This document shows, piece by piece, positions 1 to 64,000 of a stretch of 64,000 bases of DNA. The first letter of the stretch is position 1; each line of letters opens with the position of its first letter. Source of the DNA: a virus. Taxonomy: Duplodnaviria; Caudoviricetes. Both the position numbers and the translations under genes were made by a program. The notes under the pieces were generated by a model that had not been told where the DNA came from, searched no databases, and was given only the letters and a program-made list of their open reading frames with translations. The stretch is from positions 126,299 to 190,298 of the IMG/VR virus record IMGVR_UViG_3300037361_000044; one strand, 5' to 3'.

Positions 1-1
1 T

Positions 2-274
2 CTTATCTGCGTCGTTGTTGATCTTGGTACTGTAGTTGTCGAAGGGGCCGCAGGAGATGCCCTTCAAGCGTACTACCTTCTCGGCAGCCTCCAGGGCAGT
101 GTTGTGCTGCTCCACCAGGTCGTCGAACTGACGGAACACGTCGGGATTGTCTACCCGCAGAGCCATGAGTTGTTCCTGGACGTCCAGGTAGGCACTCACT
201 TCGGGTATGGCTTCGGCTGGCAGCCGAGCTCCGTTTTCTACGGCCGGTGTGGTCTTCTTCTTTTTAGCCGCCAT
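2..274 (-). CDS. Hypothetical protein, 3' end beyond window (MAAKKKKTTPAVENGARLPAEAIPEVSAYLDVQEQL...)
   Basis: Manual translation; ATG at 274 with GAGGAG upstream, overlaps UDG stop; open to the window edge. Confidence 0.75.
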   Translation of the reverse strand, partial: MAAKKKKTTPAVENGARLPAEAIPEVSAYLDVQEQLMALRVDNPDVFRQFDDLVEQHNTALEAAEKVVRLKGISCGPFDNYSTKINNDADK

Positions 275-1109
275 CTTCAGGCTCCTCTTCTTCCTCGTTA
301 CGTAGGTCGGGGTCGGTGTAGTAGGTGGGCACAATGCCCGTCACTTCCTCATGGTAGCGCCGGTACATCGCTCTGGCACGCTTTAGGTCCTCGGACAGCC
401 TGTCGAAGCTATTGCCACGCCCGTAGTCCAAGATCGAATTGTTGGCGTCCTCTGGGTCTACCGTCGGTATCATGTGGTACCCAACAGGGAATGGCTCTAC
501 TGGCCGTTGCCACACGCCCTTGAACTTACGCTTCCAGACTTGCTTCTTCGCGGATAGCGACGGGACGAATCCAACCCCGGGGACTGTGATCATCATGGAC
601 TTGACCATGTTGCTCAGCTTTACCGAAGCTCCGGCTAGCGCCGAGGCTGCATGCTGGCCTAGCGCCACAATCACCACAGGGTCGACTATGTAGACCTCCT
701 CGATGAGCCGCTGTCGACAGGCCGTCATCTGCGGAATGTTGGGTGGCTGATCCGCCAGCATGGGTCCTTGGTCTTCGCCACGCCAGTTGGTCCGTCGGCG
801 CTCCTGCATCTTGTCGTCCAGCATCGGAGCACAGCTTCGGCACGCTACCAAGTTGGTGTAGTAGGCTGGCTGGATCTGCAGCTGACGGACCATCTTCAGC
901 AGTAACTGCCCTCCGGAGCTAGAGAAAAGGCCACGCTCTTGCTCATCCCTGGAGTTAGGAGCGGAGCCGATGAACATGATGCCGTTTGGGTCTCCACCAC
1001 CTAGCAACACCGGCAGGTTTATGGGGCGGTACATGTGAAGGTCACATGCGCTGCAGCCGTCCCATTCTGCCGCTAGTTCTTCCATGGTTTTTCGTGCGTC
1101 TGTAGGCAA
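264..1109 (-). CDS. Uracil-DNA glycosylase family 4-like protein (Fe-S), catalytic motifs degenerate
   Basis: CSACDL, IMFIGSAP, YYTNLVACR, C..RLIEEV.IVDPVVIVALG pattern of family-4 UDG; start may be ATG 1085. Confidence 0.8.
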   Translation of the reverse strand: MPTDARKTMEELAAEWDGCSACDLHMYRPINLPVLLGGGDPNGIMFIGSAPNSRDEQERGLFSSSGGQLLLKMVRQLQIQPAYYTNLVACRSCAPMLDDKMQERRRTNWRGEDQGPMLADQPPNIPQMTACRQRLIEEVYIVDPVVIVALGQHAASALAGASVKLSNMVKSMMITVPGVGFVPSLSAKKQVWKRKFKGVWQRPVEPFPVGYHMIPTVDPEDANNSILDYGRGNSFDRLSEDLKRARAMYRRYHEEVTGIVPTYYTDPDLRNEEEEEPEDGG

Positions 1110-1110
1110 G

Positions 1111-3882
1111 CTATCCTCCTGTGCGTGGTGTCCTTATCCCCACCGTCGACCCTTGTCTGCGGGATAGAGACGGGTGGTCTACCTGCAGGTACTTGAATGG
1201 GCCGCCTTCATCCACGGGCCAATCCCTGAGGTGTCTTCGTAGTTTCATGCACTGCCCTATCAGTGGCCCAACATTGTCCTCCAAGAAAACCAGCTCAGAG
1301 TTGTGCTTGTCTCTTGGGCGCCCCATCACCTGCTGCAAGACGTTCTTGTCCGACATGGGCTCGCACACAACGATGGCTGACAGCTTCTTATCGTCCAACC
1401 CCTCTCTGCCGTACTTCATAATGGCAAAGATGACTTGGCGCTCTGCCAGCATGCGCATGCGGTCTGCAGGTTTTACTGCCTCCGTGAATAGTCCGGCATC
1501 ACTCTTCTTGCCCAGCAGTTCTAGCAGGAAGGCGCGCTGCCTACGCCTGTACTCCTTCTCTGTCTTCTTCCAGACCTCGTACTGGTCCAGCATCTGCTGA
1601 TACTTCTCTTCACGTGCGGTGAACGCTTCACGTTTGTTCTGTGGCAGGCTCTTGGTCAACGCTAGGTTCCTGCGAATCTCCTTCAGGGTGGCGGTGACTT
1701 TCTTGACGTAGGCGCTGCTGAGCTGAAGGGGTTGCAACGCCTCCCCGACCTCCTCAGGCGCTGGGTACGGCAGGTCCGTGTAGAGCGGGGTATTCGGATC
1801 CTTTGCTGTCCACAGGGTCATCAAGTTGATAACCTCGTCCACTGAGTAGGAGAGCACAATCACCTTGTGCCCCATACCGGTCAGGCGTTGCACCTCGGGT
1901 ATTACAACCGTGGTCATGCGCGTACGGTTGGAACCGAAGTACCCAGCCAACTTGCCAAGATGTACTTCCCCAGTCGTGTCGAGGATGGCGGCCTTCGTGG
2001 TAGGGTCTTCCATGTCCGGCTTGAACCCCGTCCACTTGAAGACGATCTTCGGTGGGTGGTCTTGCACCACGTCTTTGAAGATGATGTCACCCATGTGGTG
2101 CTGGCAAATGACCTGAGTGCCGTCAGTTCGGTCAGGCGTAGCGGTGAGCGCCAGACGGTAGCCGTAAAAAAGAGGAGCAGACTTCGAGAACGTAGGCGCG
2201 TTCACGTGATGCCCCTCATCCCAGATGCTTAGGCCAAACTTGCGACGGCACGCTTCCGGCATGGAATCTGCCCAGTTCGCCAAGGTCTGGTAGGTGGCCA
2301 TGACCACGCTCTTGTTCCAGTCCTTGGTTGAGCCCTGTATCAGACCAACACCGCCGGGCACCTCAAGGTGCCGTTCAATCTCCTGCATCCACTGGTGCAG
2401 TAGATGCGTGTTGTCTACCGCGATTAGCACAGGTACTTGCATCAGCGCTGCCAGGTGCAGCGCCACGACCGTGTTGTGCGTAACTATGAAATTCTCAGTT
2501 ACGTATAAAGAGTCCGCCGCCAGCACAGATATGCAGACGCACTCGGCAGTACCTGCGTAGCTTACCTGCTTTATGTACTGCCTGGTGTAGCGTCCATTGC
2601 CCCAGCGTGGGTGCGTTATGTGCAGCCTTACTGATGGTGCTCCTGCTTTCTTTTCTCCTTTGTAAGTGTAGTAGGTTTGTCTTCTCTCCTGGTGTACTCG
2701 GCACCCTAAGGACCGCGCCAAGCAAGTCACATCCTCGGCCAATTGCTTTGATGATGTTGAGTATGTACGCCCACAGCTGGTGATGGACCCGTCCGTTACC
2801 AGGAGCCCGTCAAGCAGTGCCCACCTGTCCTTGACCTTCGCTAGCAGTAAAGGTTTTGGTATGAACTTGTGCAGAGAATCCACGCCCACTAGGCCGTACC
2901 GAGTCAATGCATCCCAGAGAGGGCTCTTGGCATCTCGCGCAAAGCGCACCATTGTGGTCAGGTTTTTGTTTCTGGCTGTCGCCGGTAGCAGGTCGGCCGC
3001 GTCTCCTGCCCTTTTGAGGGCCTTGAGTAACTTGTTGTGCAGCGCCCTATTTCCCTTGTCGATTTGTATGCGCCGTGCGCCGTTGTAGACAGCCGAGTGC
3101 CCATCGCCCAAATAGACGCCAAGCACCCACGCGTCGTACAGACTGGGTGGGCCATCGAACTCAATTTCGCCGACACGAGGAATGGAGTGGTTAGCGCCCG
3201 CCTTAGTCGTCAAGGTTTTCTGGATCTCTCGAGTGGTTCTTACTACGCCTGGTATTCCTTTTCTTCTGTCCGACGGGGTTTGGGTTAGCCAGAGATGGTC
3301 GTTACAGCACTTGGTGCACGTACCGTCGTCCATCACAACCCTGTAGGTACGTAGCTTGCCCTGAGGGTACACGCCGGTTACGTGGACAGGCTTCCCGCTT
3401 GCGCCGATAACTAAGTCACCTGTCCGCAGGCCACCAATGGGTCTCCAGCCGGCTGGTGTGAGTACCGGTGTGTCTACTGGTTGCGCCTTACCCTTCCCAC
3501 AAGCCAACTGCAGAGTTCCGCCCATGGCTAGTAAAAGAGCGCCTATGGCGTCACGTTGGATGGTCTTGCCCGTTGGCTGCAGGATGCCACCAGGTCCCGG
3601 CTTGTAGTCGAGATGTACTTTGCTTACAACCCCGGTTCTTTCGTAGAACTGCGGTCGGCAATCAACGCATTCGAACGTTAGTTCTTCTGGCTTCCAGAAC
3701 GCGCGAGGTACCACCAGGTGGTGCTCCGACTCCTCCCAGAGTCGGAGACACCCAATAGTATTGCGGTCAGGAAGCTCGAATTCTAGCGCGCGCTTGACTC
3801 CATCCACGTTTATCAGGGACTTCGGCACGTGTAGCATCGTGTCGATGTATCCCCTTGTTGGATCGCGCTTGACGAGCTTCAT
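1111..3882 (-). CDS. Superfamily 2 (DExH) helicase precursor containing an intein
   Basis: Walker A CGKGK/T split by intein, IWDEGHH, LTATPDR, GREGLD, QQVMGR. Confidence 0.9.
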   Translation of the reverse strand: MKLVKRDPTRGYIDTMLHVPKSLINVDGVKRALEFELPDRNTIGCLRLWEESEHHLVVPRAFWKPEELTFECVDCRPQFYERTGVVSKVHLDYKPGPGGILQPTGKTIQRDAIGALLLAMGGTLQLACGKGKAQPVDTPVLTPAGWRPIGGLRTGDLVIGASGKPVHVTGVYPQGKLRTYRVVMDDGTCTKCCNDHLWLTQTPSDRRKGIPGVVRTTREIQKTLTTKAGANHSIPRVGEIEFDGPPSLYDAWVLGVYLGDGHSAVYNGARRIQIDKGNRALHNKLLKALKRAGDAADLLPATARNKNLTTMVRFARDAKSPLWDALTRYGLVGVDSLHKFIPKPLLLAKVKDRWALLDGLLVTDGSITSCGRTYSTSSKQLAEDVTCLARSLGCRVHQERRQTYYTYKGEKKAGAPSVRLHITHPRWGNGRYTRQYIKQVSYAGTAECVCISVLAADSLYVTENFIVTHNTVVALHLAALMQVPVLIAVDNTHLLHQWMQEIERHLEVPGGVGLIQGSTKDWNKSVVMATYQTLANWADSMPEACRRKFGLSIWDEGHHVNAPTFSKSAPLFYGYRLALTATPDRTDGTQVICQHHMGDIIFKDVVQDHPPKIVFKWTGFKPDMEDPTTKAAILDTTGEVHLGKLAGYFGSNRTRMTTVVIPEVQRLTGMGHKVIVLSYSVDEVINLMTLWTAKDPNTPLYTDLPYPAPEEVGEALQPLQLSSAYVKKVTATLKEIRRNLALTKSLPQNKREAFTAREEKYQQMLDQYEVWKKTEKEYRRRQRAFLLELLGKKSDAGLFTEAVKPADRMRMLAERQVIFAIMKYGREGLDDKKLSAIVVCEPMSDKNVLQQVMGRPRDKHNSELVFLEDNVGPLIGQCMKLRRHLRDWPVDEGGPFKYLQVDHPSLSRRQGSTVGIRTPRTGG
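1133..1159 (-). promoter_or_regulatory. Putative phage promoter variant CAG-N19-ATAAG upstream of UDG
   Basis: Minus strand CAGACAAGGGTCGACGGTGGGGATAAG; same spacing as the other copies but lies inside helicase 3' end. Confidence 0.35.
2473..3486 (-). mobile_element. 338-aa class 3 (Ala1) intein with LAGLIDADG homing endonuclease
   Basis: Starts AQPVDTPVLTPAGW, ends VTENFIVTHN/T; block B DHLW, block F CVCISV; WVLGVYLGDG and LLDGLLVTDGS motifs. Confidence 0.92.
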
Positions 3883-3892
3883 CCTGGTTCTC

Positions 3893-4441
3893 CTATTCTT
3901 CTCGTTTGCCGAACGGCTCTACATCGAAGAAGTGCGCAAGTGTATGTCCGAACGACTTACCCATGGAGCGTGTAATCTCTGTGCCCAGTCTCCGCAACAG
4001 CCCTTGCCCAGTCGCGGGCTCACGGACTGTTAGGTACTGCGGCATTGAGTAGTTCACGGGCACCAGCTGGGCAAGCCCTCCCTGCGGATGGTACTGGCTC
4101 GGTGCCGCGTGCACCGGCGGGTATCCTTGGGTCTGCTGCCCGGGGTACATGGGAGGCCTGTACGGTTGGGCGGCTGTTACGTTGGGTTGCGTGAACGTGG
4201 TTGGTGGCGCCTGTGGTCGGTACAAGCTACTGGCTGGTACAACAGCCTGGCCGGCATGCTGCCGGTTGGCTTGGCAGCGGGTCGAGCAGGCGGACACCAT
4301 GTCACAGGCGGGGCGCACATGCCCCCCATCCTCGTCGGTAAAGGCTGCGTCATTCCCCCCGACGCACTCTGGAGCGTTTCTGTCGAACTGCAGCCCGTAG
4401 CAATTTGGCACAGTTTTCGTTGTTTGGTTCGTTTTCAGCAA
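3893..4441 (-). CDS. Hypothetical protein, Cys-rich N-terminus and P/Q/Y-rich middle
   Basis: ORF 3893..4537; likely TTG start at 4441 after GAGGAGG. Confidence 0.7.
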   Translation of the reverse strand: MLKTNQTTKTVPNCYGLQFDRNAPECVGGNDAAFTDEDGGHVRPACDMVSACSTRCQANRQHAGQAVVPASSLYRPQAPPTTFTQPNVTAAQPYRPPMYPGQQTQGYPPVHAAPSQYHPQGGLAQLVPVNYSMPQYLTVREPATGQGLLRRLGTEITRSMGKSFGHTLAHFFDVEPFGKREE

Positions 4442-4577
4442 GGATCCTCCTCGTAGCCGTAGGTACGCTTCATGCTCCAATTCTCTTTTCCCCTTTCTGC
4501 CTCGTCGTTTGCAGCTTGTTCCGCTAAGTAACCCCATCTAGTATTCTTGTCGTGCTACAACGCATGGAGAGGCATCG

Positions 4578-6023
4578 ATGAAAACCGCCGGACTCATACT
4601 GGACCTGTACGACAACCCGAAAGACCTCAGCAGCATCTACCTCACTCTGGATGAGGTTCCCGAGATGGTGAAGTCGGCTCAGGTTCTCAGCTCTGTGGAG
4701 CTGGACCAACTGCCAGACACCGCTTTTGCTTTGGTGCTGATGGAGGGTGAGTCACGTCTTCGCAAGTACGCTTGCATTGATGGTGGCGGCACCGAGGTGA
4801 ACGTGCAGTACTTCCTGCTACACGGACACAAGCTGCCTGAAGAGGCGCAGAAGACTGCTGCGGCGAACTTGATTACAGCTTGTGGTTGGTATGGCATCGA
4901 GCCGCCGCCCGAGCTGGAGAAGATCGCACTGGGTTTGAATGGCTTGATGACGGCGGCGATGGCGCCTTCGTTGCTGAAGGGCACGCACCAGCAGATCAGC
5001 ACAAACATGGCTGGGGCATCTGCTGGAGGAGGTCGTGTTATGCCGCTGTTGGAGCAGCAAACGCTAGGGCGCATGGCGAAGAGTGCGGAGGCTTCGGGTA
5101 CGGCGCTGATGCCGAGCCAGGATGCCGGGGATTTGGGGGCAGCCGTTGCTCGAGGGCGTCCTGGCACCACAAACACCAGCGCCCAGAAGTCAGCAAGTAC
5201 AGGGCACCTTGTTCCTGGCCACAATGGCGAGAAGGGCGACGTGCTTGAGCAGGCGTTTGGTGTTGCTGGCACGCAGTACCAAAAGGCACCACAGACACCG
5301 GTGCAGGCGCTGCGGCCGCATGTGGATGTCACTGGCAAGCAGCCACCGAAGAAGTTGGAGACCAAGATGGCTTCCGTCTACGCCTACGAGAACGTATTTC
5401 CACTCGATGACTACGCGCAGGTGAAGCAAGCTTCCGCGTACTTTGATGCCAACTTGCCAGCAATGCCCCCGTCGATGCGACACGAGTTTGCTGTACACAT
5501 GGTGGGTAGGGCTTCCGAGTTAGGCATAGAGTTCAGCAAGGAAGCTGCGGCGTACGGCTCTACGGAATTTGCCGAAGATGAGCAGCTTCAAGCAGCCTTG
5601 GACATGCGCCGCCCGTTCCTGTCGAAGGAAGCCTCCGCCGCGGTGGACGAGCTCTACGCGCAACGTGCGGCACTGGGTCCAGCGATGTACTGCGAGCTGT
5701 TGGAGGGGATCGATAAGGTTGCTGAGATCGAGTGGCGGTACGACCGCGCCATCTTGGACCCTTACGCCTCCACGTTTGGCGTGAAGGTGGCGGAAGCTCA
5801 CGAGACTTGGACGCACGCAAACGACTACGTCACCAAGAAGCAGATGGAAAGCTTTGCTGTCACTGCCGCGTTGGCCCTTCGGGATGACTACGGCGATGAC
5901 TTCGTGAAGGATTTCCAGAAGGACCCGTGGGGGATCTTCAACTCGTTACCACTTCCGCAGAAGGTTCGTATCGCTCGCCGCGCCAGCGATAACAGCGCCA
6001 CGGGCATGCACGATGTCCAGTAA
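4578..6023 (+). CDS. Putative head-assembly/internal head protein, K-x-A-rich
   Basis: GGAGAGG RBS; at least 12 K-x-A motifs; first gene of the portal operon. Confidence 0.6.
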   Translation: MKTAGLILDLYDNPKDLSSIYLTLDEVPEMVKSAQVLSSVELDQLPDTAFALVLMEGESRLRKYACIDGGGTEVNVQYFLLHGHKLPEEAQKTAAANLITACGWYGIEPPPELEKIALGLNGLMTAAMAPSLLKGTHQQISTNMAGASAGGGRVMPLLEQQTLGRMAKSAEASGTALMPSQDAGDLGAAVARGRPGTTNTSAQKSASTGHLVPGHNGEKGDVLEQAFGVAGTQYQKAPQTPVQALRPHVDVTGKQPPKKLETKMASVYAYENVFPLDDYAQVKQASAYFDANLPAMPPSMRHEFAVHMVGRASELGIEFSKEAAAYGSTEFAEDEQLQAALDMRRPFLSKEASAAVDELYAQRAALGPAMYCELLEGIDKVAEIEWRYDRAILDPYASTFGVKVAEAHETWTHANDYVTKKQMESFAVTAALALRDDYGDDFVKDFQKDPWGIFNSLPLPQKVRIARRASDNSATGMHDVQ

Positions 6024-6816
6024 AGAAGAGCTGTTCGATAGGATCCTCGCTAGCGTCAAGTCCAGGCAGCCCAAGCTACCGCTGGACGAGGAGCCCACAG
6101 CCGTAGTTGAGACCGCTCAGGGCGATGAGTCCGCCGCAGGCTTGCCCGCACCCCGCGAGGAGCAGTACAAGACGGCAGCGGCCACTCCGGAGAACTTCCT
6201 GCGGAATACCGAGACGCATCCCATCATCCTGGACCTGGTTCTGCTGAACAAGTACGGGGTTGATTGGTTGGGGTGGGAGCCTGAGACCTTGGTGGCAAAG
6301 CTCCAAGAGGACTTCCACACGTTCACGGTGGCCGACGTCAACATTGAGAAGATGCAGGCGTGCAAGGTGCTGCACCTGGTTGACGACTTTTGGTTGCGTT
6401 GGGAGGTGTTTCTCCCCTGCGTGGCAGCCTTCAACGGGCACCTGGCGGACTTCGACAACATGCAGGTGCCGACTGTGGCCGAGTGTATGTTGGCCGTAGA
6501 TATTGCCAACCGTATCCGTGACGACGTGCAATGGAGCGGTGAGCTCAAGACGTACTTGGCGGTGGTCCACAAGCATGACAGCGAGTTGGTGCCGCAGGCG
6601 CCCCTCGAGTTCGTGACGGTGGATACGGACGACCTGCACGTCGACTGTGAGGAGGTACGCCGCAGGTGGCCGGAAGTTAGGGCGAAGGGCCAGCTTCCGT
6701 CAGGTGCTAGTATCGAGGACGAGCAGCTGCGAAAGATGCTCGGCTCCTGGGTGTACCTGGAAGCCATGCGTACTCGTCTTCAATCTCAACTTCTGACGGT
6801 GTTGAAGCATGTTTGA
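6013..6816 (+). CDS. Hypothetical protein (portal operon)
   Basis: Coupled ORF with coding-like codon usage. Confidence 0.75.
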   Translation: MSSKEELFDRILASVKSRQPKLPLDEEPTAVVETAQGDESAAGLPAPREEQYKTAAATPENFLRNTETHPIILDLVLLNKYGVDWLGWEPETLVAKLQEDFHTFTVADVNIEKMQACKVLHLVDDFWLRWEVFLPCVAAFNGHLADFDNMQVPTVAECMLAVDIANRIRDDVQWSGELKTYLAVVHKHDSELVPQAPLEFVTVDTDDLHVDCEEVRRRWPEVRAKGQLPSGASIEDEQLRKMLGSWVYLEAMRTRLQSQLLTVLKHV

Positions 6817-7963
6817 CCCAGACTTTTCCGAGCCAGCCATGAACGGGTTCCTTGAGCAGCTTCAGAAGGAAGCGCTCACGGCGCCTGTTTCCAGCATCAT
6901 GTCAAGCTTGGCGCGGCCGGGGCGGTTGCACGCCATGCAGGCGGGCATGGGTAGCGGTATGGGGCTAGGTCTAGGTGCTGGCCTGCTTGGCGGAGGAGCC
7001 CTGGGTGGTGTCAAAGCGTACAGGCAAGCTCGCGCCGAGGGCGCCAGTCCACTCTCGGCGGTGGGCAGTACCTTGGGCGGTGTGGCGCACGGGGCTCTGC
7101 GTGGCGGCGTCACTGGGGTAGCCCTCGGCGCCGGCGGCGGTGCTCTGCTAGGTGCAGCCGCACCTACGCAGGTCATCTCAGCGACCAAGCAGCTGGCGAA
7201 GATGCCCGGTAAGGCTGGAGAGTTCTCCAGGTTTGGGCAAAGGCAGGTACACAGCGTGACTGGCTGGAAGCCAGGTGGTGCAACGGCGTCCATTGAGCAG
7301 ATTGGAGCTGGAGCCCACGGCGCGCGCGAAACGGCAAAGGGGGCACTTGCAAGCCTTGGCAAGTCCCCGGAGATGGATGCGCTCGTGGCGGCGCATTCGA
7401 AGGGGCCTGCGGAGGTGGCGGCTGCTCGCCAAGCCTTGCAGGCAGGGCCGGGCGCGAAGCTTACACAGGCGCACAAGGCACTGCGCTCGGCAGAGACGTC
7501 GCAGCAGATGGGCCTGACCAGCCTCCCCGGGTACGCCAAGTCCATTGGCAAGAACGGTTTGATCCCCACGGTGGCCACAGGTGTCAAGGAACAGTGGCAG
7601 GCCTCGGGGCCAAAGGGCAAAGCCATGATGCTCGCGCTCCCCGCTATCTCGGCCGCTGGCACGCTGAAGGCGCCGGATCAGCCAGGAGGTAGAGGAAAGG
7701 GAGAGACAATTGGCAGATTGGCGGGAAGTACATTAGGGTCTCTCGCAGCTCCTATGTCTCTCACCGGTGGTCTGCTGCTTGGTAGTGCGTTCGAACACGC
7801 GGGTGGAGCCATGGGTAAGGGCGTTGACAAGCTGCGCGGCAGGCGCCCCGCGGTACCACAAGACCCGACTCCTCCTCCCGCCACGGCGCCAGGGGATACT
7901 GGGCAGGCGGCAGTTGAGCACGTTTACGGCACCGGCTACGGCGGCGCTGGAGGGTTGGAATAG
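6809..7963 (+). CDS. Glycine-zipper, membrane-associating putative internal virion protein
   Basis: N-terminal FLEQLQKEA then GxxxG runs (GMGLGLGAGLLGGGALGG; GVALGAGGGALLG). Confidence 0.6.
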   Translation: MFDPDFSEPAMNGFLEQLQKEALTAPVSSIMSSLARPGRLHAMQAGMGSGMGLGLGAGLLGGGALGGVKAYRQARAEGASPLSAVGSTLGGVAHGALRGGVTGVALGAGGGALLGAAAPTQVISATKQLAKMPGKAGEFSRFGQRQVHSVTGWKPGGATASIEQIGAGAHGARETAKGALASLGKSPEMDALVAAHSKGPAEVAAARQALQAGPGAKLTQAHKALRSAETSQQMGLTSLPGYAKSIGKNGLIPTVATGVKEQWQASGPKGKAMMLALPAISAAGTLKAPDQPGGRGKGETIGRLAGSTLGSLAAPMSLTGGLLLGSAFEHAGGAMGKGVDKLRGRRPAVPQDPTPPPATAPGDTGQAAVEHVYGTGYGGAGGLE

Positions 7964-7966
7964 TTC

Positions 7967-10003
7967 ATGAGTATCCCAGGCTCGTTGCAGATGGGTGGTG
8001 CTGGTGGCGCGTCGCGTTTTGCGCAGACGCGTGGGCGTATGGGCAACGGAATGAACCAAGGGGTGAACTACCCCAGTCCGTTCTTCGACATTGCGCATAC
8101 GTACCTGCCTACGACGGTCAAGGCGATGTTCCGGTGGTGCCGGTACTACTTCATGACCAACCCCATCATCAATGCCACGGTCTTCAAGCTCTCCGAGTAC
8201 CCGATCACGGAGATTCAGATCGACCATCCAGAGCCCTCTGTGGCCAGACGTTGGAAGGAGTACTTCGAAGACCATCTGAATTACAGGGCGTTTCAGATCG
8301 AGTGCGGGCTCGACTACAACACGTATGGCAATTGCCTGTCGAGTTTGAGTTTCCCGTTCAAGAAGTACTTGACCTGTTCGTACTGCCAGCACCAGGCGGA
8401 GGCTAAGCGTATCCGTCCGCACTGGGTGTTCACCAACTACGAGTACCGACTTAGCTGTCCGAAGTGCGGGCAGGTCGGCACTGCCGCGGCCAAGGACATC
8501 TACTTCAAGAATGAGGCCGGCATCTCGATGATGCGCTGGAGCCCGGAGGACGTTGAGATCAGCTACTCTGCTCTAACAGGCGAGCACACGTACTTCTACA
8601 ACATCCCGCCGTCTGTTCGTAACGACGTCATCATCGGTAAGAAGGATGCCGTGGAGCAGGTGCCAGAGGTGTTCATCCAGGCACTACGCCAGCAGAAGGG
8701 CGTAGTGTTCTCGAAGGAGCTGTTCTTCCATCTCCGTCGTCCGACGCTGGCTGACCAGGACCGTGGCTGGGGGATCCCGCTGCTGCTGCCCTGTTTGAAG
8801 GATACGTTCTACCTGCAGATCATGAAGAAGGCGCAGGAGGCTATCCTCCTCGAGCACATCGTGCCCCTTCGTATCCTGTTCCCGCAGGCAGGCTCTGGGA
8901 CCTCGGATCCATACACATCGGTCAACCTGGTGGATTGGCGTGACCACGTGGCTACGGAAATAGCGCGTTGGCGCATGGATCCCAACTACATCCCAATCCT
9001 GCCGTTACCCGTTGGTAACCAGACGATTGGTGGGGATGGCCGCGCGCTGCTGATGGTTCAAGAGATGCAGACGTTGAGTGAGCAGCTCATCAACGGTATG
9101 CAGGTACCTCTGGAGTTCATCAAGGGTGGCTTGAGCTTCTCTGGTACGAACGTGTCTATGCGCATGCTCGAGAACCAGTTCATCATCTACCTGTCCCGCC
9201 ATCGTCGTATGGCGCGGTGGGTCATGCGCAGTGTCGCTGATTACCTTGGCTGGCCGCTGGCGGACATCCGCTTCAAGCCCTTCAAGATGGCTGATGACAT
9301 CCAACGGAAGGCCTTCCTCTTCCAACTCAACCAGGCCAATAAAGTCAGCGACACCACGCTGCTGGCTGACTCCGATCTGGACCAGACGCGAGAAGACCAA
9401 ATCATGGAGCGCGAGACCGCTGCCCGTATCAAGGCGACGGAGAAGCAGCAGCTTGCCAACGCGGAACTGCAAGGCAAGCAGCAGGCCATCATGATGAAAA
9501 TGCAGGCCAAAGCTCAGCAGGAAATGCAAGCCGCGTTGGCTGCCCCCTCCGCTCCGGGTGAGCCTGGTGGGCCAGATGCTGGCGCAGCGCCCCCCGGTGG
9601 GCAAGGTGGTGCACAAGTAGCTCCCGACAGCCCAATGGGGGCCATGCAGAGTCCACTCAATGCTGGACAAAACATGGGCATGGGCACCAGCCAATCCCCA
9701 GGGCAGTCGCCCCAGATGGGTGGCGCCAACATCATCGTGATGGCGCAGACCATCGCTCAGGAGCTCTCCACGTTGAATGCGGGGCAGCAGCTAATTGCCA
9801 TCAAGAATCTGCGTATGCAGTCCCCAGAGCTGGCGGACTTGGTGATGCAGAACTTGCGGGCAATGCCGCAGCAGTCCAACGACCCAATGGCAATGGGAAA
9901 CCCCAACGCGCAGCTGGGCATGAATGGGCAAGCAGCGCAGCAGGTGGATATGCGACCCTTGCCTGAGAAGCTTCCGCCTCGTCGCGCTGCAGGCATGGTC
10001 TGA
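7967..10003 (+). CDS. Portal protein with Zn-ribbon insertion and low-complexity C-terminal tail
   Basis: YFMTNPIINATV, DYNTYGNC, FFHLRRP, GWGIPLL, LINGMQVPLEFI portal-like blocks; CSYC...CPKC insertion. Confidence 0.8.
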   Translation: MSIPGSLQMGGAGGASRFAQTRGRMGNGMNQGVNYPSPFFDIAHTYLPTTVKAMFRWCRYYFMTNPIINATVFKLSEYPITEIQIDHPEPSVARRWKEYFEDHLNYRAFQIECGLDYNTYGNCLSSLSFPFKKYLTCSYCQHQAEAKRIRPHWVFTNYEYRLSCPKCGQVGTAAAKDIYFKNEAGISMMRWSPEDVEISYSALTGEHTYFYNIPPSVRNDVIIGKKDAVEQVPEVFIQALRQQKGVVFSKELFFHLRRPTLADQDRGWGIPLLLPCLKDTFYLQIMKKAQEAILLEHIVPLRILFPQAGSGTSDPYTSVNLVDWRDHVATEIARWRMDPNYIPILPLPVGNQTIGGDGRALLMVQEMQTLSEQLINGMQVPLEFIKGGLSFSGTNVSMRMLENQFIIYLSRHRRMARWVMRSVADYLGWPLADIRFKPFKMADDIQRKAFLFQLNQANKVSDTTLLADSDLDQTREDQIMERETAARIKATEKQQLANAELQGKQQAIMMKMQAKAQQEMQAALAAPSAPGEPGGPDAGAAPPGGQGGAQVAPDSPMGAMQSPLNAGQNMGMGTSQSPGQSPQMGGANIIVMAQTIAQELSTLNAGQQLIAIKNLRMQSPELADLVMQNLRAMPQQSNDPMAMGNPNAQLGMNGQAAQQVDMRPLPEKLPPRRAAGMV

Positions 10004-10050
10004 TAGGGGGCTAAGAGAAAAAGGGGTCTTGGCGGACCCCTTTCTCCTTT
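10003..10050. terminator. Terminator-like hairpin between convergent genes; on minus strand hairpin-TTTTTCTCT-TAGCCCCC
   Basis: AAAGGGGTC-TTGGCG-GACCCCTTT stem-loop. Confidence 0.8.
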
Positions 10051-10052
10051 CA

Positions 10053-10238
10053 CTACGCGCGGAGCTCGGGCCCCACCTTCTTGTTCTGCTCGCGCATGCC
10101 GAGCAGCTCAGCCTCGGTCTTGGCCAAGATTTGCTTGGTAGCTCGGTGCTTCCCAGCAACGTAACCAAGGGTTCCGATGACAGCTGCGCCGACGGTTGAT
10201 GCGGTGGCAATGATGGCGATGCGAATAGCGTTGGTCAT
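10053..10238 (-). CDS. Small single-pass membrane protein
   Basis: Hydrophobic N-terminus, charged helical tail; bracketed by promoter-like and terminator-like motifs. Confidence 0.7.
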   Translation of the reverse strand: MTNAIRIAIIATASTVGAAVIGTLGYVAGKHRATKQILAKTEAELLGMREQNKKVGPELRA

Positions 10239-10289
10239 GGTCTTTTGCTTTCCTGGAACAACCGATGTGGCTGTTTTCCTCTTACCTTA

Positions 10290-10316
10290 CTTATGCCCGC
10301 TTTCCCGGCGTTTTTG
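10290..10316 (-). promoter_or_regulatory. Putative phage promoter CAA-N19-ATAAG
   Basis: Minus strand CAAAAACGCCGGGAAAGCGGGCATAAG, intergenic. Confidence 0.6.
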
Positions 10317-10319
10317 CAG

Positions 10320-11699
10320 TTATGCCACATCGTCTAGGAAGATGGTCTCGCCCCAATCTGCTGGAGCGCGTCTACGTGATCCAGGAACAATTCCCCAGAT
10401 GACGTTGATGCCACGCGGCTGCTCCTCGGGCGCTGTTCCGTCGCCATCGCTCAAGTAGATCACAGCATCTGGCTTCGGTCTGGCCTGCTCTGCCATCTCG
10501 AAGGCTGGGCAGAAGTCTGTACCCCCACGCCCCTTGATCTCCATGTGCTGCAGGTCCCTTATGGACACACGTGTTGGCGGTGTTTGTACTTTCGTGTCCG
10601 CCTCCATGTACCAGACGTTCATGACGCCGGTCTGCCGCATGACATCAACGCAGACGCGTAGCGCGTCACCCAGGTTCTGCTTCCCCATGGAGGCAGAGCT
10701 GTCGACTACGATCCATATTGTCGGCTCGTACGCGATCAGCCCAGGCCTTGGAAAGCCAACCAGTGTGGAGCGCTTTGAAGGTCTGCGCATGCTGTAGTCC
10801 AGGCCTCCTCTTTGGATGTTACCTACCAAGCTGCGTGTAGCTCTGCCGAGTTTTGCCACCCAGGGCACATGAAACACGGTGTCGCTGATTTCAACTATCT
10901 CGCTCCACGAGCCGGGCATGGTCCCGCGGCCCTCTCCTTCCATGTGCGCCTTTATTGCAGCCGCGGTGTCGCGTGCAAACTTGTGGCACTGCGTCTCTGA
11001 GTGCCCTATCCGATTGTCTTCTGACTTCTCCAATTCCTTTCTTAGCGGGTTGCCGGATACGCCACCGCAGCAGCCAGCCATGATCTTTCCCTGGTTTGGC
11101 TTTTCTCCGGGCTGCGGCGAGCTGCTGGAAGAACCCAGGCCTTGCCCAGGCTTCCCGGCACCGTTGCTGCCAGCAGCCTGTTTTTGGTGCTCCTTGGCCT
11201 CGTGCTTTTCCAGCAGGTGGTAGTACGCATCCGCAGTCAGCCCATCTTCGAATCCGTATTGAGACGGCATGAGCGCCCAGTCCGGGAATTCCCAAAGCGG
11301 CGCTTGCTTGATGACCTGGTTGCCGTTGTCCTTGGTGCGTATACTCCGCATTTGCTTGACCATCGTGCCGTTGATGAACAAGTCAGCTGCCCTGTTGTAA
11401 CGCTCGGGGTCTGCGTAGCTCTTTCCTCGGTTGATGTGATGCAGCAGCGCGTGCAGGCACTCATGCCCTAGCCCAGTGGCAAGTACAAGCACGCTTATCT
11501 CGTTGAGCCAGTCGGGCTCGTAGAGAAGTACTAGCCGCTCAGTAACTGCCAGCGGGCCACCCGCTATCTCAGTAAGGCCCACGTAGGGCCTTGGAATGAG
11601 GCCGTACAGGGTGGCCCCGAAGTACGGCGCTTGTAGTTTCACATAGGCTCGAGCCAGCGCAAGCTTATTGCTTGTTTTGTCCGATCCGACTTCTGCCAC
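10320..11699 (-). CDS. HExxH metallopeptidase plus vWA domain protein (DUF2201-like)
   Basis: GHECLHALLHH, N.AADLFIN, VVDSSASM, GRGGTDF, IYLSDG. Confidence 0.88.
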   Translation of the reverse strand: MAEVGSDKTSNKLALARAYVKLQAPYFGATLYGLIPRPYVGLTEIAGGPLAVTERLVLLYEPDWLNEISVLVLATGLGHECLHALLHHINRGKSYADPERYNRAADLFINGTMVKQMRSIRTKDNGNQVIKQAPLWEFPDWALMPSQYGFEDGLTADAYYHLLEKHEAKEHQKQAAGSNGAGKPGQGLGSSSSSPQPGEKPNQGKIMAGCCGGVSGNPLRKELEKSEDNRIGHSETQCHKFARDTAAAIKAHMEGEGRGTMPGSWSEIVEISDTVFHVPWVAKLGRATRSLVGNIQRGGLDYSMRRPSKRSTLVGFPRPGLIAYEPTIWIVVDSSASMGKQNLGDALRVCVDVMRQTGVMNVWYMEADTKVQTPPTRVSIRDLQHMEIKGRGGTDFCPAFEMAEQARPKPDAVIYLSDGDGTAPEEQPRGINVIWGIVPGSRRRAPADWGETIFLDDVA

Positions 11700-11700
11700 G

Positions 11701-12957
11701 TTAGGCCAGCTCTTTCAGGAAGTTCTGTACGCCGCTCTTGGATAGACGCACCAGTACAGGTCTCGCTGCAGCAACCACATCGCTGTTGCCGGAGTGCACA
11801 CCCAACTGGGCCTGGATAAGACCCTCCACGCAAGGCACAACAACGTCGGATAGCTGTGCGTCGAATAGCTGACCCAGGCTCTTCCACAGCAGCGGTGCCA
11901 CCTCTAGCTGCGCATCACGTGACGGTTTTTGCCGTACGTATGCTGTGGCGCTGTTGTACGCAGCTAGCACGATGTCCAGCCGGTGGGGGTTTACCTTCCA
12001 CTTGCCTGTGAGCACATCCATGGGTTTCGGTATGTCCGTTTCTGCTGCGTAGGTCATGAACATTGAGCCGGCCCCTTCGCCAACGCAGGAATACACCAAC
12101 GCTTCGCGGATACTGTCACCCTTATGTAGGATGCTCGCAGTAGTCCACGCCCGCATGGCGTAGTCCCACGTGCGTGGCGATGGCCAGCTTTTGCTGCTTT
12201 GCGGGTCGGACGGTGCCGGCATCTTGTGTAGTAGCGACGGATTGGCTTCCATGAATGCGGTGAACAAGCCTAGGGTCTCGGGAAAGATGGAAGGCCAATC
12301 CGAGATGACTACCTCTTCGATCTCAGCCAGGGTTGCTTGTAATCCCTCCAAGGTGTTGCCCATCTGGAAGGCGCTCCACTCACGCGCTGTTGGACCGGGG
12401 TCGGTCACGTGCATGAAGCGGTTGGCTAGTGGCGGGGAGAACCTGAAGCCCCCGGTGGCTATGTCCTCGGGGTTCGACGCCGCGAGCATTCGAATGCCCC
12501 CAGGAATGGGCTGGTCCCCAGCCACCCGTTCATGGATGAAGCTTTGGATGGCACCCTGTGTGGCAGGCGTGGCGCCGTTCACCTCGTCGAGAAAGATGAT
12601 GCCGCGCCCGACCTTGATGAGCTCGCGTACCTGAGAGAGCGGGCAGATCTGTCTGGCCCCTCCCTTACCATCCGGGATGAGCGCCCCGGAGAAGTCCTCG
12701 GGTGGATGCTGCGCTGCGAACAAAGACCTGGCACTGATGTGCAGTACCTTGCTCATCTGTTTGATGCGGGCGGTTTTGGCGTTGCCAGGTAGGCCTTCGA
12801 TAATGAGGGGCAACCCCCAGAGACAATCGTCGTGGCCAGGGTACCCGTCCATGGGGGAGGCCAAGGCCACCTCAACCAGCTCGTTTAGCTCTTTTCTCCC
12901 CAGCGGCATTGCGAGGGGATTGGTCAGCGCGGTTGTACTTGCTTTCTTAGTTGCCAT
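11701..12957 (-). CDS. MoxR-type AAA+ ATPase
   Basis: GLPGNAKT, IIFLDEVN, AASNP, PLANRF, PSPRTW; likely start ATG 12957. Confidence 0.88.
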   Translation of the reverse strand: MATKKASTTALTNPLAMPLGRKELNELVEVALASPMDGYPGHDDCLWGLPLIIEGLPGNAKTARIKQMSKVLHISARSLFAAQHPPEDFSGALIPDGKGGARQICPLSQVRELIKVGRGIIFLDEVNGATPATQGAIQSFIHERVAGDQPIPGGIRMLAASNPEDIATGGFRFSPPLANRFMHVTDPGPTAREWSAFQMGNTLEGLQATLAEIEEVVISDWPSIFPETLGLFTAFMEANPSLLHKMPAPSDPQSSKSWPSPRTWDYAMRAWTTASILHKGDSIREALVYSCVGEGAGSMFMTYAAETDIPKPMDVLTGKWKVNPHRLDIVLAAYNSATAYVRQKPSRDAQLEVAPLLWKSLGQLFDAQLSDVVVPCVEGLIQAQLGVHSGNSDVVAAARPVLVRLSKSGVQNFLKELA

Positions 12958-12958
12958 T

Positions 12959-13570
12959 CTATCCATCTCCAGCAGGCTTGTGACAGTCGCAGTTTCCGTG
13001 TCTCCAGCAGCGTTCGTAGAGACCATCCAGGCACACCTGTAGACCGGGCTTGGGCTCGAGTGGGGCTTCCCATAGGGGCTCGTCCCGTCCGTCTTCCATG
13101 TGCTTTAGACAGCCGATGCAGATGTGGTAGTCGTTCTGCATCTCCACGAACTTCGGGGTAGGTTCCCCGTTTGGCGCGCGCTCTGACCAGTGCATCTCAC
13201 CGAATTGCAAGATGGCCACGGTCTCGCCCAGCAGTACATCACTGCGGCAAGCATCGCACTCAATCACCCCGTCGTCATCTACTACGGGCGGAGCATCTTC
13301 TGTGAGCTCTCTTAGGTCTTCCAGCACCTCCTCGCCACAGTCGAAGCAGTAGAACGTTGGGTTGTACATGTAGTCGCCGTCTGCGCCCAACAGGTCCACA
13401 TGCTGCACCGTGGTCTTCGGCTGCACCGGCTGCACGACGCGTAGGAGGAATATCTCCTCGGTCATCATCAGTTCCGCACCGCAGTGGGCGCATACGACTC
13501 CGGCGCTCTCGTCCGTGTCTATCTCGTCTTCATCTTCTTCATCTTCTTCGTCGGTTACGTACGCAACCAC
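12959..13570 (-). CDS. Acidic multi-Cys, putative Zn-binding protein
   Basis: CAHC/CFDC and CDAC/CIGC pairs; acidic N-terminus. Confidence 0.7.
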   Translation of the reverse strand: MVAYVTDEEDEEDEDEIDTDESAGVVCAHCGAELMMTEEIFLLRVVQPVQPKTTVQHVDLLGADGDYMYNPTFYCFDCGEEVLEDLRELTEDAPPVVDDDGVIECDACRSDVLLGETVAILQFGEMHWSERAPNGEPTPKFVEMQNDYHICIGCLKHMEDGRDEPLWEAPLEPKPGLQVCLDGLYERCWRHGNCDCHKPAGDG

Positions 13571-14169
13571 AGGCGTGTCCTCTCTCTGGGTTCGGTTCTC
13601 TCGATACTTACCCAGCGTCGTTCGATGGTCTCCAGACGCAGGTCTGGACCGCGCCCCGCAAACAGGTCCATGTCGTTGAGCAACATCAGCCGCTCGATGT
13701 AGTCATTGTTGGCGCCGTCGTGAATTTTACGTTCGAACTCAAGACCAGACGGAAGCACGGCGTCCACCGGGTACATCGCCCTGGCCTCGAGCTCCCGGTC
13801 ATACAAGTCGTCCAGCAGATCGTCAGTGTCTACACAAAGACCCAGCCAGGCAGGATCATCCGGCTCCACGTACTGCTGGTCCAGCCAGGAGCAGTACGTG
13901 TCTGGGCTGGCAACACCAAGCAATACCTCGAGGTCTCTCTGGTTGCAGAAGCTGCAGAACCCCTTCTGGTCGTAGACCTTGGCGCGTAGTCCGCCCAGGC
14001 TCCTACCCGCCACGGGGGTGTACAACGCATGTATTGTCCAGACGCGTCGCGGGTTGTCTACGTCTATGAATGACTGGCCAAGTGCACCGAAGGTCTCTTC
14101 GACTATGTGGGTTCCTGGAATGGGGGTAAGTAGCGCACGCCCTTCTGCTGTGAAGGGATTTACAAGCAT
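13555..14169 (-). CDS. Hypothetical protein
   Basis: GGAGG RBS; overlaps neighbours in operon. Confidence 0.75.
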   Translation of the reverse strand: MLVNPFTAEGRALLTPIPGTHIVEETFGALGQSFIDVDNPRRVWTIHALYTPVAGRSLGGLRAKVYDQKGFCSFCNQRDLEVLLGVASPDTYCSWLDQQYVEPDDPAWLGLCVDTDDLLDDLYDRELEARAMYPVDAVLPSGLEFERKIHDGANNDYIERLMLLNDMDLFAGRGPDLRLETIERRWVSIERTEPRERTRLWLRT

Positions 14170-14261
14170 GGTTGGTTGGCCTCCCTGATGTAGTCTTGTA
14201 GGCGTAGAAGGATTCCGTAGAGCAGGCCGGCTATGAAGGCCCAGATGAATAGTTGCTGCAT
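14160..14261 (-). CDS. 33-aa predicted membrane microprotein (MQQLFIWAFIAGLLYGILLRLQDYIREANQPCL)
   Basis: Manual translation; fills the gap, 1 nt after upstream stop and overlapping the downstream start. Confidence 0.55.
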   Translation of the reverse strand: MQQLFIWAFIAGLLYGILLRLQDYIREANQPCL

Positions 14262-14262
14262 G

Positions 14263-14409
14263 CTAGCGATCTTGCTGTTGGCTTTCGTCCGTTGGCTTCG
14301 TGGAAGGGTCCGCGTAAAGGCTGGCTACTAGCTCCTGGTACTCCCTGCCGGCACTCCTTGGCCGCGGGGGCGCTTCATTGCTCTTCTTGGGCGCAGCGGC
14401 TCTCGACAT
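14263..14409 (-). CDS. 48-aa microprotein (MSRAAAPKKSNEAPPRPRSAGREYQELVASLYAD...)
   Basis: Manual translation; GGAGG RBS; first ORF after the ATAAG motif. Confidence 0.55.
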   Translation of the reverse strand: MSRAAAPKKSNEAPPRPRSAGREYQELVASLYADPSTKPTDESQQQDR

Positions 14410-14433
14410 GTCGAATTTCCTCCGTACATGGTC

Positions 14434-14460
14434 CTTATCTCGGCTAGTACGCAGCTATTG
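14434..14460 (-). promoter_or_regulatory. Putative phage promoter CAA-N19-ATAAG
   Basis: Minus strand CAATAGCTGCGTACTAGCCGAGATAAG heading the 14409-10053 operon, divergent from RNAP. Confidence 0.6.
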
Positions 14461-14513
14461 CGCAGTTTTAGCGACCATGGACGCGGCGTCCGGCTATACT
14501 GCTCGGAGAGAGC

Positions 14514-17500
14514 ATGGCGTACCTGGATCCCAACGAGGCATTTGACCACTTCAGAGACCGAACTCTGGAGGCGATAGGGAAGCAATTCCCGGTCGACGGC
14601 ATCAATCAGGTGCTGAGCTTGGAGCGGCTTGAAGTACCTGACGAGCTAAGTCCGGATGATATTCGCAGTCAGCACCACGCCAAGGTGAACGGCCAGACGT
14701 GGGGTGTTCCAATCATCGCGCACCTGGCATTGACGAACAAGCAGACCGGGGAAGTGACGCGCTCCCGTACACGGATTGCTGAGCTGCCAAAGGTCACTGG
14801 TAGGCACAGCCACATCGTCAATGGGCAGGAGTACCAGGTAGACAACCAGTGGCAGCTCAAGCCCGGAGCCTACGTGCGGCGTCGGCAGACGGGGCAGATC
14901 GAGACCATGTTTCAGTCAAGCAAACGCCCGTCTTTCGACGTCACGTTTGACGACGCCTCCAAGGAGTTCAAGGCTGAGCTCCCCGGTGGTAAGGCTATTG
15001 TGCCGTTGTACCCGCTGCTGTCCGCGCTCGGCGTACATGACGACGAGTTGGAGAGGGCCTGGGGTAAGGACATCCTGCAGACCAACAAGAGCTCGCGCAA
15101 CGTGGCCGGCGCCGTGGCGCAGTACTACAAGACTACGAAGCGTGAGGAGCCCAAGAGCCACGAGGATGCAGTCAGGCACCTGGTCGACTCTCTGAAGCAG
15201 ACCGACCTACGTCCGGAGTCTACGGACATCACGCTGGGTAAGCCCATAGACCATGTGAACGGTGACGCATTGCTTAGGGCGACCAAGCGCATGCTGGCTG
15301 TACAACGGGGTGAGGCGCAGGACGACCGCGACTCGCTGGTATTCAAGGACCTGCGAAGCGTGGGTGATTTCTCTCACGACAAGATCATGGCGGCCAGCGG
15401 TGACATCCGCAGGAAGATGCAGCGCAAGATCAATAAGGCGACGAGCCCGCGGGATGTGGTCCCGTTCGAGGCGTTCAACAAGCCTATCCGTGAGACGTTC
15501 TTCAAGAACTCCGCGGCGCAGGTGGCTAAGCAAATCAACCCGGTGGAGATGGTCTCTACCGCGCAGCAGACCACAGTGATGGGCCCCGGCGGCATCCAGT
15601 CAGAGCAGCAGATTCTGGATGAGGTGAAGTTCGTAAACGCTTCCCACATGGGATTCCTGGACCCCATTCACACGCCAGAGGGCAGCAAGACTGGTGTGAC
15701 GCTGCGTATGCCAATCAGCGTCACCCAGCACGGTCACGAGCCTAGGATACCCCTGTACAACATGCGTACGGGCAAGACCGAGCAGGTTGGTCCCGCTACG
15801 TTCCTCCGGTCGAAAGTGGTCCTACCAGATCAGGTGACGTGGGACGGCGACAAGCCAGTGGCTAAGTATCCTGCGGTGAAGTGGTCTACCACAGGCAATG
15901 AAGTTGCCGATGGCCATCTCAAGGATGCGGACTACGTGATGAAGCACTCCTCGCAGTTCTTCAACATCACTAGCAATCTCATCCCGTTCGTCAACAATAC
16001 GTCTGGTGGCCGTGCGTCTATGGCCACACGACACATGGAGCAGTCCATTTCCTTGCTGCACCGTGAAGCCCCCATGGTGCAGGTGGGCACCGGCAGTAGT
16101 ACGGCAGGTAGCCGTACGTTCGAGGAGATCATTGGTTCACAGGCGTCGCATCGGTCTCCGGTGTCGGGCACGGTGAAGGCTGTGAAGCACGATGCCGTGG
16201 TGGTGACTGACCACTTGGGCAAGGACCACGAGGTTCAGGTCTACCGCAATTACCCGCTGAATGACGCGAAGTCGGTACTCGACTCCACCATTCTGGTGAA
16301 GCCCGGCGACAAGGTGAAAGCCTCGCAGGTGGTGGCCGACACAAACTTCTCGCGTAATGGCACCATCGCGCTGGGTACAAACCTGCGCGTCGGCTACATC
16401 CCCTACAAGGGGTACAACTTCGAGGATGGTGTAGTCATCAGCGAGAGCGCCGCCAAGAAGCTGAGTAGTGTGCACTTGTACAAGCACAAGGTCGGTGTTG
16501 ATGACGATACGGTCCTAGCCAAGCGGCACTACATGACACAGCACCCTGGTCTGTACAGTAGGGATCAGTTCTCCAAGATAGGCGACAACGGTTTGGCCGT
16601 GGTCGGTTCGAAGGTGCAGCCTGGAGACCCCCTTGTACTGTCCATGAAGAAGGCCGTCGTGAAGGACAGGACTGGTCTGTCCGCTATTCGCAAGAGCTTG
16701 GGAGAGACCTACTCGGATAGATCTTTGACCTGGGAGGGTGAAGGACCTGGCGAGGTTGTAAGCTCGTTCAAGAAGGATGGGGAAGTCGTTGTCCACGTGC
16801 GCGCGGTAGAGCCCATGCAAGTGGGTGACAAGATGGCGGGGCGCTATGGTAACAAAGGCATCGTCACCAAGATCGTGCCCGACCACGAGATGCCACATAC
16901 CCCAGACGGGCGGCATATCGAGGTGGCGCTAAACCCCTCCGGCGTTCCCGGCCGCATGAACATTGGGCAGGTGCTTGAGACTGCCGCAAGCAAGATTGCG
17001 GAGAAGACAGGTAAGCCCTACGTTGTGCAGAACTTCGATGGCACGAACCAGCTGGAGACCATTCAGGCGGAGTTGAAGAAGCACGGCATTAGCGACGTAG
17101 AAGACCTGTACGACCCGATGAACAAGCAGAAGTTGGGATCGGCGCTGGTAGGCAACCAGCACATGATCAAGCTGCACCATCAAGTCGACAAGAAGGTGTC
17201 GGTACGCTCTGGGCTCAACTTGCCAGGCGGCGGCGTAGAGAAGTACAACTCCAACCTGCAGCCCACAGGCGGTGGTCATTCTGGTGGGCAGTCCATGGAC
17301 CCGCTAGGGTTGTACTCGCTACTGGCGCACGGCGCTCGAGCGAACATCCGAGAGATGCAGACATGGAAAAGCGAAGGACCGGACATGTCTGCCTCCGCCG
17401 CAAAGCAGTGGCAGAGTCAGCATCACGATGTGTGGGATGCCATTCAGCACGGTGACCCGTTGCCAACTCCCAAGCCTACATTCGCCTTCAAGAAGTTCAC

Positions 17501-20500
17501 GGACATGCTGACGGGTGCTGGCATCAACATCGAGAAGCACGGGCACGAGTTTGTGCTTACGCCACTCACCAATCAGCAGATCCATGCGTTGACGGGTGAC
17601 CGTGTGCTGCCGAAGCCCGCTGAGCTGCTCTATGCCAAGCCCGATCCCAAGACGGGTGAGCCCCGCCCAAAGCCAGGTGGGTTATTCGACGAGCGGTTGA
17701 CCGGTGGGCACGGCGGCAAGAAGTGGAGTCGAATGACTTTGGCAGAGCCGGTACCGAATCCGGTGTTTGCCGAGTCCATTCGAATGCTGGCTGGGTTATC
17801 GAACGAGCACTACACCGGGCTGGTACATGGCACGCATGTACTGGGCGCGGACGGCAAGGTTGTACCTATGGGCCCCGGTATTACTGGGCAGGCCGGTGGT
17901 GCTGCCGTCGAAACCCTGCTGCACAAGGTGGACATCGACAAGGATTTGGCCGCCGCGCGCAAAGCCTTGGATACGCTTCCTGCATCCAAGGTCGACAAGA
18001 CTTTGAAGAAGGTGAAGCGGCTACAGGCGTTGAAGGACGCAGGACTTGGTGCAGCGGAGGCGTACATACTGCACTCGCTGCCTATTGTCCCTCCGGCGAT
18101 GCGCCCCATCACCGTAATGCATGACGGTAGCTTCAAGTTTGATGATATCAACCAGCTGTATTCTCAGTTAGCGCAGAACAACAGCCAGCTGCAGGACCCC
18201 ACGCTGCGTGACAACCTGCTACCCGAGCGCCGTAGGGACCTACGCAGGGACTTGTACGACGGGGTTGGCGCCGTCATGGGCGTAGGCGTTCCGTATGCGG
18301 ATGCTGCGCACAAGGGCTTGATTCACCAGATCCAAGGGGCGGCTCCGAAGACTGGTTACTTCCAGAGCACGCTCATCAGCCGCAAGCAGGACTTGAGCAT
18401 GCGCTCCACGATTGTCCCGGAACCAGCCCTGTCCCTGGACGAGATCGGGCTGCCCAAGGAACACGCTATGAAGCTGTTCTCCCCCTTCGTGGTAGGCGAG
18501 CTGCGCAAGTCTGGCATGGCACTGAACGTGGCTGACGCGCAGAGCATGGTGGCGAAGAACGCGCCAGCGGCTCAGCGGGCATTGCAGCGGGTGATGACGG
18601 ATCGTCCTGTGCTCTTGAAGCGTGATCCGGCCCTGCACAAGTACAGCGTACAGGCGTTCAAGCCGCGAGTGGTGGACGGTAACGCCATCAAGATTCATCC
18701 GCTAGTGACCGGCGGGTACAACGCGGACTTTGACGGCGACACCATGAGCGTGTTCGTACCTATCGGGCAGGACGCGGTGGCGGAGGCGCACAAGATGCTG
18801 CCCTCGAACAACTTGTTCAGCGAGGCTACAGGGAAGGTCATGTACCAACCCACCCTCGAGTCGGCGCTAGGGTTGTACAAGCTGTCGCGGGTCACTGACG
18901 CCAAGGTTCACCATGTGCAGCACCCAGCTGATGCCATCAAACTCGTGCAGACGGGCAAGCTGTCCGTCAACGACAGGGTGCAGTATGGGGGCCAGGTGAC
19001 CACCACTGGTCGCATTCTGATGGCAGCAGCGCTACCTGAGCCCATGCAGCAGTCCATTCTAGGAGACCTGCATAAAAGCCTGGATAAGAAGGGCCTCGAC
19101 ACGCTGCTGACGCAGGTGGCTCGGGAGCATTCCGGGGACTACGGCTCTGTAGCAGACAAGCTGAAGGACATTGGCAACGGTGCCGCTAGTGGCGTCGTGA
19201 CGGTGGAGCACAACAACTACACTGGAGACCACCGGTTGGACCCCCAGAAGCGGACGTATGTGCCAGTCGGGGTTCACACGTTGGCTCTGTCCGACTTCAC
19301 CCCGGACATCGCTACGCGCGAGCATGTGTTGGCTCCTGTCCGCGTGGAGGTTGCCAAGATCAAGGGCAGCAGCATGACGCAGTACGCCAAGGACGCGGCA
19401 ACCGTGCGTGCCTGGTCAGCGGCAGACCAGCAGATGCAGAAGGACCACATGGCGAAGGCCACAGACAAGCCCTCGAACCTCATGACAATGCACTTGGCTG
19501 GCGTGAAGCCAGGCTGGGGGCAGTACAAGCAACTAACCCTCGCTCCGATGCTGGTGGCAGACGCATCAGGCCGCACTATCCCCGTGCCAATCACCAAGAG
19601 CTACGCAGAGGGGCTGGACACGGGGGACTACTGGAACCAGATGCACGGGGCCCGTCGAGGGGCTGTGATGAAGGTCCAGGAAGTCCGTGAACCTGGTTAC
19701 CTGTCGAAGCTGCTCATGGCCAACACCATGGACATGGTCGTCAATGGGGAGGATTGTGGTACCACGCGTGGCATTGCGCTGCCGGTCACAGACTCGGATG
19801 TGCATGACCGCATCCTGCAGAAGGACTTCAGCGTAAAGGGCGTGCACATCCCTGCCGGCACGATGCTGACGCCAAACCTGGTGTCTCGCATGCGTGCGGT
19901 GAGTCCCCGCGAGCAGATTGTGGTGCGGAGTCCGTTGAAGTGCGAGCACGCGAAGGGGGTTTGCCAGAAGTGCATGGGACTGTCATCGGACGGGAACATG
20001 CATCAGATCGGCGAGAACATCGGTGTGTCAGCCGCGCAGTCGCTGGGGGAGCGCGCAGTGCAGCTGACTATGCGTGTGTTCCACACAGGCGGCACGGTGG
20101 ATACCGGGGGTGGCTCCAAGGTGCTTGGGGAGTTTGACCGGTTGAATCAGCTCATGATGCTGCCAAAGCACATTGCCGATTCGTCCACACTTGCCATGCA
20201 CACGGGCACCATCGAGAAGATAGAGCCCACGGCGACCGGCGTCACCGTCTACATCTCCGGCAAGAAGCACCACGTGGGCAAGGACGCCAAGGGCGCCCCG
20301 CTGTGGAAACCTCTCGTGGACGCGGCCCCTGGCTGGGCTCCGCCAAAGGTGGGGATGCAGGTTACCAAGGGGCAGGTGTTGAGCGATCCATTGCGTACTC
20401 TGGTGAACCCACACGACCTGTACAAGGCCACTGGCAACATGGAGACCGTCCAGAACTACTTGGCGGACCAGGTGCATGCTCTGTACAAGGGTGAGGGCAT

Positions 20501-20915
20501 CAAGCGCAAGCACGTGGAGACCGTGGTGAAGGCCATGAGCAACCTCACCAAGATCGAGGCGGCTGGGGATTACCCAGGTGTCCTCCGCGGGGAGTTTCAT
20601 CCGACTTCTAAGATTGCCGCGCTGAACAGGGAGCTCATCCGGGCTGGAAAGACGCCCATCGAGCACAAGCCTGTACTGAAGGGGGTGGACATCATGCCGC
20701 TTTCGGTGCAGGAAGACTGGATGGCCAAGATGCAGCACATCCGGTTGAGCAAGACCCTGCTCGACGCGGCGGCCACGGGTGGTACATCGAACATCCACAG
20801 CTTGCACCCTATCCCCGGCATGGCCTACGGCGCTGAATTCGGTCTGAATCAGGAGCACGCCAAGAAGCGTCTGGCTTTGTCGCACCTACATGACGTGAAG
20901 GGACACGAGTACTGA
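14514..20915 (+). CDS. rpoBC: Phage DNA-directed RNA polymerase, single-chain beta-beta' fusion
   Basis: beta: MGPGG, HTPEG, GYNFEDG, GDKMAGRYGNKG, LNPSGVPGRMNIGQ; beta': LKRDPALH, YNADFDGD, HGARRG, QLTMRVFHTGG; one uninterrupted ORF. Confidence 0.96.
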   Translation: MAYLDPNEAFDHFRDRTLEAIGKQFPVDGINQVLSLERLEVPDELSPDDIRSQHHAKVNGQTWGVPIIAHLALTNKQTGEVTRSRTRIAELPKVTGRHSHIVNGQEYQVDNQWQLKPGAYVRRRQTGQIETMFQSSKRPSFDVTFDDASKEFKAELPGGKAIVPLYPLLSALGVHDDELERAWGKDILQTNKSSRNVAGAVAQYYKTTKREEPKSHEDAVRHLVDSLKQTDLRPESTDITLGKPIDHVNGDALLRATKRMLAVQRGEAQDDRDSLVFKDLRSVGDFSHDKIMAASGDIRRKMQRKINKATSPRDVVPFEAFNKPIRETFFKNSAAQVAKQINPVEMVSTAQQTTVMGPGGIQSEQQILDEVKFVNASHMGFLDPIHTPEGSKTGVTLRMPISVTQHGHEPRIPLYNMRTGKTEQVGPATFLRSKVVLPDQVTWDGDKPVAKYPAVKWSTTGNEVADGHLKDADYVMKHSSQFFNITSNLIPFVNNTSGGRASMATRHMEQSISLLHREAPMVQVGTGSSTAGSRTFEEIIGSQASHRSPVSGTVKAVKHDAVVVTDHLGKDHEVQVYRNYPLNDAKSVLDSTILVKPGDKVKASQVVADTNFSRNGTIALGTNLRVGYIPYKGYNFEDGVVISESAAKKLSSVHLYKHKVGVDDDTVLAKRHYMTQHPGLYSRDQFSKIGDNGLAVVGSKVQPGDPLVLSMKKAVVKDRTGLSAIRKSLGETYSDRSLTWEGEGPGEVVSSFKKDGEVVVHVRAVEPMQVGDKMAGRYGNKGIVTKIVPDHEMPHTPDGRHIEVALNPSGVPGRMNIGQVLETAASKIAEKTGKPYVVQNFDGTNQLETIQAELKKHGISDVEDLYDPMNKQKLGSALVGNQHMIKLHHQVDKKVSVRSGLNLPGGGVEKYNSNLQPTGGGHSGGQSMDPLGLYSLLAHGARANIREMQTWKSEGPDMSASAAKQWQSQHHDVWDAIQHGDPLPTPKPTFAFKKFTDMLTGAGINIEKHGHEFVLTPLTNQQIHALTGDRVLPKPAELLYAKPDPKTGEPRPKPGGLFDERLTGGHGGKKWSRMTLAEPVPNPVFAESIRMLAGLSNEHYTGLVHGTHVLGADGKVVPMGPGITGQAGGAAVETLLHKVDIDKDLAAARKALDTLPASKVDKTLKKVKRLQALKDAGLGAAEAYILHSLPIVPPAMRPITVMHDGSFKFDDINQLYSQLAQNNSQLQDPTLRDNLLPERRRDLRRDLYDGVGAVMGVGVPYADAAHKGLIHQIQGAAPKTGYFQSTLISRKQDLSMRSTIVPEPALSLDEIGLPKEHAMKLFSPFVVGELRKSGMALNVADAQSMVAKNAPAAQRALQRVMTDRPVLLKRDPALHKYSVQAFKPRVVDGNAIKIHPLVTGGYNADFDGDTMSVFVPIGQDAVAEAHKMLPSNNLFSEATGKVMYQPTLESALGLYKLSRVTDAKVHHVQHPADAIKLVQTGKLSVNDRVQYGGQVTTTGRILMAAALPEPMQQSILGDLHKSLDKKGLDTLLTQVAREHSGDYGSVADKLKDIGNGAASGVVTVEHNNYTGDHRLDPQKRTYVPVGVHTLALSDFTPDIATREHVLAPVRVEVAKIKGSSMTQYAKDAATVRAWSAADQQMQKDHMAKATDKPSNLMTMHLAGVKPGWGQYKQLTLAPMLVADASGRTIPVPITKSYAEGLDTGDYWNQMHGARRGAVMKVQEVREPGYLSKLLMANTMDMVVNGEDCGTTRGIALPVTDSDVHDRILQKDFSVKGVHIPAGTMLTPNLVSRMRAVSPREQIVVRSPLKCEHAKGVCQKCMGLSSDGNMHQIGENIGVSAAQSLGERAVQLTMRVFHTGGTVDTGGGSKVLGEFDRLNQLMMLPKHIADSSTLAMHTGTIEKIEPTATGVTVYISGKKHHVGKDAKGAPLWKPLVDAAPGWAPPKVGMQVTKGQVLSDPLRTLVNPHDLYKATGNMETVQNYLADQVHALYKGEGIKRKHVETVVKAMSNLTKIEAAGDYPGVLRGEFHPTSKIAALNRELIRAGKTPIEHKPVLKGVDIMPLSVQEDWMAKMQHIRLSKTLLDAAATGGTSNIHSLHPIPGMAYGAEFGLNQEHAKKRLALSHLHDVKGHEY

Positions 20916-22168
20916 TGCGCGGAGGCATGAAAGCAGCAAGAGGTGGTCGACACCCCCGCACGGAGTTCCGTACCAGCATGACCTCACCGGAGGGCTTGGG
21001 GGAGACGGACATCTTCATGTGCCGCGTGGTGAATGTGGATCTGGTGAACTACACGGTGGACGTGTACAGCCAGTTCGACCAGATGAGCATCCCAGCGGTG
21101 CCCATCGGCTCTCCATACCTGCACCCGAATCGAGGTGACGGCTTTTCTGTGACGCCGGAGGTGGGTTCGAAGTGCGCGGTGTGCTGGCCGGGGGACAGCT
21201 CCCCTCCTTTCATCATGGCCTTTGTGATGCCGCACGAGACAGTGCCCATGTCGGGCAGTACCGACGCACCCAATGGTACGTCTGATCGTGCCAGCTCCAA
21301 CCAGGCGCCGACTTCTGCAAGCTTTGCTGGGGGTCGTGAAAAGGGCAAACCTGGCGACATGGGGATGCGCGGCAGGGATGGCCAGTTCATTATCCTGCAT
21401 CGTGGCGGGGTGCTGCAGGTAGGCAGCACCGAGCTTGCGCAACGCTTGTACATACCACTGAACAACCTTGTAATGGATGTGGCTGAGAACTACGCCATGT
21501 ACAACTCTGGTGGTTCAATCAAGTGGGGAATACAAGAGGGCGAAGGCGAGACCAAGCTACCAGCTGAGTTCAAGCAGACGTTTCGTGTGTACGCCAACGA
21601 GCAGTACGCAGACGTGCGCGTGGGTGTTGGGCGACTGCATGACCCCGTACCCGAGACGGATGAGGATGGCATCACTGACCTGCAGGCGGCTGGCGTAGGC
21701 AAGACTGAGCCCGTGGTCTACGAGATGGCTTTGGCCCGCAATGGGTTCAAGGCAGAGGACGGGGCGCTTCTGGCAGGCACCGGTAGTCTGGTGAAGCTGC
21801 GTCTCGTATTCGACCGCGCCGGCAACACGTTCATGCGAATGGACGGCAACGTCAGCATCTTGTGCAAGAAGAAGCTGCGCGTGCGTGTGAAGGGCGAGCT
21901 CGAGGTCTTTGCCGACAACTCCTTCAGCATGACGGTGGCTCAGGGGGCCAAGGTCACCGTAGGTGGAAGCTTGGAGATCTCGGCGCCTGTCATTCGAATC
22001 AACGGCGGAGACAAGCCCTTCGCCAGGGTGGGGGACCAGGTATCGGTGACGCTGCCGCCCACGCTGCTCATGGTGTCTCCGACACCACCAGGCTTCTCAC
22101 CAATCCCGCCAGGACTCAACACAACTATCGGCGTAATCACCAGCGGCCGCGCTGACTTCTTGGGCTAA
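20915..22168 (+). CDS. Putative baseplate central spike (gpV/gp5-like) with PAAR-like C-terminus
   Basis: N-terminal OB-like RVVNVD..YTVDV..PEVGS, beta-strand repeats, C-terminal ARVGDQV...GVITSG. Confidence 0.6.
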   Translation: MRGGMKAARGGRHPRTEFRTSMTSPEGLGETDIFMCRVVNVDLVNYTVDVYSQFDQMSIPAVPIGSPYLHPNRGDGFSVTPEVGSKCAVCWPGDSSPPFIMAFVMPHETVPMSGSTDAPNGTSDRASSNQAPTSASFAGGREKGKPGDMGMRGRDGQFIILHRGGVLQVGSTELAQRLYIPLNNLVMDVAENYAMYNSGGSIKWGIQEGEGETKLPAEFKQTFRVYANEQYADVRVGVGRLHDPVPETDEDGITDLQAAGVGKTEPVVYEMALARNGFKAEDGALLAGTGSLVKLRLVFDRAGNTFMRMDGNVSILCKKKLRVRVKGELEVFADNSFSMTVAQGAKVTVGGSLEISAPVIRINGGDKPFARVGDQVSVTLPPTLLMVSPTPPGFSPIPPGLNTTIGVITSGRADFLG

Positions 22169-22813
22169 ATGGCAGTACAAGACATTGGCAGTTACACCTT
22201 GGGTGGCATCAACATCGGCCTAGCTGTGGGCATCGGTTTGATAAACCCGCTGCTGCTCCAGTTGGACCTTATGCTGACTGGGCAGTTCGGGTTGGGCCCT
22301 ATGCTGGCAGACATCCAGCTACAGTTCAGCGCTGCCATCTCGGCCGTGCTGCAGATGTCTCTTGGCATCAGCAACCCCTTCGCGGCGATACAAGCGCTCA
22401 TCCTAGCTGTGGCCCAGCTGCAGGCATCACTGGCAGTGGCCCTATCTTTTGGGTTGCCCACGGTGTCCTTGCAGATAGGCGCACAGATCGCGGCGATGGC
22501 TGCCCTGAGCGGTGCGTTGGCCCTGAAGCTGGGAGGTATCCGGGCGCTCCTTGCGGTGGGGCTGGGCGTGAAGATCCCTGTTGTGAAGTTCGTGGGGCAG
22601 ATGTCTGGGGCACTTAGCGCGGGACCCGCGCACCTGCTGTCCTTCACGGGGACCACATTGGCTGTTGCCGGCGCTGAGATAGCCTCCCAGTTCTCTTCGG
22701 GCCTTGGCCCAGACGATCCCCTTTTACCTACCGACCTGGTAGATGGCATTATCATAGTGACCAAGGACCCTGCCGTTTTTCAGGCGCTGGGCCTATTATT
22801 GAAGACGTCCTAG
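22169..22813 (+). CDS. Highly hydrophobic protein, probably baseplate-associated
   Basis: Almost no charged residues over about 150 aa; abuts spike gene. Confidence 0.6.
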   Translation: MAVQDIGSYTLGGINIGLAVGIGLINPLLLQLDLMLTGQFGLGPMLADIQLQFSAAISAVLQMSLGISNPFAAIQALILAVAQLQASLAVALSFGLPTVSLQIGAQIAAMAALSGALALKLGGIRALLAVGLGVKIPVVKFVGQMSGALSAGPAHLLSFTGTTLAVAGAEIASQFSSGLGPDDPLLPTDLVDGIIIVTKDPAVFQALGLLLKTS

Positions 22814-22825
22814 GAGACCCCTCGC

Positions 22826-24868
22826 ATGCCCCAGCTATTCCGCACCACGCAGCTCGAATTCAACAAGACGGCCGCAGAGACCGCGCTGCCTGAGGAGCCC
22901 AACGCCTGGCCCGATGCGGTGCTCCAGGAACTATACAAGCAGGTACCATACTTGGCTGACTTCGACCTCGAGGTTGTAATGACCGCGGTCGATGGTGAGC
23001 GCGGGTACGGTCTTGGGCATGTGGAGGTCTCGAGCAAGACCGAAGCGCCAATGACCGCGCCAAGTGAGCAGCTTCAAGCTGCGGGCATTCGAAAGTCCCG
23101 TATTCCCGTGATCATCAAGGACAGCAAGCTGCTGCCCTTTGACATCCTGGTCACCGACGACTCCAAGGCGCTGCCCCTTACCGAAGGGCGACTGCGCCAG
23201 GCCATGTTCCGCCCGCAGAACTTCGACGTTACCTCGAAGACGCCCGGAGACCAGTCCATGATCGGCCAGCTGTACCCGCCTTTCCGCCAGAACTACGGGT
23301 TCGGTGGTGGTGGCGTTGCCACCAGCGCAGGCATGGGCGGTAAGACGGCTTCGGTCATGTTCAAAGAGGCGTCTGCTTCCATCCTGACGGGGGTGCTGTC
23401 CACGGCGAATGTCACGGACCTGGCTGCCTTCGGAGAGGCGCTACAGGACGAGATGCTGAAGCAAGCCTTCATCGAGAACCCAGGTGCGTACGACGCGCTA
23501 GTGAAAGTGGCGGAGGCCAAGCCCTCGAGTACTGAGAAGCTGGCGTCGGCCATCCGCTACGGAATCCGCCCCAGTGTTGAGCAGATTGGCAGCGTCGGGG
23601 ACGGGACGTATTTCCGTAAGACCGCAAGCCACCATGCGTGGGACCCCAGCACGGAGATCCTCGACCGCGGGGAGCTGGTTGCTAGGTACGGGGTGAAGTT
23701 GGCGTTGGCCGCAGATACCGCCGGTGCCTTGACCCTCGCGCCCGACGGCGCAGGCCCCGTTGCCGAGGAGCCCGCACCGGGAGCTGGTGCCGGTCCGATC
23801 TCAGCCCCAGGCATGTACCAGGTGCAGACCACGGATGGGCAATCCCTTGCCGGTGCTGTCATCACCAATCTGCTTGATGTGGACGGTACGGCGCTTCCCA
23901 TCTCCCTATTTGTGGATGGTCAGCACGCCGCGGTGCAGTCCGACATCTCTGGCAGCCCCATTGGGGAGTTCTCCCCTCCTGGAGCAGTCCCGGCCGAGCA
24001 GGCCAGTGGTAAGGGCGTGTTCTACTTCGAGGCTGGCGGTATCCCCACCGCCACCATACCGCTGTCCCTTGGGGCCACTGTGGCGCCGCTGCCTGGCGCC
24101 GAGGACACGGCTCACTTCGATGCCCAGACCTTCGATGGCCGTCAAATCAGCGTCAGCATTCAGGGGTATGTCGCTACCGTGGTCGGTGTGGAAGACCAGA
24201 TGATCATTCCCGACAGCTGGCAGTGGATCCCCCTCGACGCCGCGGAGGAGGTCACGCTGGCGGAGACCCCCGGAGAGGTGGGCAAGGTGGCTTCCGTCGC
24301 ACAGCGTTGCACCACGGTGGACATCCTGGCTGGTGGTGTCGATAGCTATGCGCTGCGGGGCATGCCGGTTGAGAAGCTGGCGTCCGATGATCGGAACTTC
24401 CTGACGCAGGACCAGGCGTTATTCGTTTTGGTTGGCTGCGGGGCCGACCCGCAGCAAGCCCAGCAGAAGCTGGCGCAGGCGCTTTCCGTACCCTCCCGCA
24501 AGACCAGCATGCAGGTTGCCAATCAGCTGAAGATGGCCGCAGAGGTGCGGGGTGAAAGCTACCTGCAGGCTTCGAAGTACTTGGACAATATGCCAGTACA
24601 TCGGGTGCGCATGTGGAAGGAAGCCGCGGTCATCCCCGACCCGGTTGCCGTGGACACCGTGCTCAGCCTGGGCTTCCTAAATCCCGAGAATATCTCCGCC
24701 TTCGTTGGGTACCTACCCACACTGGATGAGGCACAACGGCGCATGTGCGAGCTGCTGATTGGGGCACGCTTGGGTCTTCGGGAGCTGTCCGATGGGGCGC
24801 TCGAGCGTGCCATCCGGGCAGTAGAAGATGTAGTTGAAGGCCTCAAGGTCATAGCTTTCCAGGGCTAA
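22826..24868 (+). CDS. Putative head/inner-body protein, K-x-A-rich
   Basis: AGGAGA RBS; 13 of 25 lysines in K-x-A (manual count). Confidence 0.6.
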   Translation: MPQLFRTTQLEFNKTAAETALPEEPNAWPDAVLQELYKQVPYLADFDLEVVMTAVDGERGYGLGHVEVSSKTEAPMTAPSEQLQAAGIRKSRIPVIIKDSKLLPFDILVTDDSKALPLTEGRLRQAMFRPQNFDVTSKTPGDQSMIGQLYPPFRQNYGFGGGGVATSAGMGGKTASVMFKEASASILTGVLSTANVTDLAAFGEALQDEMLKQAFIENPGAYDALVKVAEAKPSSTEKLASAIRYGIRPSVEQIGSVGDGTYFRKTASHHAWDPSTEILDRGELVARYGVKLALAADTAGALTLAPDGAGPVAEEPAPGAGAGPISAPGMYQVQTTDGQSLAGAVITNLLDVDGTALPISLFVDGQHAAVQSDISGSPIGEFSPPGAVPAEQASGKGVFYFEAGGIPTATIPLSLGATVAPLPGAEDTAHFDAQTFDGRQISVSIQGYVATVVGVEDQMIIPDSWQWIPLDAAEEVTLAETPGEVGKVASVAQRCTTVDILAGGVDSYALRGMPVEKLASDDRNFLTQDQALFVLVGCGADPQQAQQKLAQALSVPSRKTSMQVANQLKMAAEVRGESYLQASKYLDNMPVHRVRMWKEAAVIPDPVAVDTVLSLGFLNPENISAFVGYLPTLDEAQRRMCELLIGARLGLRELSDGALERAIRAVEDVVEGLKVIAFQG

Positions 24869-25542
24869 TCGAGTTGCATGAATCGGCGTCCTCTACTTTT
24901 CTTCTGAGGGCGCCGACGGCATCCCTTTGGTGTGTCCACCGCCGCTCGTAGCGGCCAGCCTCGCGCCAACCTATTCAGTACATGCGCCGGTATTCCACCG
25001 TCCCGGCGCCAGGCCGTCAGGTGCTTACTTTCGCCTCCGTACTGGATGATGAAGGAGTCGGTCCTATTCCTTGCCTGCTCGGCTGTGCTAGCCCAGTGGC
25101 AATTGCTTGGAGTGTAGTCGCCGTCGTTGTCTTTTCTTTCTATGCTGTGCTTTCCGGTTGGTCTAGGTCCCATGTCTGCTATGAAATTCTCAAAACGACG
25201 CCAACGCGCGCAGACTTTTATGCCCCTACCGCCGTAGTACTGGTAGCTGTTAGTACTTTTGTTGCGGCAGCGATTCAGCATAGACTGCCAAACCCCGTAC
25301 TCCGGAGTAGTGGATGCGCCATGTGTGGTTCTACGCGCGCTTGCTAGCTCTCTGTGCAGACAGCCACAGGAGTTTGTTTGACCGCGAACCAGGTTCATCT
25401 CCAGCGTGTCTATTGTGTTCCCGCAGGTGCATATGCAAATCCAGGTTGGCTTTGCACCTGTTTTGTACTGCCTACCTAGGCCTCGTCTCAATACCGTTAG
25501 CCTGCCGAACTCTTTTCCGGTAAGGTCTCGATGTACTGCCAT
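24865..25542 (-). CDS. HNH homing endonuclease, antisense insertion
   Basis: DLTGKEFGRLTV, WICICTCG, SCGC, YGGRGIKVC, SIERKDNDGDYTPSNCHWA. Confidence 0.88.
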   Translation of the reverse strand: MAVHRDLTGKEFGRLTVLRRGLGRQYKTGAKPTWICICTCGNTIDTLEMNLVRGQTNSCGCLHRELASARRTTHGASTTPEYGVWQSMLNRCRNKSTNSYQYYGGRGIKVCARWRRFENFIADMGPRPTGKHSIERKDNDGDYTPSNCHWASTAEQARNRTDSFIIQYGGESKHLTAWRRDGGIPAHVLNRLARGWPLRAAVDTPKGCRRRPQKKSRGRRFMQLD

Positions 25543-26527
25543 GATAAGACGCGCTCCAGCTGAAGGTTACTACAAATATCTTATAGTACATCCTCAGGTG
25601 TATGACAACGCGTACATCCAAACAATCGCCCAGGAGTTGAGCTTAGACTACCTGGGCGATTGGTACATCCAGTGGTTGCGTGAGCGGCTGAGACCGCCGA
25701 CCCCGTTCTACCCTGAGGACCTGACGCACGATAAGTCTCAGCGCTTCCTGATGAAGGAGTCTCTGGTGCGTCCGTTCCATCCGGATAAGAACTGGTCCGC
25801 AGTACTGCGACTTTTGAACAAGCCTAGGATTCGGGAGGTCGTGGAGACCATGCTCCTGTCACAGGCGCCATACGCAGCCATCGTCCACGCTTTGGATGTG
25901 CGGCACTCCTTGAAGATCTCAGTGGAAGGTATCCGTCTGTTCAAGAGCTACTTCTGGGACATCGATCTGCTGGACAGCCTGGAGATGCGCACGCTGCTGG
26001 ACCTGCGCCACAGCGGAGCCTTGACGAACGGCAATGACAAGGAAGCGTTGACACAGTTGCCGTCCATCAAGCGCATGCGGCACACGGACCCGAGGGTAGT
26101 TGCATCGCGGCTACCGCATACGCCGTTGGCTGCAGCACTGGCGCAGCTTGAGCTCGGGGTGATGCCGAGAAAGATGGATCTAGGGGTCATTCTTGAGCAG
26201 GCGCAGACGGTGACGTTGCTACGCGGGGCTGAGGCTGCACACAACGGTGGGCCCCTGGGTGCCACCATGTCTCAGTCCTTCTTCAATTCAGCGGAGACCT
26301 TGCAGCGTTTGAAGGGGCTTGTTGTGAACCCAGAGGACAAGCTGCGTTCCGATTTGAAGCGCATCTCGTTGGCTACAACACAGAACAAGGTCCCAACGCT
26401 AGCGCAGTTGACGAACGGCAACCACACAACCAATGTGCATCCTGAACCCAAGGTTGGGATGCAGGTGGCCGACGCCGTATTCGATGAAGTAGAGGAAGAG
26501 GGAGATCCCGATGGAAGTGAATGCTAG
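25541..26527 (+). CDS. Hypothetical helical protein, terminase small subunit candidate
   Basis: Likely start ATG 25541 (MIRRAPAEGYYKY); function inferred only from position upstream of terminase large subunit. Confidence 0.5.
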   Translation: MIRRAPAEGYYKYLIVHPQVYDNAYIQTIAQELSLDYLGDWYIQWLRERLRPPTPFYPEDLTHDKSQRFLMKESLVRPFHPDKNWSAVLRLLNKPRIREVVETMLLSQAPYAAIVHALDVRHSLKISVEGIRLFKSYFWDIDLLDSLEMRTLLDLRHSGALTNGNDKEALTQLPSIKRMRHTDPRVVASRLPHTPLAAALAQLELGVMPRKMDLGVILEQAQTVTLLRGAEAAHNGGPLGATMSQSFFNSAETLQRLKGLVVNPEDKLRSDLKRISLATTQNKVPTLAQLTNGNHTTNVHPEPKVGMQVADAVFDEVEEEGDPDGSEC

Positions 26528-27011
26528 AAGGGTAGACGTGGCAGAGACCAAGGCTGTCTTCGCGGAGCTTCGTGAGAGAGCAGGAGGCCAGGAAGAACCC
26601 GCGGCGCTGGGTAACGTGCTCAACGCTGTGGTGAAGTTCAATCAGGTGCGTGACTACACCACGTTCCTGGCGGAGTACACGTGCTTGGACGGAAACATCG
26701 TCGTGCACTTCTTCCCGCCGCTGGAGGCCTACGTAGGCGTGGGCGAAGCCCGCAAAGTGGTGGAGGAGTACCTGTTGTTTTGGCAGAAGAAGTTCCCGCT
26801 GGTACTTAGTCCAGTCGCCGAGGACTACTTCAAAGCCACGCGCCCGGTGCTTACTGCCCAGTACATCCCGGAGATGCAGAGTTGGTACCTGAAGGCAGGG
26901 GGTTTCGCCAACAGGCTGGATCCCGACGCCTTCATTTTGAAATTCTTCGAGAGATTGGATGCGGGGCTCGATGCGAGCTACCCCTCCCCTTCCCGTGTTC
27001 CTGGGGCTTAG
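26511..27011 (+). CDS. Hypothetical protein
   Basis: GGGAG RBS, coupled ORF. Confidence 0.7.
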   Translation: MEVNARRVDVAETKAVFAELRERAGGQEEPAALGNVLNAVVKFNQVRDYTTFLAEYTCLDGNIVVHFFPPLEAYVGVGEARKVVEEYLLFWQKKFPLVLSPVAEDYFKATRPVLTAQYIPEMQSWYLKAGGFANRLDPDAFILKFFERLDAGLDASYPSPSRVPGA

Positions 27012-27291
27012 GCGGGGAGTACTTGATGTGCAGGGCGACGTGCCCTCGCTTTTGAGACAGCTCATCCAGCGCCCAGTGCGACCGCCTGGCATACCCCCTC
27101 ATGTAGCTACTGGCTGTTTTCCATAATTCTGAGGGTATCTTGGACGTCAGGCGGAATGTAATCTTGAATCCCGACTCGTCTTGGTCCACGGTAGCCTCCT
27201 CACCCCAATGCAGGTTAGATGCCCTCCGTAGTGACGACCACATGTTTTGAACCAGCGTGTATGGATCCTTGGTTGGTGTTGGAGGGTACAT
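26932..27291 (-). CDS. Hypothetical protein, antisense and head-to-head with terminase
   Basis: Only ORF filling 27011-27295; probable ATG 27291. Confidence 0.5.
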   Translation of the reverse strand: MYPPTPTKDPYTLVQNMWSSLRRASNLHWGEEATVDQDESGFKITFRLTSKIPSELWKTASSYMRGYARRSHWALDELSQKRGHVALHIKYSPPKPQEHGKGRGSSHRAPHPISRRISK

Positions 27292-27294
27292 TGA

Positions 27295-29130
27295 ATGGCT
27301 GCCGCTGAAAGGTTTACTGAGGACTACTCGGAGCACCCGGACGACTCTGGTGCAGAGGGTACCCCACTTTCTGATGAAGAGCTACAACGCCTGGCCGAGC
27401 TCGATAGGTGGGTGCCGGAGGCCGAGGAGTACTTGGACCTCTGCACGGATGACGACCCGTACAAGTTCCTCCGGGACGGTGACGCTCCGGTAATCCTCCC
27501 GTCTAGCTTCACTGAGTACGCCTTCTGGATGCCCACGAGCAACGGCTACGAGCAGTTCTCGTTCGAGGGGCGTCATCATCTGCGGCAGGTCTACGACACC
27601 CCACGGCGTCGTGTATTGCTCATGTGCGGTCGTCAGGTCGAGAAGTCCACACTTCTTGGCAACAGGGCTTTGGCCTTGGGGTGTCTCATCCCCGCCTACA
27701 AGACCCTTTATGTTAGCCCCTCGGCAACGCAAACCAAGACGTTCTCTAACGACCGTGTGAAGGATCCTATCGAGACCAGCCCTGTGCTGCGGGCCTTCAC
27801 GAACCGCATGCTGTCGCAGAACGTTTTCGAGAAGCAGTTCATCAACCGCTCGAAGATCACACTGCGTTACGCCTTCCTCAACGCTGACCGCGCGCGCGGT
27901 ATCCCAGCCAACCAGCTCCTCATCGACGAAATCCAGGACATCCTATCGGACAACATCCCGGTCATCGAGCAGTGCTTGTTCCACTCCCCCGAGGAGCTGA
28001 AGCGGTTCGTCTACTCAGGGACGCCCAAGACCCTGGACAACGTGATCGAGGATTATTGGAGCAACCGTTCCACGCAGAACCAGTGGGTGGTGCCCTGTGA
28101 CTGCACGGGCGGGGAAGCGGGCCGTTACTGGAACATCCTTGGCGAGAAGAACATCGGCAAGAAGCACCTGATCTGCGAGCACTGCGGCAAGCAGATCTTT
28201 CCAATGGGTCCAGCCTCACAGTGGGCCAGCGCCGTGGAGTACGACCCGGTTCATACGCCCTTCGAGGGGTACCGCATCCCCCAGCTCATGGTCCCGTGGC
28301 TGGACTACAACGAGCTGCTCTACAACTACAACAGCTACTCCCGCAACAAGTTCTACAACGAGACGTTGGGTATTTCCTTCGATAGCGGGTTGCGGCCGCT
28401 CACGAAAGCGCAGGTTCGCTCGAATTGCATCGAGACCATTCACATGGCGGATGCGGACAAGTACCAGAAGCTGTCCTTCAGCCAGCCTATCTTTGCTGGA
28501 ATCGACTGGGGCACAGGCGAGAACACGTACACGGTGCTCTCCCTGGGCATGTACATTCGGAACAAGTTTCGGATCTTCTATGTGCACAGGTTCACAGGAG
28601 AGGACATCGAGCCAGATCGGCAGCAGGAGAAGATTCGAGATATTCTACGCACGTTCAATGTGCGCATCATCGGCGCCGACTATGGTGGCGGCTACTATCC
28701 CAACGACTACTTGACCCGCCAGTTTGGCCCAGACCGGCTGATGAAGTACCAGTACGTGGCCAGGCTCACGTCGAAAGTACGCTGGGAGAACAAGTTGCGG
28801 CGTTGGATGGTGCACCGCTCAGAGGTGATGAGTGCCATCTTCAATGCCATCAAGCGTGGCAATGTATTTGAGTTTCCACGTTGGGCTGAGTTCAATGACC
28901 CGTACGGCCAGGACATGCTCAACATCTTCAGCGAATACAACGAGAAGCTGCGCATGATTCAGTACGGGCACACCGCAGGAAAGACGGACGATACATTTCA
29001 CTCCATCCTGTACTGCTTCCTGGCTTCCATGGTCATGCGTCCACGCCCGGACATCATCGCCCCTGGCAAGGAGGCCGAGGGGGTTGGCCCCGTCTGGAGT
29101 TCGTACTCGGGGCCTGTTGACCAGGGTTGA
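27295..29130 (+). CDS. terL: Terminase large subunit (lambda gpA-like)
   Basis: GRQVEKST Walker A variant, LLIDEIQD, YSGTP, CDC/CEHC, FAGIDWG nuclease motif, DDTFHS. Confidence 0.92.
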   Translation: MAAAERFTEDYSEHPDDSGAEGTPLSDEELQRLAELDRWVPEAEEYLDLCTDDDPYKFLRDGDAPVILPSSFTEYAFWMPTSNGYEQFSFEGRHHLRQVYDTPRRRVLLMCGRQVEKSTLLGNRALALGCLIPAYKTLYVSPSATQTKTFSNDRVKDPIETSPVLRAFTNRMLSQNVFEKQFINRSKITLRYAFLNADRARGIPANQLLIDEIQDILSDNIPVIEQCLFHSPEELKRFVYSGTPKTLDNVIEDYWSNRSTQNQWVVPCDCTGGEAGRYWNILGEKNIGKKHLICEHCGKQIFPMGPASQWASAVEYDPVHTPFEGYRIPQLMVPWLDYNELLYNYNSYSRNKFYNETLGISFDSGLRPLTKAQVRSNCIETIHMADADKYQKLSFSQPIFAGIDWGTGENTYTVLSLGMYIRNKFRIFYVHRFTGEDIEPDRQQEKIRDILRTFNVRIIGADYGGGYYPNDYLTRQFGPDRLMKYQYVARLTSKVRWENKLRRWMVHRSEVMSAIFNAIKRGNVFEFPRWAEFNDPYGQDMLNIFSEYNEKLRMIQYGHTAGKTDDTFHSILYCFLASMVMRPRPDIIAPGKEAEGVGPVWSSYSGPVDQG

Positions 29131-29159
29131 CGCCATACTGGTAGAAGCTAGTATGGTGT
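29130..29159 (+). promoter_or_regulatory. 12-bp hairpin ending 1 nt before the HNH start codon
   Basis: ACGCCATACTGG-TAGAAG-CTAGTATGGTGT; overlaps TTGACG-N16-TAGTAT. Confidence 0.55.
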
Positions 29160-29840
29160 ATGCCTTCAAGGAAGTGTTGCCCAACTTGTAACCGTCCATA
29201 CCCAGTGCTGCCAAAGCGTGCCTGTCTTGTCTGTAAGGAGCCGTTCAGCCCATCAGGTGTCACCAACGTCTGCTGCTCTAGGGAGTGTCAGCGCAAACAC
29301 AAAGGAAGCTTTGCCGAGCGGTTTTGGGCACGCGTCAACAAGCATGGGTTAGTTGCAGACGGAATGAAAACGAGCTGCTGGCTATGGACCGGCAGGCTAG
29401 AGAAAAATGGATACGCTAGGGTGAAGCGTGCAGATTCGAGGCAGCAAGTGTCTGTGCATCGTGCCGCTTGGGAACTACTGCACGGTGAGGTACCAGCTGG
29501 CATGTTCGTGTTGCATGAGTGTGACGTGCGCCATTGCGTTCGACATCTGTCCCTGGGTACGCACCAAGACAACATGAATGACATGTTCCGTAAAGGCAGG
29601 GCACGCAAAGCACAAGGGGCTAGGCACGGCCATGCAAAGCTTACGCCTCAGCAGGTTATAGACATTGTCCGACGTCGGCTGTCTGGTGATACCCCGCGCG
29701 AACTAGCAACTGCTTATGGGGTCTGCGAAGCGCAGATAGGCAGGATTTGCACAGGCAAGCGTTGGAAGGAGGCGCTGGCAGGTCTGGGGACTTACGAGTA
29801 CATGCAGCGAGGGAAGAAGGTACAGGTCTCTTTTGGCTAA
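29160..29840 (+). CDS. HNH homing endonuclease, possibly degenerate
   Basis: ERFWARV, CWLWTG, VHRAAW, VLHECD..CVRHLSLGTHQDN, C-terminal AKLT..V..I HTH. Confidence 0.85.
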   Translation: MPSRKCCPTCNRPYPVLPKRACLVCKEPFSPSGVTNVCCSRECQRKHKGSFAERFWARVNKHGLVADGMKTSCWLWTGRLEKNGYARVKRADSRQQVSVHRAAWELLHGEVPAGMFVLHECDVRHCVRHLSLGTHQDNMNDMFRKGRARKAQGARHGHAKLTPQQVIDIVRRRLSGDTPRELATAYGVCEAQIGRICTGKRWKEALAGLGTYEYMQRGKKVQVSFG

Positions 29841-29880
29841 TAGGGGGCTACGAGAAAGGGGAGTTTTACTCCCCCTTCTT
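29840..29880. terminator. Terminator-like hairpin; minus strand hairpin-TTTCTCG-TAGCCCCC
   Basis: GGGGAGT-TTT-ACTCCCC; flank near-identical to 10003-10020. Confidence 0.75.
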
Positions 29881-30146
29881 CACTCAGCCGCGCGCCGCGT
29901 CTTCAGCGCTTTCTCTACTTCGTCGTAGCCCAGCACCACTGGCCAGGCGACAGCTGAGAAGCCAATGAGTCCAATAAACGCAGCGTTGGCCACGATTGCC
30001 AGCTGCCGTTCGGATAGCGGGTTGTCCTCTGTCACCGCGGCAATGAGCACGTCGGCAGTCCAGCGTGATCGTTTTACTTCTTGGTAGGCGTTGTAACCAA
30101 CTACTGCACCCATCGCTACGTAGGCTGTTGTCAATAGAAAGCTCAT
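29880..30146 (-). CDS. Small two-TM membrane protein
   Basis: Two hydrophobic segments; GGAGG RBS. Confidence 0.72.
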   Translation of the reverse strand: MSFLLTTAYVAMGAVVGYNAYQEVKRSRWTADVLIAAVTEDNPLSERQLAIVANAAFIGLIGFSAVAWPVVLGYDEVEKALKTRRAAE

Positions 30147-30907
30147 GGCGTTCCTCCACTACTCTCCTTATCCCCGAAATCGTCGTGGATTTGAGACAAC
30201 GCCAAGGAAATTCTTCGAGGGTAGAGTTGGGAGATGACCTCGTCGGTCACGGCCTTATCCACGAATAGGGCATCGGCCATGCGCTGACCACGTCTCTCCA
30301 GCACGTAGAAATAGGCCACGTGCCGCAGGCTTTTACGAGCAGCCTCGAGGCACGAGTAAGCAAAGGGTAGACTCATGTCACGCAACTTGCTTGGGCGGTC
30401 CGCCAAGCGATTGGCGAGTTGCATGTAGATCTCCCAAGGACTCGAGTAGTCCGTGATGTCCTCCAGCAGCCGCAGGTAGGACTCGTCTATTGCGTTGATA
30501 ATGGTGGCCCACTCCAGAATCTGGTCGGCGGGCACCCGGCTTAGATCCGACAACAGCAGCTCGTACGCCTGCGCGTGGATCTGGAACATGCTTTCCTGCT
30601 CATAGGCCAGGCGCCTGTTGTCCAGCCCCAGCAGCTGGCAGAGCATGGAGAGCCGGTCGGCGACTGAGCTACTGAGGGCCGCGGCCTGCCTGGCTAGGTG
30701 CGCCACGGATGGCATGTCCATGGTCCGTCCGCGCAGTTCGAGTATTGCCCGGATGTCGGCGGGGTCGTAGAGGGAGTCGATGACGTGCTTCCCGCGGAAA
30801 GCTGGGCGCAGCTTGCCTTGGCGAACCAGTGCGGTGAGCCAGCGGGGGGTTACACCCAGCTGCTTGGCTGCAGCCTTGTGCGTGAGTAGCTTAGGATTCC
30901 TTCCCAT
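30143..30907 (-). CDS. HTH (excisionase/MerR-like) DNA-binding protein
   Basis: LLTHKAAAKQLGVTPRWLTALVRQGKL...YDPADI; likely start ATG 30907. Confidence 0.75.
   Translation of the reverse strand: MGRNPKLLTHKAAAKQLGVTPRWLTALVRQGKLRPAFRGKHVIDSLYDPADIRAILELRGRTMDMPSVAHLARQAAALSSSVADRLSMLCQLLGLDNRRLAYEQESMFQIHAQAYELLLSDLSRVPADQILEWATIINAIDESYLRLLEDITDYSSPWEIYMQLANRLADRPSKLRDMSLPFAYSCLEAARKSLRHVAYFYVLERRGQRMADALFVDKAVTDEVISQLYPRRISLALSQIHDDFGDKESSGGTP
30167..30193 (-). promoter_or_regulatory. Putative phage promoter CAA-N19-ATAAG
   Basis: Minus strand CAAATCCACGACGATTTCGGGGATAAG, 20 nt upstream of the 30146 start. Confidence 0.6.
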
Positions 30908-30942
30908 GGGCTGATTCGCATGGTACTTCTTACAAGGAAACG

Positions 30943-32277
30943 ATGAAAGGGCCAGCCATGAATGACTCACCCATGCAGACCATGCTGCAGCAACGCGACG
31001 CCCGCCCCATCCCCGGCGAGCACCTGGAAGTACTAGGCAAGCGCGCTGCCACAAGCTGGGTCACCGGTAAGTGCGCGTCGCTGCATGAGGCAGTTGTGGC
31101 GTCGGTCCACTCCGAGCGGCTTTCCCCCGAGCAGGTACGCCGAGTGGTTGAGTTTGCAAACCAGGATGCATACCAGCAGGAATTCCGCAAAGAAGGGCAG
31201 CACAAGGTGGTTCATTTCGATTGCGGACCGGCGGATCCGGCGCAGGTTCTCCAAGACTTGAATGACGGCGGAGGTGGGTCGGTGTACGATCAGGGCAACC
31301 TGGACTACAGGATGTCCCCATCCATGGCAAAATCCGCGTCACTCAGCCGTACCCCGACCACGTCCATGGACAAGACCGCTTCCGCCGCATCAGAAGAGCC
31401 AGCGGTGCCGGGCTTGCCCAAACTAACCAAGCTCCCCAGTTTGCCCAAGCTGGCATCGGAGTCCCCTTACGAGGACCAGCTCTGGGGCCTGTTTGGCGCC
31501 GAGTCTCCTTCGGTGCTCCCCATGGCGGAGCCCATGGGCCCGCTGATGGAGGTTCGTCACAAGCTGGCTGGCGTTCACAACGAGCTCGTACACGAAGTCA
31601 ACAAGCTCGAGCTCGACTACGTCGAGGTCAGCAAGGACCTGTACCACTCGGTGAAGCAGGCCTCGTTGGAAGGACACCCGCTGGGGGACATCGTCGCGGC
31701 CTGGGCTACGGTCAACACCGACCCGGTGTACGTGAAGGTGGCCTTCCAGCTACTGTCGCCTCAGCTCCGCAGAGACGGCGTGTTCGACAGTCTTGAGGCC
31801 ATCGGAGAGTCCCTGCAGAAGCAGGCATCGGTGGGCACCCCCAACCCGGAGCATCCCCTGGTGCAAGCTTACGGGGACTTCGTTGCCACACTGAACAAGC
31901 TGGCAACTGCTCGCGCGCTGATGGGTGAGTACGCAGAGGGCTTGGAGTCCGCCGACTTGCTGCTGAAACAGGCAGCTGGAGGGTTGGTTGGTGCCGTGGG
32001 AAAAGGGTTGTCCGCGGCCAGCAAGGGGATTGATACCGCGGCAAAGCCGGTAGCTCACATGCTGGTTGGTGGAAAAGACGCCAAGAAGTTGGCACCACTT
32101 TTGGCCAAAGGTACCAAGCTCACAGGCGGTGCTGCCGCGTTGCTGGCCGGTAACGCTGCTGTCCAAAACGTGACGGACCGTCCCGCTGTGCGTAGCGCAG
32201 TGCAGGCGGCGCAGAAGGTGGTACCTGGCACGGCCGCGTACAACGAGCGCCGCTACCGCAACCAGATGGGAATGTAA
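30943..32277 (+). CDS. Putative prohead core/internal head protein, K-x-A-rich with amphipathic C-terminus
   Basis: At least 10 K-x-A motifs; C-terminal KQA|AGGLVGAVGKGLSAASKG. Confidence 0.6.
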   Translation: MKGPAMNDSPMQTMLQQRDARPIPGEHLEVLGKRAATSWVTGKCASLHEAVVASVHSERLSPEQVRRVVEFANQDAYQQEFRKEGQHKVVHFDCGPADPAQVLQDLNDGGGGSVYDQGNLDYRMSPSMAKSASLSRTPTTSMDKTASAASEEPAVPGLPKLTKLPSLPKLASESPYEDQLWGLFGAESPSVLPMAEPMGPLMEVRHKLAGVHNELVHEVNKLELDYVEVSKDLYHSVKQASLEGHPLGDIVAAWATVNTDPVYVKVAFQLLSPQLRRDGVFDSLEAIGESLQKQASVGTPNPEHPLVQAYGDFVATLNKLATARALMGEYAEGLESADLLLKQAAGGLVGAVGKGLSAASKGIDTAAKPVAHMLVGGKDAKKLAPLLAKGTKLTGGAAALLAGNAAVQNVTDRPAVRSAVQAAQKVVPGTAAYNERRYRNQMGM

Positions 32278-32278
32278 G

Positions 32279-32869
32279 ATGACGAACCCAGCAGAAAAGT
32301 TCTTGGTAGAGAAGCGAGCGTTTGGTTTAGGCGGGGCTGCCAACGCGGCAAAGAGCGTGGGTCGCGCTGTCAAACCCTTCGGGCAAGCTGCTGGTATGGC
32401 CATGGCCGGTGGCGTTGGTGCCGCTGGCTTTGCCGGTCTGGTTGGTGCCGCTGGCAAGCTGTTTACGGCTGCCACGAAGTCTCGAGACTTTCGGGCAATG
32501 CTCGAAGCCAACCCGGATCTGAAGGAGCACCAGAAGATGGACCCCGGTGGGTTCAATCGCATGTACTCGTCCCTGCACACCATGGCTCCGGAGTTTGCCA
32601 AAGAGCCCATGGTTGCTGGCTACTACATGCGGCAAGGCATGGAGGCCCCGCTTGAGGGGCGTGGTCAGGTCGCTGTGCAGGCGATGAACGCGCGCAAGCC
32701 CCAGCAGATGGGACCGGTCTCGGATATGGCTCTGCAGGGCTACATGCGTAGCATGGGTGGCAAACCAGACGGCGGTAAGCAGCTGCTCCGCGGGCAGACG
32801 AAGACCACATACGCGCCGGGTGATGAGGGTGTGGTTCAACGCGTAGAGACTACCGACAACCACTACTGA
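32279..32869 (+). CDS. Putative internal head protein with glycine-zipper segment
   Basis: FLVEKRA|FGLGG...AGGVGAAGFAGLVG. Confidence 0.6.
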   Translation: MTNPAEKFLVEKRAFGLGGAANAAKSVGRAVKPFGQAAGMAMAGGVGAAGFAGLVGAAGKLFTAATKSRDFRAMLEANPDLKEHQKMDPGGFNRMYSSLHTMAPEFAKEPMVAGYYMRQGMEAPLEGRGQVAVQAMNARKPQQMGPVSDMALQGYMRSMGGKPDGGKQLLRGQTKTTYAPGDEGVVQRVETTDNHY

Positions 32870-32870
32870 C

Positions 32871-34586
32871 ATGATCAAGGTCAGCCTCTTTCAAGGTAGC
32901 GAGGAGTACGGTCCAGCAGCGGTACCGCTCTTTGGCGCGGCAGACAGCTACTTCGAAAAGGTAGCTTCTGCCTCGTTGCTACCGGAGGTGTCGACGTACA
33001 TAGCCCAGTTGCAGCCACGTAACGACTCGCAGTACGTCTTGGTCAACGCCATGGGCGCTGGCGAGTACTACGGGTCGAACGTCAACGGCGACCGCTTCTC
33101 CGAAGAAGCCCTGATCCATTCGCCAAACGATTGGAAGGGCATCCCCGTCTACGACAAGGTGAAGTCTGCGGACTGGGCCTACGGGTTTCCGACCTTCTAT
33201 GGGGCGCATGTATTCCCTCATCATCGCAACAAGGACGCCAAGCGTGCCCTTGGTTTCGTTGAACTAGCCGCTTGGAACCCGCACATGAAGCGGGTCGAGC
33301 TTGTGACAAGGCTGGACAACGCGCTGTGTTTGAAGTTCGGCGGTGAGGGCATCTGGGACAAGCTCAAGGCTGGCATGTTCCCTGACGTCAGCATGGGAAC
33401 GAAGGTACCCTTCGACACCTGCTCGATCACGCTGGACAAGGAGCTCTACTACAAGGCTTGGGCGACGTACGACCCCAAGAAGCACAAGAGCCCAGGCGAG
33501 GCCATCCTCGAGTACCACAAGAAGCTCAAGGCCAAGGACGGCGTCGGCATTCGTGGTGTCAGCATCACACGCGCTGATTACTCCAAGTACGCGCGCACCC
33601 GTATGAACTTCATCCTCCCAGATGGCCGCAAGGTCTGGGTGGACAACGACTTCCCTAAGTTCTTCGACCTCAGCTATGTCTTCATGGGCGCTGACCGCAT
33701 AGCCAAGGCCATGCTGAAGATCGCAGACGCGGGGCGGGTCTACTACTTCATGGGCTCCGCCGAGCTGGCTGAGAAGCTGGGGATGTCGGACGATGACGAC
33801 GTGCAGGAGAAGACCGCAGCGAGTAAGCAGGCCACTCCCAAGTCTGCCGAGATGAACAAGGAAGTCATCCCCAACCAGCTCGCGGGGAAAGCCGTCCCCC
33901 TGTTGACGGCAAACGAGCCAGACCTGCCGCAGGATGTGCTCGGCGCCATGGGGGCTGCCGGGCTTGACTCGGCCCTGACTACTTCGGCAGGCCTAGGCAT
34001 GGTCCTTCGTCCACGGGAGTTCCAGCGCATTACCCTCATCTGCCTGGGAAAGCGCGACGTTGCGGACCAACTGGATGCCTTAGGTCAGGTTTTCCCCAAG
34101 GTGGAGGAGCGGGATCCGCTGCCCATGGAGGGGAGTAGCTTCAGCCCCGGGCTGGCCAGCATCCTGGCACCGCTGCTGGGGGACCGCTCCGCGTTCGGAC
34201 CCGTCATCGAGCGGCGGGTTGTGGTTGTAGCCGGCACAACCCCCAAGGATACGAAGAAGGACACTTCCCATTCCTCTGAGCTTCTCCGTAAGATTGGAGC
34301 GGCCTACAACGGCTACCGAGACAGCCTCATGCAGTTTGTACCAGAAGCACAGGACTTGATCGAAGCGTCCACATCGCCTAGCGATGCTACGCTACGCAAG
34401 CTTGCTGGAGTACCTGCTGAGGAACTTTTTACACCACTGTCCGTCCAGTACCTAACTCATGCCTTCCTGGATGAGCTTGGAACTCCGGATCAAGAGGTGG
34501 TAAAACATGCACACGCCAGCGTGCAGAGGGTACTCCCCTTGGCGACCACGCAGCATCAACAACGAGTAGGAGTATTGCAATCATGA
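32871..34586 (+). CDS. Prohead maturation protease (HK97/assemblin-like serine protease)
   Basis: SNVNGDRF, TFYGAHVFPHHRN, VSMGTKV..DTCS, FFDLSYVFMGAD; upstream of scaffold and capsid genes. Confidence 0.78.
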   Translation: MIKVSLFQGSEEYGPAAVPLFGAADSYFEKVASASLLPEVSTYIAQLQPRNDSQYVLVNAMGAGEYYGSNVNGDRFSEEALIHSPNDWKGIPVYDKVKSADWAYGFPTFYGAHVFPHHRNKDAKRALGFVELAAWNPHMKRVELVTRLDNALCLKFGGEGIWDKLKAGMFPDVSMGTKVPFDTCSITLDKELYYKAWATYDPKKHKSPGEAILEYHKKLKAKDGVGIRGVSITRADYSKYARTRMNFILPDGRKVWVDNDFPKFFDLSYVFMGADRIAKAMLKIADAGRVYYFMGSAELAEKLGMSDDDDVQEKTAASKQATPKSAEMNKEVIPNQLAGKAVPLLTANEPDLPQDVLGAMGAAGLDSALTTSAGLGMVLRPREFQRITLICLGKRDVADQLDALGQVFPKVEERDPLPMEGSSFSPGLASILAPLLGDRSAFGPVIERRVVVVAGTTPKDTKKDTSHSSELLRKIGAAYNGYRDSLMQFVPEAQDLIEASTSPSDATLRKLAGVPAEELFTPLSVQYLTHAFLDELGTPDQEVVKHAHASVQRVLPLATTQHQQRVGVLQS

Positions 34587-35356
34587 CCGCACCTGGAATG
34601 AATTCCCTGTTGTCCGAGGTTTACGGAAACCAGACGCACACCAACGAAGACCTCTCCAAGGAAGCGAACCTTCAGTTCTTTGCACAGCTCTGTGAGCACC
34701 ATGCCATCGACTGCGAAAAGCTGAGCGAGCCCGAGATCGCTGACCTCTTCAAGGTTGCCATGGATCTCAAGCAGGCGGCTGAGGAAGAGTCTGCCAAGGA
34801 AGAGGCCAAGGAAGAGGGCGGCAAGAAGAATCTTGCCCCGCCCTTCGGCAAGCACGAAGCTGGCGAGAGCAAAGAGAAGGAAGACAAAGAGGAGAAGAAG
34901 AAAGAAGCTGCTGTTGCGGAGTGGAATGAGAAGCGCGCGGCACACGTCAAGGTAGCGGAAGCGGATGCCACCGGTCGCATCATGGCGCACGCCCTGGTCG
35001 ACGAGCTTCGCAAGATCGCCGCCGCGCAAGAAGCGGAAGCCTCCGCTCCCAACCCTGCTGAGAAGGCAGCTTCTGTAATTGCCGCAGCACAAGCCAAGAC
35101 GGCAGCCGCAACGCCCACCACGAACTCGGCGACGCCGAACTTCGATGAGTTGGCAGCCGTGCACGCTATCGACATGCTCAAGCAAGCGGGTCAGGACGGG
35201 GACGTGGCGCAAGCCCGTGTTTCCGCGGTCTTCACCCTAGGCCTGCAAGAGAGTGCCAAGACCGCTGCGGCATCCACTCCGGACGCCGCGCTCACCCTGC
35301 GTGCTTTGGAGTTCTGCGAGGCTGCCGGTTACCCGGTGGACTGGACCAAGGCGTAA
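34583..35356 (+). CDS. Putative scaffold protein, K-x-A-rich
   Basis: Helical, charged, at least 10 K-x-A; between protease and MCP. Confidence 0.6.
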   Translation: MTAPGMNSLLSEVYGNQTHTNEDLSKEANLQFFAQLCEHHAIDCEKLSEPEIADLFKVAMDLKQAAEEESAKEEAKEEGGKKNLAPPFGKHEAGESKEKEDKEEKKKEAAVAEWNEKRAAHVKVAEADATGRIMAHALVDELRKIAAAQEAEASAPNPAEKAASVIAAAQAKTAAATPTTNSATPNFDELAAVHAIDMLKQAGQDGDVAQARVSAVFTLGLQESAKTAAASTPDAALTLRALEFCEAAGYPVDWTKA

Positions 35357-35382
35357 GCCTCACGGACCAGGTGTGACGTAGG

Positions 35383-36915
35383 ATGGAGCTGTTCAGCCGT
35401 ATGCAAAAAGTCGCAGATGCCACATCGATACCTTTCGCCGACTCGGCGGCAGATACAGCTGCGGCAGCTCCACTCCCTGGCTTAGCGGTGGGTAACAAGC
35501 CCGCACCCGGTCAAACGGGACCTAAGGGCTTGGCTCCCCGCACCAACTACTCCCGCGTCAACACCGGGTCTCCGCTACAGGCAGACGCCGGGGCATCCTC
35601 CCAAAAGGGCATGCCACCCGACAACCAAAACTTTCTCCCTCCGAAAATTGCACACAGAGAGGTTCCTATGTCTGGAACGATGGCTCATCGACTCACGATT
35701 CACGAGATGGTCAAGGCTGCCGCAGTCGGCACCCTTGAGCAGGCTGCAGTGACGGTCGAAGCGGAGCGGCAGCTAGCCAATCTTGGCGAACCTACCGCAA
35801 CCTCCGTGAAGACTGCTTCTGCGGCTCCCTCCTTGGTCCCGAACTCCATACCTACCGATTACGTCGAGAAACTTGCAGGTGCCTGCGAGTATATGCTCGA
35901 CGAGCTTCGGGAGAAGGCGGCAGCGGATTCTGCCAACGGCCCCGGTAAGGGTCCGAACGCGCTTCAGGTCCTCGAGGCCACTTCCGAGAACAACGAGTTC
36001 AAGGACGGACATCAAGGGCAAGCAACTCCGGCGCACGTGGTCCCCAAGACCCCGGGTACGCACAAGCCCGCAGAGACCCCCGCGGGTCCCGCTACGGCAC
36101 TTGACACCAACGCAGCGGAAGCTGTCGGTGGTAAGCAGAAGGTCAGCTCTGTTACCGCTTCTGAGCTGCGTAAGGCGGCGGCCGACATCAAAGGTCTTGC
36201 TGGTAAGGCCATGAACGTAGTCAAGGCGCACCCCGCGGCGGCAGCCGGCGCAGCAGGCCTTGCTGGCGGCGCAGCGCTTGGTCGTATGTCGAAGAAAGCG
36301 GAGTTCCCCGCTGAGCTCTTCGCCAAGAAGGACGACAAGAAAGAGGACAAGAAGGACCCCAAGGACAAGGGCAAAGAGGAGCCTAAGGACAAGGGAGACG
36401 ACAAGGGCGAGAAGAAAGAAGCTTCTGCAGTCGATCCCCGCCTGGTAGACTACTTCTTGTCCATGACCAAGGCTGCAGAAGACGCCATCAACCCCGCGCA
36501 GATCTCCGCAGGAGCCGCAGTTCCTCCAGAGACTAGCGCTTCGGGTGAGTCCGGCGGCGCCCCTGCTGGTGGTCTTCCCCAAGGCCCTACCGGTCTTGTT
36601 GGCTCGAATGAGTCGGCAATCAACTACACCAAGGGGCAGGCGAAGGCCCAGGTGAAGCCGCAGCTGAGTGCGGTCCTAACCGAGCCGGCGCTCTCTGCCG
36701 CTCACGACACCACGCTTGGCAAGGCGTTCGACAACACTGGCGCTGCCGGTGTGAAGATCTCCTCGATGCGTTCTGCTGCAGCACGTGCTGTAGTGGAGAA
36801 GTTGGCAGAAGCTGAATGTGCCAAGACCGACCCCAAGGCGAAGAAGAAGGAGTCGGCGGGCATGGGCAACTTCCAAGCACCACCTGTCAGCGGCGCGGCC
36901 ACTGGCGCAATGTAA
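35383..36915 (+). CDS. Putative scaffold/internal head protein, K-x-A-rich, low complexity
   Basis: About 10 K-x-A; possible second start ATG 35668 with GAGG. Confidence 0.6.
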   Translation: MELFSRMQKVADATSIPFADSAADTAAAAPLPGLAVGNKPAPGQTGPKGLAPRTNYSRVNTGSPLQADAGASSQKGMPPDNQNFLPPKIAHREVPMSGTMAHRLTIHEMVKAAAVGTLEQAAVTVEAERQLANLGEPTATSVKTASAAPSLVPNSIPTDYVEKLAGACEYMLDELREKAAADSANGPGKGPNALQVLEATSENNEFKDGHQGQATPAHVVPKTPGTHKPAETPAGPATALDTNAAEAVGGKQKVSSVTASELRKAAADIKGLAGKAMNVVKAHPAAAAGAAGLAGGAALGRMSKKAEFPAELFAKKDDKKEDKKDPKDKGKEEPKDKGDDKGEKKEASAVDPRLVDYFLSMTKAAEDAINPAQISAGAAVPPETSASGESGGAPAGGLPQGPTGLVGSNESAINYTKGQAKAQVKPQLSAVLTEPALSAAHDTTLGKAFDNTGAAGVKISSMRSAAARAVVEKLAEAECAKTDPKAKKKESAGMGNFQAPPVSGAATGAM

Positions 36916-36929
36916 CGGAGACCCCCTCA

Positions 36930-37286
36930 ATGGATAAGCTAAGCGCAGCACAACAGTGCGAAATTCTCGAAGAGGTCCCCCGCGTTCTGCGTGAAGTGGC
37001 CGCGGAGAGAGATCTGTACAAGGAGGCCTTCCTGAAGGGGGCCAACCGTGCGCGGATCGAAAAGGTTGCTTCCCAGATGGTCGATAAGGGCCTGAAGGGC
37101 GGTACGGTACAGTCGGTGGCTGATGAGTTGGAGAAGCAGGCGCAAGCCGGCTCCCTCAACCTGGACGTCACCGAGCAAGCAGTGGAGCTCGTGGGCCCGG
37201 ACATGGGCAAGCACGCACATCTATCCGACGAGCTCTCGGGTTCCGCAGGGTCCAGCGACCTGGAGCGGTTTCTTACGTGCGGCTGA
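36930..37286 (+). CDS. Small scaffold-like protein
   Basis: ATG 36930 after GGAG; EKVAS, EKQA, GKHA. Confidence 0.65.
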   Translation: MDKLSAAQQCEILEEVPRVLREVAAERDLYKEAFLKGANRARIEKVASQMVDKGLKGGTVQSVADELEKQAQAGSLNLDVTEQAVELVGPDMGKHAHLSDELSGSAGSSDLERFLTCG

Positions 37287-37313
37287 TAGGCTAACAGGAG
37301 GAGCGTAGAGATT

Positions 37314-37838
37314 ATGTCGACGATTCAGAAACTAAATTTCGAGCCCATCAGCGACGTTCTGCCAATCCAGAGGAAAGACCTCTCGCTGGCAGACAAGTCG
37401 CTGGCGGAACCTTCCAACGCACAAGCACTCATCGACGGTGAGTGGATGACGGTTGACGGCAGCTACAAGTGGGCACGTGCCGCGGCTATCGGGACCCCCG
37501 GTACTGCTGCCACGGTCCGCAGCTTCCCCGTCTTCTTCGAGAAGGGCCGTTCGGACCGTCTCGGTATGGCGGAGCGCAAGACCACTTGCCTCTTCCGTGG
37601 CGAGTACGAATTCGACACCCGCGTCTACGACGCCAGTGCCACCGTTGGCTCGGGCGCCCCCATCAGCTCGGTCATGCAGCCCCTCAAGGTTGCGACCATC
37701 ACCATCGGCAGCCGTAACTTCGTTGGCCTCGTTGGCCACGGTGGCGCGGCAGACACCAACCCAGTAGTGGGTTATGTAACTCGGCTTCCCTCCAGCAATG
37801 GTGGTAAGCTTCGATTCATCTCGGGGTACCGCAGCTAA
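37314..37838 (+). CDS. Putative head decoration/cement protein
   Basis: AGGAGGAG RBS; beta-rich 174 aa immediately upstream of MCP. Confidence 0.55.
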   Translation: MSTIQKLNFEPISDVLPIQRKDLSLADKSLAEPSNAQALIDGEWMTVDGSYKWARAAAIGTPGTAATVRSFPVFFEKGRSDRLGMAERKTTCLFRGEYEFDTRVYDASATVGSGAPISSVMQPLKVATITIGSRNFVGLVGHGGAADTNPVVGYVTRLPSSNGGKLRFISGYRS

Positions 37839-37883
37839 CCGCTGGAACGACCCCTCTTACGAGAAAGTACAAGGAGAGACCCC

Positions 37884-39005
37884 ATGGCTGTTCCGGCGAG
37901 TGTATTGAACGACCTCTTTGCTTCGAAGCTCAATAGCAACGATGGCAAGGAAAAGATCGCCGAGTATGGTGGTAGCTACATCCGTGACCGCCTCCGCGAG
38001 GTGAGCTTTGCTCGCAAAGTCATCCCGCCGGAGCAGGTCACGCGTGCTGACTGCCAGCGCTCGGTAAACCACGACACCCTGGTCAAGATCATCGACATCG
38101 AGCCTAAGAGCCGAGCAATGTCGATTACCTTCCGGGGGCAACCCGAGGCTCGCTTCATTCGAGGCGACCGTGCGGAGATTGCATTCTTCACCATCAGCTC
38201 TGAGATGTTCCAAAAGACGGAGCAAGAGCTGCTGGCCTACGAGATGCCCATCACCAAGATCATCGAAGAGAATTCGGTGAAGGACATCCAGGAGATCGAG
38301 GACCGTGAGTTCACGATCCACATCGAGGCTGCTGTGCAGGCTCTCCAGACCGAGGCGAACGGTGGAACCCCCGCTGCTCTCCACTACGGTACGGTTGGTC
38401 AAGGCGCTGTCGAGTTCTCCGTCCGTAAGGGCGAGCTCGCACGCAACGCCACTGCCAACTCGGCAGAGGTACTCCCAGTCAGCCGCGTCGACATCGTCAA
38501 CCTGTTCAAGATGGTGGACGGGAACCGACTCCGTGCAGAGCGTCTGCTCATGACCGAGGTCGATTGGGACGATATCCTCTCCTGGACGGTGGAAGACTTC
38601 GGTGACCGTATTCAGTCGGAAACGACTGTCGACGGTTACAAGTACAACACGCTCTTGGGCAAGGCGTACATCCGTACCATCAAGACGGACATCCTTCGTC
38701 CCGGTAACATCTACGCGTTCACCAAGCCGGAGTTCTTCGGGAAGTTCTACGTACTGAACAACACGAAGTTCTACATCGACAAGATCGCCAACACGATCAC
38801 CTTCCAGGCTTGGGAAGACATCGGGATGTCGGTCATCAACATTGCGTCGGTTCGAAAGCTCGAGCTCTACTCGGGTGACGCCAACCCGACGACGGATGCG
38901 GATGACCTCCTGGACAACTTCATCCCACGGTCCGAGGAAGCCTTGGGCGCAGTCAATAACAGGGTTGACGCAGGGTTGAAATTTCCTCAGGTATCGCAAT
39001 ACTGA
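37884..39005 (+). CDS. mcp: Major capsid protein (HK97 fold)
   Basis: AAGGAGA RBS, strong codon bias, IRDRLREVSFARKVIPP, KDIQEIEDREF, EFFGKFYVL, WEDIGMSVIN; canonical position. Confidence 0.85.
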   Translation: MAVPASVLNDLFASKLNSNDGKEKIAEYGGSYIRDRLREVSFARKVIPPEQVTRADCQRSVNHDTLVKIIDIEPKSRAMSITFRGQPEARFIRGDRAEIAFFTISSEMFQKTEQELLAYEMPITKIIEENSVKDIQEIEDREFTIHIEAAVQALQTEANGGTPAALHYGTVGQGAVEFSVRKGELARNATANSAEVLPVSRVDIVNLFKMVDGNRLRAERLLMTEVDWDDILSWTVEDFGDRIQSETTVDGYKYNTLLGKAYIRTIKTDILRPGNIYAFTKPEFFGKFYVLNNTKFYIDKIANTITFQAWEDIGMSVINIASVRKLELYSGDANPTTDADDLLDNFIPRSEEALGAVNNRVDAGLKFPQVSQY

Positions 39006-39023
39006 GGTAGTTTCAGTTAGTTA

Positions 39024-39066
39024 CAAGGGGCTTAGCGCTGTTGTTTACAACGTGCTAGGCCCTTTG
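39024..39066 (+). terminator. Long hairpin after MCP, ending 2 nt before the HNH start (terminator or translation occluder)
   Basis: CAAGGGGCTTAGCGC-T-GTTG-TTTA-CAAC-GTGCTAGGCCCTTTG. Confidence 0.65.
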
Positions 39067-39068
39067 GC

Positions 39069-39662
39069 ATGTCCAGAGTTTGTAACTTCTGCCCGCGTAC
39101 AGACCTCACCGACGATGACTTCTACTCGACCAGGAACATCTGTAAGAAGTGCGCCATCGCGAAGAACAATGCCCGAGCAAAGAAGCTACGTGAGTCGGGG
39201 ATTTGCGTGGACTGCCAAAAGCCGGCGGAGCCAGGTAGCTCACGCTGTACTGCCTGTAAGGGTCTGCACCGCACCCGTTATCACATGAATAGCGCTAAGA
39301 ACCATACTGTGGCCAAAGAACGTAGGCAGCGTCTCAAACTGGCAGCCATGCACGCCTACGGCGGCCCTACCTGTGACTGTTGCGGCGAAAGCCACATGGA
39401 GTTCCTGACCATCGACCACGTCGATGGGAACGGTGCTGCCCATAGACGGCAACTGCAAACGGAAGCAGGCTGGACGTACAGGAATGCCAACATGTGTGGC
39501 AGCCACTTCTACCGGTGGCTTCAGCGTCAGGGGTATCCAGCGGGCTTTCGGGTTCTTTGCTTCAATTGTAACTTCTCCTTGGGCCATTTCGGGTACTGTC
39601 CACATGCCGGTTTGGTTCAACGCCCAACCCAGGCTAAACTAGCGGCGGAAGCTGCAGAGTGA
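39069..39662 (+). CDS. HNH/Endo VII-like homing endonuclease with Zn fingers
   Basis: CDCCGE..EFLTIDHVDGNG...VLCFNCN. Confidence 0.8.
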   Translation: MSRVCNFCPRTDLTDDDFYSTRNICKKCAIAKNNARAKKLRESGICVDCQKPAEPGSSRCTACKGLHRTRYHMNSAKNHTVAKERRQRLKLAAMHAYGGPTCDCCGESHMEFLTIDHVDGNGAAHRRQLQTEAGWTYRNANMCGSHFYRWLQRQGYPAGFRVLCFNCNFSLGHFGYCPHAGLVQRPTQAKLAAEAAE

Positions 39663-39669
39663 GGTTTAG

Positions 39670-40476
39670 ATGACTGAGACAAAGAAGACGCCGCCCTGCC
39701 TGGAAGAGTTCGTGGCCGCTGGCTACAGCGCTGAGAATTACGAGAGACACTTCGAAGAGCTGCGTGAGCTCGGTGAGGAGTGGGGACCCACGTGGAGCAA
39801 TCCAGCATGGAAGTCCGACACACCTAGGCTCCCGGCAGACTTGCCTGCCACCCTGATGGTGTGCAGCCAGGTGCGGAAGACGAGTTCCCGTGTCCTGCGT
39901 AGGCAGCAACCGACACGGCACCGCTTCAAGCAGTACCTGTTCTCGGACCCCAGCAAGCGTGTCCTGAGGAATCGACCTGTGCGTATTACAGCCGAGGACC
40001 TGGTAAAGAACTTCGCGGAACTGGAGGCCAAAGAGGCTTGCGGTATCCTGGCAGTACACACCTTGGATGGACGACGCTTGGACCTGGCTAGTTTGCGTGA
40101 CGGGGTTTTGTCCCTGTCCGGTAAGACGCCCAGTGTCACTAAGCAGAACCCCCCACTGGACTCCATCGCCAACGACACGCCCTCTGGCAACCCAATGCCG
40201 CAGTACATCGACGGCACCTTTGACGGTGATCCAGCCGCTGAGCGCGTGCTGGCTGACCTTACCGCGCAGAAGGTGCAGGAAGGTATTCGCCAGGGAGCGT
40301 TGGTCGACCCTGCCCTGGCAGAGGAGGAGGCTGAGTTCGAAGACCCTGCTGCTCCAGAAGCTCCTGCTGAGCCCAAAGAGCCTGTCGTTGAGGAGCCTCC
40401 ACCGCCTCCACCGCCAGCAGCACCCCCAGTTAGTCAACCCTCGACGAGCACCAAGCTCGGCAAGAAGCGGAGGTAA
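39670..40476 (+). CDS. Hypothetical protein with Pro-rich C-terminus
   Basis: GAGG RBS; lies in the structural operon. Confidence 0.7.
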   Translation: MTETKKTPPCLEEFVAAGYSAENYERHFEELRELGEEWGPTWSNPAWKSDTPRLPADLPATLMVCSQVRKTSSRVLRRQQPTRHRFKQYLFSDPSKRVLRNRPVRITAEDLVKNFAELEAKEACGILAVHTLDGRRLDLASLRDGVLSLSGKTPSVTKQNPPLDSIANDTPSGNPMPQYIDGTFDGDPAAERVLADLTAQKVQEGIRQGALVDPALAEEEAEFEDPAAPEAPAEPKEPVVEEPPPPPPPAAPPVSQPSTSTKLGKKRR

Positions 40477-40478
40477 TC

Positions 40479-40910
40479 GTGCGCGTCTTCAACCTCACTG
40501 ACGTCCCAACCAAGGTACTCGAGCAGCGTGGGCTGTTGAACCAGCACATCTCTGTGGCTCGGCGCATGGTGAATCCAGGCGAGTTCGTCGAGGTTGAGGA
40601 CCTTGCGGCAACACGGGACGGCCTGCAGTACTTGCTGCAGGTCGGGTCCCTGTCCATTGATGTGCTTCCGCCCACGTACCTGAAAGCCCGACAGGTGGCA
40701 CAGGCAGACGCCTCGCGTTCACCCCTCCGCGTGGCACACGTGGATGTCCAAGAGACCGCGGTGGCTGGTGGTGCTGCTCGATCATTGGCTGAGGGCGACG
40801 CCGTGGAACTGGCGAAGAACGACCCCTTGGTTGGGGCGGCTGACCCCGTTCCGGAACCCGTCGTGGCAGCCATACCCACGCCGAAGCAGGGCAAGGGTAA
40901 GCGGCGATGA
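40479..40910 (+). CDS. Hypothetical protein (head-neck region)
   Basis: GGAGG RBS plus GTG start. Confidence 0.7.
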   Translation: MRVFNLTDVPTKVLEQRGLLNQHISVARRMVNPGEFVEVEDLAATRDGLQYLLQVGSLSIDVLPPTYLKARQVAQADASRSPLRVAHVDVQETAVAGGAARSLAEGDAVELAKNDPLVGAADPVPEPVVAAIPTPKQGKGKRR

Positions 40911-41425
40911 CCGATGTAAACCGCGACACATTGCAGGGCTTGCCGGGGGTGACTCCAGCTTTCCGCTCCTTTGTGCAAATGGTCCGCGGCTACACCAGGG
41001 ACTTCCCCGAGCTCAACCGACTCATTGCTGGGGAGGAGTCCACGGACAGGCAGATTGCCTGGTCAGTACTGGACGCTTTGAGCCAATTCAACGGCACCCC
41101 GCACTTCACGCAGATGTCGCTCGATGAGCTACTGCAGCGCAACCAGCACAACCTCATGTGCCGGATGACTGTCATTTCCCTCATCGAGCAGGTGGGGCTT
41201 CTCCAGACGAGAAACCACATCAACTACTCGACGGGTGGCATCAACGTGGGCGTGAACGACAAGACGCCATTGCTCATGCAGTGGCTTCAATACTACCGAG
41301 GCACCACCGACCAGCTCATGCAGCGGGTCAAGGTGTCTCTCAACATCGAAGGTATTCTTGGCCCCTCCAATTCAGGGGTCATGAGCGAATACTGGGCAGT
41401 GAATTGCACTTACGCCCAGTTCTGA
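40907..41425 (+). CDS. Putative head-tail adaptor protein
   Basis: Helical 172 aa, VRGYTRD.PELNRL, INYSTGGINV; position after MCP. Confidence 0.55.
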   Translation: MTDVNRDTLQGLPGVTPAFRSFVQMVRGYTRDFPELNRLIAGEESTDRQIAWSVLDALSQFNGTPHFTQMSLDELLQRNQHNLMCRMTVISLIEQVGLLQTRNHINYSTGGINVGVNDKTPLLMQWLQYYRGTTDQLMQRVKVSLNIEGILGPSNSGVMSEYWAVNCTYAQF

Positions 41426-41456
41426 CAGTGGCTTCCAGCAGTTAGGGCTAACCACC

Positions 41457-41909
41457 ATGATGAAGATTGAAAAGTACGGCACCTTGGAAGAGGCCAACCT
41501 GAAGATGCAGGGCGGGCTCACGGGTGGTGTGAAGACCAGCGAGCCCTTTGCTGGGCTGGTGGGAAACACCGTCACGTTTGCTACGCCGGCAGGCTCATGC
41601 ACGTTCACGCAGCCGTCGGGGCAGCCTGTAGGCTTGATGCACTACACCGACGTCAAGGCTCAGCTCGAGGCAGCTATCAGCAACCTGCTGGTGACGTCTA
41701 CGGACAACAAGCTTTGCTTCGAGCACAAGACCGACGGGCTGTTCGTCTCCTTGGCGGCGCTGGATGAGCCAGCACGTACCAAGCTTGGGTTGGGTAACGG
41801 CGAAGCCATTACTGGCCGCTGTTTGAAAGGCCCGAGCTCCACCGATCTTCCACGCTTTGTGGAGTTCGTCACCGAACAACTCTTCGTCTACGTCGCCATC
41901 GAGGTGTAA
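41457..41909 (+). CDS. Virion protein resembling a stand-alone sheath insertion domain
   Basis: GLVGNTVTF...VKAQLEAA...KLGL resembles repeats in the sheath. Confidence 0.5.
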   Translation: MMKIEKYGTLEEANLKMQGGLTGGVKTSEPFAGLVGNTVTFATPAGSCTFTQPSGQPVGLMHYTDVKAQLEAAISNLLVTSTDNKLCFEHKTDGLFVSLAALDEPARTKLGLGNGEAITGRCLKGPSSTDLPRFVEFVTEQLFVYVAIEV

Positions 41910-41911
41910 TC

Positions 41912-43384
41912 ATGGATGCGTTTCAACAAGGTCTTAGTCGTGGGATTCCCGCGGAGAAGGCTGCGTCCTTCTTCGTGGGGCTGAAGAGCTGGCAGCCGTT
42001 GTCTCATGAGGACGACGTGCTCATGGCTGAGTGCATCAAGCAGGCGGCCCTCGAGCAGTCTCCTGCTCTTCGGAAGCAAGCGGCATTGGAGCGGCTGGCG
42101 CTCATCAAGCGTGCAGCCGAGGAGTCCACACACGGTGGTGGCGAGATGGCCACGCCTACCCCTGTTGAGGAGGGGACGCCGGAGACTTCGCCCGAGCAGT
42201 CCTTCCTTGCCAACGAGCAGGCAGGCATGGCCGCGGAGGAGCAGAACTCCTCGGCGTACTTCCAGCAGCTGCTCAGTGGCCTGCGTGAGGAGCTCGCGCA
42301 AAAGTCTGAGGAAGCGCAGCTAGCGCAACAACAGGCAGATCAGCTGATGCAGCAACAGCAGGCGCATGACCAAGAGGTTGCCGGCGCCCAGCAAGAAGCA
42401 CAGCTGGCCCAGCAGGCAGCCATGGAGCAGGTGCAGTCGGCTAACGCTTCGGCGACGACAGCCATGCAGCAGGCCGTGGACGCGGAGAACCGCGCGCTAC
42501 AAGCCAAGGGCAACGAGGCTGCCGCGAAGATTCAGCAGCAACAGGTTCGTAGCCAACTCTTTGGCCTAGCTTCCCAAGGGCTGCCCGGTACCGAGCCTGA
42601 GCTCGGCGGTGAAGGTAACGCCGCGGGTGGCATGGAAGGTGGCCAACCTCCGGCGGCGCCAGGCGGTGAGACGAATGGGGCCCCAGGTGAGACGGCAGCC
42701 GCCCCTGGTGAGACTCCACAGGCCGGCGGTGAGACACCCAGTGCTGGGATGAATGAAGCTGGGCAGCCGGCAAACGCCGAAGGCATGCCAGGTCAGGCCG
42801 CATCTACGGAGCAAGCCGGGGCGGCAGCTGGTCCTACCTCTTTGCAACCGGCGGATGACACGTCTGGCGGAGCTGGCTCTGGCTCTGGGGTCGGTCCTCA
42901 GTCCAACTCGACTGGGACGCCTTCGTCTCCATTGCAGGATCCCACTGCGAAGCGGCAAGGGCAGGTCTCCATCAAGGTCGGCAGCTACGAACAAGCCATC
43001 GCGTTCTTGGAGGAACGCCGCGGCCGCCCTTTACCTAAGGCAGCGGGGGTGAACCCCGCGCTTGTCGGTGGCCTCGCCGGTGGTGCCTTGGGCTTAGGCC
43101 TGGGCGCGCTCGAGGCCACGGGGCATGGTCCGGACTTGAACAAGTTGCGTGGAAAGATAGATGAACAGCACGCGGACATGCAGCAGCCTGGGTTGAAGGG
43201 CTTCGGTAAGGCCTTCGACTTGGCTTGGAATCGAACCCTGCTCACACAGGGCGAGGCAATACAGGCGCACCCAGTCTTGGGGACGCTTGCGAGTGGCGCC
43301 GCGGGCGCCGCCATGGGAGCAGGGCTTGGGCAGGAACTGCCAGGGGCGCTGCGTGAGGCCAGGAATCTGCACAAGAAGCCCTGA
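41912..43384 (+). CDS. Putative internal/ejection protein: Q/A coiled coil, P/G linker, glycine-zipper C-terminus
   Basis: K-x-A cluster; PKAA|GVNPALVGGLAGGALGLGLG. Confidence 0.6.
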   Translation: MDAFQQGLSRGIPAEKAASFFVGLKSWQPLSHEDDVLMAECIKQAALEQSPALRKQAALERLALIKRAAEESTHGGGEMATPTPVEEGTPETSPEQSFLANEQAGMAAEEQNSSAYFQQLLSGLREELAQKSEEAQLAQQQADQLMQQQQAHDQEVAGAQQEAQLAQQAAMEQVQSANASATTAMQQAVDAENRALQAKGNEAAAKIQQQQVRSQLFGLASQGLPGTEPELGGEGNAAGGMEGGQPPAAPGGETNGAPGETAAAPGETPQAGGETPSAGMNEAGQPANAEGMPGQAASTEQAGAAAGPTSLQPADDTSGGAGSGSGVGPQSNSTGTPSSPLQDPTAKRQGQVSIKVGSYEQAIAFLEERRGRPLPKAAGVNPALVGGLAGGALGLGLGALEATGHGPDLNKLRGKIDEQHADMQQPGLKGFGKAFDLAWNRTLLTQGEAIQAHPVLGTLASGAAGAAMGAGLGQELPGALREARNLHKKP

Positions 43385-43400
43385 GGCTGAGGAGACCGTC

Positions 43401-45071
43401 ATGCTCAACGAGTTTTTGCTAGCTGCATACAAGGACAACCAAACCAAGCTCGCCAACCGGCAGCTCGTGGACAAGCTGAAGGCCTTCGACCTGGACGACC
43501 TGGTCGCTCTGGCCAACGGTGACCCCACTGCGAAGCTGGCCTCTTACTGCGATGGACCGTCTGACGGCCCTCAATCCTGGCTCGACAAGTACAAGGGGTC
43601 ACCTTTGTTCGAAAAGGCCGTGGAGTTAGAGAAGTCCCTCCTCGAGGCAGACGCCGCGGCGGATGCCAAGCGCACGGAAGAGCGCGAGTCGGACAGGACC
43701 ATGGATGACCAGCGCGACGCCTTGCGTATGCAGAAGCGCATGCTCGATCTGGACCTTGCCCTTGAGCAAGAGGGTGGTGCCGCGGCAGCGGCGTCCCCGG
43801 AGCCCGCAGTACCAGCAACTCCGGAAGCCCCAGTCGAACAAGCTCCCTCTCAGACAGCCGTCGAGGTGAAGCAGGCTGGTTACATCAGCAACTTGCTGGG
43901 TAATGAGGCGAATAGGGCACAGATGACAGCGGCGGTGCACACCGCGTTGGGTAGCGGTGCACAAAATGTACAGCGCGCAGTAGAGCGTGCAGACAAGCTG
44001 TCTGGCAAGACATTGAAAGCGCGCCTGGGCACAGCTGGCGTACTTGGAGCAGCCGCAGGACTCGGCTCTGCCGCACACAAGAAGAAAGAGGCGGCCGTTG
44101 GTGCCTTCATCTCAGAAGCCCGCAGCACGCGCGACACTGTCCATCCGGAAGCCAGACAGGGAAATGGCCAGCTCGGTGACTATTCTGTGGACCCTTCGGA
44201 GACTGTGACCGAGGGTCTCCAGGTAAGTAAGACTGCGGCTGTTTCAAAGGTTGTAGCGGCGGACGCTGCCGGAAGACTCTTTGCGAAGTCTGCCAGCGTG
44301 GACTTGTCTGGCGTGAAGCAGTTAGCCAAGGATCGCATCAGCGGCATGCAGACGCTAATCGAGCCGCAGGTACGTGGTGCTTCTGCCATCGCCAATCGAG
44401 TGCTTGGCGAGAAGACTAGTGCCACCGATCCTCAGGCTTTTTACGAAGAGGTCATCAAGCGCTACCCGCACCTGGCCGGCAAGAAGAAGGAAGCGGCTAC
44501 GCAGGGTACCGCTGGGTTTGCTAACCCAGATGAGTTGCGTCTAGCTATCGCCGTGTTGAACCGTCAGGCAGCTCAGGCAGAGCAGCATCCAGTGCGTAGT
44601 CGTATTCATCAGGGGTTGGCTGGCGCCGGTGTGGGCGCATTGGGTGGCGCTGCCGTAGGTTCAATGGGCGCTGGACTTGTTGACCCGTCTGGCTACTCTC
44701 CAGCGCTTGCTGGATTAGGGGCTGGAGTGGGTGCGCTAGGCGGCGGTATTTACGGTGCAACCAGAAAACCCGGCGCAGGGACTCGTAGGGACGCAAACAA
44801 CCTGCAGCAACTTTTGCAGCACTACGAGGCCACTAAGCAGGCGGGAATTGCTGGCAGCTTGCTGCAGGGCGTAAAGACGTTGGGCTCCAATGCCAAGAAC
44901 CTGGCTACTACCGCACATGCGGCGGGGGGTATGCCCCAGGTAGCTAAGTCCTTTGGCAACGTCGCCAAGAATTTTGCCCAAGCCAACCCCTTGGCTGCCA
45001 CCGGTATCGCTGCTGGCGCTGCTGGTCTTGGCGGCATGGCCCTCGGCCGCGCAACGGCGCCCAACCGCTAA
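43401..45071 (+). CDS. Putative processed internal head polyprotein with glycine-zipper/amphipathic modules
   Basis: ATG 43401 after GAGGAG; modules separated by KQA, KEA, KTA, KSA. Confidence 0.62.
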   Translation: MLNEFLLAAYKDNQTKLANRQLVDKLKAFDLDDLVALANGDPTAKLASYCDGPSDGPQSWLDKYKGSPLFEKAVELEKSLLEADAAADAKRTEERESDRTMDDQRDALRMQKRMLDLDLALEQEGGAAAAASPEPAVPATPEAPVEQAPSQTAVEVKQAGYISNLLGNEANRAQMTAAVHTALGSGAQNVQRAVERADKLSGKTLKARLGTAGVLGAAAGLGSAAHKKKEAAVGAFISEARSTRDTVHPEARQGNGQLGDYSVDPSETVTEGLQVSKTAAVSKVVAADAAGRLFAKSASVDLSGVKQLAKDRISGMQTLIEPQVRGASAIANRVLGEKTSATDPQAFYEEVIKRYPHLAGKKKEAATQGTAGFANPDELRLAIAVLNRQAAQAEQHPVRSRIHQGLAGAGVGALGGAAVGSMGAGLVDPSGYSPALAGLGAGVGALGGGIYGATRKPGAGTRRDANNLQQLLQHYEATKQAGIAGSLLQGVKTLGSNAKNLATTAHAAGGMPQVAKSFGNVAKNFAQANPLAATGIAAGAAGLGGMALGRATAPNR

Positions 45072-45973
45072 TGCCCGTCGCCATCGAACTCTGCAAGCTC
45101 AAGGTCACCTCTTTGGATGTTGATTTCCATGAGGTGACTTGGGCTGTGGCTCCGACATCACGTGACGTGTTGGATTACACGTTCCAGGTGATTCGCTCGG
45201 AGGCAGAGGAGGGCCCCTGGACTGAGCTCTCCCCACCGATGGAGGACAGGTACGCCTTCATCGACGATGTGCTGCAGATATTGAATCGATGGCGCACGTA
45301 CTTTTACAAGGTGCGCGTGGTGGAGAAGATCTCAGGTGATGCTAGGGACTTTGGCCCCTTCGCCAAGGAGCCTGAGGCCGACCTGGTGGCTTTGGAGTTG
45401 CGCCGCCACATGCGTATCCTGTTCAAGGAGGTTGCCGGTAGGAGGTGCATTGTGCTCCCCATCCGCACCTTCGGGCAGCGTTGCCCTGATTGCTGGAACT
45501 TTCAGCTGAAGAAGCGAACCAAGAGTGGATGCCTCACCTGCTACGACACTGGCTTCGTGCGCGGGTACATGCACCCAATCGAGACGTGGACACAGATAGA
45601 CCCGAGCTCCAAGTCGCAGCAGAACGCCAATACTGGTATCACCCAGCAGGACAACACAACTTCGAGGCTGGGGTACTACCCTTCGATCAAGCCCTTTGAC
45701 TTGATCATCGAGGCCGAGAACGTTCGCTGGCGTGTGACCGGGCAGACCCAAACGGAGCACTCCCGTGCGGCGGTACATCAGGAAGTACAACTGCACCGTG
45801 TACCTGAGAAGGACATCGAGTACGCAATCCCTGTGCACTTCGACCAGGCTTTGAAGAACCTGTGGGTGACCCCCGAGCGTAACTACAGCAACCCGCACAA
45901 CCTATCGAACTTCGAGATCACTTCGATGCCGGACATCTTTGCGATGTATCCTCAACCACCGAGGCAGCCATGA
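45071..45973 (+). CDS. Putative neck/head-closure protein with FN3-like N-terminus and Zn finger
   Basis: YTFQVIRS..GPW..YFYKVRVV; RCPDC...CLTCYDTGFVRGY. Confidence 0.55.
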   Translation: MPVAIELCKLKVTSLDVDFHEVTWAVAPTSRDVLDYTFQVIRSEAEEGPWTELSPPMEDRYAFIDDVLQILNRWRTYFYKVRVVEKISGDARDFGPFAKEPEADLVALELRRHMRILFKEVAGRRCIVLPIRTFGQRCPDCWNFQLKKRTKSGCLTCYDTGFVRGYMHPIETWTQIDPSSKSQQNANTGITQQDNTTSRLGYYPSIKPFDLIIEAENVRWRVTGQTQTEHSRAAVHQEVQLHRVPEKDIEYAIPVHFDQALKNLWVTPERNYSNPHNLSNFEITSMPDIFAMYPQPPRQP

Positions 45974-46428
45974 CCTACGACGTAACCCTGAGGGAGATGC
46001 CACTGGCAAGGGCCTTGTGGAAGTTGGCGGAACTGCCAGAGCCACCGCCAGACTCCGGGGAGGTGCCACATGAAGAGCTCGGTTCGCTACGGCAACCCGT
46101 GACAAAGAACCACATCAAGAACCCCATCCTGCACGGACTTGGTGCTTTGGGTGGCGGCGCGTTGGCTTTTGGTGGCGGCATTGGCGCCGGCTACCTGGGT
46201 CAGCTGGGCGTCGAGAAGTTGATGGGAAAGCAGATACCTGCTGGCGTGCTCAGCAAGGCTGCTCCCGTCATGGGCGGACTAGCCGCAGTGGCGTACCATA
46301 CCTACAAGGCCAAAGAACAGGAGCAGTTACGCCGTGCACTCGAAGCCTACCAGAACCAATCCAGGGGATCAGTCCCCGCAGGAAAGCATCCGGTCCACAC
46401 CCCTGACCCAACTGCGGGTGCTGTATAA
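45970..46428 (+). CDS. Small glycine-zipper membrane-type virion protein
   Basis: ALWKLA| then GLGALGGGALAFGGGIGAG. Confidence 0.6.
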   Translation: MTYDVTLREMPLARALWKLAELPEPPPDSGEVPHEELGSLRQPVTKNHIKNPILHGLGALGGGALAFGGGIGAGYLGQLGVEKLMGKQIPAGVLSKAAPVMGGLAAVAYHTYKAKEQEQLRRALEAYQNQSRGSVPAGKHPVHTPDPTAGAV

Positions 46429-47299
46429 CGCCTTCGTAACTGGTCTGTTCGCAGCCGCTGAGAAGGGCAACTACCACTGGCAGGAGGGTGACGACTCCGA
46501 GATCTTCATCACGGATGAGCACCCCATCAAGACCACGTCCATTGGGGCGCGACCGGCGGTGTCGTTCACAAGAGGTCCCATTCAGTTCTACTCGCTGGGG
46601 CAGGACGACATGCTCAGCTACAAGTTCGACACGGGGAAGAAGACCAAGGGTGTCTTGATTCCTGGTGTCATGAGCATCAACTGCTGCTCGAGAAGTGACC
46701 TCGAAAGCGAGAACATCGCCTGGTGGATTGCCGAGCACATCTGGCTCCTGCGCGAGAAGCTGATGGGGGCAGGCCTGTTCTTCGAGATCGGAAGGCAGCC
46801 GCAGATCTCCGCCCCATCTCCTGCCGAGGGCATCGTTACGGGTGACGGAGGGGAGGAGTGGTACTGCACGACGGTTTCGTCACCCTTCCAGTTCCCCCGC
46901 ATGTCGCAATTCTCTCCCCTCAACAAGGACGTTGTAAACTCCATCGCTCTGCAGATTCAGCAGAAGATGCTCACCATGCGAAGTCTCGCAATGGGCGGGC
47001 CCTTGGCCAGCGCCAATGGGGTGGACCTGCCCTACAACGTGCAAGCGGACCCGCCTCCTGCCTTTTTCCCAGCAGCTACGGATGCCCGTGGGCGTCGGCC
47101 GGACCCTGGAGGTACCTTGCCTGCACCGCCTGTTTACGCGGCACACCCGCTAGATCCAGCACGTACCGTTGTTGTTCGGTCTGCCCACCCCTTCCGCCCA
47201 GGCCTGCGCCCGCTCTCAATGGGTGGCCGCGCTATTCCCATAGCCGAAGCCAGCGTGGAAGAATCGAGTTCGTCACCGCCTATCAAGACGCGAGTATGA
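46334..47299 (+). CDS. Putative tail completion/terminator protein
   Basis: RPAVSFTRG, MSINCCSRSDLESENIA; directly upstream of the sheath. Confidence 0.55.
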   Translation: MHSKPTRTNPGDQSPQESIRSTPLTQLRVLYNAFVTGLFAAAEKGNYHWQEGDDSEIFITDEHPIKTTSIGARPAVSFTRGPIQFYSLGQDDMLSYKFDTGKKTKGVLIPGVMSINCCSRSDLESENIAWWIAEHIWLLREKLMGAGLFFEIGRQPQISAPSPAEGIVTGDGGEEWYCTTVSSPFQFPRMSQFSPLNKDVVNSIALQIQQKMLTMRSLAMGGPLASANGVDLPYNVQADPPPAFFPAATDARGRRPDPGGTLPAPPVYAAHPLDPARTVVVRSAHPFRPGLRPLSMGGRAIPIAEASVEESSSSPPIKTRV

Positions 47300-47315
47300 A
47301 GGAAGGAGCCTTTCC

Positions 47316-50300
47316 ATGGCTGCAGCAGAGTTGCCCCGACCCGGCGTAGAGGTTGTACAAGTCATCCGCACGACCACCCCGACAGTGGTCACCCCAACGC
47401 TTGTCCCTTGCGTCGTCGGCGTGGCCAAGCAAATCGTAGAACTTTTGGAATCCGACGGCAGCGGAGGAAAGGTCTTGAATGGGGATGCGCTCATTGCGCT
47501 ACCCGCCTTTTTCTTGGCCAAAGACGCAACCGGGTCCACCGTCAAGGTGTATTCGGGGCTCGATGGGCTGTCGCTAGTCTTCGACGTCAACAACGGGCCG
47601 CCCGTAACCGCGTTGTTCGCTGACCTCACGGCCGCCGGGCTTACCCCAGCCACGGTTGCGTCCGTCATCAACAAGGCTTTGACGGCAGCTGGCGTCACCT
47701 CGGCACTTGCTGAGACGGTTGGCAATGCCTTCCGACTCCGCACGGTGGCCACCGGTCAGTACCAAAGCATTCGCATCGATACGACGACGTCGCCGGCAGT
47801 GCTGACGGCCTTTGGTATCGGCGCCGAGCGCACGTACACCGGGTCTGATTACTACTCGCAGCTCGAGGAGGTGATCCCTGTCACCAACTACCCCGATCCT
47901 CGCGGGAATCTGACGGAGCTGGCCATCGAAGCCGACACCGTCCGGGTGTTCTTGGCGATGAGCGCCACGAATTTTCTCGAAGTACTCCGCGACGAGTCCT
48001 TCCTGCGCAATGGTTCAGTGTCGACCGCGGCTGTCATCACGGGCAGCATCGACCTCTCCACGCTTACGTTGCCGGATGACCTCACAGGTAAGACCCTCAT
48101 CGTGGCCGTGGGTACGGGGGTGGACCAGACGGTCACCTTCACCGCGGGGGAGACTACCCCGGCGTTGGTAGTAGCTAAGGTGAACGCGTCAACCACTGGG
48201 TTGGTCGCGGACCTTACTGCCACCACGAATCACCTACGTCTGACCAGCGACGACACTGGTGCTTCTTCCAAGTTGACTGTCAAGGCAGGCGGCACTGCAA
48301 CCTCCACTATCGGTTTCGTCGATGGTCAGACGGATTCCGGTGAGTCCATCCAGGTTGTGGACGATGGCAACGGGGACAACTTCTCCCCCTTGCTGAAGTT
48401 CGCAGGCGTGGACTTCACGGCAGTTGGTACAGCCGCCGCCATCGTTGGTACTACCAGTGTCGCCACGCCCGCGGGGCTTGCCGGTAAGACCCTTGAGATC
48501 AGTGACGGCCAACAGCGGCAGACGGTGGAGTTCACCGCGGCGGCAGTAGACGAAGCCCACGTCCTCAGCGAGATCAATGCAGTGCTTGGTGCTGCCGCCG
48601 GCGGACGCCTCCTGGCAACTGCCAATGGTTCCCACTACTTGGTACTCACGTCCACACAGACGGGGGCTGACTCCATGCTGTGGGTTCGGAGTGGAACGGC
48701 TTTGACCCTCCTCGGCTTGACCGCCGATACCCGTGCGTACGGGGCCCTCGGTCATGTTGCTGCTGGCGACGAGCTGTACATCGACGGCGTGACCAAGGGC
48801 TTGGTTACCAAGGTCGCTCCCGGCGGCGCGGTGGACACCCTCAAGATCAACAGCCAACAGGTGCTCTCGACAAGTGCCGGCACCAACTGGCACATCATCG
48901 CGAAGAACCTGACGGGTACGGGCATAGACCGCCCCACCCCCGACCTGGTTGTGGACTCCCTCAAGACCGCCACGATCAAGAACACCATTCTGCGCAGCCC
49001 CATCGGCGTGCCCGTTCCTCCCACCCAGGGGCGAGCACCCGTTTACCTGGCCTACACGGCAGTTCGCAAGGACGTGTCGGCCTCGGCGACCAGCGCTGGG
49101 CTACTTCGCTTCGATGCGCAGTCGGTGCTGGAGAGCACGCTGTCCCCCGTGGACACGCGCAACCCCCTAGCTCTGGGCCTGTTCTTCGCCATGGTGAATG
49201 CGCCTGGTGTGCAGGTTACGGGTCTTGGTGTTGACGCGGTGAGCGAGGATGCCCCCTTCGGGACGGCAGAGGCGTTCACTCGCGCGGCGGAGTTCCTGGA
49301 GGCATACGAGGTCTACGCGATTGCCCCGTTGACGCATGACCAGACAGTTGGCCAGATCTTCAACACGCACGTCAGCTTCATGTCGGAGCCCGCCCAGAAG
49401 GGGGAGCGCATCGCTCTCTTCAACTCGGAGTCCCCCACCACGGCCGTCGACACCCTGGTGTCGTCTGGCGCTGACGGTAACACCGTAGGCAGCACCGGGC
49501 TGCTCTTCGATACGGGGATCCCCAACCTGTCGGCCTTGCTGATGAACAAGGGAGTCACCGCCATCGGTACCATCGCGACCGACATCGGCGTCTTCTTGGA
49601 CATCGCCAGCGACTCGAAGAACTACTCCATCGAGTCGGTGAGCGGCTCGGTGATTACCATCCGAACCAGCTTCACGCCGGGCACGAACGACGACGGGTTC
49701 TACGCAACCACGACGCTCAACACGCCACCGCTACCCTCGAGCCTCATCGCAGAGACCTTTGCCATCCGCATCCGTGGAGCAGCCTTGGTCACTACGACGG
49801 GTGCAGTGGACAAGCAAAAGGTTGCTGAGACCTACGCCGCGCTCAGCCAGTCCTACAGTAATCGCAGGTTCTGGCATACGGCGCCTGACCAGTGTGCGGC
49901 GACCATCGGTGGTGTGGAGCAGGTCATCAACGGCTTCTACATGAACGCTGGCATCGCCGGCATGATTGGGCAGCAACCTCCGCAGCAGTCCTTCACGAAC
50001 TTCCCGATGACCGGGTACACCCGTGTCCTTGGGTCGAGTAACTACTTCTCCGAAAGCCAGATGAACGTCATGGCTGGGGGCGGTACTTACATCATCGTGC
50101 AGGACGCTACGAGCGCGCCGCTCATCTCCCGCATGGCGTTGACGACCGACCTCACGTCGGTGGAGACCCGCACGGACTCCATCACCAAGGTTGTGGACTT
50201 CACGGCAAAGTTCCTACGGCGCGGCCTGAAGAACTTCATCGGGCGGTTCAACATCACGCAGGCCTTCCTTGACCAGCTGGGTACCGTCATCGGTGGCCTA

Positions 50301-50450
50301 GGTGGGTTCCTTGTGGAAGTCGGCGTCCTTGTTGGGTTCAACCTCAACAACATCATCCAAGACGAAGAGTCTCCTGATACCGTGTTGGTGGACGTGTTGA
50401 TCGATCCCCCCTACCCTTGCAACTACATCAGAATTACTCTTGTCATCTAG
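47316..50450 (+). CDS. Contractile tail sheath protein
   Basis: N-terminal PRPGVEVVQ, C-terminal SITKVVDF, FIGRFNIT, PPYPCNYIRITL. Confidence 0.9.
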   Translation: MAAAELPRPGVEVVQVIRTTTPTVVTPTLVPCVVGVAKQIVELLESDGSGGKVLNGDALIALPAFFLAKDATGSTVKVYSGLDGLSLVFDVNNGPPVTALFADLTAAGLTPATVASVINKALTAAGVTSALAETVGNAFRLRTVATGQYQSIRIDTTTSPAVLTAFGIGAERTYTGSDYYSQLEEVIPVTNYPDPRGNLTELAIEADTVRVFLAMSATNFLEVLRDESFLRNGSVSTAAVITGSIDLSTLTLPDDLTGKTLIVAVGTGVDQTVTFTAGETTPALVVAKVNASTTGLVADLTATTNHLRLTSDDTGASSKLTVKAGGTATSTIGFVDGQTDSGESIQVVDDGNGDNFSPLLKFAGVDFTAVGTAAAIVGTTSVATPAGLAGKTLEISDGQQRQTVEFTAAAVDEAHVLSEINAVLGAAAGGRLLATANGSHYLVLTSTQTGADSMLWVRSGTALTLLGLTADTRAYGALGHVAAGDELYIDGVTKGLVTKVAPGGAVDTLKINSQQVLSTSAGTNWHIIAKNLTGTGIDRPTPDLVVDSLKTATIKNTILRSPIGVPVPPTQGRAPVYLAYTAVRKDVSASATSAGLLRFDAQSVLESTLSPVDTRNPLALGLFFAMVNAPGVQVTGLGVDAVSEDAPFGTAEAFTRAAEFLEAYEVYAIAPLTHDQTVGQIFNTHVSFMSEPAQKGERIALFNSESPTTAVDTLVSSGADGNTVGSTGLLFDTGIPNLSALLMNKGVTAIGTIATDIGVFLDIASDSKNYSIESVSGSVITIRTSFTPGTNDDGFYATTTLNTPPLPSSLIAETFAIRIRGAALVTTTGAVDKQKVAETYAALSQSYSNRRFWHTAPDQCAATIGGVEQVINGFYMNAGIAGMIGQQPPQQSFTNFPMTGYTRVLGSSNYFSESQMNVMAGGGTYIIVQDATSAPLISRMALTTDLTSVETRTDSITKVVDFTAKFLRRGLKNFIGRFNITQAFLDQLGTVIGGLGGFLVEVGVLVGFNLNNIIQDEESPDTVLVDVLIDPPYPCNYIRITLVI

Positions 50451-50459
50451 TTATCTGTG

Positions 50460-50512
50460 GAATAGGTAGACACTAAATGGTATAAGGGTTCTGAGAGGAA
50501 CCCTTACCCATG
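50460..50512 (+). promoter_or_regulatory. GAA-N19-ATAAG promoter-like motif overlapping an RBS-sequestering hairpin of the HNH gene
   Basis: TAAGGGTTC-TGAGAG-GAACCCTTA perfect 9-bp stem covering GAGAGGA; ATAAG at 50482-50486. Confidence 0.65.
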
Positions 50513-51319
50513 ACTGAGCGACAACCGGGACGACCGCCAAGAGACCAATGGCCCAACTGCAAGGTACAAAGCTGCGAGAACAGCACCAAGGGAGGTTCCT
50601 TTGGGCTCTGTCGGCAGCACTACATGCAGTGCAGAAACGGGATTATCGACCGCGACGGGAATCAACTGCGAGAGCTGCAACGTGTTCCGAGTTACGGACC
50701 AGGCGCCACCTGCTCCATTGTTGGGTGCTTCAATCGACCAAAGGCAGGCGGCCTTTGCCACGGGCACTGGCAGCGTCAACAGAAGGGCCAAGACGTATCC
50801 ACCGTTCTGGCATTACCTCGCGGGCAAGCTCCGAGCATGGTGGTGTGTTGTGCTCCTGGCTGCGACGCACGCGCCAGCAGCCATGGGATGTGCCATCGGC
50901 ACGCGCAGAAGCGAAGCAGAGGATTGATCGACGAGGCAGGGAATCCTTTGCGGGATCCACTACCTGGCGGGAAGAAGCACGTGGACGGACCTGTGCGGGC
51001 TCCGGGTGGCTACCTGTTGGTGGTAGCGCCCAGCGGGTACCAAGGGCGTACCAAGGACGGGCGTGTGCTCGAGCACAGGTTGGTAGTGGAGCAGCAGATC
51101 GACAGGCTTCTTTACGAGTGGGAGATTGTGCACCACAAGAACGGCGTGCGCACAGACAACCGCCCAGAGAATCTTCAGGTATTAGACGGGCGCGCCCGAA
51201 AGGGAGAGGGGCATTCTCCTGGGCACATGCCGTCCATGGAAGACTTGCAGGCGCACCTGGATCAGCTGAAGTTCAACGACCCCGCAGGATATGTCCGATT
51301 ATTGGACCAACTGCGGTAG
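50510..51319 (+). CDS. HNH homing endonuclease with three C-x4-C...C-x2-H repeats
   Basis: VLEHRLVVE..I.R.L...EIVHHKNGVRTDNRPENL. Confidence 0.88.
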   Translation: MTERQPGRPPRDQWPNCKVQSCENSTKGGSFGLCRQHYMQCRNGIIDRDGNQLRELQRVPSYGPGATCSIVGCFNRPKAGGLCHGHWQRQQKGQDVSTVLALPRGQAPSMVVCCAPGCDARASSHGMCHRHAQKRSRGLIDEAGNPLRDPLPGGKKHVDGPVRAPGGYLLVVAPSGYQGRTKDGRVLEHRLVVEQQIDRLLYEWEIVHHKNGVRTDNRPENLQVLDGRARKGEGHSPGHMPSMEDLQAHLDQLKFNDPAGYVRLLDQLR

Positions 51320-51324
51320 TATCT

Positions 51325-51359
51325 GAAAGACGCGGTGTCCCCGCTTCTTTCTTAGCCCC
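51325..51359 (+). terminator. Terminator-like hairpin-TTCTTTCT-TAGCCCC
   Basis: GCGG-TGTCC-CCGC followed by a pyrimidine tract and TAGC. Confidence 0.55.
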
Positions 51360-51371
51360 GGAGTTTTGCTG

Positions 51372-52199
51372 ATGGACCTCGACAAGTTCAACGTAGCGGT
51401 GCACCGCGTCCAGGCCGGGCAGTTCCTTCGAGAGAAGACTGCCTCGGTCGTGGGCGTGAGTGCCATCGACGCCGCGCTACAGGCGCGCGCTGGGCAGGCG
51501 GAAGACCCCGACCTGCTCAAGATCGCCACGCAGCTCTGCCCCGAGGATGCCCTTGGGTTTTACATGAAGCTGGGTGGTCAGCTAAAGGTTGCGGAGCCTC
51601 CGCCCCCTCCAGGTGTTTCGTTGAAGGAGTGGGACAAGAAGCTCCAAGAGGGGCCTGAGAAGACAGCAGGGGATGTGGTGAAGTTCACCCGACCCCTAGC
51701 TTCGAAGGTCAAGGACTTGGCGAAGAAGGTCCTTCCAGCGGCTAACGGCACTGTGCGCAAGGTGGACTTCACCAACCCAGAGGGTGTGCGTGGGGCGCTG
51801 AGTAAGGCACGTGACGCGACGGCAAGGGCCGCACATAACGCCAAGGCCATGAAGAATGGCAAGCCGTCGTCTTTGTCCGACACCTTGAGCTATGCCAAAG
51901 GTGCTTTGCCCTTTGCCGGTGCCGCTGCGCTAGCTGGTGGCGTCTCAGGGCACATCCGAGGTAAGGTCACCTCTGCGTCTGACCGGCGCAAGGAGGAGGC
52001 TAAAGCTGGACCTATCGGCCGCGCCATCATCCGACATCCAGCCCTGGCTGGAGCCGCCTCCGCTGGAGCCGGCACGATGCTCGGTCTGCACGCCAAGACT
52101 TTTCCTGGTGCGTTGGCGGGCGCTGTAGCACCTGGTCTAACTGCTCTTGGTGCCGACCGAGTGTTGAAGCATTTTGAGGATAAGAAGAAGGGGCGCTAA
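51372..52199 (+). CDS. Putative internal head protein with K-x-A sites and hydrophobic glycine-rich C-terminus
   Basis: EKTAS, KIAT, KVAE, EKTAG; ATG 51372 after GGAG. Confidence 0.6.
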   Translation: MDLDKFNVAVHRVQAGQFLREKTASVVGVSAIDAALQARAGQAEDPDLLKIATQLCPEDALGFYMKLGGQLKVAEPPPPPGVSLKEWDKKLQEGPEKTAGDVVKFTRPLASKVKDLAKKVLPAANGTVRKVDFTNPEGVRGALSKARDATARAAHNAKAMKNGKPSSLSDTLSYAKGALPFAGAAALAGGVSGHIRGKVTSASDRRKEEAKAGPIGRAIIRHPALAGAASAGAGTMLGLHAKTFPGALAGAVAPGLTALGADRVLKHFEDKKKGR

Positions 52200-52233
52200 G
52201 CCCTGCATGGTAGATTGGTAGAAGGAGAACGAC

Positions 52234-52998
52234 ATGGCTGGCAACTTCAGTGACTGGAGCCCCTATTCGAACTACGTGCAGGCCGGCATGGTGGATGGGG
52301 CGTATGCAAACGCTGGCTTCACCATGTTGGCGGCAGGCCCTCCTCGTATCGCCAACATCGGCGGTGCTGCTGCTTTCGCGCAAGCGGTGAGCGGTACTGG
52401 GCAGGCAGCAAACCAGATTGTACTGCCCATCGGCATCGTACAGAACTTCAATCTGTCGCACACCCGACAGTTCAACCGCATCTTTGAGATCGGTTCGGAG
52501 CGCAGCTACTTCATCACGGGTCGCACCGTGGGGCAGTTGGGCTTGGGCCGCATCTACTACCATGGTGCATCGCTCCTGCGCTTGCTGTACTCCTACTACC
52601 AGGACTTGCTGCCGCCCACCGTGGTGCCGGCGATGTTCCTCAACGCAGGGTCTGCCAGCGTCTCGAATCCGCACAACGTGGTCATCCCGCCTGGGTACGA
52701 GAACATCTACCTCAACCTGGCCTCCGACCTCTTCACGCAGCCCATTGGCATCCTGATGTACATCCGCGACATCAACCAGGATGCTCTCGGTGCTGTGTAC
52801 TTTGAGGCCTGCTATCTCCCGAACCACACCTGGGCGACTGACGCGCAGGGCGTGCTCATTCAGGAGTCGGTTGCGGTGCAGTTCGAACGCGCGGTACCCG
52901 TGGCGATCTCGGCACTCACCCTCATCTCCAGCGCCACGAACCCGAACGCGGGTGGCGCTAACACCTCGGCCACCTTCCTTGGTCTACCTGGGTCGTAA
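52234..52998 (+). CDS. Tail tube protein
   Basis: PIGIVQNFNLS..RQFNRIFEIGSERSYF, YFEACY, LIQESVAVQFER; AAGGAG RBS; downstream of sheath. Confidence 0.8.
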   Translation: MAGNFSDWSPYSNYVQAGMVDGAYANAGFTMLAAGPPRIANIGGAAAFAQAVSGTGQAANQIVLPIGIVQNFNLSHTRQFNRIFEIGSERSYFITGRTVGQLGLGRIYYHGASLLRLLYSYYQDLLPPTVVPAMFLNAGSASVSNPHNVVIPPGYENIYLNLASDLFTQPIGILMYIRDINQDALGAVYFEACYLPNHTWATDAQGVLIQESVAVQFERAVPVAISALTLISSATNPNAGGANTSATFLGLPGS

Positions 52999-53378
52999 TG
53001 GCAGCCAGTACCAACCCCTTTACGGTGCAAGGCACCTTGCTCTTTCCCCCCGACGAGGGGCAGGCGCAGGTGTCTATCCCGTTCGGTCTCAGCAATCAGT
53101 TCACGTCCGTCCTCGATACGAGGTTGAACATGACTGGAGCTGGGACCACCGCGGTTCCATTCGGTTCCGTGGCAAACGCCAAGCTCTTGTTGCTGGAGTA
53201 CGAGGCCGCGGCAGGCGCAGCCCCGATCAACCTCAACGTGAATGGCGGCACGGACGACCTGGAGATTGCCCCTGGAGGCATGCTCCTCATGGCAAGCCCT
53301 ACGCCCCAGGCGGGCTGGGCAAGTCTTTCAATCGTCCGGACAACTGATGCGGTAGTTCGCGTTCGCCTCCTAGGCTGA
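52998..53378 (+). CDS. Small beta-rich virion protein
   Basis: Coupled to tube gene (TAATG). Confidence 0.65.
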   Translation: MAASTNPFTVQGTLLFPPDEGQAQVSIPFGLSNQFTSVLDTRLNMTGAGTTAVPFGSVANAKLLLLEYEAAAGAAPINLNVNGGTDDLEIAPGGMLLMASPTPQAGWASLSIVRTTDAVVRVRLLG

Positions 53379-53390
53379 TATCCTACGGGG

Positions 53391-53996
53391 GTGGAAGCTC
53401 CTAAGCCCCCGTTGCTTCGCCGTACGAAGAGCTACGACGACTTGAAAGCAGTGTCCGATCAGGACGCTGCTGAGTCGCGTGCGCGTGCAGCCCTTCGGCA
53501 GCTTGAGGAAGAGCAGGCACGTGCCGACGTTCTGGAGCAAGAGCTTGCGGCCGCCAAGGCTACTGCGGCGCACAACGCCATCTCGGTGTCCCCGGATGCG
53601 GTCACTGTGCGGCGCAACGGTAAGAAGTTCGTCATTCCGTTTGCCTTGCTCATGGCTGTGACCCCACTGGTCTGGACTGTGGTCATGGACTACGTGGAGT
53701 TGAAGAGGGCTGCCAAGGAGCAGAAAGACGCCTTCGCAACCACCGCGGCGCGCATAGATACCCTCGAGTGGAAGCTGTCCGAACAGGCCAGGGATAACGC
53801 GTCCTTACGCGAGACTGTTGCTCAGCTGTCCGGGTACCTGGCTGGGGTGCTTCCAAAGGCGGGGGTAACTGTGCCTGGGGCTGCGCCAGGGGCTTCACGG
53901 ATGGCCATTGTCTCCGATCCATTGCCGCTGGGCGCCAAACGGCAGACTCCCGTCAACGTGCGCACGCCTGTCCCTGCGCCGGCTCCGCGTCCTTGA
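53391..53996 (+). CDS. Single-TM protein flanked by coiled coils (possible lysis or membrane protein)
   Basis: FVIPFALLMAVTPLVWTVVM segment. Confidence 0.55.
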   Translation: MEAPKPPLLRRTKSYDDLKAVSDQDAAESRARAALRQLEEEQARADVLEQELAAAKATAAHNAISVSPDAVTVRRNGKKFVIPFALLMAVTPLVWTVVMDYVELKRAAKEQKDAFATTAARIDTLEWKLSEQARDNASLRETVAQLSGYLAGVLPKAGVTVPGAAPGASRMAIVSDPLPLGAKRQTPVNVRTPVPAPAPRP

Positions 53997-54034
53997 CCTG
54001 TCCTTCTGGCGAGGCCGCGGGTACACTCATCGTG

Positions 54035-54640
54035 ATGGCACCACATCCAGCCCTACTCACCAAGTCCGCGGAATGGTCCCCCATGAAGGGAGGGCTCCCT
54101 CTGGCGGCGCTGGCCGGTGGCCTTCTGCTGTATCACGGCATGAAGGGCAGCCAGCAACGGGATCAGGTGGGTGCCGAGCAGCAAGCGTTGGCACAGCGGG
54201 CGAATACTGCCGCAAACAATGCAGGTGTCGTCGCATCCCTTCGAGGTGGGGCGCCCCTGGACTCCGTTGGCTCCGCTATCTACAACAACGAGAGGGCGGC
54301 CAGTGGCGAGATCGGTGACTCCTTCATGTTCGACAAGGGAGCTGCCGCGCACATTGTTGAGGCTGGCCGATTGCTCGCAAAACGTGCGGGCATTGGCGGG
54401 GCAGTACTTGGTGGCATCAAGAACCTGGCAGGTGCTGGGATGGCGAAGATCCCCAAGGTGGGTTTGGGCACCAAACTCCTGGCTGGTGGGGCAGCGTTAG
54501 GCGCTGGCTATGGCGCCATGAAGGCAGGTAAGGGCCTGTACAACTACGGAATGAAGCCATCAGAGACGCGTACGCTCGGCGGTCACAACGCCGGGTTGCC
54601 GCAGTACACGAACCAGTTTGGTGTTCCAGAGATGGGTTGA
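54035..54640 (+). CDS. Putative internal virion protein with amphipathic/glycine-zipper modules
   Basis: TKSA|EW..., AKRA|GIGGAVLGGIKNLAG; likely ATG 54035. Confidence 0.6.
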   Translation: MAPHPALLTKSAEWSPMKGGLPLAALAGGLLLYHGMKGSQQRDQVGAEQQALAQRANTAANNAGVVASLRGGAPLDSVGSAIYNNERAASGEIGDSFMFDKGAAAHIVEAGRLLAKRAGIGGAVLGGIKNLAGAGMAKIPKVGLGTKLLAGGAALGAGYGAMKAGKGLYNYGMKPSETRTLGGHNAGLPQYTNQFGVPEMG

Positions 54641-54702
54641 CGTAATATGTAGGTACCAGGGCCGAGCAGGCCCGTTACCCTCGGCAAGCTACGGAGGAAT
54701 TC

Positions 54703-55731
54703 ATGTCTATCGGTTCTGGTCTATTCAGTACGGCACGCGCTGCAATCTCTCACCTCGTTCACCCCGGCGGTGGATTGGCTGGTGAGATCTGGGACGTTCG
54801 CAAGGACGTTACCGACACGTTGGCACCTGTCGCTGCCATCACGGTGGAGGAGTACACGAACGTCGTTGGCTCCGCCGCTCCTGGTGCGGCTGCACTCTTG
54901 GACGCTGCTGCCTCGGTAGCTGCCCCAGTCACCGTCTTGAAGGCGGCGATGAAGGTGGCTGGTCTTGCTCAGCTCGCGCTCTGCCCACGCGCTCTCACCA
55001 TCACTACGGCAGGCACAACCCCCGCGGATGCTCCTGCTACAGCTGCCGTCACGGGCAAGGATGCCTTGGGTGCCGCACAGACGGAAACGCTCACGGTCGC
55101 ACAGACGGCGACGTCGGCAACGACCACCAAGATCTGGAGCGACATCACCAGCGTCGTTTACCCGGCTGCCGAAGGCACCGGAGCGACCATGTCCATCGGC
55201 GTAGCGGCTGCCCAGCTCAAAGCAGCTACGGCTACCGTTGCGTCAGCTGTGACCTTGGCTGCGGCCGACTTGTTCCAGGGCATGCTGTCCACTGACGCTC
55301 CCCGTGCGTTGGTCTTCACGGTGGCTGGCACCACCCCTGCCGACGCCCCGGCTACGGCTACTGTCGTGGGTAAGGACGCGAACGGCGGCACGCATACGGA
55401 GGTTGTGACCCTGCCGCAGACGGCAACCACGGCAACCACCAAGTACTTCTGGTCGTACATCGCGTCTGTTGCGTATCCCGCGGCTGACGGCACCGGTGCC
55501 ACTGTGGCCATCGGCATCAGTGCTGCCGTCGGTCTCAAGAAGAAAGCCAAGACGCGTGCCGGTCTGACCGGCTGCATCCGTGAGATTGCGGGTGGGTCGG
55601 TGGTTACCAATGGCGTCTTGACTGCGCCTTCGACGACGGGCTTGCCGAATGGTAACTACGCACCGAACGCTACGTTTGATGGCGCCACGGACTTCGCCAT
55701 CTACTACGAGTTCGACGCCACGGCTAAGTAA
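54703..55731 (+). CDS. Ala/Thr-rich virion surface protein with tandem ~105-aa duplication
   Basis: PRAL..T.AGTTPADAPATA.V.GKDA.G...TE...QTAT.ATT..WS.I.SV.YPAA.GTGAT..IG occurs twice; GGAGG RBS. Confidence 0.7.
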   Translation: MSIGSGLFSTARAAISHLVHPGGGLAGEIWDVRKDVTDTLAPVAAITVEEYTNVVGSAAPGAAALLDAAASVAAPVTVLKAAMKVAGLAQLALCPRALTITTAGTTPADAPATAAVTGKDALGAAQTETLTVAQTATSATTTKIWSDITSVVYPAAEGTGATMSIGVAAAQLKAATATVASAVTLAAADLFQGMLSTDAPRALVFTVAGTTPADAPATATVVGKDANGGTHTEVVTLPQTATTATTKYFWSYIASVAYPAADGTGATVAIGISAAVGLKKKAKTRAGLTGCIREIAGGSVVTNGVLTAPSTTGLPNGNYAPNATFDGATDFAIYYEFDATAK

Positions 55732-56238
55732 CTACTGCAGCCACCAGTAGGCAGGGAGCTCCGTTACGGGTACATCAATACCCGGGCGGGGCTTCTCTCT
55801 TTTTGGCGCAGCCTTACGGGGAGCCTGTGGCCGTGGCTTGCCCTTGTTGGAGCCGTGGGTGACTGGTGGTTCCTTCTTTAGTGGTGGTGCCTGGAAGTAA
55901 TCGAAGGTGGCAAGGTTCAACAGCCTGCGTTCACTCGTCGTCAAGCGCTCGACGGATTTGCTCCCTTGCATCAACTGCTCGAGAAGTCCTTTCACCTCGT
56001 CCCCGTACTTCTCTGGATTCCTTTGGTAGTCGGAGACCAAGAGGGTCGGGTCCCCTAGGGTGCCATCGAAGAGGTCCGTCAGCCTCCTCATCTTCGGGGT
56101 AGCCTGCTCCTGGGCTTCCAACTCCACCAGCTCCGAGAACGTCGGAAACTGTGGAGGGGGTGGCGCCACCGGCGGCTGTAGGGAGGTAAGATTTGTAGTG
56201 GTCGACGGCTCTTCCGACAACGGCTGCTTTGTAGTCAT
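55732..56238 (-). CDS. Hypothetical protein (start could be 56091)
   Basis: ORF track; abuts the convergent gene with no gap. Confidence 0.6.
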   Translation of the reverse strand: MTTKQPLSEEPSTTTNLTSLQPPVAPPPPQFPTFSELVELEAQEQATPKMRRLTDLFDGTLGDPTLLVSDYQRNPEKYGDEVKGLLEQLMQGSKSVERLTTSERRLLNLATFDYFQAPPLKKEPPVTHGSNKGKPRPQAPRKAAPKREKPRPGIDVPVTELPAYWWLQ

Positions 56239-56428
56239 CGATGATCCTCGGCTGCATAGCTAAAAGAAAATGGGAGCAGATGGCACCCATCAGCTCGAGC
56301 TGCCCTTTGGGAGGCAGCCCGCGCTGTTTGAGCTCGGCGTTTACTATGAACATGTACATGCGGAGCAAGTCCCAAACCTCCTCGAAGAGGCGGGGTCCGT
56401 ACTTGCCGTACTTGCGTATGAGCCGCAT
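55931..56428 (-). CDS. Hypothetical protein overlapping the downstream gene
   Basis: Protein-like N-terminal ~85 aa. Confidence 0.5.
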   Translation of the reverse strand: MRLIRKYGKYGPRLFEEVWDLLRMYMFIVNAELKQRGLPPKGQLELMGAICSHFLLAMQPRIIDDYKAAVVGRAVDHYKSYLPTAAGGATPSTVSDVLGAGGVGSPGAGYPEDEEADGPLRWHPRGPDPLGLRLPKESREVRGRGERTSRAVDAREQIRRALDDE

Positions 56429-56449
56429 GCCCTTACTGTACCCTCAGAA

Positions 56450-57190
56450 CTACGTGAGTTCTAGCGCGGTCCTCTCCTCCTTCGAGGTGGGCATGAGGTT
56501 ACACGTACTTCCCTTGAACCTGAAGCGATCAGGGGAGGGTGGCCAGTAGTACCAGGTGTATTCAATGGAGTCCCCAGGCATGGGCTTTCCTCGAAGCTTC
56601 ACCTTCTTGTAGTCGTCAGGGTAGTTGGGAAATACACCGCACTGCAGGAACTTGAGACGGTCCGGTAGGTTGAGCTCGTCTGGCATGCACCCACGTAGCA
56701 GGTCATTCTTCCCATTGTTCGAGCCGCTGCCCACCCAGTTACGTCGCTGCAGCATGAACACGTGGCTGGCAATCGCCAGGCACTTGCTCAGGAACTGCAT
56801 GGACTTGGAGAATGGTGGGTTGAAGATTGCCACGTCGAAGTAGGGTTCGGGTATTGGCTGCGCGTAGACCTGCCTGCCCTCGGACTTGGCTACAGACCTG
56901 GCATCCCACGTGAGGAAGTCGTCCTTGTGCACGGTCAAGCTCAGCGTGTTCAGGCCGATCCTCTCAAGGTTTTCCAGGCACTCTGGGCGCTGTTCTACGG
57001 CATGCCAGATGATCTGGCCGGGCCTGTCTTCCTCCACTGCTTGGATGATGCGACCATTCCCAGCACCGGCCTCCACCCAGATGCCTGGTGGGATATACAC
57101 CTCCTCAAGAAGTCGGCGCACAGCCCATCGGGGGGTCTCCCATGTCTCTCCTGCGGCCCTGTCCTCTTTGGTACGATGTGTTGAACTCAT
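56450..57190 (-). CDS. Putative DNA N6-adenine methyltransferase
   Basis: WETP, VEAGAGNG SAM motif, DFL, FNPPF; ATG 57190 coupled to HNH stop. Confidence 0.8.
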   Translation of the reverse strand: MSSTHRTKEDRAAGETWETPRWAVRRLLEEVYIPPGIWVEAGAGNGRIIQAVEEDRPGQIIWHAVEQRPECLENLERIGLNTLSLTVHKDDFLTWDARSVAKSEGRQVYAQPIPEPYFDVAIFNPPFSKSMQFLSKCLAIASHVFMLQRRNWVGSGSNNGKNDLLRGCMPDELNLPDRLKFLQCGVFPNYPDDYKKVKLRGKPMPGDSIEYTWYYWPPSPDRFRFKGSTCNLMPTSKEERTALELT

Positions 57191-57801
57191 GTCGACCTCG
57201 TTGGTGTTTCTAGCGCGCGTGCTATGGTCCATCCTGCATGCAATCTTGACCACACCGCCTTGTAGTTTCTCGTGAGTAGCATGCACCACTCCACTAGGGT
57301 CTTTACTTCGTTCTGGTAAAGAACCAGGTGGTTGCTTCGCCGGTTCCTTGCCTGCTCCGTTTTGGTGGCCCAGCGCACATTCCCTGGACAGTAGTGTCCT
57401 CTATTCTCCTTACGGTCCAGCGAGTACTTGGGGCCAGGGTGTGGCCCTATGTGCTCCAAGAAACGAAGAAACCCAGCGGGGGTTCGCCAGGTACGGTGCA
57501 CCCTGATGCCACGCCCGCCGTAGTCCTTGTACCTATCGTCGTTCGGGTTGTGGCAGCGGCTGTTCATGGCCGCCCACGCCCTGTACTCAGGCGTTCTGGC
57601 TTTGCCGCTGTGGGCCTTACCGTGCGTGGTGTTCCTTTGAACGAGTAGTTCCCTTGCCAAGCACCCGCAGCTACGTATCTTTCCGGATGTAAGATGGTCA
57701 GCACGCACGTTCGTCATTGCTCCACAGCTGCAGCGACAAGCTACGTACGCTTTACCCTTGACGACGCCCGTAGGAGTTAGCCTGCCGTATTTACTCGTCA
57801 T
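57187..57801 (-). CDS. HNH homing endonuclease (same family as 24865..25542)
   Basis: YGRLT, CRCSCG, SCGC, YGGRGIRV, SLDRKENRGHYCPGNVRWA. Confidence 0.88.
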   Translation of the reverse strand: MTSKYGRLTPTGVVKGKAYVACRCSCGAMTNVRADHLTSGKIRSCGCLARELLVQRNTTHGKAHSGKARTPEYRAWAAMNSRCHNPNDDRYKDYGGRGIRVHRTWRTPAGFLRFLEHIGPHPGPKYSLDRKENRGHYCPGNVRWATKTEQARNRRSNHLVLYQNEVKTLVEWCMLLTRNYKAVWSRLHAGWTIARALETPTRST

Positions 57802-58712
57802 CTCGGTTCTCTCCTATTCCACGTCACGTAGTCGAAGCCCAGCGTCAGTATCACGAACTCGTTGATAAGTGGGCGTAGCGTACGTCGTATCCAGGTTTGG
57901 TTGATGGTTGGTATAGGCAGGCGGTGCTTTATCATGTGCTCCAGGTGGTTGGCTTTGGCTTCCTCAGATGAGTTCACCTTGAAGGCTCGAGCACCCTCCG
58001 CCAGTAGCACAGTGACTATCTCCTTCAAGGTGAGCCCGGCGTAAGCGACGTTGGCGTGCTGCTCGACAGCCAATTCCACCAGGTGCGAGTAGTACTTTCT
58101 CCGTAGAATGGCGTCTGCCATCATGCAGCTGTTGTGCCCCGTCGTACCAAGGGATAGGTCACCTTGTACCCGCCCCTCCCCGATGTAGTCGCAATCCTTG
58201 TGCCCTAACAGGAGGTCCAGATACTGGTTGGTGTAAGAGCCAAGCTCCGATACGGCCGTGTGCGCCTCAGCAGTGAATGACTCCCCGTACGGTGTCCCGT
58301 CGTAGCGGAAGACCGCCGGCATGTTGTACGGGTACGTGCCGTTAGGCGTATGCACAAAGCCTAGTGGTCGTCGTGTTTCCATCTCCAGGCCCTTGGGGGT
58401 TTCTCCGTAGATCCTGAAACCCTTGGGCATGTATTCATTCAGCCGCTGGATGGTGGTGGCAGAAAACCAGCCATGGTCGGAGATAGTGAAGTAGTCCCCT
58501 TCCCAGAAATGCAGGATGGGGTTGCCAAAGAGCACGACTCGGTATGCCGGCTGGGACTGGGCGATCCCTTCGCTAGCTCTCTCCACGTACGTAAGCTGGG
58601 TTTTGTTCGCCAGCCGCTTGACGTCGTGATCGAGCTGCGCGACTACTCCGTGTCCGTTCTTTATCCTGGTGGCATGCTCCTCGAGCAAATCCTTGGCGGA
58701 AGTGTAGTCCAT
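57798..58712 (-). CDS. Hypothetical phage protein (MDYTSAKDLL...)
   Basis: Likely ATG 58712, 6 nt after the ATAAG motif; longer ORF extension is antisense to a + gene. Confidence 0.7.
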   Translation of the reverse strand: MDYTSAKDLLEEHATRIKNGHGVVAQLDHDVKRLANKTQLTYVERASEGIAQSQPAYRVVLFGNPILHFWEGDYFTISDHGWFSATTIQRLNEYMPKGFRIYGETPKGLEMETRRPLGFVHTPNGTYPYNMPAVFRYDGTPYGESFTAEAHTAVSELGSYTNQYLDLLLGHKDCDYIGEGRVQGDLSLGTTGHNSCMMADAILRRKYYSHLVELAVEQHANVAYAGLTLKEIVTVLLAEGARAFKVNSSEEAKANHLEHMIKHRLPIPTINQTWIRRTLRPLINEFVILTLGFDYVTWNRREPR

Positions 58713-58718
58713 ACGAAC

Positions 58719-58744
58719 CTTATCCCCGCTACCCCGGATTCTTG
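58719..58744 (-). promoter_or_regulatory. Putative phage promoter CAA-N18-ATAAG
   Basis: Minus strand CAAGAATCCGGGGTAGCGGGGATAAG in a divergent intergenic region. Confidence 0.6.
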
Positions 58745-58820
58745 CCATGTACTTCCTTGCCCCTTGGCAAACGCCAGGCATGATGTATTCTCTACGCGTT
58801 CGTGCTAGCAAGGAGTAACT

Positions 58821-59252
58821 ATGTCCCATTTCGTATACGCAATGAAGAGTGCAGACAAGCCCCCAGCAGGGGGAGGAACCACCAAGGGCTGGTTCGAGTA
58901 CTACAAGTGGGATGTCGACGGGGAGGCTTTCGTCCCCGTTCCCGAGGATGTAGCTGGTGGGGCTCCAGAGGTAGGGGACACGCTTTGGTTCCTCATGGAC
59001 AACCAGCTGCTGGGCTGCGTCCCTGTGCTGAGCGTATCCGCGGATGAGCTCAACAGCCAGCTGGAGATTCATTACGACACCCGCCAGCTGCAGGACTTCG
59101 AGCAGCAGACCAAGTACTGGATGCCCCACAGCACTGGAAAGTGCGTGTTTATTGGGGACATCAGCTACTACGACGCAGTGAAGAGGGATGTAGACGCCCG
59201 GTACCTCCCGCGCGACAAGCGGGTCAAGGTAGAGGAAAAGACGGCTGGGTAG
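58821..59252 (+). CDS. Hypothetical protein
   Basis: AAGGAG RBS. Confidence 0.75.
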   Translation: MSHFVYAMKSADKPPAGGGTTKGWFEYYKWDVDGEAFVPVPEDVAGGAPEVGDTLWFLMDNQLLGCVPVLSVSADELNSQLEIHYDTRQLQDFEQQTKYWMPHSTGKCVFIGDISYYDAVKRDVDARYLPRDKRVKVEEKTAG

Positions 59253-59344
59253 TACAAGTACTTGCCCTTCCCTTGAATTTGTAGCAGAAGGGTAGTACAT
59301 CAGTCGGACGGCAGTACGCCGACGTCAATGCTAGGAAGAAGCAC

Positions 59345-60181
59345 ATGAGCAGTTACACCAAGTTCACATTAGCCACGTTCAAAGCGCGGCTTACGGGAGG
59401 TTCCTACGCGAACCTCACCGGGGCCAATCGGGCCATCGGCAAGACGCAGGAGTTGTCCGAAGAGGACAAGGGCAAGGCGCGCACCATGGCAGCCAAGCAC
59501 TTTGGCGTTGCCGCCCCTGCAAAGAAGGCGGCCCCCAAGGCCGCGGCTAAGCCAGCGGTCAAGCCCGCGAAGAAGGTGGCCAAAAAGGCTACGAAGAAGG
59601 CAACCCCCAAGGCCAAGCCTGCTGCGCCCCCCGCGAAGAAGGCAGCCAAAAAGGCTGTGAAGAAGAGCGCAAAGAAGGTGGCGAAGAAGGCCACCAAGTC
59701 TGCCCCCGCGGCAGAACCTGCGCCTGGTGCGTCCCCAAAAGCACCAGCGATGGCGGCGCCGAAAGCTCCGGCCTCCATCGCAGTGACGACGGAGCTTCCT
59801 GAAGTACGCAAGGCACGAGTGATTGAGCAGATGGGCTCTGTCGTCACTACTATCGGACAGGCCCTTACGTCCATGAGGGATGCCAAGCAGCTGTTCCCAA
59901 AAGCTGAGCTGGAGGAGGGCGTCACCACCGCGGTCTTCTCAATGTCTCGAGCAGTGCAGCGACTCGATCAGGAGGTCATCTCCCCCGGTTTGCTGCCCGC
60001 TTCGGCACCTGCTGCAAAGCAGACTGCCAAGGCTGGTAAAAGGCTCAAGACGGACACAGCTGCACCCGAGGTGGATGTAGCAGCCGGCAGTGATGCGGCC
60101 CCCTCGGCCGACATAGATGGGCTGCAGGATGGTAGTAAGCCTGTTCGTCGCCCAGCACGGGTTGCTTCGCAACCCACCTGA
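59345..60181 (+). CDS. Histone H1-like, Lys/Ala/Pro-rich DNA-binding protein
   Basis: PAKKAAPKAAAKPAVKPAKKVAKKATKK repeats between two helical domains. Confidence 0.72.
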   Translation: MSSYTKFTLATFKARLTGGSYANLTGANRAIGKTQELSEEDKGKARTMAAKHFGVAAPAKKAAPKAAAKPAVKPAKKVAKKATKKATPKAKPAAPPAKKAAKKAVKKSAKKVAKKATKSAPAAEPAPGASPKAPAMAAPKAPASIAVTTELPEVRKARVIEQMGSVVTTIGQALTSMRDAKQLFPKAELEEGVTTAVFSMSRAVQRLDQEVISPGLLPASAPAAKQTAKAGKRLKTDTAAPEVDVAAGSDAAPSADIDGLQDGSKPVRRPARVASQPT

Positions 60182-60217
60182 GTCCGATGGGCTCTTTGTC
60201 CTCACAGACAGAACGAC

Positions 60218-60266
60218 CAAGGACCCGGTGTCTCCTCTCTTACATGTGGGGAGCTCCGGGTTCTTG
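60218..60266 (+). terminator. Strong hairpin downstream of the H1-like gene
   Basis: CAAGGACCCGG...CCGGGTTCTTG with inner CTCC/GGAG pairing. Confidence 0.55.
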
Positions 60267-60280
60267 TGTCATTTACCCGC

Positions 60281-60568
60281 ATGCCAACTAACGCCCTAGA
60301 AGAGCACACGCTGCAGCTGCTTCGTGCCAGGTACATGGACACCCTGCCATGGCTGTGCACGCAGACTGGGGCAAGGGTAACCGTGGTGCCCAGTGGGCGG
60401 GGTAATGCGTTCACGCTGGTGGCTGTGTGGGTAACAGGTAGACACTCGAAGTACTACGGTGCTGAGATGGTGAGACAGCTGGGTAGGCGTGGCTGCGCGC
60501 GACGACTAGCTGAGTTGTTCATCCAAGAGGTCAGGAAAGCACGCGGAGAGGAGATTGACGACGAATGA
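60281..60568 (+). CDS. Hypothetical protein
   Basis: Likely ATG 60281; coupled to the kinase gene. Confidence 0.6.
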   Translation: MPTNALEEHTLQLLRARYMDTLPWLCTQTGARVTVVPSGRGNAFTLVAVWVTGRHSKYYGAEMVRQLGRRGCARRLAELFIQEVRKARGEEIDDE

Positions 60569-61341
60569 CGGTCATAGGAGTCACCGGTCTGCACATTGAT
60601 CCACTGGGTAACAAGCGCATTGCAGGCGCTGGAAAGGATCGCGTCGCTAATCGTTTGCTCGAGAAGCACAGCTTCGTGTTGATGTCTTTCGCTGACCCGC
60701 TGAAGAGATTCTTGCAGGAGGTCTACGAGTTCACCGACGAGCAGCTCTGGGGCGAGAGCGAGAAGCGGACAGAGCCAGACACGCGGTACCCTCGACCGCG
60801 TCAGTTCAAGGATCAGGACATCCCTACGCAGTACCTGACCCCGCGCTTCGCGTTGACGTCCTTGGGCAATGACTGGGGTCGTGAATGCTACGACGCCACC
60901 TGGGTGGACTACCTGCGTCGAACGGCCGTCAAGCTGCAGTGTGGCGGGTACACGTACAGCCAGAAGCTGGGGCTGCAGCCGTGCATCTACACCAGCGACG
61001 ACCCTTGGATTCGGCCTAAGACGAAGATCGTGGTGTCTGATTGCCGGTACTTCAACGAAGCCCAGGCAGTACGTGATGCCGGCGGTGTATTGGTCCGCGT
61101 GAAGCGGTTTGCCAAAGAGCCCTTCGACAAGAAGCTGATGGATAATGAGCACGCCAGTGAGGTGCAACTGCCGCAGTGGCCCGACAGCGAGTTCGACTAT
61201 GTAATCCCCAACGACGCTGGCCTGCTGGACTTAGCCATGCGCACGGACAGCATGCATGACGCAGCGACGGGCCGAATGATCCCGTTCGACGAGAGCCAAC
61301 AGGACATCCCTCCCTTCCTCAGAAAACCGACCACTACATGA
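60565..61341 (+). CDS. Deoxynucleoside monophosphate kinase (T4 gp1-like)
   Basis: VIGVTG...AGAGKD, MSFADPLK, TPRFALTSLGNDWGR, VVSDCRYFNE, HASE. Confidence 0.88.
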   Translation: MTVIGVTGLHIDPLGNKRIAGAGKDRVANRLLEKHSFVLMSFADPLKRFLQEVYEFTDEQLWGESEKRTEPDTRYPRPRQFKDQDIPTQYLTPRFALTSLGNDWGRECYDATWVDYLRRTAVKLQCGGYTYSQKLGLQPCIYTSDDPWIRPKTKIVVSDCRYFNEAQAVRDAGGVLVRVKRFAKEPFDKKLMDNEHASEVQLPQWPDSEFDYVIPNDAGLLDLAMRTDSMHDAATGRMIPFDESQQDIPPFLRKPTTT

Positions 61342-61353
61342 TAGGGTAACTAC

Positions 61354-61749
61354 ATGGCGTTTCCATTGAGTTTAGAGCAGGCTGAGTACGAGACCCTCGC
61401 AGAGTATGCCCGGCAGGGTACGCTGGATGCCGAGGGCAACGTCATCCCTGAGAAGGCGCGTGGGCTTGACGCCTGGCTGCGCATGATCGAGGGGAAGAAC
61501 GATGTGCATCGCTACTATCTGTGGGTGCAGTGGCAGGAGCAGGGCGCGGCGCTTCCGCCAGGCGTTTCCTTTCCTGAGAGGTGGCCACCTAGCTTGCGCT
61601 CGTTCATCGCTCTCACCACGCGCGCCATCTGCAAGCAGGACGTGTTGGATGTCCTCAGCAGCCAGGCACGACAACCGACCAGTGTTTTAGTAACCACGGA
61701 TCCGGCTGCAATAGTCGGTTGGACTGAATTGGATGTGCACTTCAAATGA
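61354..61749 (+). CDS. Hypothetical protein
   Basis: ORF in a coupled run. Confidence 0.7.
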   Translation: MAFPLSLEQAEYETLAEYARQGTLDAEGNVIPEKARGLDAWLRMIEGKNDVHRYYLWVQWQEQGAALPPGVSFPERWPPSLRSFIALTTRAICKQDVLDVLSSQARQPTSVLVTTDPAAIVGWTELDVHFK

Positions 61750-61982
61750 ATGAAGTTGCCGAACGCATCAAGGAGCAGTCTGCCCAGTACCAAGTGGGCA
61801 GGCTCCGCGTTCAGCTAGATGAAACGGTCACGTTACGCAAAGCTGAGACTTCTCAGTACGTAAAAGACTTACAAGTGCTAGTCAACTACATCCAAGCGGT
61901 GGCCAGCGACATACCTGAAGAGGTGAACGAGGTCATTGCCAGGGCTGAAGAGCTCCTCACGATAAAGCGACTGAGATTATGA
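61746..61982 (+). CDS. Hypothetical protein
   Basis: ATGA overlap. Confidence 0.65.
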   Translation: MNEVAERIKEQSAQYQVGRLRVQLDETVTLRKAETSQYVKDLQVLVNYIQAVASDIPEEVNEVIARAEELLTIKRLRL

Positions 61983-62230
61983 GCGATGCAGTAGACGTAG
62001 CTGTAGAGACTTTCGAAGGAGAGCTCTACCAGTTCCCCAACACATCCGAAGCCAGCTTGCGCCAGGCGCTGGCCAAGGCGCTTGGGGATCAGACGGTGTT
62101 GTCCTTGGTGAACCTGTCGGGAGCAGCCATGGTGGTGCTGTGGCCAACAGTCTGTCGCATCACCTTTGCCAACATTGACGCGGACGTAGTAGATGATGTC
62201 TGGCAGACACTGTGGGAGGTCACCCCGTGA
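61979..62230 (+). CDS. Hypothetical protein
   Basis: ATGA overlap. Confidence 0.65.
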   Translation: MSDAVDVAVETFEGELYQFPNTSEASLRQALAKALGDQTVLSLVNLSGAAMVVLWPTVCRITFANIDADVVDDVWQTLWEVTP

Positions 62231-62652
62231 GCAACAACGCCATGAACTGCATGAATTGCAAGGCCAGTGTAGAACCCGCCGACGCGAAGCTCTTCGCTGA
62301 GGTGTACCTGTGCCCCAGCTGTTACGCGCAGGCAGTGCACTTCTGGACGCGGCTGGATACAGAGCTGCGTAATCTGCTGGTCATGGCGCGTGATGCCATT
62401 CGAGTTAGCCTGCTGGAGGGTAAGTTCTTCTTTCCTGAGGCGTCTGGTGACAATGCGGTATCCAAGCGGGCTGTGCTGGAGAGTATCCTGAGCATGGAAG
62501 AAGCCAGAGCAGCCAAGGAGTCCGCATGTACCAAGACGACGAGTACACAGTCAGCCCAAACACCAGCCTCTTCGGGGATTACACCGCCATCTGCACGCAC
62601 CCTGGCTGTCCCGGGAAGCTCAAGTTCACTCAAGGGCTCTCCGCGAAGTTGA
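62227..62652 (+). CDS. Zn-finger hypothetical protein
   Basis: GTG 62227 after GGGAGG; CMNC...CPSC. Confidence 0.65.
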   Translation: MSNNAMNCMNCKASVEPADAKLFAEVYLCPSCYAQAVHFWTRLDTELRNLLVMARDAIRVSLLEGKFFFPEASGDNAVSKRAVLESILSMEEARAAKESACTKTTSTQSAQTPASSGITPPSARTLAVPGSSSSLKGSPRS

Positions 62653-62801
62653 GCCCGGGTGACGCGGTGCCCTATGACCGCAGCCACCCGGAGTTCGGGA
62701 AGTGTCCAGTATGCAAGCGCAACAAGATGCAAGTACGTACAGCCCCGGCACTACCGGAGCCGTTGCAGCCCAAAGGGTTTGCCTCGATACCGACGATATG
62801 A
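62526..62801 (+). CDS. Zn-ribbon hypothetical protein
   Basis: AAGGAG RBS; CTHPGC...CPVC. Confidence 0.65.
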   Translation: MYQDDEYTVSPNTSLFGDYTAICTHPGCPGKLKFTQGLSAKLSPGDAVPYDRSHPEFGKCPVCKRNKMQVRTAPALPEPLQPKGFASIPTI

Positions 62802-63184
62802 TGTGGCTGCGCCGGGACTGGAACGTCCCGGTGGGCACCTTCTCGTCATTCACCACACGGCAGCAGCAAGCCAATGTGGACGGCCACCTGCTGCGGTGGT
62901 GGTCCTTCAAGGTGGATCGGCTGCACATCAGTCACCGTTCTGCGATGCACTTGCTGCAGGGGCGCACGTTGAGTGACCTCCTGCTGCCAAGTCATTACAT
63001 ACAGAAGGACGGTGGAGAATACTTCGGGGAGGTGGGGCAGCTGGTTCTTCGGGTAGACCCGTGGAACTACTGGCTTCCACGCCCGGTTGTGACCGGGCTG
63101 ACGGTGGTTACGGTGGAGTTGCCGCCGCAGGAGCTTGCACTGGAAAAGGTGCTCGAGGCTCTTGTGGCGGCATCGGCCTCTTGA
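62798..63184 (+). CDS. Hypothetical protein
   Basis: ATG 62798 overlapping the upstream stop. Confidence 0.6.
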   Translation: MMWLRRDWNVPVGTFSSFTTRQQQANVDGHLLRWWSFKVDRLHISHRSAMHLLQGRTLSDLLLPSHYIQKDGGEYFGEVGQLVLRVDPWNYWLPRPVVTGLTVVTVELPPQELALEKVLEALVAASAS

Positions 63185-63207
63185 CCACTGCCTTTTTTCT
63201 AGCTATG
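63169..63207 (+). terminator. Weak hairpin-TTTTTTC-TAGC terminator-like element
   Basis: GCCTTTTTTCTAGCTATG directly after the last gene of the run. Confidence 0.45.
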
Positions 63208-63244
63208 AGTTAGGCGTACGCTGTACGCCAGGAGCGATGACCGA

Positions 63245-64000
63245 ATGGCGAAACGAGAAGATAACGGGAGTATCGTGAGTCCGGGAGGTCCCGGTATCCC
63301 ACCTACGACCGTAGTACGGGATGCCAGACAGCCCACGCGGCTGGGCTCCGATCCCCTGCAACCCCCTGCCCCGTTCGTGGACCCTTCGCGAACAGGAGAC
63401 CCTGTGGCCTTGCGCTACGCCCAAGCTGCGGAGCAACGCAGACGCGGGCAACTGCCGCTGCCCAAGTACACAACGCCGGTGGCAGGTGGCCCGGACGTGC
63501 CCATCCCAATGCTGAACGAGCAGGCGGCAGAGGGCTCCACCATGGCGGCTCAGGCGCTGATGCAGCGTGGGTCTGCGCCCATGCCTGCGCCGAATCTGAA
63601 TGGCTTGGTCAGCAGCCTGGGCAATGAGCCTGCACTGCGAACCGGCGGTATCGTGGATGGGACTGCGCACCAAGAGATGCCACAGGCTGCACGTAGCGGT
63701 GGTCTGCATGTACCTCCTGGGTTGATGCCTTCGGACATGCTGCCGGAGGAAGCCACTAGGGACCCGGCGTTCCAGCAAGGGCACGGTTCCATGTTTGCCG
63801 TGAATCAGCCAGGTCTGGCTGCCAAGTACGGGGTGATGCGTGGAAAGGATCGGCTTATGCCGCAGCAGCTAGCCTCGGCGCAGCCACGCCCTAGCGGCGC
63901 ATCGGCTGGTGGTGCCAAGCTAAGTGCAGACACGGTGGAGGGATTGAAGGCCTTGCAACGGCTCGAGGCCGAGAGGCAGCAACAGGCCACGGCAGCCACC
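63245..64000 (+). CDS. Pro/Gly-rich hypothetical protein, truncated by the window end (MAKREDNGSIVSPGG...)
   Basis: Manual translation; AGGAG upstream; open to 64000. Confidence 0.7.
   Translation, partial: MAKREDNGSIVSPGGPGIPPTTVVRDARQPTRLGSDPLQPPAPFVDPSRTGDPVALRYAQAAEQRRRGQLPLPKYTTPVAGGPDVPIPMLNEQAAEGSTMAAQALMQRGSAPMPAPNLNGLVSSLGNEPALRTGGIVDGTAHQEMPQAARSGGLHVPPGLMPSDMLPEEATRDPAFQQGHGSMFAVNQPGLAAKYGVMRGKDRLMPQQLASAQPRPSGASAGGAKLSADTVEGLKALQRLEAERQQQATAAT

Follow-up and report, generated by a model that had tools for sequence, protein, structure and literature searches.

Substrates of the prohead protease gp21 of phage T4 include gp22, gp67, gp68, gp23 and internal proteins. In phiKZ and SPN3US, the enzymes gp175 and gp245 (MEROPS S80) cut after A/S/G-X-E in many head proteins and trim their own C-terminal part. 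For SPN3US gp245, the motif is A-X-E, which has the P3-x-P1 form with serine preferred at P1ˊ, and propeptides contain it several times (PMC10052503). The herpesvirus assemblin (pUL26; MEROPS S21) is an N-terminal protease fused to a C-terminal scaffold-like domain, and its sites in pseudorabies virus (PrV) include YLQA-T and VQA-S, both cut after alanine (PMC4498786). Phages of the phiKZ/SPN3US type also carry a packaged RNA polymerase in their virions (PMC10052503, PMC5694885), as does Salmonella phage Arash (PMC10585845). We found no report in the literature of a head-maturation protease with Lys-x-Ala specificity.

The locus described here lies in a window of 64,000 nucleotides from a tailed phage (IMG/VR record IMGVR_UViG_3300037361_000044, positions 126,299 to 190,298). 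An earlier sequence-only reading proposed that Lys-x-Ala (K-x-A) motifs mark head proteins for both proteolysis and targeting, and as a whole it is partly supported. We consider it probable, from sequence patterns and a structural model, that K-x-A is the P3-x-P1 cleavage motif of the phage's own gp21/assemblin-fold prohead protease. As in T4, the protease has the gp21 fold, its gene neighbours scaffold-like genes in the head module, its putative motif has the P3-x-P1 form, the core proteins are saturated with this motif, the enzyme shows moderate enrichment of its own, and an N-terminal site is present in the major capsid protein (MCP). The differences are the motif itself ([L/I]-x-E in T4), undetectable sequence similarity, a length of 571 amino acids with a helical C-terminal domain of ~280 residues compared with 212 amino acids for gp21, and, in addition to those in the head module, strongly enriched candidate substrates at distant loci (4578–6023 and 22826–24868).

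With phiKZ and SPN3US, the locus shares a short P3-x-P1 motif, serine at P1ˊ, putative multi-copy propeptides and a predicted trimming of the enzyme's C-terminal part, where cleavage in the present case is deduced from sequence. Alanine rather than glutamate occupies P1, lysine occupies P3, and the phage belongs to another clade (MCP of phrog_2522, single-chain beta-betaˊ RNA polymerase). The likeness to assemblin encompasses the fusion of an N-terminal protease to a scaffold-like domain, a linker site that resembles the R site, a site ~60 residues before the C terminus that resembles the M site, a related fold, and a predicted cut after alanine, often before serine. However, P3 is aliphatic in herpesviruses, the Ser-His-His triad is not supported here, and two to four herpesvirus sites contrast with many more sites and substrates in this phage.

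K-x-A enrichment in head-associated proteins

The counts given by the sequence-only reading were reproduced. In the protein encoded at 22826–24868 (plus strand, as are the protease, MCP, portal and other candidate-substrate genes below), exactly 13 of 25 lysines fall within K-x-A, and recounting yields 13 sites each for 4578–6023, 30943–32277 and 35383–36915, 11 for 34583–35356, and one of 26 lysines for the terminase. Relative to composition-corrected shuffles, the excess is 3–4-fold in 22826–24868 (3.2 expected, z 5.9), 30943–32277 (3.5 expected, z 5.7) and 4578–6023 (3.6 expected, z 5.5). It is moderate in 34583–35356 (5.0 expected, z 3.2), in the protease 32871–34586 (11 versus 4.2 expected, z 3.5) and in the small gene 36930–37286 (five sites, z 5.5). 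For 35383–36915, 13 sites against 9.2 expected (z 1.5) are non-significant on composition alone.

These head proteins fill the top five places when 222 ORFs genome-wide are ranked by K-x-A enrichment. Among all a-x-b pairs scanned in the three best proteins, K-x-A is first by far (39 versus 10.2 expected, z 9.9) and K-x-x-S is the runner-up (z 7.6); the pooled Poisson p for these proteins is 7e-12, with the three having been picked by K-x-A rank. Of 118,400 protein-by-pair tests in a fully blind scan, none passes Bonferroni correction (p 3e-5 to 9e-5), and K-x-A accounts for three of the top six entries, in three separate proteins. Pooling seven head proteins gives 79 K-x-A sites versus 29.4 expected (z 10.3) and 38 sites of the stricter form K-x-A-[SA] versus 6.4 expected (z 13.2). 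An identical scan of T4 detects [LI]-x-E in gp22 (16 versus 5.8 expected, z 5.0) and in gp21 (z 3.1); neither the portal nor the sheath shows enrichment. In its form, including the small or serine residue at P1ˊ, the motif bears out the analogy with T4 gp21 and phiKZ gp175 drawn previously.

Extended by its flanks, the motif reads [L/M]-x-K-x-A-[S/A]. Serine occupies P1ˊ at 21 of 78 head sites as compared to 14 of 248 sites elsewhere (p 1e-6), and P5 is hydrophobic at head sites (p 4.5e-5). Of the control patterns, R-x-A, K-x-S, K-x-G, E-x-A and K-x-x-A show no enrichment in the head proteins, and both A-x-K and K-A occur less often than expected there. Codon usage at the motif lysines and alanines is ordinary, indicating that the signal sits at the protein level. 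The K-x-A-rich proteins contain 11–22% alanine, and their sites recur at a spacing of ~20–32 residues without internal repeats or mutual similarity among the flanks.

Enrichment is retained in orthologues at 35–68% identity, from genomes of 46–60% GC, and holds over all genomes compared, from 44.5 to 60.5% GC. The lysine and alanine of the motif are better conserved than other K and A residues while the middle residue varies freely, and several sites are lone conserved islands amid indel-rich linkers. Across 67 orthologue groups, no other invariant a-x-b pair is as over-represented as K-x-A (27 versus 3.9 expected), and all 27 invariant sites of the shared proteome are confined to nine head proteins. 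Salmonella phage Arash and Vibrio phage D69, cultured phages of two distant lineages, carry the same motif in syntenic genes and also conserve the head gene order (gp220–226 in Arash). K-x-A comes first in the scans of Arash gp220, gp222 (the protease homologue), gp223 and gp225, as it does in D69 0268, 0270, 0271 and 0273; the MCPs of both phages (Arash gp226 and D69 0275) carry it at residues 27–29. Conservation of the motif spans three deep lineages. The over-representation of K-x-A is real after correction for composition, is limited to head-associated proteins, and is deeply conserved.

The predicted prohead protease

The gene at 32871–34586 resides between the terminase (27295) and MCP (37884) genes and immediately precedes the scaffold-like gene at 34583. 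Its assignment as the prohead protease by the earlier reading finds support in the fold of its N-terminal domain (residues ~14–280) and its genomic context. An AF2 model of moderate confidence (pLDDT 67) consists of a beta-rich domain (14–280), a disordered segment (286–338) and helices (338–530). The modelled N-terminal domain matches T4 gp21 (5jbl_A) with Z 8.6 and rmsd 3.2 over 141 of 165 residues, well above the next fold (Z 6.0), and matches four herpesvirus proteases with Z 4.5–5.6. As modelled, the domain has the prohead protease fold of the gp21/assemblin type. Among BFVD models, matches include annotated prohead proteases and Gp19 of phage G (E 1e-7), and Foldseek finds a weak match in the PDB (E 0.08). 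Sequence-based searches yielded no counterpart: neither Pfam nor PHROGs contains a match to this protein, no protease family in them is assigned to it or to any of its 28 homologues even at E 10, a profile search of PDB sequences with this family gave no match, and hhalign assigns T4 gp21 a probability of 0.2%.

H118, S174, D182, D266 and D275 are invariant in the 28 homologues and in Arash gp222. Ser174 (nt 33390–33392), which is the serine of the 'VSMG' string singled out earlier and is placed on a predicted strand, and His118 (nt 33222–33224) are probable candidates for the catalytic residues. H216 is absent from Arash gp222, and a Ser-His-His triad is therefore unsupported.

The two K-x-A sequences previously reported in the protease, FEKVAS and EKTAASKQATPKSA, were both located. 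Residues K30 and A32 of the N-terminal site K30-V-A32 (nt 32958–32966), as well as K314 and A316 of the site K314-T-A316 in the disordered linker (nt 33810–33818), occur in every one of the 28 homologues, and A32 remains invariant after Arash gp222 is added. A third site, K510-L-A512 (nt 34398–34406), retains K510 in 25 of 28. As modelled, the protein has the herpesvirus-type architecture, with the protease at the N terminus, a site in the linker, and a helical C-terminal domain with a site near the C terminus.

Candidate substrates

The protein encoded at 30943–32277 (444 amino acids) is a multi-site candidate substrate. Its orthologues carry 10–15 K-x-A sites (z 4.7–6.5) even at 35% identity, and in the orthologue from L010 ten of 14 lysines fall within the motif. 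Motif K/A residues are conserved at 0.81/0.85 compared to 0.45/0.49 for other K/A residues, and five sites are invariant across five genomes. The AF2 model is all-helical with low confidence for residues 110–197 and 346–430, and the protein is probably a degradable core or scaffold protein that is helical with long disordered stretches.

Sites of the candidate at 22826–24868 cluster at residues 173–293 and 487–600, and two blocks of 159 and 196 amino acids are free of sites, an arrangement that suggests possible polyprotein-like processing. Ten orthologues have 13–17 sites (z 4.2–8.3), seven sites are kept in all ten, and the strict motif occurs nine times versus 0.5 expected. The third such candidate, 4578–6023 (481 amino acids), opens a gene run whose last gene encodes the portal. 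Were every K-x-A cut, its largest fragment would be 76 amino acids. The orthologue in G001 has 16 sites (4.2 expected, z 6.2), and most sites are conserved in three of four genomes in a separate alignment.

Directly 3ˊ of the protease gene, the Ala/Lys/Glu-rich scaffold-like protein at 34583–35356 has five invariant sites among its 11, seven strict motifs versus 1.2 expected, and orthologues with z 2.2–4.2; its syntenic counterparts Arash gp223 and D69 0271 are also enriched and contain visibly repeated units. Five sites are likewise invariant in the Ala-rich head-module protein at 35383–36915, whose orthologues score z 1.7–3.2. One of these is NKPAPG, which carries proline at P2 and P1ˊ and is an unlikely cut site. 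The small head-module protein at 36930–37286 (~118 amino acids) has three invariant sites, and its orthologues are 117–155 amino acids long (z 3.0–4.6). Its start is an ATG with GGAG upstream, within a longer ORF that begins at 36816.

Other proteins have one or few sites. In the MCP (37884–39005; phrog_2522, E 1.4e-12), the EKIA at residues 23–26 noted before was found as K24-I-A26 (nt 37953–37961). It is invariant in five genomes and is probably the removal site for an N-terminal propeptide. A second invariant site at residue 300, deep in the chain, probably lies within the folded body. The 196-amino-acid head-module protein at 32279–32869 has a single K-x-A (K12-R-A14), and four of four related genomes have one within a few residues of this position. 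K125-V-A127 is invariant in the 174-amino-acid protein at 37314–37838, upstream of the MCP gene. The portal protein (7967–10003) was recognized by its similarity to Arash ORF 128120–129859 (29% identity over 552 amino acids, E 8e-87), which lies immediately upstream of the RNA polymerase gene gp206, in the expected place of the portal Gp204 of the Arash paper. It has one invariant K-x-A (residue 440) and no enrichment (three sites versus 2.6 expected).

Two Ala-rich proteins whose family searches gave no match, 41912–43384 (strict motif four times versus 0.53 expected, p 0.002) and 43287–45071 (five versus 1.2, p 0.006), are candidates for further substrates; in the latter, sites 54 and 83 recur in relatives. 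The previous estimate of about 14 marked genes is generous. Nine proteins with invariant sites, the conserved 4578–6023 and the two strict-motif-enriched proteins fit this set, but several others have a single site conserved only in close relatives. Two other proteins do not belong to this set: 39069–39662 (z 2.75) encodes an HNH endonuclease with no orthologue among four related genomes, and 59345–60181 encodes an AKKA low-complexity protein.

The claim that K-x-A or the leader preceding it serves as a T4-type capsid-targeting signal, in which a short leader guides the protein into the prohead and is cut off at the protease motif, is unsupported. A K-x-A within the first 45 residues occurs in 49 of 223 proteins (22%), so such a site alone is not specific. 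N-terminal sites found in most relatives are confined to head-gene proteins and a sigma factor (three of four relatives). The first conserved site lies 9–33 residues from the N terminus in 22826, 30943, 32279, 32871, 34583, 35383 and the MCP, and the one feature these leaders have in common is the hydrophobic P5, which is found at all sites.

Proposed cleavage and alternative explanations

It is unlikely that K-x-A-[S/A] instead serves docking or assembly, being bound but left uncut, with the inner capsid surface, the portal or the protease C-terminal domain as possible partners. Several conserved sites fall within predicted helices, for example in 30943 and the protease, and the ~20–32-residue spacing could reflect periodic contacts. 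Helix-embedded sites, together with NKPAPG, indicate that not every K-x-A can be a cut site. However, a pattern in which residues i and i+2 are conserved, the one between them is free and P1ˊ is small is characteristic of substrates that bind as a strand in the groove of a protease, and invariant sites mark the boundary between protease domain and linker. The cleaved T4 scaffold gives the same statistics, and no comparable repeated docking motif is known to us from phage scaffolds. The form of K-x-A also matches L-x-E, A-x-E and V-x-A (PMC10052503, PMC4498786). Arash gp220, gp222, gp223 and gp225 were detected in virion preparations with high reported per-protein coverage, which favours docking and fits poorly with complete degradation of these proteins; many non-structural enzymes were present in the same preparation (PMC10585845).

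Less probable again is a proteolysis mark that is cut at another bond, after the lysine, or by another enzyme such as a host protease or the DUF2201/VWA metallopeptidase-like protein at 10320–11699 (minus strand), which has a MoxR-type ATPase partner in the window. HK97 gp4 does cut after lysine (K103-S104). Yet a free P1ˊ with a strictly alanine P2ˊ would be unusual, P3 and P1 are the positions recognized by known gp21-fold enzymes, and the enriched genes surround the gp21-fold protease, which itself carries invariant sites, rather than the DUF2201 gene.

We consider it improbable that the lysine is a target of head-specific modification or cross-linking (acylation, methylation or an isopeptide bond). 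The lysine is strictly conserved and the HK97 capsid is cross-linked by isopeptide bonds through lysine, but no modifying enzyme is evident in the head module, up to 13 sites per protein lie in disordered, fast-evolving linkers, and the flank preferences resemble a protease subsite pattern. An origin in Ala/Lys-rich helical composition or internal repeats has almost no probability left, since the high alanine content and the repeated units of Arash gp223 and D69 0271 are outweighed by shuffles that already correct for composition, the depleted or unenriched control patterns, the unrelated flanks, the persistence across GC contents, and the conservation of K and A without x.

Under the favoured reading of K-x-A as a cleavage motif, [L/M]-x-K-x-A followed by S or A would be the substrate sequence, with K-x-A as P3-P2-P1, and the cut would fall after the alanine. 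The enzyme would be the N-terminal domain of 32871–34586, made as a fusion to the helical C-terminal domain and probably self-released at the invariant A32, at A316 in the disordered linker and at A512. Inside the prohead, it would chop 30943, 34583, 36930, 35383, 4578 and 22826 into core and scaffold peptides, mostly of 20–40 residues, that could exit the shell. Single-site proteins, among them the MCP (cut after A26) and 32279, would lose short N-terminal pieces. This group of ~190-kb phages would then have a known kind of maturation system, as in T4 and phiKZ, with an Ala-Ser-ending specificity as in herpesviruses.

Distribution of the K-x-A motif

The window represents the final 64 kb of an IMG/VR virus record of 190,298 bp that is rated 100% complete, and its GC content is 56-62%. 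Genes identified in this region include those for the large terminase (27295-29130; phrog_675), the major capsid protein (MCP; 37884-39005; phrog_2522) and a single-chain beta-beta' RNA polymerase (14514-20915). The gene at 7967-10003 is assigned as the portal because its product is 29% identical over 552 amino acids to that of an Arash ORF. This ORF sits directly upstream of gp206, the RNAP gene, at the position expected for Gp204, which the Arash paper names as the portal. The closest cultured phages, Salmonella phage Arash and Vibrio phages D69, D181 and D148, are very distant (MCP identity of 27-29%). The minus-strand stretch 10320-13026 encodes a DUF2201 metallopeptidase-like protein, which has a VWA domain, and beside it a MoxR-type AAA ATPase.

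The sequence-only reading had proposed that K-x-A (Lys, any residue, Ala) serves as a cleavage and targeting motif for a prohead protease, and its manual counts are correct on recount. When expected counts for each protein were derived from 2000 shuffles, the proposed enrichment held for 22826-24868 (13 sites versus 3.2 expected, z 5.9), 30943-32277 (13 versus 3.5, z 5.7), 4578-6023 (13 versus 3.6, z 5.5), the candidate protease encoded by 32871-34586 (11 versus 4.2, z 3.5) and 34583-35356 (11 versus 5.0, z 3.2), and was weak in 35383-36915 (13 versus 9.2, z 1.5). The ORF at 36816 also carries an excess (5 versus 0.7, z 5.5). This long ORF (36816-37286, plus strand) overlaps 35383-36915 by 100 nt, and the gene probably starts at an ATG at 36930 instead; a GGAG precedes this codon, and the resulting protein of 118 amino acids is in line with orthologues of 117-121 amino acids. 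The terminase (1 versus 1.4, z -0.4) and the RNA polymerase (11 versus 13 expected, with no invariant sites) are not enriched. In a genome-wide ranking of 222 ORFs, the top five all reside inside the window.

We also scanned every a-x-b residue pair, plus pairs with gaps of 0, 2 and 3 residues. K-x-A is the outlier pair in the three best proteins (39 versus 10.2, z 9.9); K-x-x-S (z 7.6) and A-S come next, and the remaining proteome exhibits no comparable signal in the a-x-b scan. None of the 118,400 protein-by-pair tests in a blind scan individually passes Bonferroni correction; K-x-A occupies three of the top six places, each in another protein. Pooled Poisson p values are 7e-12 for the three best proteins and 3e-14 for seven head proteins, both sets having been picked by their K-x-A counts.

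Two further proteins were rejected as substrates. The first (39069-39662, plus strand) is an HNH endonuclease (phrog_2255) located directly after the MCP gene, and is probably a mobile insertion because four related genomes yielded no orthologue. The second (59345-60181, plus strand) is a low-complexity protein (14% Lys, 23% Ala) whose AKKA sequence and KKA/KPA repeats recall histone H1, and its K-x-A count is due to this repeat rather than to a head motif. Separately, a 254-residue protein encoded at 52234-52998 (plus strand) has 33 Ala and no Lys. Its orthologues in G002, G003 and G004 (72-96% identity) likewise lack lysine, while the G001 orthologue has four and the Arash homologue ten.

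Form and conservation of the motif

Within the seven head proteins, the longer form K-x-A-[S/A] occurs 38 times versus 6.4 expected (z 13.2). The control patterns R-x-A, K-x-S, K-x-G, K-x-T, K-x-V, E-x-A, Q-x-A and K-x-x-A show no enrichment in these proteins, and A-x-K (z -3.3) and K-A are depleted. If Lys and Ala are taken as P3 and P1 of a cleavage site, Ser is found at P1' in 21 of 78 head sites versus 14 of the 248 K-x-A sites in the rest of the proteome (p 1e-6). Relative to these 248, head sites also favour S/A/E at P1', L/M at P5 (p 4.5e-5) and A/V at P2', and the middle residue is unconstrained. The strict motif adds 41912 (p 0.002) and 43287 (p 0.006) to the list of putative substrates.

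Relatives were taken from IMG/VR; for Arash (53% GC) and four of the relatives, G001-G004 (46.1, 60.5, 53.8 and 52.2% GC), whole genomes were pieced together from regions. The enrichment persists in each orthologue of 22826, 30943, 34583 and 36816, even at 35-45% identity; in the L010 orthologue of 30943, 10 of 14 lysines are in K-x-A. Aligned motif K and A residues have conservation values of 0.81-0.88 versus 0.45-0.58 for other K and A, and the middle residue swaps freely (KRA, KEA, KKA, KQA, KAA). Some sites in variable regions have been gained or lost, and several sites persist as isolated conserved islands within indel-rich linkers, such as (E/D)-K-T/V-A at protease residue 314. Among invariant a-x-b pairs in 67 orthologue groups from five genomes, K-x-A is the most over-represented (27 versus 3.9 expected; the next-best ratio is 4.0). 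All 27 are located in nine proteins: five each in 30943, 34583 and 35383, three each in 22826 and 36816, two each in the protease and MCP, and one each in the portal and 37314. None occurs in the RNA polymerase, terminase, replication or tail proteins of these groups. In the genome-wide ranking for G001 (46% GC), the orthologues of 30943 and 4578 lead, followed by a 738-residue protein that is probably the 22826 orthologue.

The same pattern extends to the distant cultured phages. Arash gp220 (10 versus 2.9, z 4.5) and gp225 (z 4.2) head the genome-wide ranking, followed by gp223 (z 3.0) and gp222 (z 2.4), and these four are syntenic with 30943 through 36816. An unbiased pair scan places K-x-A first in gp220 and gp225, and K-x-x-S first in gp223. 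The Arash sites (IVKVAS, IEKTAS, MEKAAS, MTKQAS, LVKEAS) resemble those in the window. Vibrio phage D69 (44.5% GC) yields the same result in 0268, 0270, which occupies the protease gene position, 0271 (10 of 18 Lys) and 0273. In all three lineages, a K-x-A is present close to the MCP N-terminus (K24 in the window phage, K27 in Arash and D69).

A K-x-A near the N-terminus is found in 49 of 223 proteins, and it recurs in most relatives only for head-gene proteins and a sigma factor. The sigma factor gene (G000:C1:26952-27722) lies outside the window, and the N-terminus of its product reads F-L-D-H-K-Q-K-V-A-S; this site is kept in three of four related genomes and is absent from G001 and Arash gp10.

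Other sources of the excess can be dismissed. Site flanks beyond P5-P2' are no more similar than random windows and self-BLAST reveals no internal repeats, and therefore K-x-A is a short linear motif rather than a domain repeat. In codon use, the motif residues do not differ from the remaining Lys and Ala of these genes, and the four Ala codons are evenly used, which rules out a DNA-level motif and indicates selection at the protein level. A composition artefact is excluded by the shuffles, the control patterns and the enrichment in genomes of other GC content.

Candidate protease and putative substrates

Searches with 32871-34586, alone or as a 28-member family, gave no Pfam, PHROG or PDB-sequence match, including with a protease-profile search of PDB sequences, and hhalign of the profile against T4 gp21 also gave none. 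In the AlphaFold model (pLDDT 67), a beta-rich domain (residues ~14-280) is followed by a disordered linker (286-338), and the C-terminal half is helical. The N-terminal domain superimposes on the T4 gp21 protease (5jbl_A) with Z 8.6 and rmsd 3.2 over 141 of 165 residues, compared to Z 6.0 for the next fold and 4.5-5.6 for four herpesvirus proteases. Foldseek against the PDB ranks gp21 first, albeit weakly (E 0.08), and BFVD matches include phage G Gp19 (E 1e-7), proteins of PaBG and phiRSL1, and several annotated prohead proteases. The serine of the VSMG sequence pointed to in the sequence-only reading corresponds to S174, which is invariant across homologues. On addition of Arash gp222 (30% identity), the invariant residues include S174, H118, D182, D266 and D275, and H83 and H216 are not retained. 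All 28 homologues contain K30-x-A32 and K314-x-A316, and 25 of them contain K510-x-A512. In Arash gp222, the residues aligned with the first of these sites read K30-Q-A32, and the linker carries two K-x-A.

The protease family has more than 900 metagenomic homologues. Some are 945-960 amino acids long with Hint and/or LAGLIDADG domains, which are signs of inteins. Intein signs are also seen in terminase orthologues from L002, L005 and L018 (957-960 amino acids versus 611 in the window phage) and in the helicase at 1111-3882 (minus strand), where LAGLIDADG_3 and Hom_end domains lie within ResIII/SNF2. Besides the helicase gene, the loci with such signs are P0024, P0042, P0060, P0061, P0100, P0120 and L002:3855-6737.

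Pfam and PHROGs searches returned no matches for any motif-rich protein. The model of 30943 consists of helices throughout, and its confidence is low over two long stretches (110-197 and 346-430). K-x-A sites occupy coil and the ends of helices, and some fall within helices. Of the 58 gaps between adjacent K-x-A sites overall, 26 span 20-32 residues. If all sites were cut, the largest pieces would be at most 76 residues for 4578, 44 for 34583 and 87 for 30943. The same treatment of 22826 would leave two site-free blocks of 159 and 196 residues, which suggests polyprotein-like processing. An ESM Atlas search for 22826 (model pLDDT 0.35) gave no usable feature matches.

Relation to known maturation systems

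T4 served as a positive control in an identical scan. Its [L/I]-x-E motif is enriched in scaffold gp22 (16 versus 5.8, z 5.0), where L-x-E is the top pair, and to lesser degrees in gp21 (z 3.1), gp68 (z 2.4) and gp23 (z 2.2), with no signal in the portal, gp24 or tail sheath. Both phages give the same ranking, with degradable core proteins strongest, the enzyme moderate and MCP showing little. T4 gp21 degrades gp22, gp67 and gp68 and trims short leaders (PMC5694885). SPN3US gp245 cuts after A-X-E (P3-P2-P1) with Ser favoured at P1', and its propeptides carry several motif copies (PMC10052503). In herpesvirus assemblin, the protease forms the N-terminal part of a fusion with scaffold; cleavage follows Ala both at the release site within the linker and at the maturation site close to the C-terminus (PMC4498786). 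The P3-x-P1 form is common to all of these systems and the window phage, and the latter shares with herpesviruses a predicted Ala at P1 and the fusion layout. Nothing relevant to a K-x-A motif of prohead proteases emerged from the literature searched, and the Lys at P3 is, to our knowledge, new.

That K-x-A sites are probably cleaved, and that the cut falls after Ala, are inferences, as would be any targeting role of the motif. A more far-reaching reading, which we consider rather unlikely, is that the prohead protease of a large, mostly uncultured phage clade resembles its herpesvirus counterpart both in Ala-Ser specificity and in being fused to a scaffold, and that motif-saturated 4578 (beside the portal gene) and 22826 (beside the virion RNA polymerase gene) are cleavable loading scaffolds or polyproteins that deliver the polymerase, along with other cargo, to the prohead before being dismantled. 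The high reported coverage of gp220-225 in the Arash virion proteome (Arash paper) fits poorly with complete degradation; that preparation also held proteins of 116 of 272 annotated features, metabolic enzymes included (Arash paper).

Salmonella phage Arash and the Vibrio D69-like phages share the motif and are in culture, so the proposed K-x-A specificity is open to direct test. If confirmed, Lys at P3 with Ala at P1 would constitute a third specificity class of gp21-fold phage prohead proteases, beside L/I-x-E and A/S/G-x-E. The P1/P1' pair would be that of herpesvirus assemblin, and would bear on the common origin of capsid maturation in phages and herpesviruses. Confirmation would also permit head-internal and scaffold proteins to be listed from sequence only, in a clade where nearly all structural genes encode hypothetical proteins.

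Follow-up and report, generated by a model that had tools for sequence, protein, structure and literature searches.

A recurrent TAGC(C/T) tail follows terminator-like hairpins in a lineage of large uncultured phages

How does a phage that encodes its own multisubunit RNA polymerase (RNAP) end its transcripts, and does the stop carry a sequence signature of its own? Hardly any termination signals of such polymerases have been described: none features in a 2020 review of jumbo-phage RNAPs, and the sole mapped example that we found is the motif of phages phiKZ and 201phi2-1. The question arises here from the final 64 kb (the window, that is, the whole stretch of DNA analysed) of the 190,298-bp genome of an uncultured phage with a fused beta-beta' enzyme. 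An original prediction had picked out five sites in it, each with TAGC beside a pyrimidine tract, as a single class of polymerase-specific terminator closing units that start at an ATAAG motif. All five sequences are present at the coordinates given for them, and they and the features around them are as follows.

14514..20915, + strand: fused beta-beta' multisubunit-type RNAP, 2133 aa (Rpb2_6 8e-58, Rpb1_2 4e-29, Rpb1_5 2e-20), the candidate reader of the signals
10006..10047, - strand: putative terminator 1, extended hairpin 10016-10047 with core GGGGUC/GACCCC at 10023-10040
10006..10022, - strand: tail of terminator 1, with tract UUUUUCUCU at 10014-10022, TAGCC box at 10009-10013 and a C-run to 10006
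10053..10238, - strand: 61-aa ORF closed by terminator 1, stop TAG at 10053-10055 (own gene call)
10290..10318, - strand: promoter-like GCAAAA-N-GCATAAG driving the 61-aa ORF, PWM score 26.1
about 14434-14460, - strand: promoter-like site heading a longer operon (14169-10320), PWM score 19.0
29843..29879, - strand: putative terminator 2, hairpin 29853-29879 with core GGGGGAG/CUCCCC (-19.0 kcal/mol, z -4.27)
29843..29857, - strand: tail of terminator 2, with tract UUUCUCG at 29851-29857 and TAGCCCCC at 29843-29850
29880..30195, - strand: one-gene unit with a promoter-like site at 30167-30195 (CAAA-N17-GGGGATAAG), PWM score 28.5
29880-30146, - strand: 88-aa ORF of that unit
50451..51372, + strand: free-standing HNH endonuclease cassette (HNH_3 match), comprising a weak GTATAAG at 50480-50486 (PWM score 16.7), the HNH ORF at 50510-51319, terminator 3 and a GGAG ribosome-binding site (RBS) for the next gene
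51325..51359, + strand: putative terminator 3, hairpin 51325-51351, tract UUCUUUCU, TAGCCCC at 51353-51359
55759..55806, + strand: tail-less contrast, a strong hairpin (-17.2 kcal/mol) followed by CUUCUCUCUUUUUGG, no TAGC
56255..56290, - strand: site 5, a coding look-alike inside the conserved ORF 55931-56428(-)
63193..63229, + strand: site 4, atypical, TTTTTTC at 63193-63199 and TAGCTA at 63200-63205

Sites 1, 2 and 3 are all intergenic, and at each a stable GC-rich hairpin abuts the tract, giving the terminator-like anatomy, position and orientation that had been proposed, with conserved sequence past the U-tract. Terminator 1 folds at -20.6 kcal/mol (z -3.67) and is bidirectional: on the + strand the same hairpin (-15.2 kcal/mol, z -2.27) runs into UUUCUCCUUUCAC, without TAGC. 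Both it and terminator 2 fold on either strand, with the mirror purine tract and the hairpin plus T-rich run on both strands that mark bidirectional terminators, and the TAGCC box lies on one side only. The 18-mer ATAGGGGGCTA[A/C]GAGAAA is indeed identical at 17 of 18 positions between 10003 and 29840; a third copy of TAGCCCCCTAT lies outside the window, at genome position 112869. The hairpin of terminator 3 has just four G:C pairs (GCGG/CCGC), extended by A:U pairs (-13.1 kcal/mol, z -4.39), and the start codon of the next gene comes 20 nt past the T of TAGCC. A Pfam search with the 88-aa ORF of the terminator-2 unit gave no match, a PHROGs search assigned no function to the ORFs flanking site 3, where a tail operon had been supposed, no Rfam families or tRNA genes were found in the window, and megablast of positions 9000-12000, around site 1, gave no match among deposited phage genomes.

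The other two sites do not belong with these three. Site 5 is coding sequence, not a terminator: its TTT CTT TTA GCT ATG reads F-L-L-A-M, with TTA GCT as Leu-Ala within HFLLAM, in an ORF that aligns over its full length with those of two relatives (G001 and G002), and its hairpin stops 11 nt short of TAGC (z -1.98). At site 4 no hairpin abuts the tract (z -0.47); upstream there is only a stem of 5-6 bp whose 15-17-nt loop holds the stop codon, and after it a conserved 7-bp leader hairpin (63213-63229) directly precedes the RBS AGGAG and ATG 63245. Relatives of this junction were collected as one locus through the downstream protein and four more by DNA pattern search. TTTTTTC-TAGCTA is unchanged in three close relatives and becomes ATTTT-TAGCTA in a fourth (L126); one that is more distant reads TTTTTCT-TAGCCCC. 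The string TAGCTATG, common to sites 4 and 5, occurs six times in the genome against about 3.5 expected from a base-composition estimate, which is chance level. We also tried TAGCTA as a separate palindromic motif; its 18 genome copies, 4 of them intergenic, are not special.

Whether the tail marks a class can be asked genome-wide. An automated terminator scan missed site 1 and its counts were not above those of shuffles; because permissive hairpin scans were swamped by spurious hairpins at the genome's 59% GC, we switched to word statistics anchored on the tract. The genome-wide count that the original prediction had put forward as a check bears out the class: pyrimidine tracts of 9 nt that run into TAGC number 30 in the genome, whereas 30 third-order Markov genomes give 4.8±2.3 (maximum 10); in G002 the figures are 26 and 6.2±2.3. 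When the 4-mers that begin with the first purine beyond T-ending pyrimidine tracts are tallied without bias, AGCC stands out most in the window's own genome, G000 (29 against 3.2 expected), and likewise in four relatives, with z between 8.4 and 23 across the five genomes. Clean sites number about 19 in G000 and 74 in the five genomes together.

These sites share one anatomy. A GC-rich hairpin, its base extended by an upstream purine tract pairing with the downstream pyrimidine tract, leads into about 7 nt of U/C and then a fixed box, T-A-G-C-(C/T), often with further C. The logo of 115 instances has the U-rich tract of an intrinsic terminator after the stem (positions -7 to -1 T/C-rich, 0.4-0.9 bits), with the G/C-rich stem farther upstream; individual tracts are imperfect, carrying one to three C or, at site 2, one G. 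Spacing between hairpin and TAGC is tight: of 17 clean G000 sites read, 14 have 7-9 nt between the end of the GC core and TAGC. The A of the box lies some 8-10 nt beyond the core. In bacterial-type RNAPs, 8-10 nt is one RNA:DNA hybrid length, roughly the place of release. Most of the tract is predicted to pair with the purine tract upstream, so this hybrid-length argument hinges on how the end of the stem is defined; with the purine/pyrimidine extension included, the predicted helix ends 1-3 nt before UAGC in 43 of the 74 sites. We set aside the spacing of TAGC from the final G:C pair as a measure, since G:C pairs within that extension confound it.

Position and orientation fit a stop signal. 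Among clean intergenic sites of the five genomes with a called gene within 200 nt upstream, 55 of 60 follow a co-oriented gene and 5 do not, by our own, crude gene calls. A convergent gene lies ahead of 37 of the full 74, which argues that the tail is part of the stop signal rather than of a promoter downstream. The proposed link to ATAAG holds in a narrower form: sites 1, 2 and 3 each close a unit that begins at a promoter-like CAA-N17-(G)ATAAG, at 10296(-), 30173(-) and 50480(+) respectively, and by inspection most clean sites elsewhere in the genome do the same. Bare ATAAG shows no enrichment, with 28 copies where 42.6 are expected; it is the extended promoter motif alone that is enriched. 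The suggested nesting of such units inside longer operons also stands, as site 2 closes a one-gene antisense unit amid + strand packaging and structural genes, and site 3 closes the HNH cassette between two + strand genes. In G001 and G002 this cassette is missing and the flanking genes overlap (ATCTGATGG).

We conclude that sites 1-3 and the roughly 19 clean sites genome-wide are probably factor-independent terminators of a lineage-specific design, as judged from sequence. They would stop units that start at the phage's CAA-N17-ATAAG promoters, namely the minus-strand islands that interrupt long plus-strand blocks and a mobile HNH cassette embedded in them. Having the weakest hairpin and no room for a downstream promoter, site 3 must be leaky, or act conditionally, if the genes beyond it are to be expressed. 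Comparison with relatives suggests that at sites 1 and 2 selection acts on the tail rather than the stem. Of 42 non-redundant relatives, 16 keep hairpin, tract and TAGC[CT] where their genomes correspond to site 1, and no two of these 16 share a hairpin sequence; the G001 orthologue of site 2 has a different stem followed by TTTTTCT-TAGCTA. The AGCC box would then be part of the stop signal, perhaps promoting pausing or release through the active site or the fork downstream, and might compensate for C-interrupted U-tracts. That it is a sequence-specific determinant read by the fused RNAP or a sigma-like factor, making a hybrid structure-plus-sequence stop signal, is a more speculative step that we hold to be doubtful. 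Against the terminator reading of the tail as a whole stand strong tail-less terminators in the same genome, at 125343- and at window 55791+, the latter being the contrast hairpin after the last gene of the long + strand block (gene end 55731).

As for the reader, the phage's fused beta-beta' RNAP, with or without a sigma-like factor (a sigma region-2 match in the phage is weak), is a proposal that we regard as evenly balanced, and the host RNAP a doubtful one, with some other reader taking up the remaining probability. Distant relatives that share the fused RNAP at 38-45% identity show no TAGCC enrichment, and one of them, G008, has TTTTGCCT-like tails instead; the tail is thus no general requirement of this polymerase type and could track the host rather than the phage polymerase. 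In the distant relatives Salmonella phage Arash and Vibrio phage D69, the pyrimidine tract with TAGC is not above a reversed-pattern control.

Several known systems offer partial precedents. The closest is Pseudomonas phage phiKZ, where 61 sites share a conserved intrinsic terminator motif in which TTAT comes after a stem-loop (Putzeys et al. 2024, PMC10914365); the matching motif A of phage 201phi2-1 is present at 59 of 132 terminators (PMC11512511). The premise of the original prediction that ordinary intrinsic terminators conserve nothing beyond the U-tract was therefore too strong for phages (PMC10914365). The likeness is close in that these phages, too, have their own multisubunit-type RNAP and many terminators with a fixed short word after a short T-run, which suggests a common mode of action beyond hairpin and U-tract. 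However, the phiKZ stem is itself conserved, with a pyrimidine and a purine arm, whereas stems vary freely here and differ among sites 1-3; the phiKZ word is TTAT(G) and not TAGC(C/T); the phiKZ lineage is unrelated to the present phage with its fused beta-beta' RNAP and sigma-like factor; and the phiKZ sites were mapped experimentally, whereas ours are known from sequence alone.

Canonical Rho-independent terminators likewise place a GC-rich hairpin and a U-rich tract of 7-9 nt at the end of a co-oriented gene, and bidirectional ones share the mirror purine tract through which one hairpin can serve convergent genes, but the C-interrupted tract and the fixed AGCC box on one side only set the present sites apart. 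Downstream preferences of canonical terminators are weak at most; Telesnitsky and Chamberlin reportedly described, in 1989, downstream effects on efficiency at the T3 and T7 early terminators. Site 3 recalls the T4-like phages in ending a self-contained HNH cassette between genes that are contiguous in sister phages, a likeness that bears on this site only and explains the nesting, not the TAGCC word. The free-standing homing endonuclease cassettes of T4-like phages are said, in a review, to carry their own expression signals. The class II signal of T7 RNAP, ATCTGTT, is also a short fixed DNA word that helps to stop a phage polymerase, but it is hairpin-independent, differs in sequence and acts on a single-subunit enzyme.

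The same sites might instead be ordinary intrinsic terminators of the host RNAP, with AGCC a host-lineage habit copied by the phage or a neutral hitch-hiker of compact intergenic design. Hairpin and tract would be enough for a bacterial RNAP, the tail varies between phage subclades with a common fused RNAP as expected if it tracks the host, and tail-less terminators sit in the same genome. We nevertheless think this unlikely, as retention of the tail through 16 independent stem replacements speaks for selection and not neutrality, and no survey of bacterial terminators known to us describes an invariant word beyond the U-tract. Chance or coding resemblance without shared function accounts for site 5 and probably for several in-gene matches (window 265, 3530, 11043 and 29399), but for the whole class it is extremely improbable and we reject it, given an at least 6-fold excess over Markov controls and conservation across phages.

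It is improbable, too, that TAGCC merely adjoins terminators as an upstream promoter or insulator element, a restart or UP-like site, or a minimal phage-RNAP promoter, of the kind that TATG provides for the phiKZ nvRNAP. Among 4-mers at -40 to -22 of ATAAG promoters, a little upstream of the -35 element, TAGC is the most frequent (17 of 64), tandems of hairpin-TTCTTCT-TAGCC-N2-9-GCAA-N17-ATAAG are many, especially in G005, site 3 needs restart or read-through for downstream genes, and the hairpin-less site 4 retains its T-tract and TAGCTA about 40 nt before a gene. Yet the 37 sites facing the 3' end of a convergent gene have no promoter or gene to serve, the site-1 tail is conserved in exactly that context, and the fixed -35 spacing and downstream promoter of an UP-like element are not seen, spacing to the -35 element varying from 2 to 9 nt when that to the hairpin is tight. 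TAGGTA(C) was also considered as a late-promoter word explaining TAG, and its context is inconsistent. The single-stranded UAGCC at the base of a long helix could be an RNA-level signal for processing or for protecting the 3' end, cleaved by a nuclease or recognised by an RNA-binding protein, and the 43 predicted helices that end 1-3 nt before UAGC do leave the word as a single-stranded 3' flank. Such a role seems very unlikely: no complementary partner or Rfam family was found, and if termination occurs within the tract the word is never transcribed.

Returning to the tail as part of a terminator, the present phage would be a second, unrelated lineage beside phiKZ in which a short fixed word stands at a fixed distance from a hairpin that is free to vary. 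This would provide a clean test case for the features, other than hairpin and U-tract, that make a bacterial-type RNAP release. The tail would help to delimit transcription units in a large group of uncultured soil and wetland phages of 170-195 kb, and would suggest a means of insulating mobile cassettes within long operons. Finally, as an extension of the doubtful reading by the phage's own enzyme, start and stop signals might share one reader: the reverse complement of tail and tract has the consensus GGGGGCTAAGAAAAA, and in G000, G002 and G005 it matches the promoter -10 region, CGGGGATAAGAAAA, except for a C replacing the key A.

The terminator-like motif class is real and conserved. It consists of a hairpin (the stem), a pyrimidine tract and, directly after the tract, the word TAGC(C/T) (the tail, or box). 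A direct check confirmed all five sequences named by the original prediction, including the 17/18 identity of the 18-mer shared at 10003 and 29840. A genome-wide count had been proposed as a check, and the class does exceed Markov expectation: the genome has 30 copies of TAGC directly behind a 9-nt pyrimidine tract, where third-order Markov genomes have 4.8±2.3 (maximum 10). With no word preselected, we also tallied the 4-mers that open with the first purine behind pyrimidine tracts ending in T. AGCC stood out most in this genome (29 versus 3.2 expected, z 15.7) and likewise in four related uncultured phages compared as whole genomes: G001 (15 versus 3.2), G002 (23 versus 4.2), G003 (13 versus 1.8, with AGCT there at 12 versus 2.2) and G005 (17 versus 0.8, z 23). 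Intergenic k-mers agree with the tally, TTAGCCCC being intergenic in 9 of its 14 copies.

Three of the five predicted sites belong to the class; of the other two, site 4 is atypical and site 5 lies in coding sequence. The claim that such sites close units headed by an ATAAG promoter holds for sites 1–3, judged by ORF order and a promoter model derived from 11 sites (CAA(A), ~17 nt, G-ATAAG, then a ribosome-binding site); ATAAG by itself is not enriched in count.

Features of the window
1139 (-), promoter-model match
10296 (-), promoter-model match opening unit 1, followed by a 61-aa ORF and terminator 1 (site 1, ~10013, -)
14440 (-), promoter-model match
14514-20915, ORF for a fused beta-beta' multisubunit-type RNAP, 2133 aa
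30173 (-), promoter-model match opening unit 2, followed by an 88-aa ORF and terminator 2 (site 2, ~29850, -)
50480 (+), weak, promoter-like match opening unit 3, followed by an HNH ORF and terminator 3 (site 3, ~51353, +)
55791 (+), strong terminator without tail at the end of a long plus-strand block
~56262 (-), site 5, coding
58725 (-), weak promoter-model match
~63200 (+), site 4, atypical or uncertain

The hairpins of sites 1–3 are significant (z -3.7, -4.3 and -4.4, respectively) and extend into the tract, the lower stem being formed by an upstream purine tract paired with the pyrimidine tract. Because of this pairing, sites 1 and 2 fold on the opposite strand too and can serve convergent genes; TAGCC lies on one side only of the hairpins. 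Elsewhere in the genome, a tailed terminator ends nearly every minus-strand island among plus-strand blocks, and strong terminators without the tail coexist with these (genome 125343, -, besides the one at 55791).

At site 4, no hairpin adjoining the tract was found (folding z -0.47). Three close relatives have its TTTTTTC-TAGCTA unchanged, and L126, a fourth, has ATTTT-TAGCTA; in a more distant relative the same junction reads TTTTTCT-TAGCCCC. We count site 4 as an atypical or uncertain member. Just beyond it, the gene at 63245 has, directly 5' of its ribosome-binding site, a hairpin of 7 bp with a 3-nt loop (63213-63229, +; GGCGTAC/GTACGCC). The hairpin is kept in four close relatives with differences confined to the loop, and may act as a stabiliser or regulator in the 5' leader. 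Site 5 was rejected as a terminator: the word encodes Leu-Ala in HFLLAM of an ORF (ORF A, 55931-56428, -) that can be aligned end to end with G001 and G002. This ORF overlaps ORF B (55732-56238, -) by ~307 nt in a different frame. Both are open and alignable full length in G001 and G002, while G003 and G005 have homologues of ORF B only; a pair of overlapping genes or a frameshift might account for this.

Several features tie the box to the terminator rather than to a following promoter. Among 74 clean intergenic sites across five genomes, 60 have a gene call in the upstream 200 nt, and 55 of these follow a co-oriented gene (5 do not). Half of the sites (37/74) meet a convergent gene at its 3' end, where no downstream promoter is needed. 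The orthologous site-1 junction has retained hairpin, tract and TAGC[CT] in 16 of 42 non-redundant relatives (4/6 at marker identity of at least 70%, 10/23 at 53–69% and 2/13 lower), with 16 different hairpin sequences; the G001 orthologue of site 2 likewise has a new stem, then TTTTTCT-TAGCTA. Thus the stem is free to vary, whereas the tail is not. In a logo of 115 instances, T/C-rich positions fall at exactly -7 to -1 with G/C-rich sequence farther upstream, and the GC core, read by eye, ends 7–9 nt before TAGC in 14 of 17 clean sites in this genome; an automated distance from the last G:C pair to TAGC was an uninformative measure. Where a promoter follows, by contrast, its -35 element lies anywhere from 2 to 9 nt beyond TAGCC. 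Taken together, these results indicate that the box goes with the terminator. It begins about one RNA:DNA hybrid length past the stem core, with the caveat that most of the tract is predicted to pair with the purine tract.

At convergent junctions the plus-strand gene's stop codon lies 0–10 nt from the tail or within it (GGC TAA G, GGC TAG), and several genes have tandem stops (TGA-TAG, TAA-TAG) directly before GGGGGCTA; examples are at window 10003 and 29840 and genome 35663, 62003, 64028, 86197 and 112872.

The proposal that such units nest within other gene blocks is borne out by the HNH cassette (50451-51372), which, with terminator 3, interrupts genes that overlap in G001 and G002, where the cassette is missing. 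The weakest stem belongs to terminator 3, with the next gene's start codon 20 nt downstream of the T of TAGCC. As a promoter does not fit there, the downstream genes need read-through; the arrangement fits a conditional terminator, without proving one.

What reads the tail is a separate question, and reading by the phage's own RNAP is plausible but unproven. The phage encodes the fused enzyme and a sigma-like factor (a weak sigma-70 region-2 match at genome 27189-27269, in an ORF at about 26.9–27.7 kb), and its tracts are interrupted by C. The phages phiKZ and 201phi2-1 likewise combine their own multisubunit RNAPs with conserved terminator motifs, in their case a stem-loop plus TTAT (PMC10914365, PMC11512511); the sites here are predicted from sequence. 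Read as its reverse complement, tail plus tract has the consensus GGGGGCTAAGAAAAA and nearly matches the ATAAG-promoter -10 consensus CGGGGATAAGAAAA, with C where the promoter has A at what would be the key -11 position. The resemblance, seen in this genome, G002 and G005 (window examples 10009-10022 and 29846-29857), may hint at a shared reader or, both signals being purine-rich, be a chance match.

The distribution of the tail weighs against a simple link between it and the phage RNAP. Many related uncultured contigs of 170–195 kb exist in IMG/VR beside this 190,298-bp record (window, bases 126,299-190,298); a megablast of window 9000-12000 found no close relative among deposited phage genomes, and at protein level the distant matches point to Salmonella phage Arash and Vibrio phages. 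The more distant relatives G006–G010 carry the same fused RNAP (38–45% identity), yet no TAGCC enrichment was found in them, nor any enrichment of pyrimidine tract plus TAGC in the genomes of Arash and Vibrio phage D69. Arash virions contain RNAP beta and beta' together with a sigma factor, and neither promoters nor terminators are described for this phage (PMC10585845). TAGCC is therefore a subclade trait, borne by this genome and G001–G005 and lacking in G006–G010, and it may follow either the host or a phage enzyme that is diverging. Behind its strong terminators, G008 (L127–L136) tends to have TTTTGCCT rather than TAGCC, for example at 17342 (-), 18561 (-), 80747 (+) and 174475 (+), and in two cases a TTGAC -35-like word comes directly after the tail.

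Separately, the palindrome TTAA is strongly avoided. It is absent from the window (75±8 expected), has 3 copies in the 190-kb genome and none in five related genomes of 183–192 kb; AATT, for comparison, has 46–433 copies. This is possibly restriction avoidance.

Follow-up and report, generated by a model that had tools for sequence, protein, structure and literature searches.

A single-chain phage RNA polymerase without the β' N-terminal zinc-binding domain, and its probable FliA-like σ partner

The window, i.e. the whole stretch of 64,000 nucleotides that was analysed, contains terminase and major capsid genes together with a long gene on the plus strand (14514..20915), whose 2133-residue product, P0001, was identified from the ORF list, its translation and its Pfam, NCBIfam and PDB matches as a single-chain β-β' RNA polymerase. 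The Pfam families matched were Rpb2_6, Rpb2_3, Rpb1_1, Rpb1_2 (E = 3.9e-29) and Rpb1_5, both the rpoB and the rpoC models of NCBIfam were recognized, and PDB β' chains were matched at E = 1e-103. With the RpoC model TIGR02386, a score of 466 bits was obtained, which is below the curated cut-off of 963.5, and the match began at profile position 159. The approximate β/β' junction (residues ~992-1004; 17487..17525, plus strand) was placed by global hhalign of the family against the bacterial β' profile, these residues being the first to align with bacterial β' from its residue 1 onward. As in RpoC, a catalytic double-psi β-barrel with an intact NADFDGD motif is present (residues 1403-1409; 18720..18740, plus strand; translation and HMMER). 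A candidate β flap-tip helix, GLSAIRKSLGE (residues 721-731; 16674..16706, plus strand), was picked out only by its likeness, by eye, to the flap tip of E. coli, which we take to be the expected docking site for σ region 4.

P0001 is ~600 residues shorter than E. coli β and β' together. Besides the zinc-binding domain treated below, clean deletions were found at β 10-32, β' 127-151, β' 558-570 and in part of the rudder; few universally conserved modules are absent. Searches of the genome for the α N-terminal domain (PF01000, PF01193) and for ω (PF01192) gave no match; the controls were recognized in 14 of 14 genomes. An AlphaFold2 model of part of P0001 had a mean pLDDT of 74, and its residues 91-600 could be superposed on E. 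coli β' 17-595 (510 residues in the model versus 579 in E. coli) with Z ~22, ~465 aligned residues and an rmsd of ~17 Å; Z values of ~22 were also obtained with the β' chains of Thermus and others. No match to the P0001 gene was detected by megablast among phage records, and a PHROGs search with the ten neighbouring ORFs returned a major head protein as its sole match.

In the whole genome, the motif GGNATAAG occurs in 29 copies, versus 7.1 ± 3.0 expected. Position -17 is an A in 26 of these copies, +13 a T in 21 and +14 a purine in 26. The register of the motif matches that of the published σ28 elements GCCGATAA (-15 to -8) and TCTAAAG (-36 to -30) (PMC12784957), and the candidate promoter would take the form GCAA-N16-GGGATAAG, with a predicted start 7 nt past the octamer. 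The polymerase gene itself is not preceded by a GGNATAAG promoter and carries instead a TATACT box 13 nt ahead of its ATG, so that it may be transcribed by another polymerase or factor. A hairpin followed by a T-tract lies on the same strand within 3 kb downstream of 14 of the 29 motifs, the distance being less than 1 kb in 9 cases. Since such ordinary hairpin and U-tract terminators often follow the candidate promoters, the altered termination rules that had been suggested for this enzyme are neither shown nor needed. The terminators that follow candidate phage promoters also bear an unusual conserved TAGCC tail.

The original prediction stated that, between positions 17660 and 18270 (P0001 residues ~1050-1253), the N-terminal zinc-binding domain of β' is missing, and this was borne out by MAFFT, by profile-profile hhalign and by the AlphaFold model. 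In bacteria, this domain is flanked by the β' region-A motif. The latter, GGLFD...LAEPVPNPVF (GGLFDERLTGGHGGKKWSRMTLAEPVPNPVF; residues 1055-1085; 17676..17768, plus strand), was located in P0001 by MAFFT, hhalign and the AF2 model and is conserved in 120 homologues and 146 cluster representatives. Within it, according to MAFFT and hhalign, a loop TGGHGG (residues 1063-1068; 17700..17717, plus strand) replaces ~31 residues (E. coli β' ~69-99). Upon MAFFT alignment with Salmonella RpoC, the reference, in which residue numbering is identical to that of E. coli, a 32-column gap was observed over ~E69-R99, the region of C70, C72, C85 and C88. The identical gap was present in the global hhalign of the family profile with the bacterial β' profile (probability 99.9, E = 2.5e-34). 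Alignment gaps at the site of the domain cover β' 64-78 and 83-99, and in the model, where the region-A motif corresponds to residues 136-161, block-mean pLDDT values were 83, 71 and 92 over residues 131-160. As the HMMER local alignments with PDB chains and TIGR02386 begin only at β' ~140-170 and miss the first ~140 residues, the assignment is based on the MAFFT and hhalign results and on the model.

The four-cysteine domain, conserved in the bacterial β' sequences compared here, is absent not only from P0001. None of the 120 homologues carries CxC...CxxC ahead of the clamp helix, and no cysteine was present in the zinc-domain segment of any of the 146 representatives of 50%-identity clusters. 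At least 744 clusters (50% identity) match the β' N-terminal module of P0001 at E ≤ 1e-10, and a single loss of the domain, at the root of this large clade, accounts for its absence. Conservation extends to the loop that took its place, TGG-x-x-G, across the homologues and cluster representatives, and this suggests that selection acts on the new shape. The second β' zinc site, by contrast, was predicted to be kept, and DCGT (residues 1747-1750) and PLKC...CQKC (residues 1807-1820; together 19749..19973, plus strand) were indeed aligned by HMMER to the Thermus β' site, which is formed in E. coli by C814, C888, C895 and C898. In the family, DCG[TS] is found in 102/120 sequences and Cx(4-8)CxxC in 116/120.

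For E. coli polymerase deprived of the zinc domain, normal transcription from lacUV5 was reported in vitro (bioRxiv 10.1101/2020.01.02.893370), and the domain is therefore dispensable for catalysis. The loss could then be a neutral streamlining of a minimised enzyme that leaves promoter use, pausing and termination unaffected, an explanation consistent with this activity on a strong promoter, with the overall shortening and other clean deletions of P0001 and with its canonical terminators. We nevertheless regard it as rather unlikely, as the new loop is under apparent selection, few universally conserved modules have gone, the phage lineages RHph_Y65 and Carin-5 have retained the domain, and the authors of the E. 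coli study were unable to obtain its deletion in that organism (bioRxiv 10.1101/2020.01.02.893370). An enzyme that uses an 8-bp -10 element and its own σ may be able to dispense with the non-specific contacts that the domain makes with spacer DNA and in the exit channel, and its loss would also remove a surface used by host regulators.

The clamp helices of β' were located at residues 1211-1227 (helix 1, DINQLYSQLAQNNSQLQ; 18144..18194, plus strand; HMMER, MAFFT and hhalign) and 1238-1256 (helix 2; 18225..18281, plus strand; MAFFT family alignment). The arginines R270, R271, R275 and R278 of E. coli had been predicted to be lost from helix 1. HMMER, MAFFT and hhalign agree on this point: all three pair DINQLYSQLAQNNSQL with DLNDLYRRVINRNNRL, and none restores the residues, which are replaced in P0001 by S1217, Q1218, N1222 and Q1225, respectively. 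In helix 2, E295, Q300 and A302 correspond to L1243, Y1248 and G1250. These differences also hold in the 146 representatives of 50%-identity clusters, the family residues being N, V or I at the R275 equivalent and Q or K at that of R278. The model contains the coiled-coil, with helices at its residues 292-308 and 318-336, and the hydrophobic core of the interface, at the positions of L268, Y269, N276, L279, L299, V303 and A305, is retained.

The contacts published for E. coli involve residues 403, 406, 407 and 409 of σ70 and R275, E295 and A302 of β', and the holoenzyme forms less well with the single β' mutants R275Q, E295K and A302D (PMC8321222, citing Arthur/Young). In P0001, the coiled-coil carries N, L and G at these three positions. 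As they differ throughout the family and as mutation of each of them is harmful in E. coli, the loss of host σ70 docking is plausible from the alignments, and from this we infer that host σ may be excluded by P0001. The host may be a myxobacterium.

A FliA-like protein of the σ70 family, P0003 (256 residues), is encoded at genome positions 26952-27719, outside the window, 98.6 kb upstream of it and 113 kb from the polymerase gene. Its Sigma70_r3 match reached 42.2 bits (Pfam cut-off 25.3); its best NCBIfam model was FliA/WhiG (E = 1.4e-11), whose score of 44.6 bits lies below the cut-off of 189.6, so that P0003 is best described, from its sequence, as a distant FliA/WhiG member and not as an equivalog. 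With E. coli FliA, hhalign gave a probability of 96.9% over residues 45-253, and the PDB profile matches to FliA, SigF and SigB span the full length. Regions 2, 3 and 4 follow one another in order, as in group 3 σ factors, regions 2 and 4 alone being below the Pfam cut-offs. P0003 and gp10 of the cultured Salmonella phage Arash are orthologues (35% identity, E = 2e-29). Homologues of P0003 form 86 clusters, and 6 of these very likely share a contig with a polymerase, since their longest contigs are exactly as long as that of a polymerase homologue. The σ partner originally put forward was the HTH protein at 30143..30907, which matches only HTH_17, MerR and excisionase models and is not σ-like; thus, of that reading as a whole, the loss of host σ70 docking stands as plausible, whereas the HTH partner and the altered termination do not.

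The core-binding residues of σ region 2.2 are also changed. The residues D403, Q406, E407 and N409 of σ70 correspond to A71, A74, E75 and T77 of P0003, in which Glu alone is retained; E. coli FliA resembles σ70 in having D and Q at the first two of them. In the P0003 family, Ala is found at position 71 in 83/86 members and at position 74 in 75/86. When P0001 residues 1049-1339 were co-folded with P0003 residues 20-130, a score of 0.83 was obtained, the best of three controls reaching 0.21, and 58 of 80 solved complexes attain the mark that defines a pass, as do 2 of 110 mismatched pairs. At least 70% of the contacts agreed between runs, and the pLDDT of the partner was at least 81. The predicted interface comprises P0001 1213-1246 and P0003 39-48, 66-82 and 113-117; in it, Q1225 (the R278 equivalent) would contact A71, A74 and E75, N1222 (the R275 equivalent) would contact A71 and A74, and L1243 (the E295 equivalent) is included.

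Since the binding of a σ factor to the clamp helices is textbook knowledge, the pass may mirror likeness to solved holoenzymes and not the affinity of this particular pair. Covariation across seven polymerase/σ pairs, matched through the lengths of their contigs, was not informative, because the interface residues hardly vary. The changes on the two sides are reciprocal, the equivalents of R275 and R278 having become N/V/I and Q/K in the polymerase and those of D403 and Q406 having become Ala in the σ. The docking surface on the clamp helices has been rebuilt, and it may now fit the phage FliA-like σ instead of host σ70. As the genome encodes a conserved FliA-like σ, which the co-fold docks on the altered helices, it is very unlikely that P0001 is σ-independent. 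To pair a FliA-like σ with a core that lacks the zinc domain is not an obvious arrangement, since this domain gives specific help to σ28-type initiation in E. coli (bioRxiv 10.1101/2020.01.02.893370).

It could be argued that P0001 still recruits a host σ, either σ70 or an alternative one, and that the clamp-helix substitutions are no more than the drift of a rapidly evolving viral protein. The preserved coiled-coil fold and hydrophobic face, and the TATACT box ahead of the polymerase start codon, would agree with this. However, the replaced positions are conserved and not drifting (S in 95/120 homologues, L in 102/120, Y in 119/120 and G in 120/120), R275Q or E295K singly impairs σ70 binding in E. 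coli (PMC8321222), and a dedicated σ that carries matching changes co-occurs with the polymerase, which makes this explanation improbable. Phage-encoded σ factors acting on the host core, such as T4 gp55 and SPO1 gp28, are common, and the distance between the two genes would also suit a P0003 that redirects the host core while P0001 initiates with some other unrecognised factor or none; but P0003 has no counterparts of D403 and Q406, with which σ70 and FliA contact host clamp helices, it co-folds with the phage helices far above the controls, and the orthologous σ and polymerase of Arash are both abundant in virions, so that we consider this explanation the least credible.

Taken together, the gene probably encodes a slimmed, single-chain RNA polymerase core of bacterial type that has lost the zinc-binding domain, whose rebuilt clamp helices are fitted to the phage's own σ and which is carried in the virion; this judgement applies jointly to the core, its σ and their mode of action. 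The holoenzyme would read σ28-like promoters of the approximate form (-34)GCAA-N16-(-14)GG(G/C)ATAAG-N6-(+1)purine before non-structural genes, the assignment of the GGNATAAG promoter to P0003 being suggested by motif resemblance, and would stop at hairpin and U-tract terminators. Packaging into the virion has been established for Arash alone, the polymerase of which has ~30% identity to P0001, and it is by analogy that polymerase and σ are probably carried together. We propose more tentatively, as a possibility to which we give less than even weight, that the zinc-domain-less core and its small σ constitute a complete two-protein transcription machine, delivered by the virion, working with neither α, ω nor host σ, orthogonal to the host through a recoded clamp-helix/region-2.2 interface and free of the host controls exerted via the zinc domain.

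If this is so, loss of the domain would put the enzyme out of reach of host controls that act through it, among them Rho and the RNAs or proteins of antitermination, and the pair would be the simplest known σ-dependent polymerase of multisubunit type and a natural orthogonal core/σ pair. A large natural clade without the zinc domain offers a natural experiment on its roles in the opening of promoters, in RNA exit and in termination. The matched alterations of the clamp helices and σ region 2.2 show a way in which a virus might shield its holoenzyme from the σ factors of its host, and a compact pair of two genes, ~2400 codons together, might be put to use for orthogonal expression.

Among known enzymes, the non-virion RNA polymerases of phiKZ and AR9 (PMC7618050) also work without α or ω and place their specificity subunit on the clamp helices. 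They consist, however, of four highly divergent β/β' pieces with a fifth, remotely σ-like subunit that stays attached, whereas P0001 is a single-ORF core and P0003 an ordinary group-3-like member of the canonical σ family. No statement on the zinc domain was found in the phiKZ paper (PMC7618050). As in the multimeric-RNAP-encoding Caudovirales, or mReC (Weinheimer & Aylward 2020; PMC7481178), RHph_Y65, Carin-5 and Yersinia phage YerA41, the β and β' of this caudovirus are recognisable with cellular profiles. Most mReC have a PF07068 capsid and a PF03237 terminase (PMC7481178); here, the terminase belongs to PF05876 and the capsid to phrog_2522. The β' of Rhizobium phage RHph_Y65 and Cobetia phage Carin-5 keeps the four zinc-domain cysteines and, unlike in P0001, is a separate subunit; in Carin-5, the σ gene adjoins the polymerase genes.

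The Helicobacter/Wolbachia RpoBC fusions (NF007172, NF011417), the best-scoring NCBIfam models, likewise combine β and β' in one polypeptide. They are full-size cellular enzymes that probably keep the zinc domain, unlike P0001, the scores of which (519 and 444 bits) are far under the respective cut-offs of 5372 and 4632 and do not make it their equivalog. With the bacterial RpoC and σ28 (FliA) holoenzyme, P0001 has in common the fold, the catalytic motif, the second zinc site and the clamp coiled-coil, and the likeness extends to the σ regions 2 to 4 of P0003 and to the σ28 register of the phage promoter motif. It differs from this holoenzyme by the absence of the four-cysteine domain and of R270, R271, R275, R278 and E295, by the fusion of β with β' and by a phage genome in which no α or ω gene was found.

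The closest relatives are the polymerases of Arash (gp206 and gp216) and of Vibrio phages D69, D148 and D181, which belong to the same clade as P0001 (~30% identity over 97% of its length). In these, too, the polymerase is encoded amid virion genes, the zinc domain is absent and the clamp helices are divergent (MAFFT). Their enzyme is split into β plus the N-terminal half of β' (~1525 residues) and a C-terminal β' half (~606 residues), whereas P0001 is one chain, and Arash has a second annotated σ, gp196, of which no homologue was detectable in the genome studied here. Arash virions contain the σ gp10 along with gp206 and gp216 (PMC10585845). The papers searched on this lineage (PMC7481178, PMC10585845) mention neither zinc-domain loss nor clamp-helix changes. 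What is new here is that the zinc-binding domain is missing throughout the clade and that the clamp helices and σ have changed in a matching way.

P0001, the fused beta-beta' RNA polymerase, is encoded by a single ORF of 2133 aa (window 14514..20915, plus strand), in which the beta domains (Pfam Rpb2_3, Rpb2_6) are followed by those of beta' (Rpb1_1, Rpb1_2, Rpb1_5). Bacterial beta' chains in the PDB match its C-terminal 1134 residues (E about 1e-103), and in a global profile-profile alignment residue 1 of bacterial beta' falls at ~992 of P0001. The reference was Salmonella RpoC, which is numbered as in E. coli and came from a contaminant among the phage records; it was aligned by MAFFT with P0001 and two cultured relatives. 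GGLFDERLTGG of P0001 was aligned to DGLFCARIFGP of RpoC, and KKWSRMTLAEP to ERMGHIELASP, and a 32-column gap over ~E69-R99 takes in C70, C72, C85 and C88, the cysteines of the N-terminal zinc-binding domain of beta'. The same gap was obtained by hhalign (probability 99.9, E 2.5e-34) when a 57-member family profile was compared with a four-sequence bacterial/phage beta' profile. When residues 920-1519 were modelled with AlphaFold2 (mean pLDDT 74), a short helix at FDER was followed by a loop, TGGHGG, and by a strand at KWSRMTLAEP; for model residues 131-160 the block-mean pLDDT values are 83, 71 and 92. Superposition by VIA-align of model residues 91-600 on E. coli beta' 17-595, spans of 510 and 579 residues respectively, gave a Z of about 22 with ~465 residues aligned and an rmsd of about 17 A, and concurs with a deletion of the zinc domain. 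The second zinc site of beta' is kept and aligned in P0001.

Furthermore, DINQLYSQLAQNNSQL of P0001 was aligned to DLNDLYRRVINRNNRL of E. coli by HMMER, MAFFT and hhalign alike, which gives the changes R270S, R271Q, R275N and R278Q in clamp helix 1, and E295 to L, Q300 to Y and A302 to G in clamp helix 2; none of the four arginines was restored by proper alignment. Because the alignments, the model, the clamp-helix pairing and the second zinc site all agree, the original prediction, which had noted a missing zinc domain, a retained second zinc site and the loss of these sigma70-contact arginines, was confirmed in each part of its observation. The clamp-helix replacements are conserved rather than scattered across 120 homologues collected by word-index search (52-93% identity). 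Ser occupies the R270 position in 95 of them, the R275 position is V, I or N and the R278 position Q or K, while Leu is found at E295 in 102, Tyr at Q300 in 119 and Gly at A302 in all 120.

A Pfam Sigma70_r2 scan of the entire genome revealed a 256-aa ORF (genome 26952-27719), 98.6 kb upstream of the window. This phage sigma factor passes Pfam Sigma70_r3 (42 bits vs a cut-off of 25), and its residues 45-253 align to E. coli FliA with a probability of 96.9%; its top NCBIfam models are FliA/WhiG, SigB/F/G and RpoD, every score being under the curated cut-off. Its homologues form 86 clusters; for six of these, the longest contig matches a polymerase homologue's in length to the base pair (193017, 193847, 187857, 198155, 200070 and 137885 bp), so that these six pairs very likely share contigs. 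It is also 35% identical (E 2e-29) to gp10, the sigma factor of the cultured Salmonella phage Arash, which was detected with 100% coverage in purified virions; these also contained the split polymerase proteins gp216 and gp206, the latter being the most abundant protein (PMC10585845). Homologues of alpha and omega were searched for in the genome and none was found. The HTH protein at window 30143..30907, previously put forward as a polymerase partner, was rejected as a sigma candidate: it resembles excisionase/MerR proteins and not sigma factors.

In the phage sigma factor, H79 was aligned by hhalign to G411 of E. coli RpoD, in which DLIQEGN begins at residue 403. When the helix is extended ungapped from this pair, A71, A74, E75 and T77 correspond to D403, Q406, E407 and N409, through which region 2.2 is published to contact the beta' coiled-coil (PMC8321222). 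E. coli FliA likewise carries D at the first of these positions and Q at the second. Among phage sigma family members, position 71 is Ala in 83/86, position 74 is Ala in 75/86 and position 75 is Glu in 81/86. In addition, one co-fold was performed on P0001 1049-1339 and phage sigma 20-130, the family alignment being given for each. Its score was 0.83, and the highest of three controls scored 0.21; 58/80 solved complexes and 2/110 mismatched pairs attain the co-fold mark. At least 70% of contacts recur between runs, with a partner pLDDT of at least 81. The predicted interface covers P0001 1213-1246, in both clamp helices and including the R270, R271, R275, R278 and E295 positions, and sigma residues 39-48, 66-82 and 113-117; Q1225 is predicted to contact A71, A74 and E75, and N1222 to contact A71 and A74. 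Sigma and the clamp helices are a textbook pair, and therefore the pass indicates that canonical docking of the phage sigma on P0001 is still plausible, not that docking occurs. The conserved and reciprocal replacement of residues is evidence independent of the co-fold. It had been proposed that the enzyme uses no host sigma. This is partly supported, in that the host sigma70 docking site has been rebuilt, but probably to suit the phage sigma and not for sigma independence.

The octamer GGNATAAG occurs 29 times in the genome, vs 7.1 +/- 3.0 copies expected from Markov simulations, and an ORF start lies within 120 nt downstream of 25 copies. A GCAA box is located 16 nt upstream (A at 17 nt upstream in 26/29), and a T followed by a purine 6-7 nt downstream (T at +13 in 21/29, purine at +14 in 26/29). 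Copies in the window are at 1140(-), 10297(-), 30174(-), 50479(+), 58726(-) and 63861(-), with 23 more elsewhere in the genome. With ATAA as the anchor, the motif takes the form (-34)GCAA(-31), N16, (-14)GGSATAAG(-7), N6, (+1)R; the sigma28 elements are TCTAAAG (-36 to -30) and GCCGATAA (-15 to -8) (PMC12784957). The register is that of sigma28 and would fit a FliA-like sigma, to which we tentatively assign the motif. No GGNATAAG promoter precedes the polymerase gene; at window 14495-14513 a TATACT box, 13 nt ahead of the ATG, would give a nearly leaderless mRNA. At the record ends, ~80 nt round the GGCATAAG copies at window 63861(-) and genome position 62(-) differ by one base only, pointing to a direct repeat at the termini or to circular permutation of the assembly.

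A hairpin followed by a T-tract and TAGCC was found at 43 sites genome-wide, 23 with a strong hairpin, vs 6-24 sites and 3-10 strong hairpins for eight control pentamers. Such terminators lie on the same strand within 3 kb downstream of 14 of the 29 GGNATAAG motifs, and within 1 kb for 9. Thus, the altered termination rules suggested earlier are not supported: if the phage holoenzyme reads the GGNATAAG promoters, it stops at ordinary hairpin and U-tract signals. Terminators with the conserved TAGCC(C) tail lie in the window at 10022(-), 15534(-), 27707(+), 29857(-) and 51348(+), and several end short promoter-gene-terminator cassettes.

E. coli polymerase without the zinc domain works at lacUV5 with sigma70 but is weaker with sigma28; in the sigma28 complex the domain contacts the spacer at -26/-25 through K74 and K87, and the domain could not be deleted from the chromosome (bioRxiv 10.1101/2020.01.02.893370). 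Since sigma28 activity weakens in this way, the pairing of a FliA-like sigma with a polymerase that lacks the domain is unexpected. Compensation might come from the long 8-bp -10 element, from the conserved replacement loop or from a zipper-region insertion, PDPKTG, perhaps replacing the spacer contact of the zinc domain.

The window is the final 64 kb of a 190,298-bp record, 100% complete by CheckV, and the polymerase gene is surrounded by virion and packaging genes (large terminase, window 27295..29130; major head protein, 37884..39005). Divergently upstream (window 10320-13026, minus strand) are a DUF2201 metallopeptidase/VWA protein and an AAA_5 (MoxR-like) ATPase, a pair that also adjoins the polymerase in the chromosome of the myxobacterium Pendulispora rubella (CP089983.1, 13.6 Mb). 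The gene order at 9190428-9216565 of this chromosome is that of the polymerase locus: DUF2201 peptidase, AAA_5 ATPase, a 2045-aa fused polymerase (56% identity to P0001 over residues 1000-1500), followed by three ORFs (414, 209 and 671 aa), and ordinary bacterial genes resume within about 6 kb. This locus looks like an integrated or decayed relative and hints at phage hosts among Myxococcota.

Nearly all 120 homologues are about 2130 aa long; their contigs reach about 200 kb, and inteins occur in some of the proteins. Numerous family members of 2400-4700 aa (up to 4739 aa) are polymerases interrupted by LAGLIDADG inteins (PF14528, PF14890), P0019, P0021, P0024, P0026, P0031, P0032 and P0039 among them; several inteins lie within the 1000-1500 region. 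Compared with three bacteria, the insertion-poor Staphylococcus enzyme included, the only other clean losses of at least 12 shared residues are beta 10-32 (at P0001 beta residues ~7-8), beta' 127-151 and beta' 558-570. The rudder is ~7 residues shorter, the equivalents of E. coli beta' 312-317 being missing (window 18297-18310, residues ~1262-1266).

We add here that the zinc domain is lost throughout the clade, in contrast to other phage lineages, that the interface of the clamp helix with sigma region 2.2 is reciprocally recoded, and that there is a possible link to sigma28-like promoters. CxC...CxxC was found upstream of the clamp helix in none of the 120 homologues, and the N-terminal 130 residues of beta' are Cys-free in 112. 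Exhaustive phmmer with residues 992-1200 gave 744 clusters (50% identity) at E <= 1e-10; the segment equivalent to residues 1051-1089 could be taken from 146 of the 150 best, has a length of 39 +/- a few residues and contains Cys in 0/146. The deletion is common to the split polymerases of Arash and of Vibrio phage D69. A six-residue Lys/Pro-rich insertion (PDPKTG in P0001), directly before GGLFD in the beta' zipper region (window 17640-17675, residues ~1043-1054), is a feature of the fused family, Arash, D69 and E. coli being without it. Unlike the P0001 clade, Rhizobium phage RHph_Y65 and Cobetia phage Carin-5 have a beta' with all four zinc-domain cysteines, and therefore the loss is a trait of this clade and not of phage polymerases generally.
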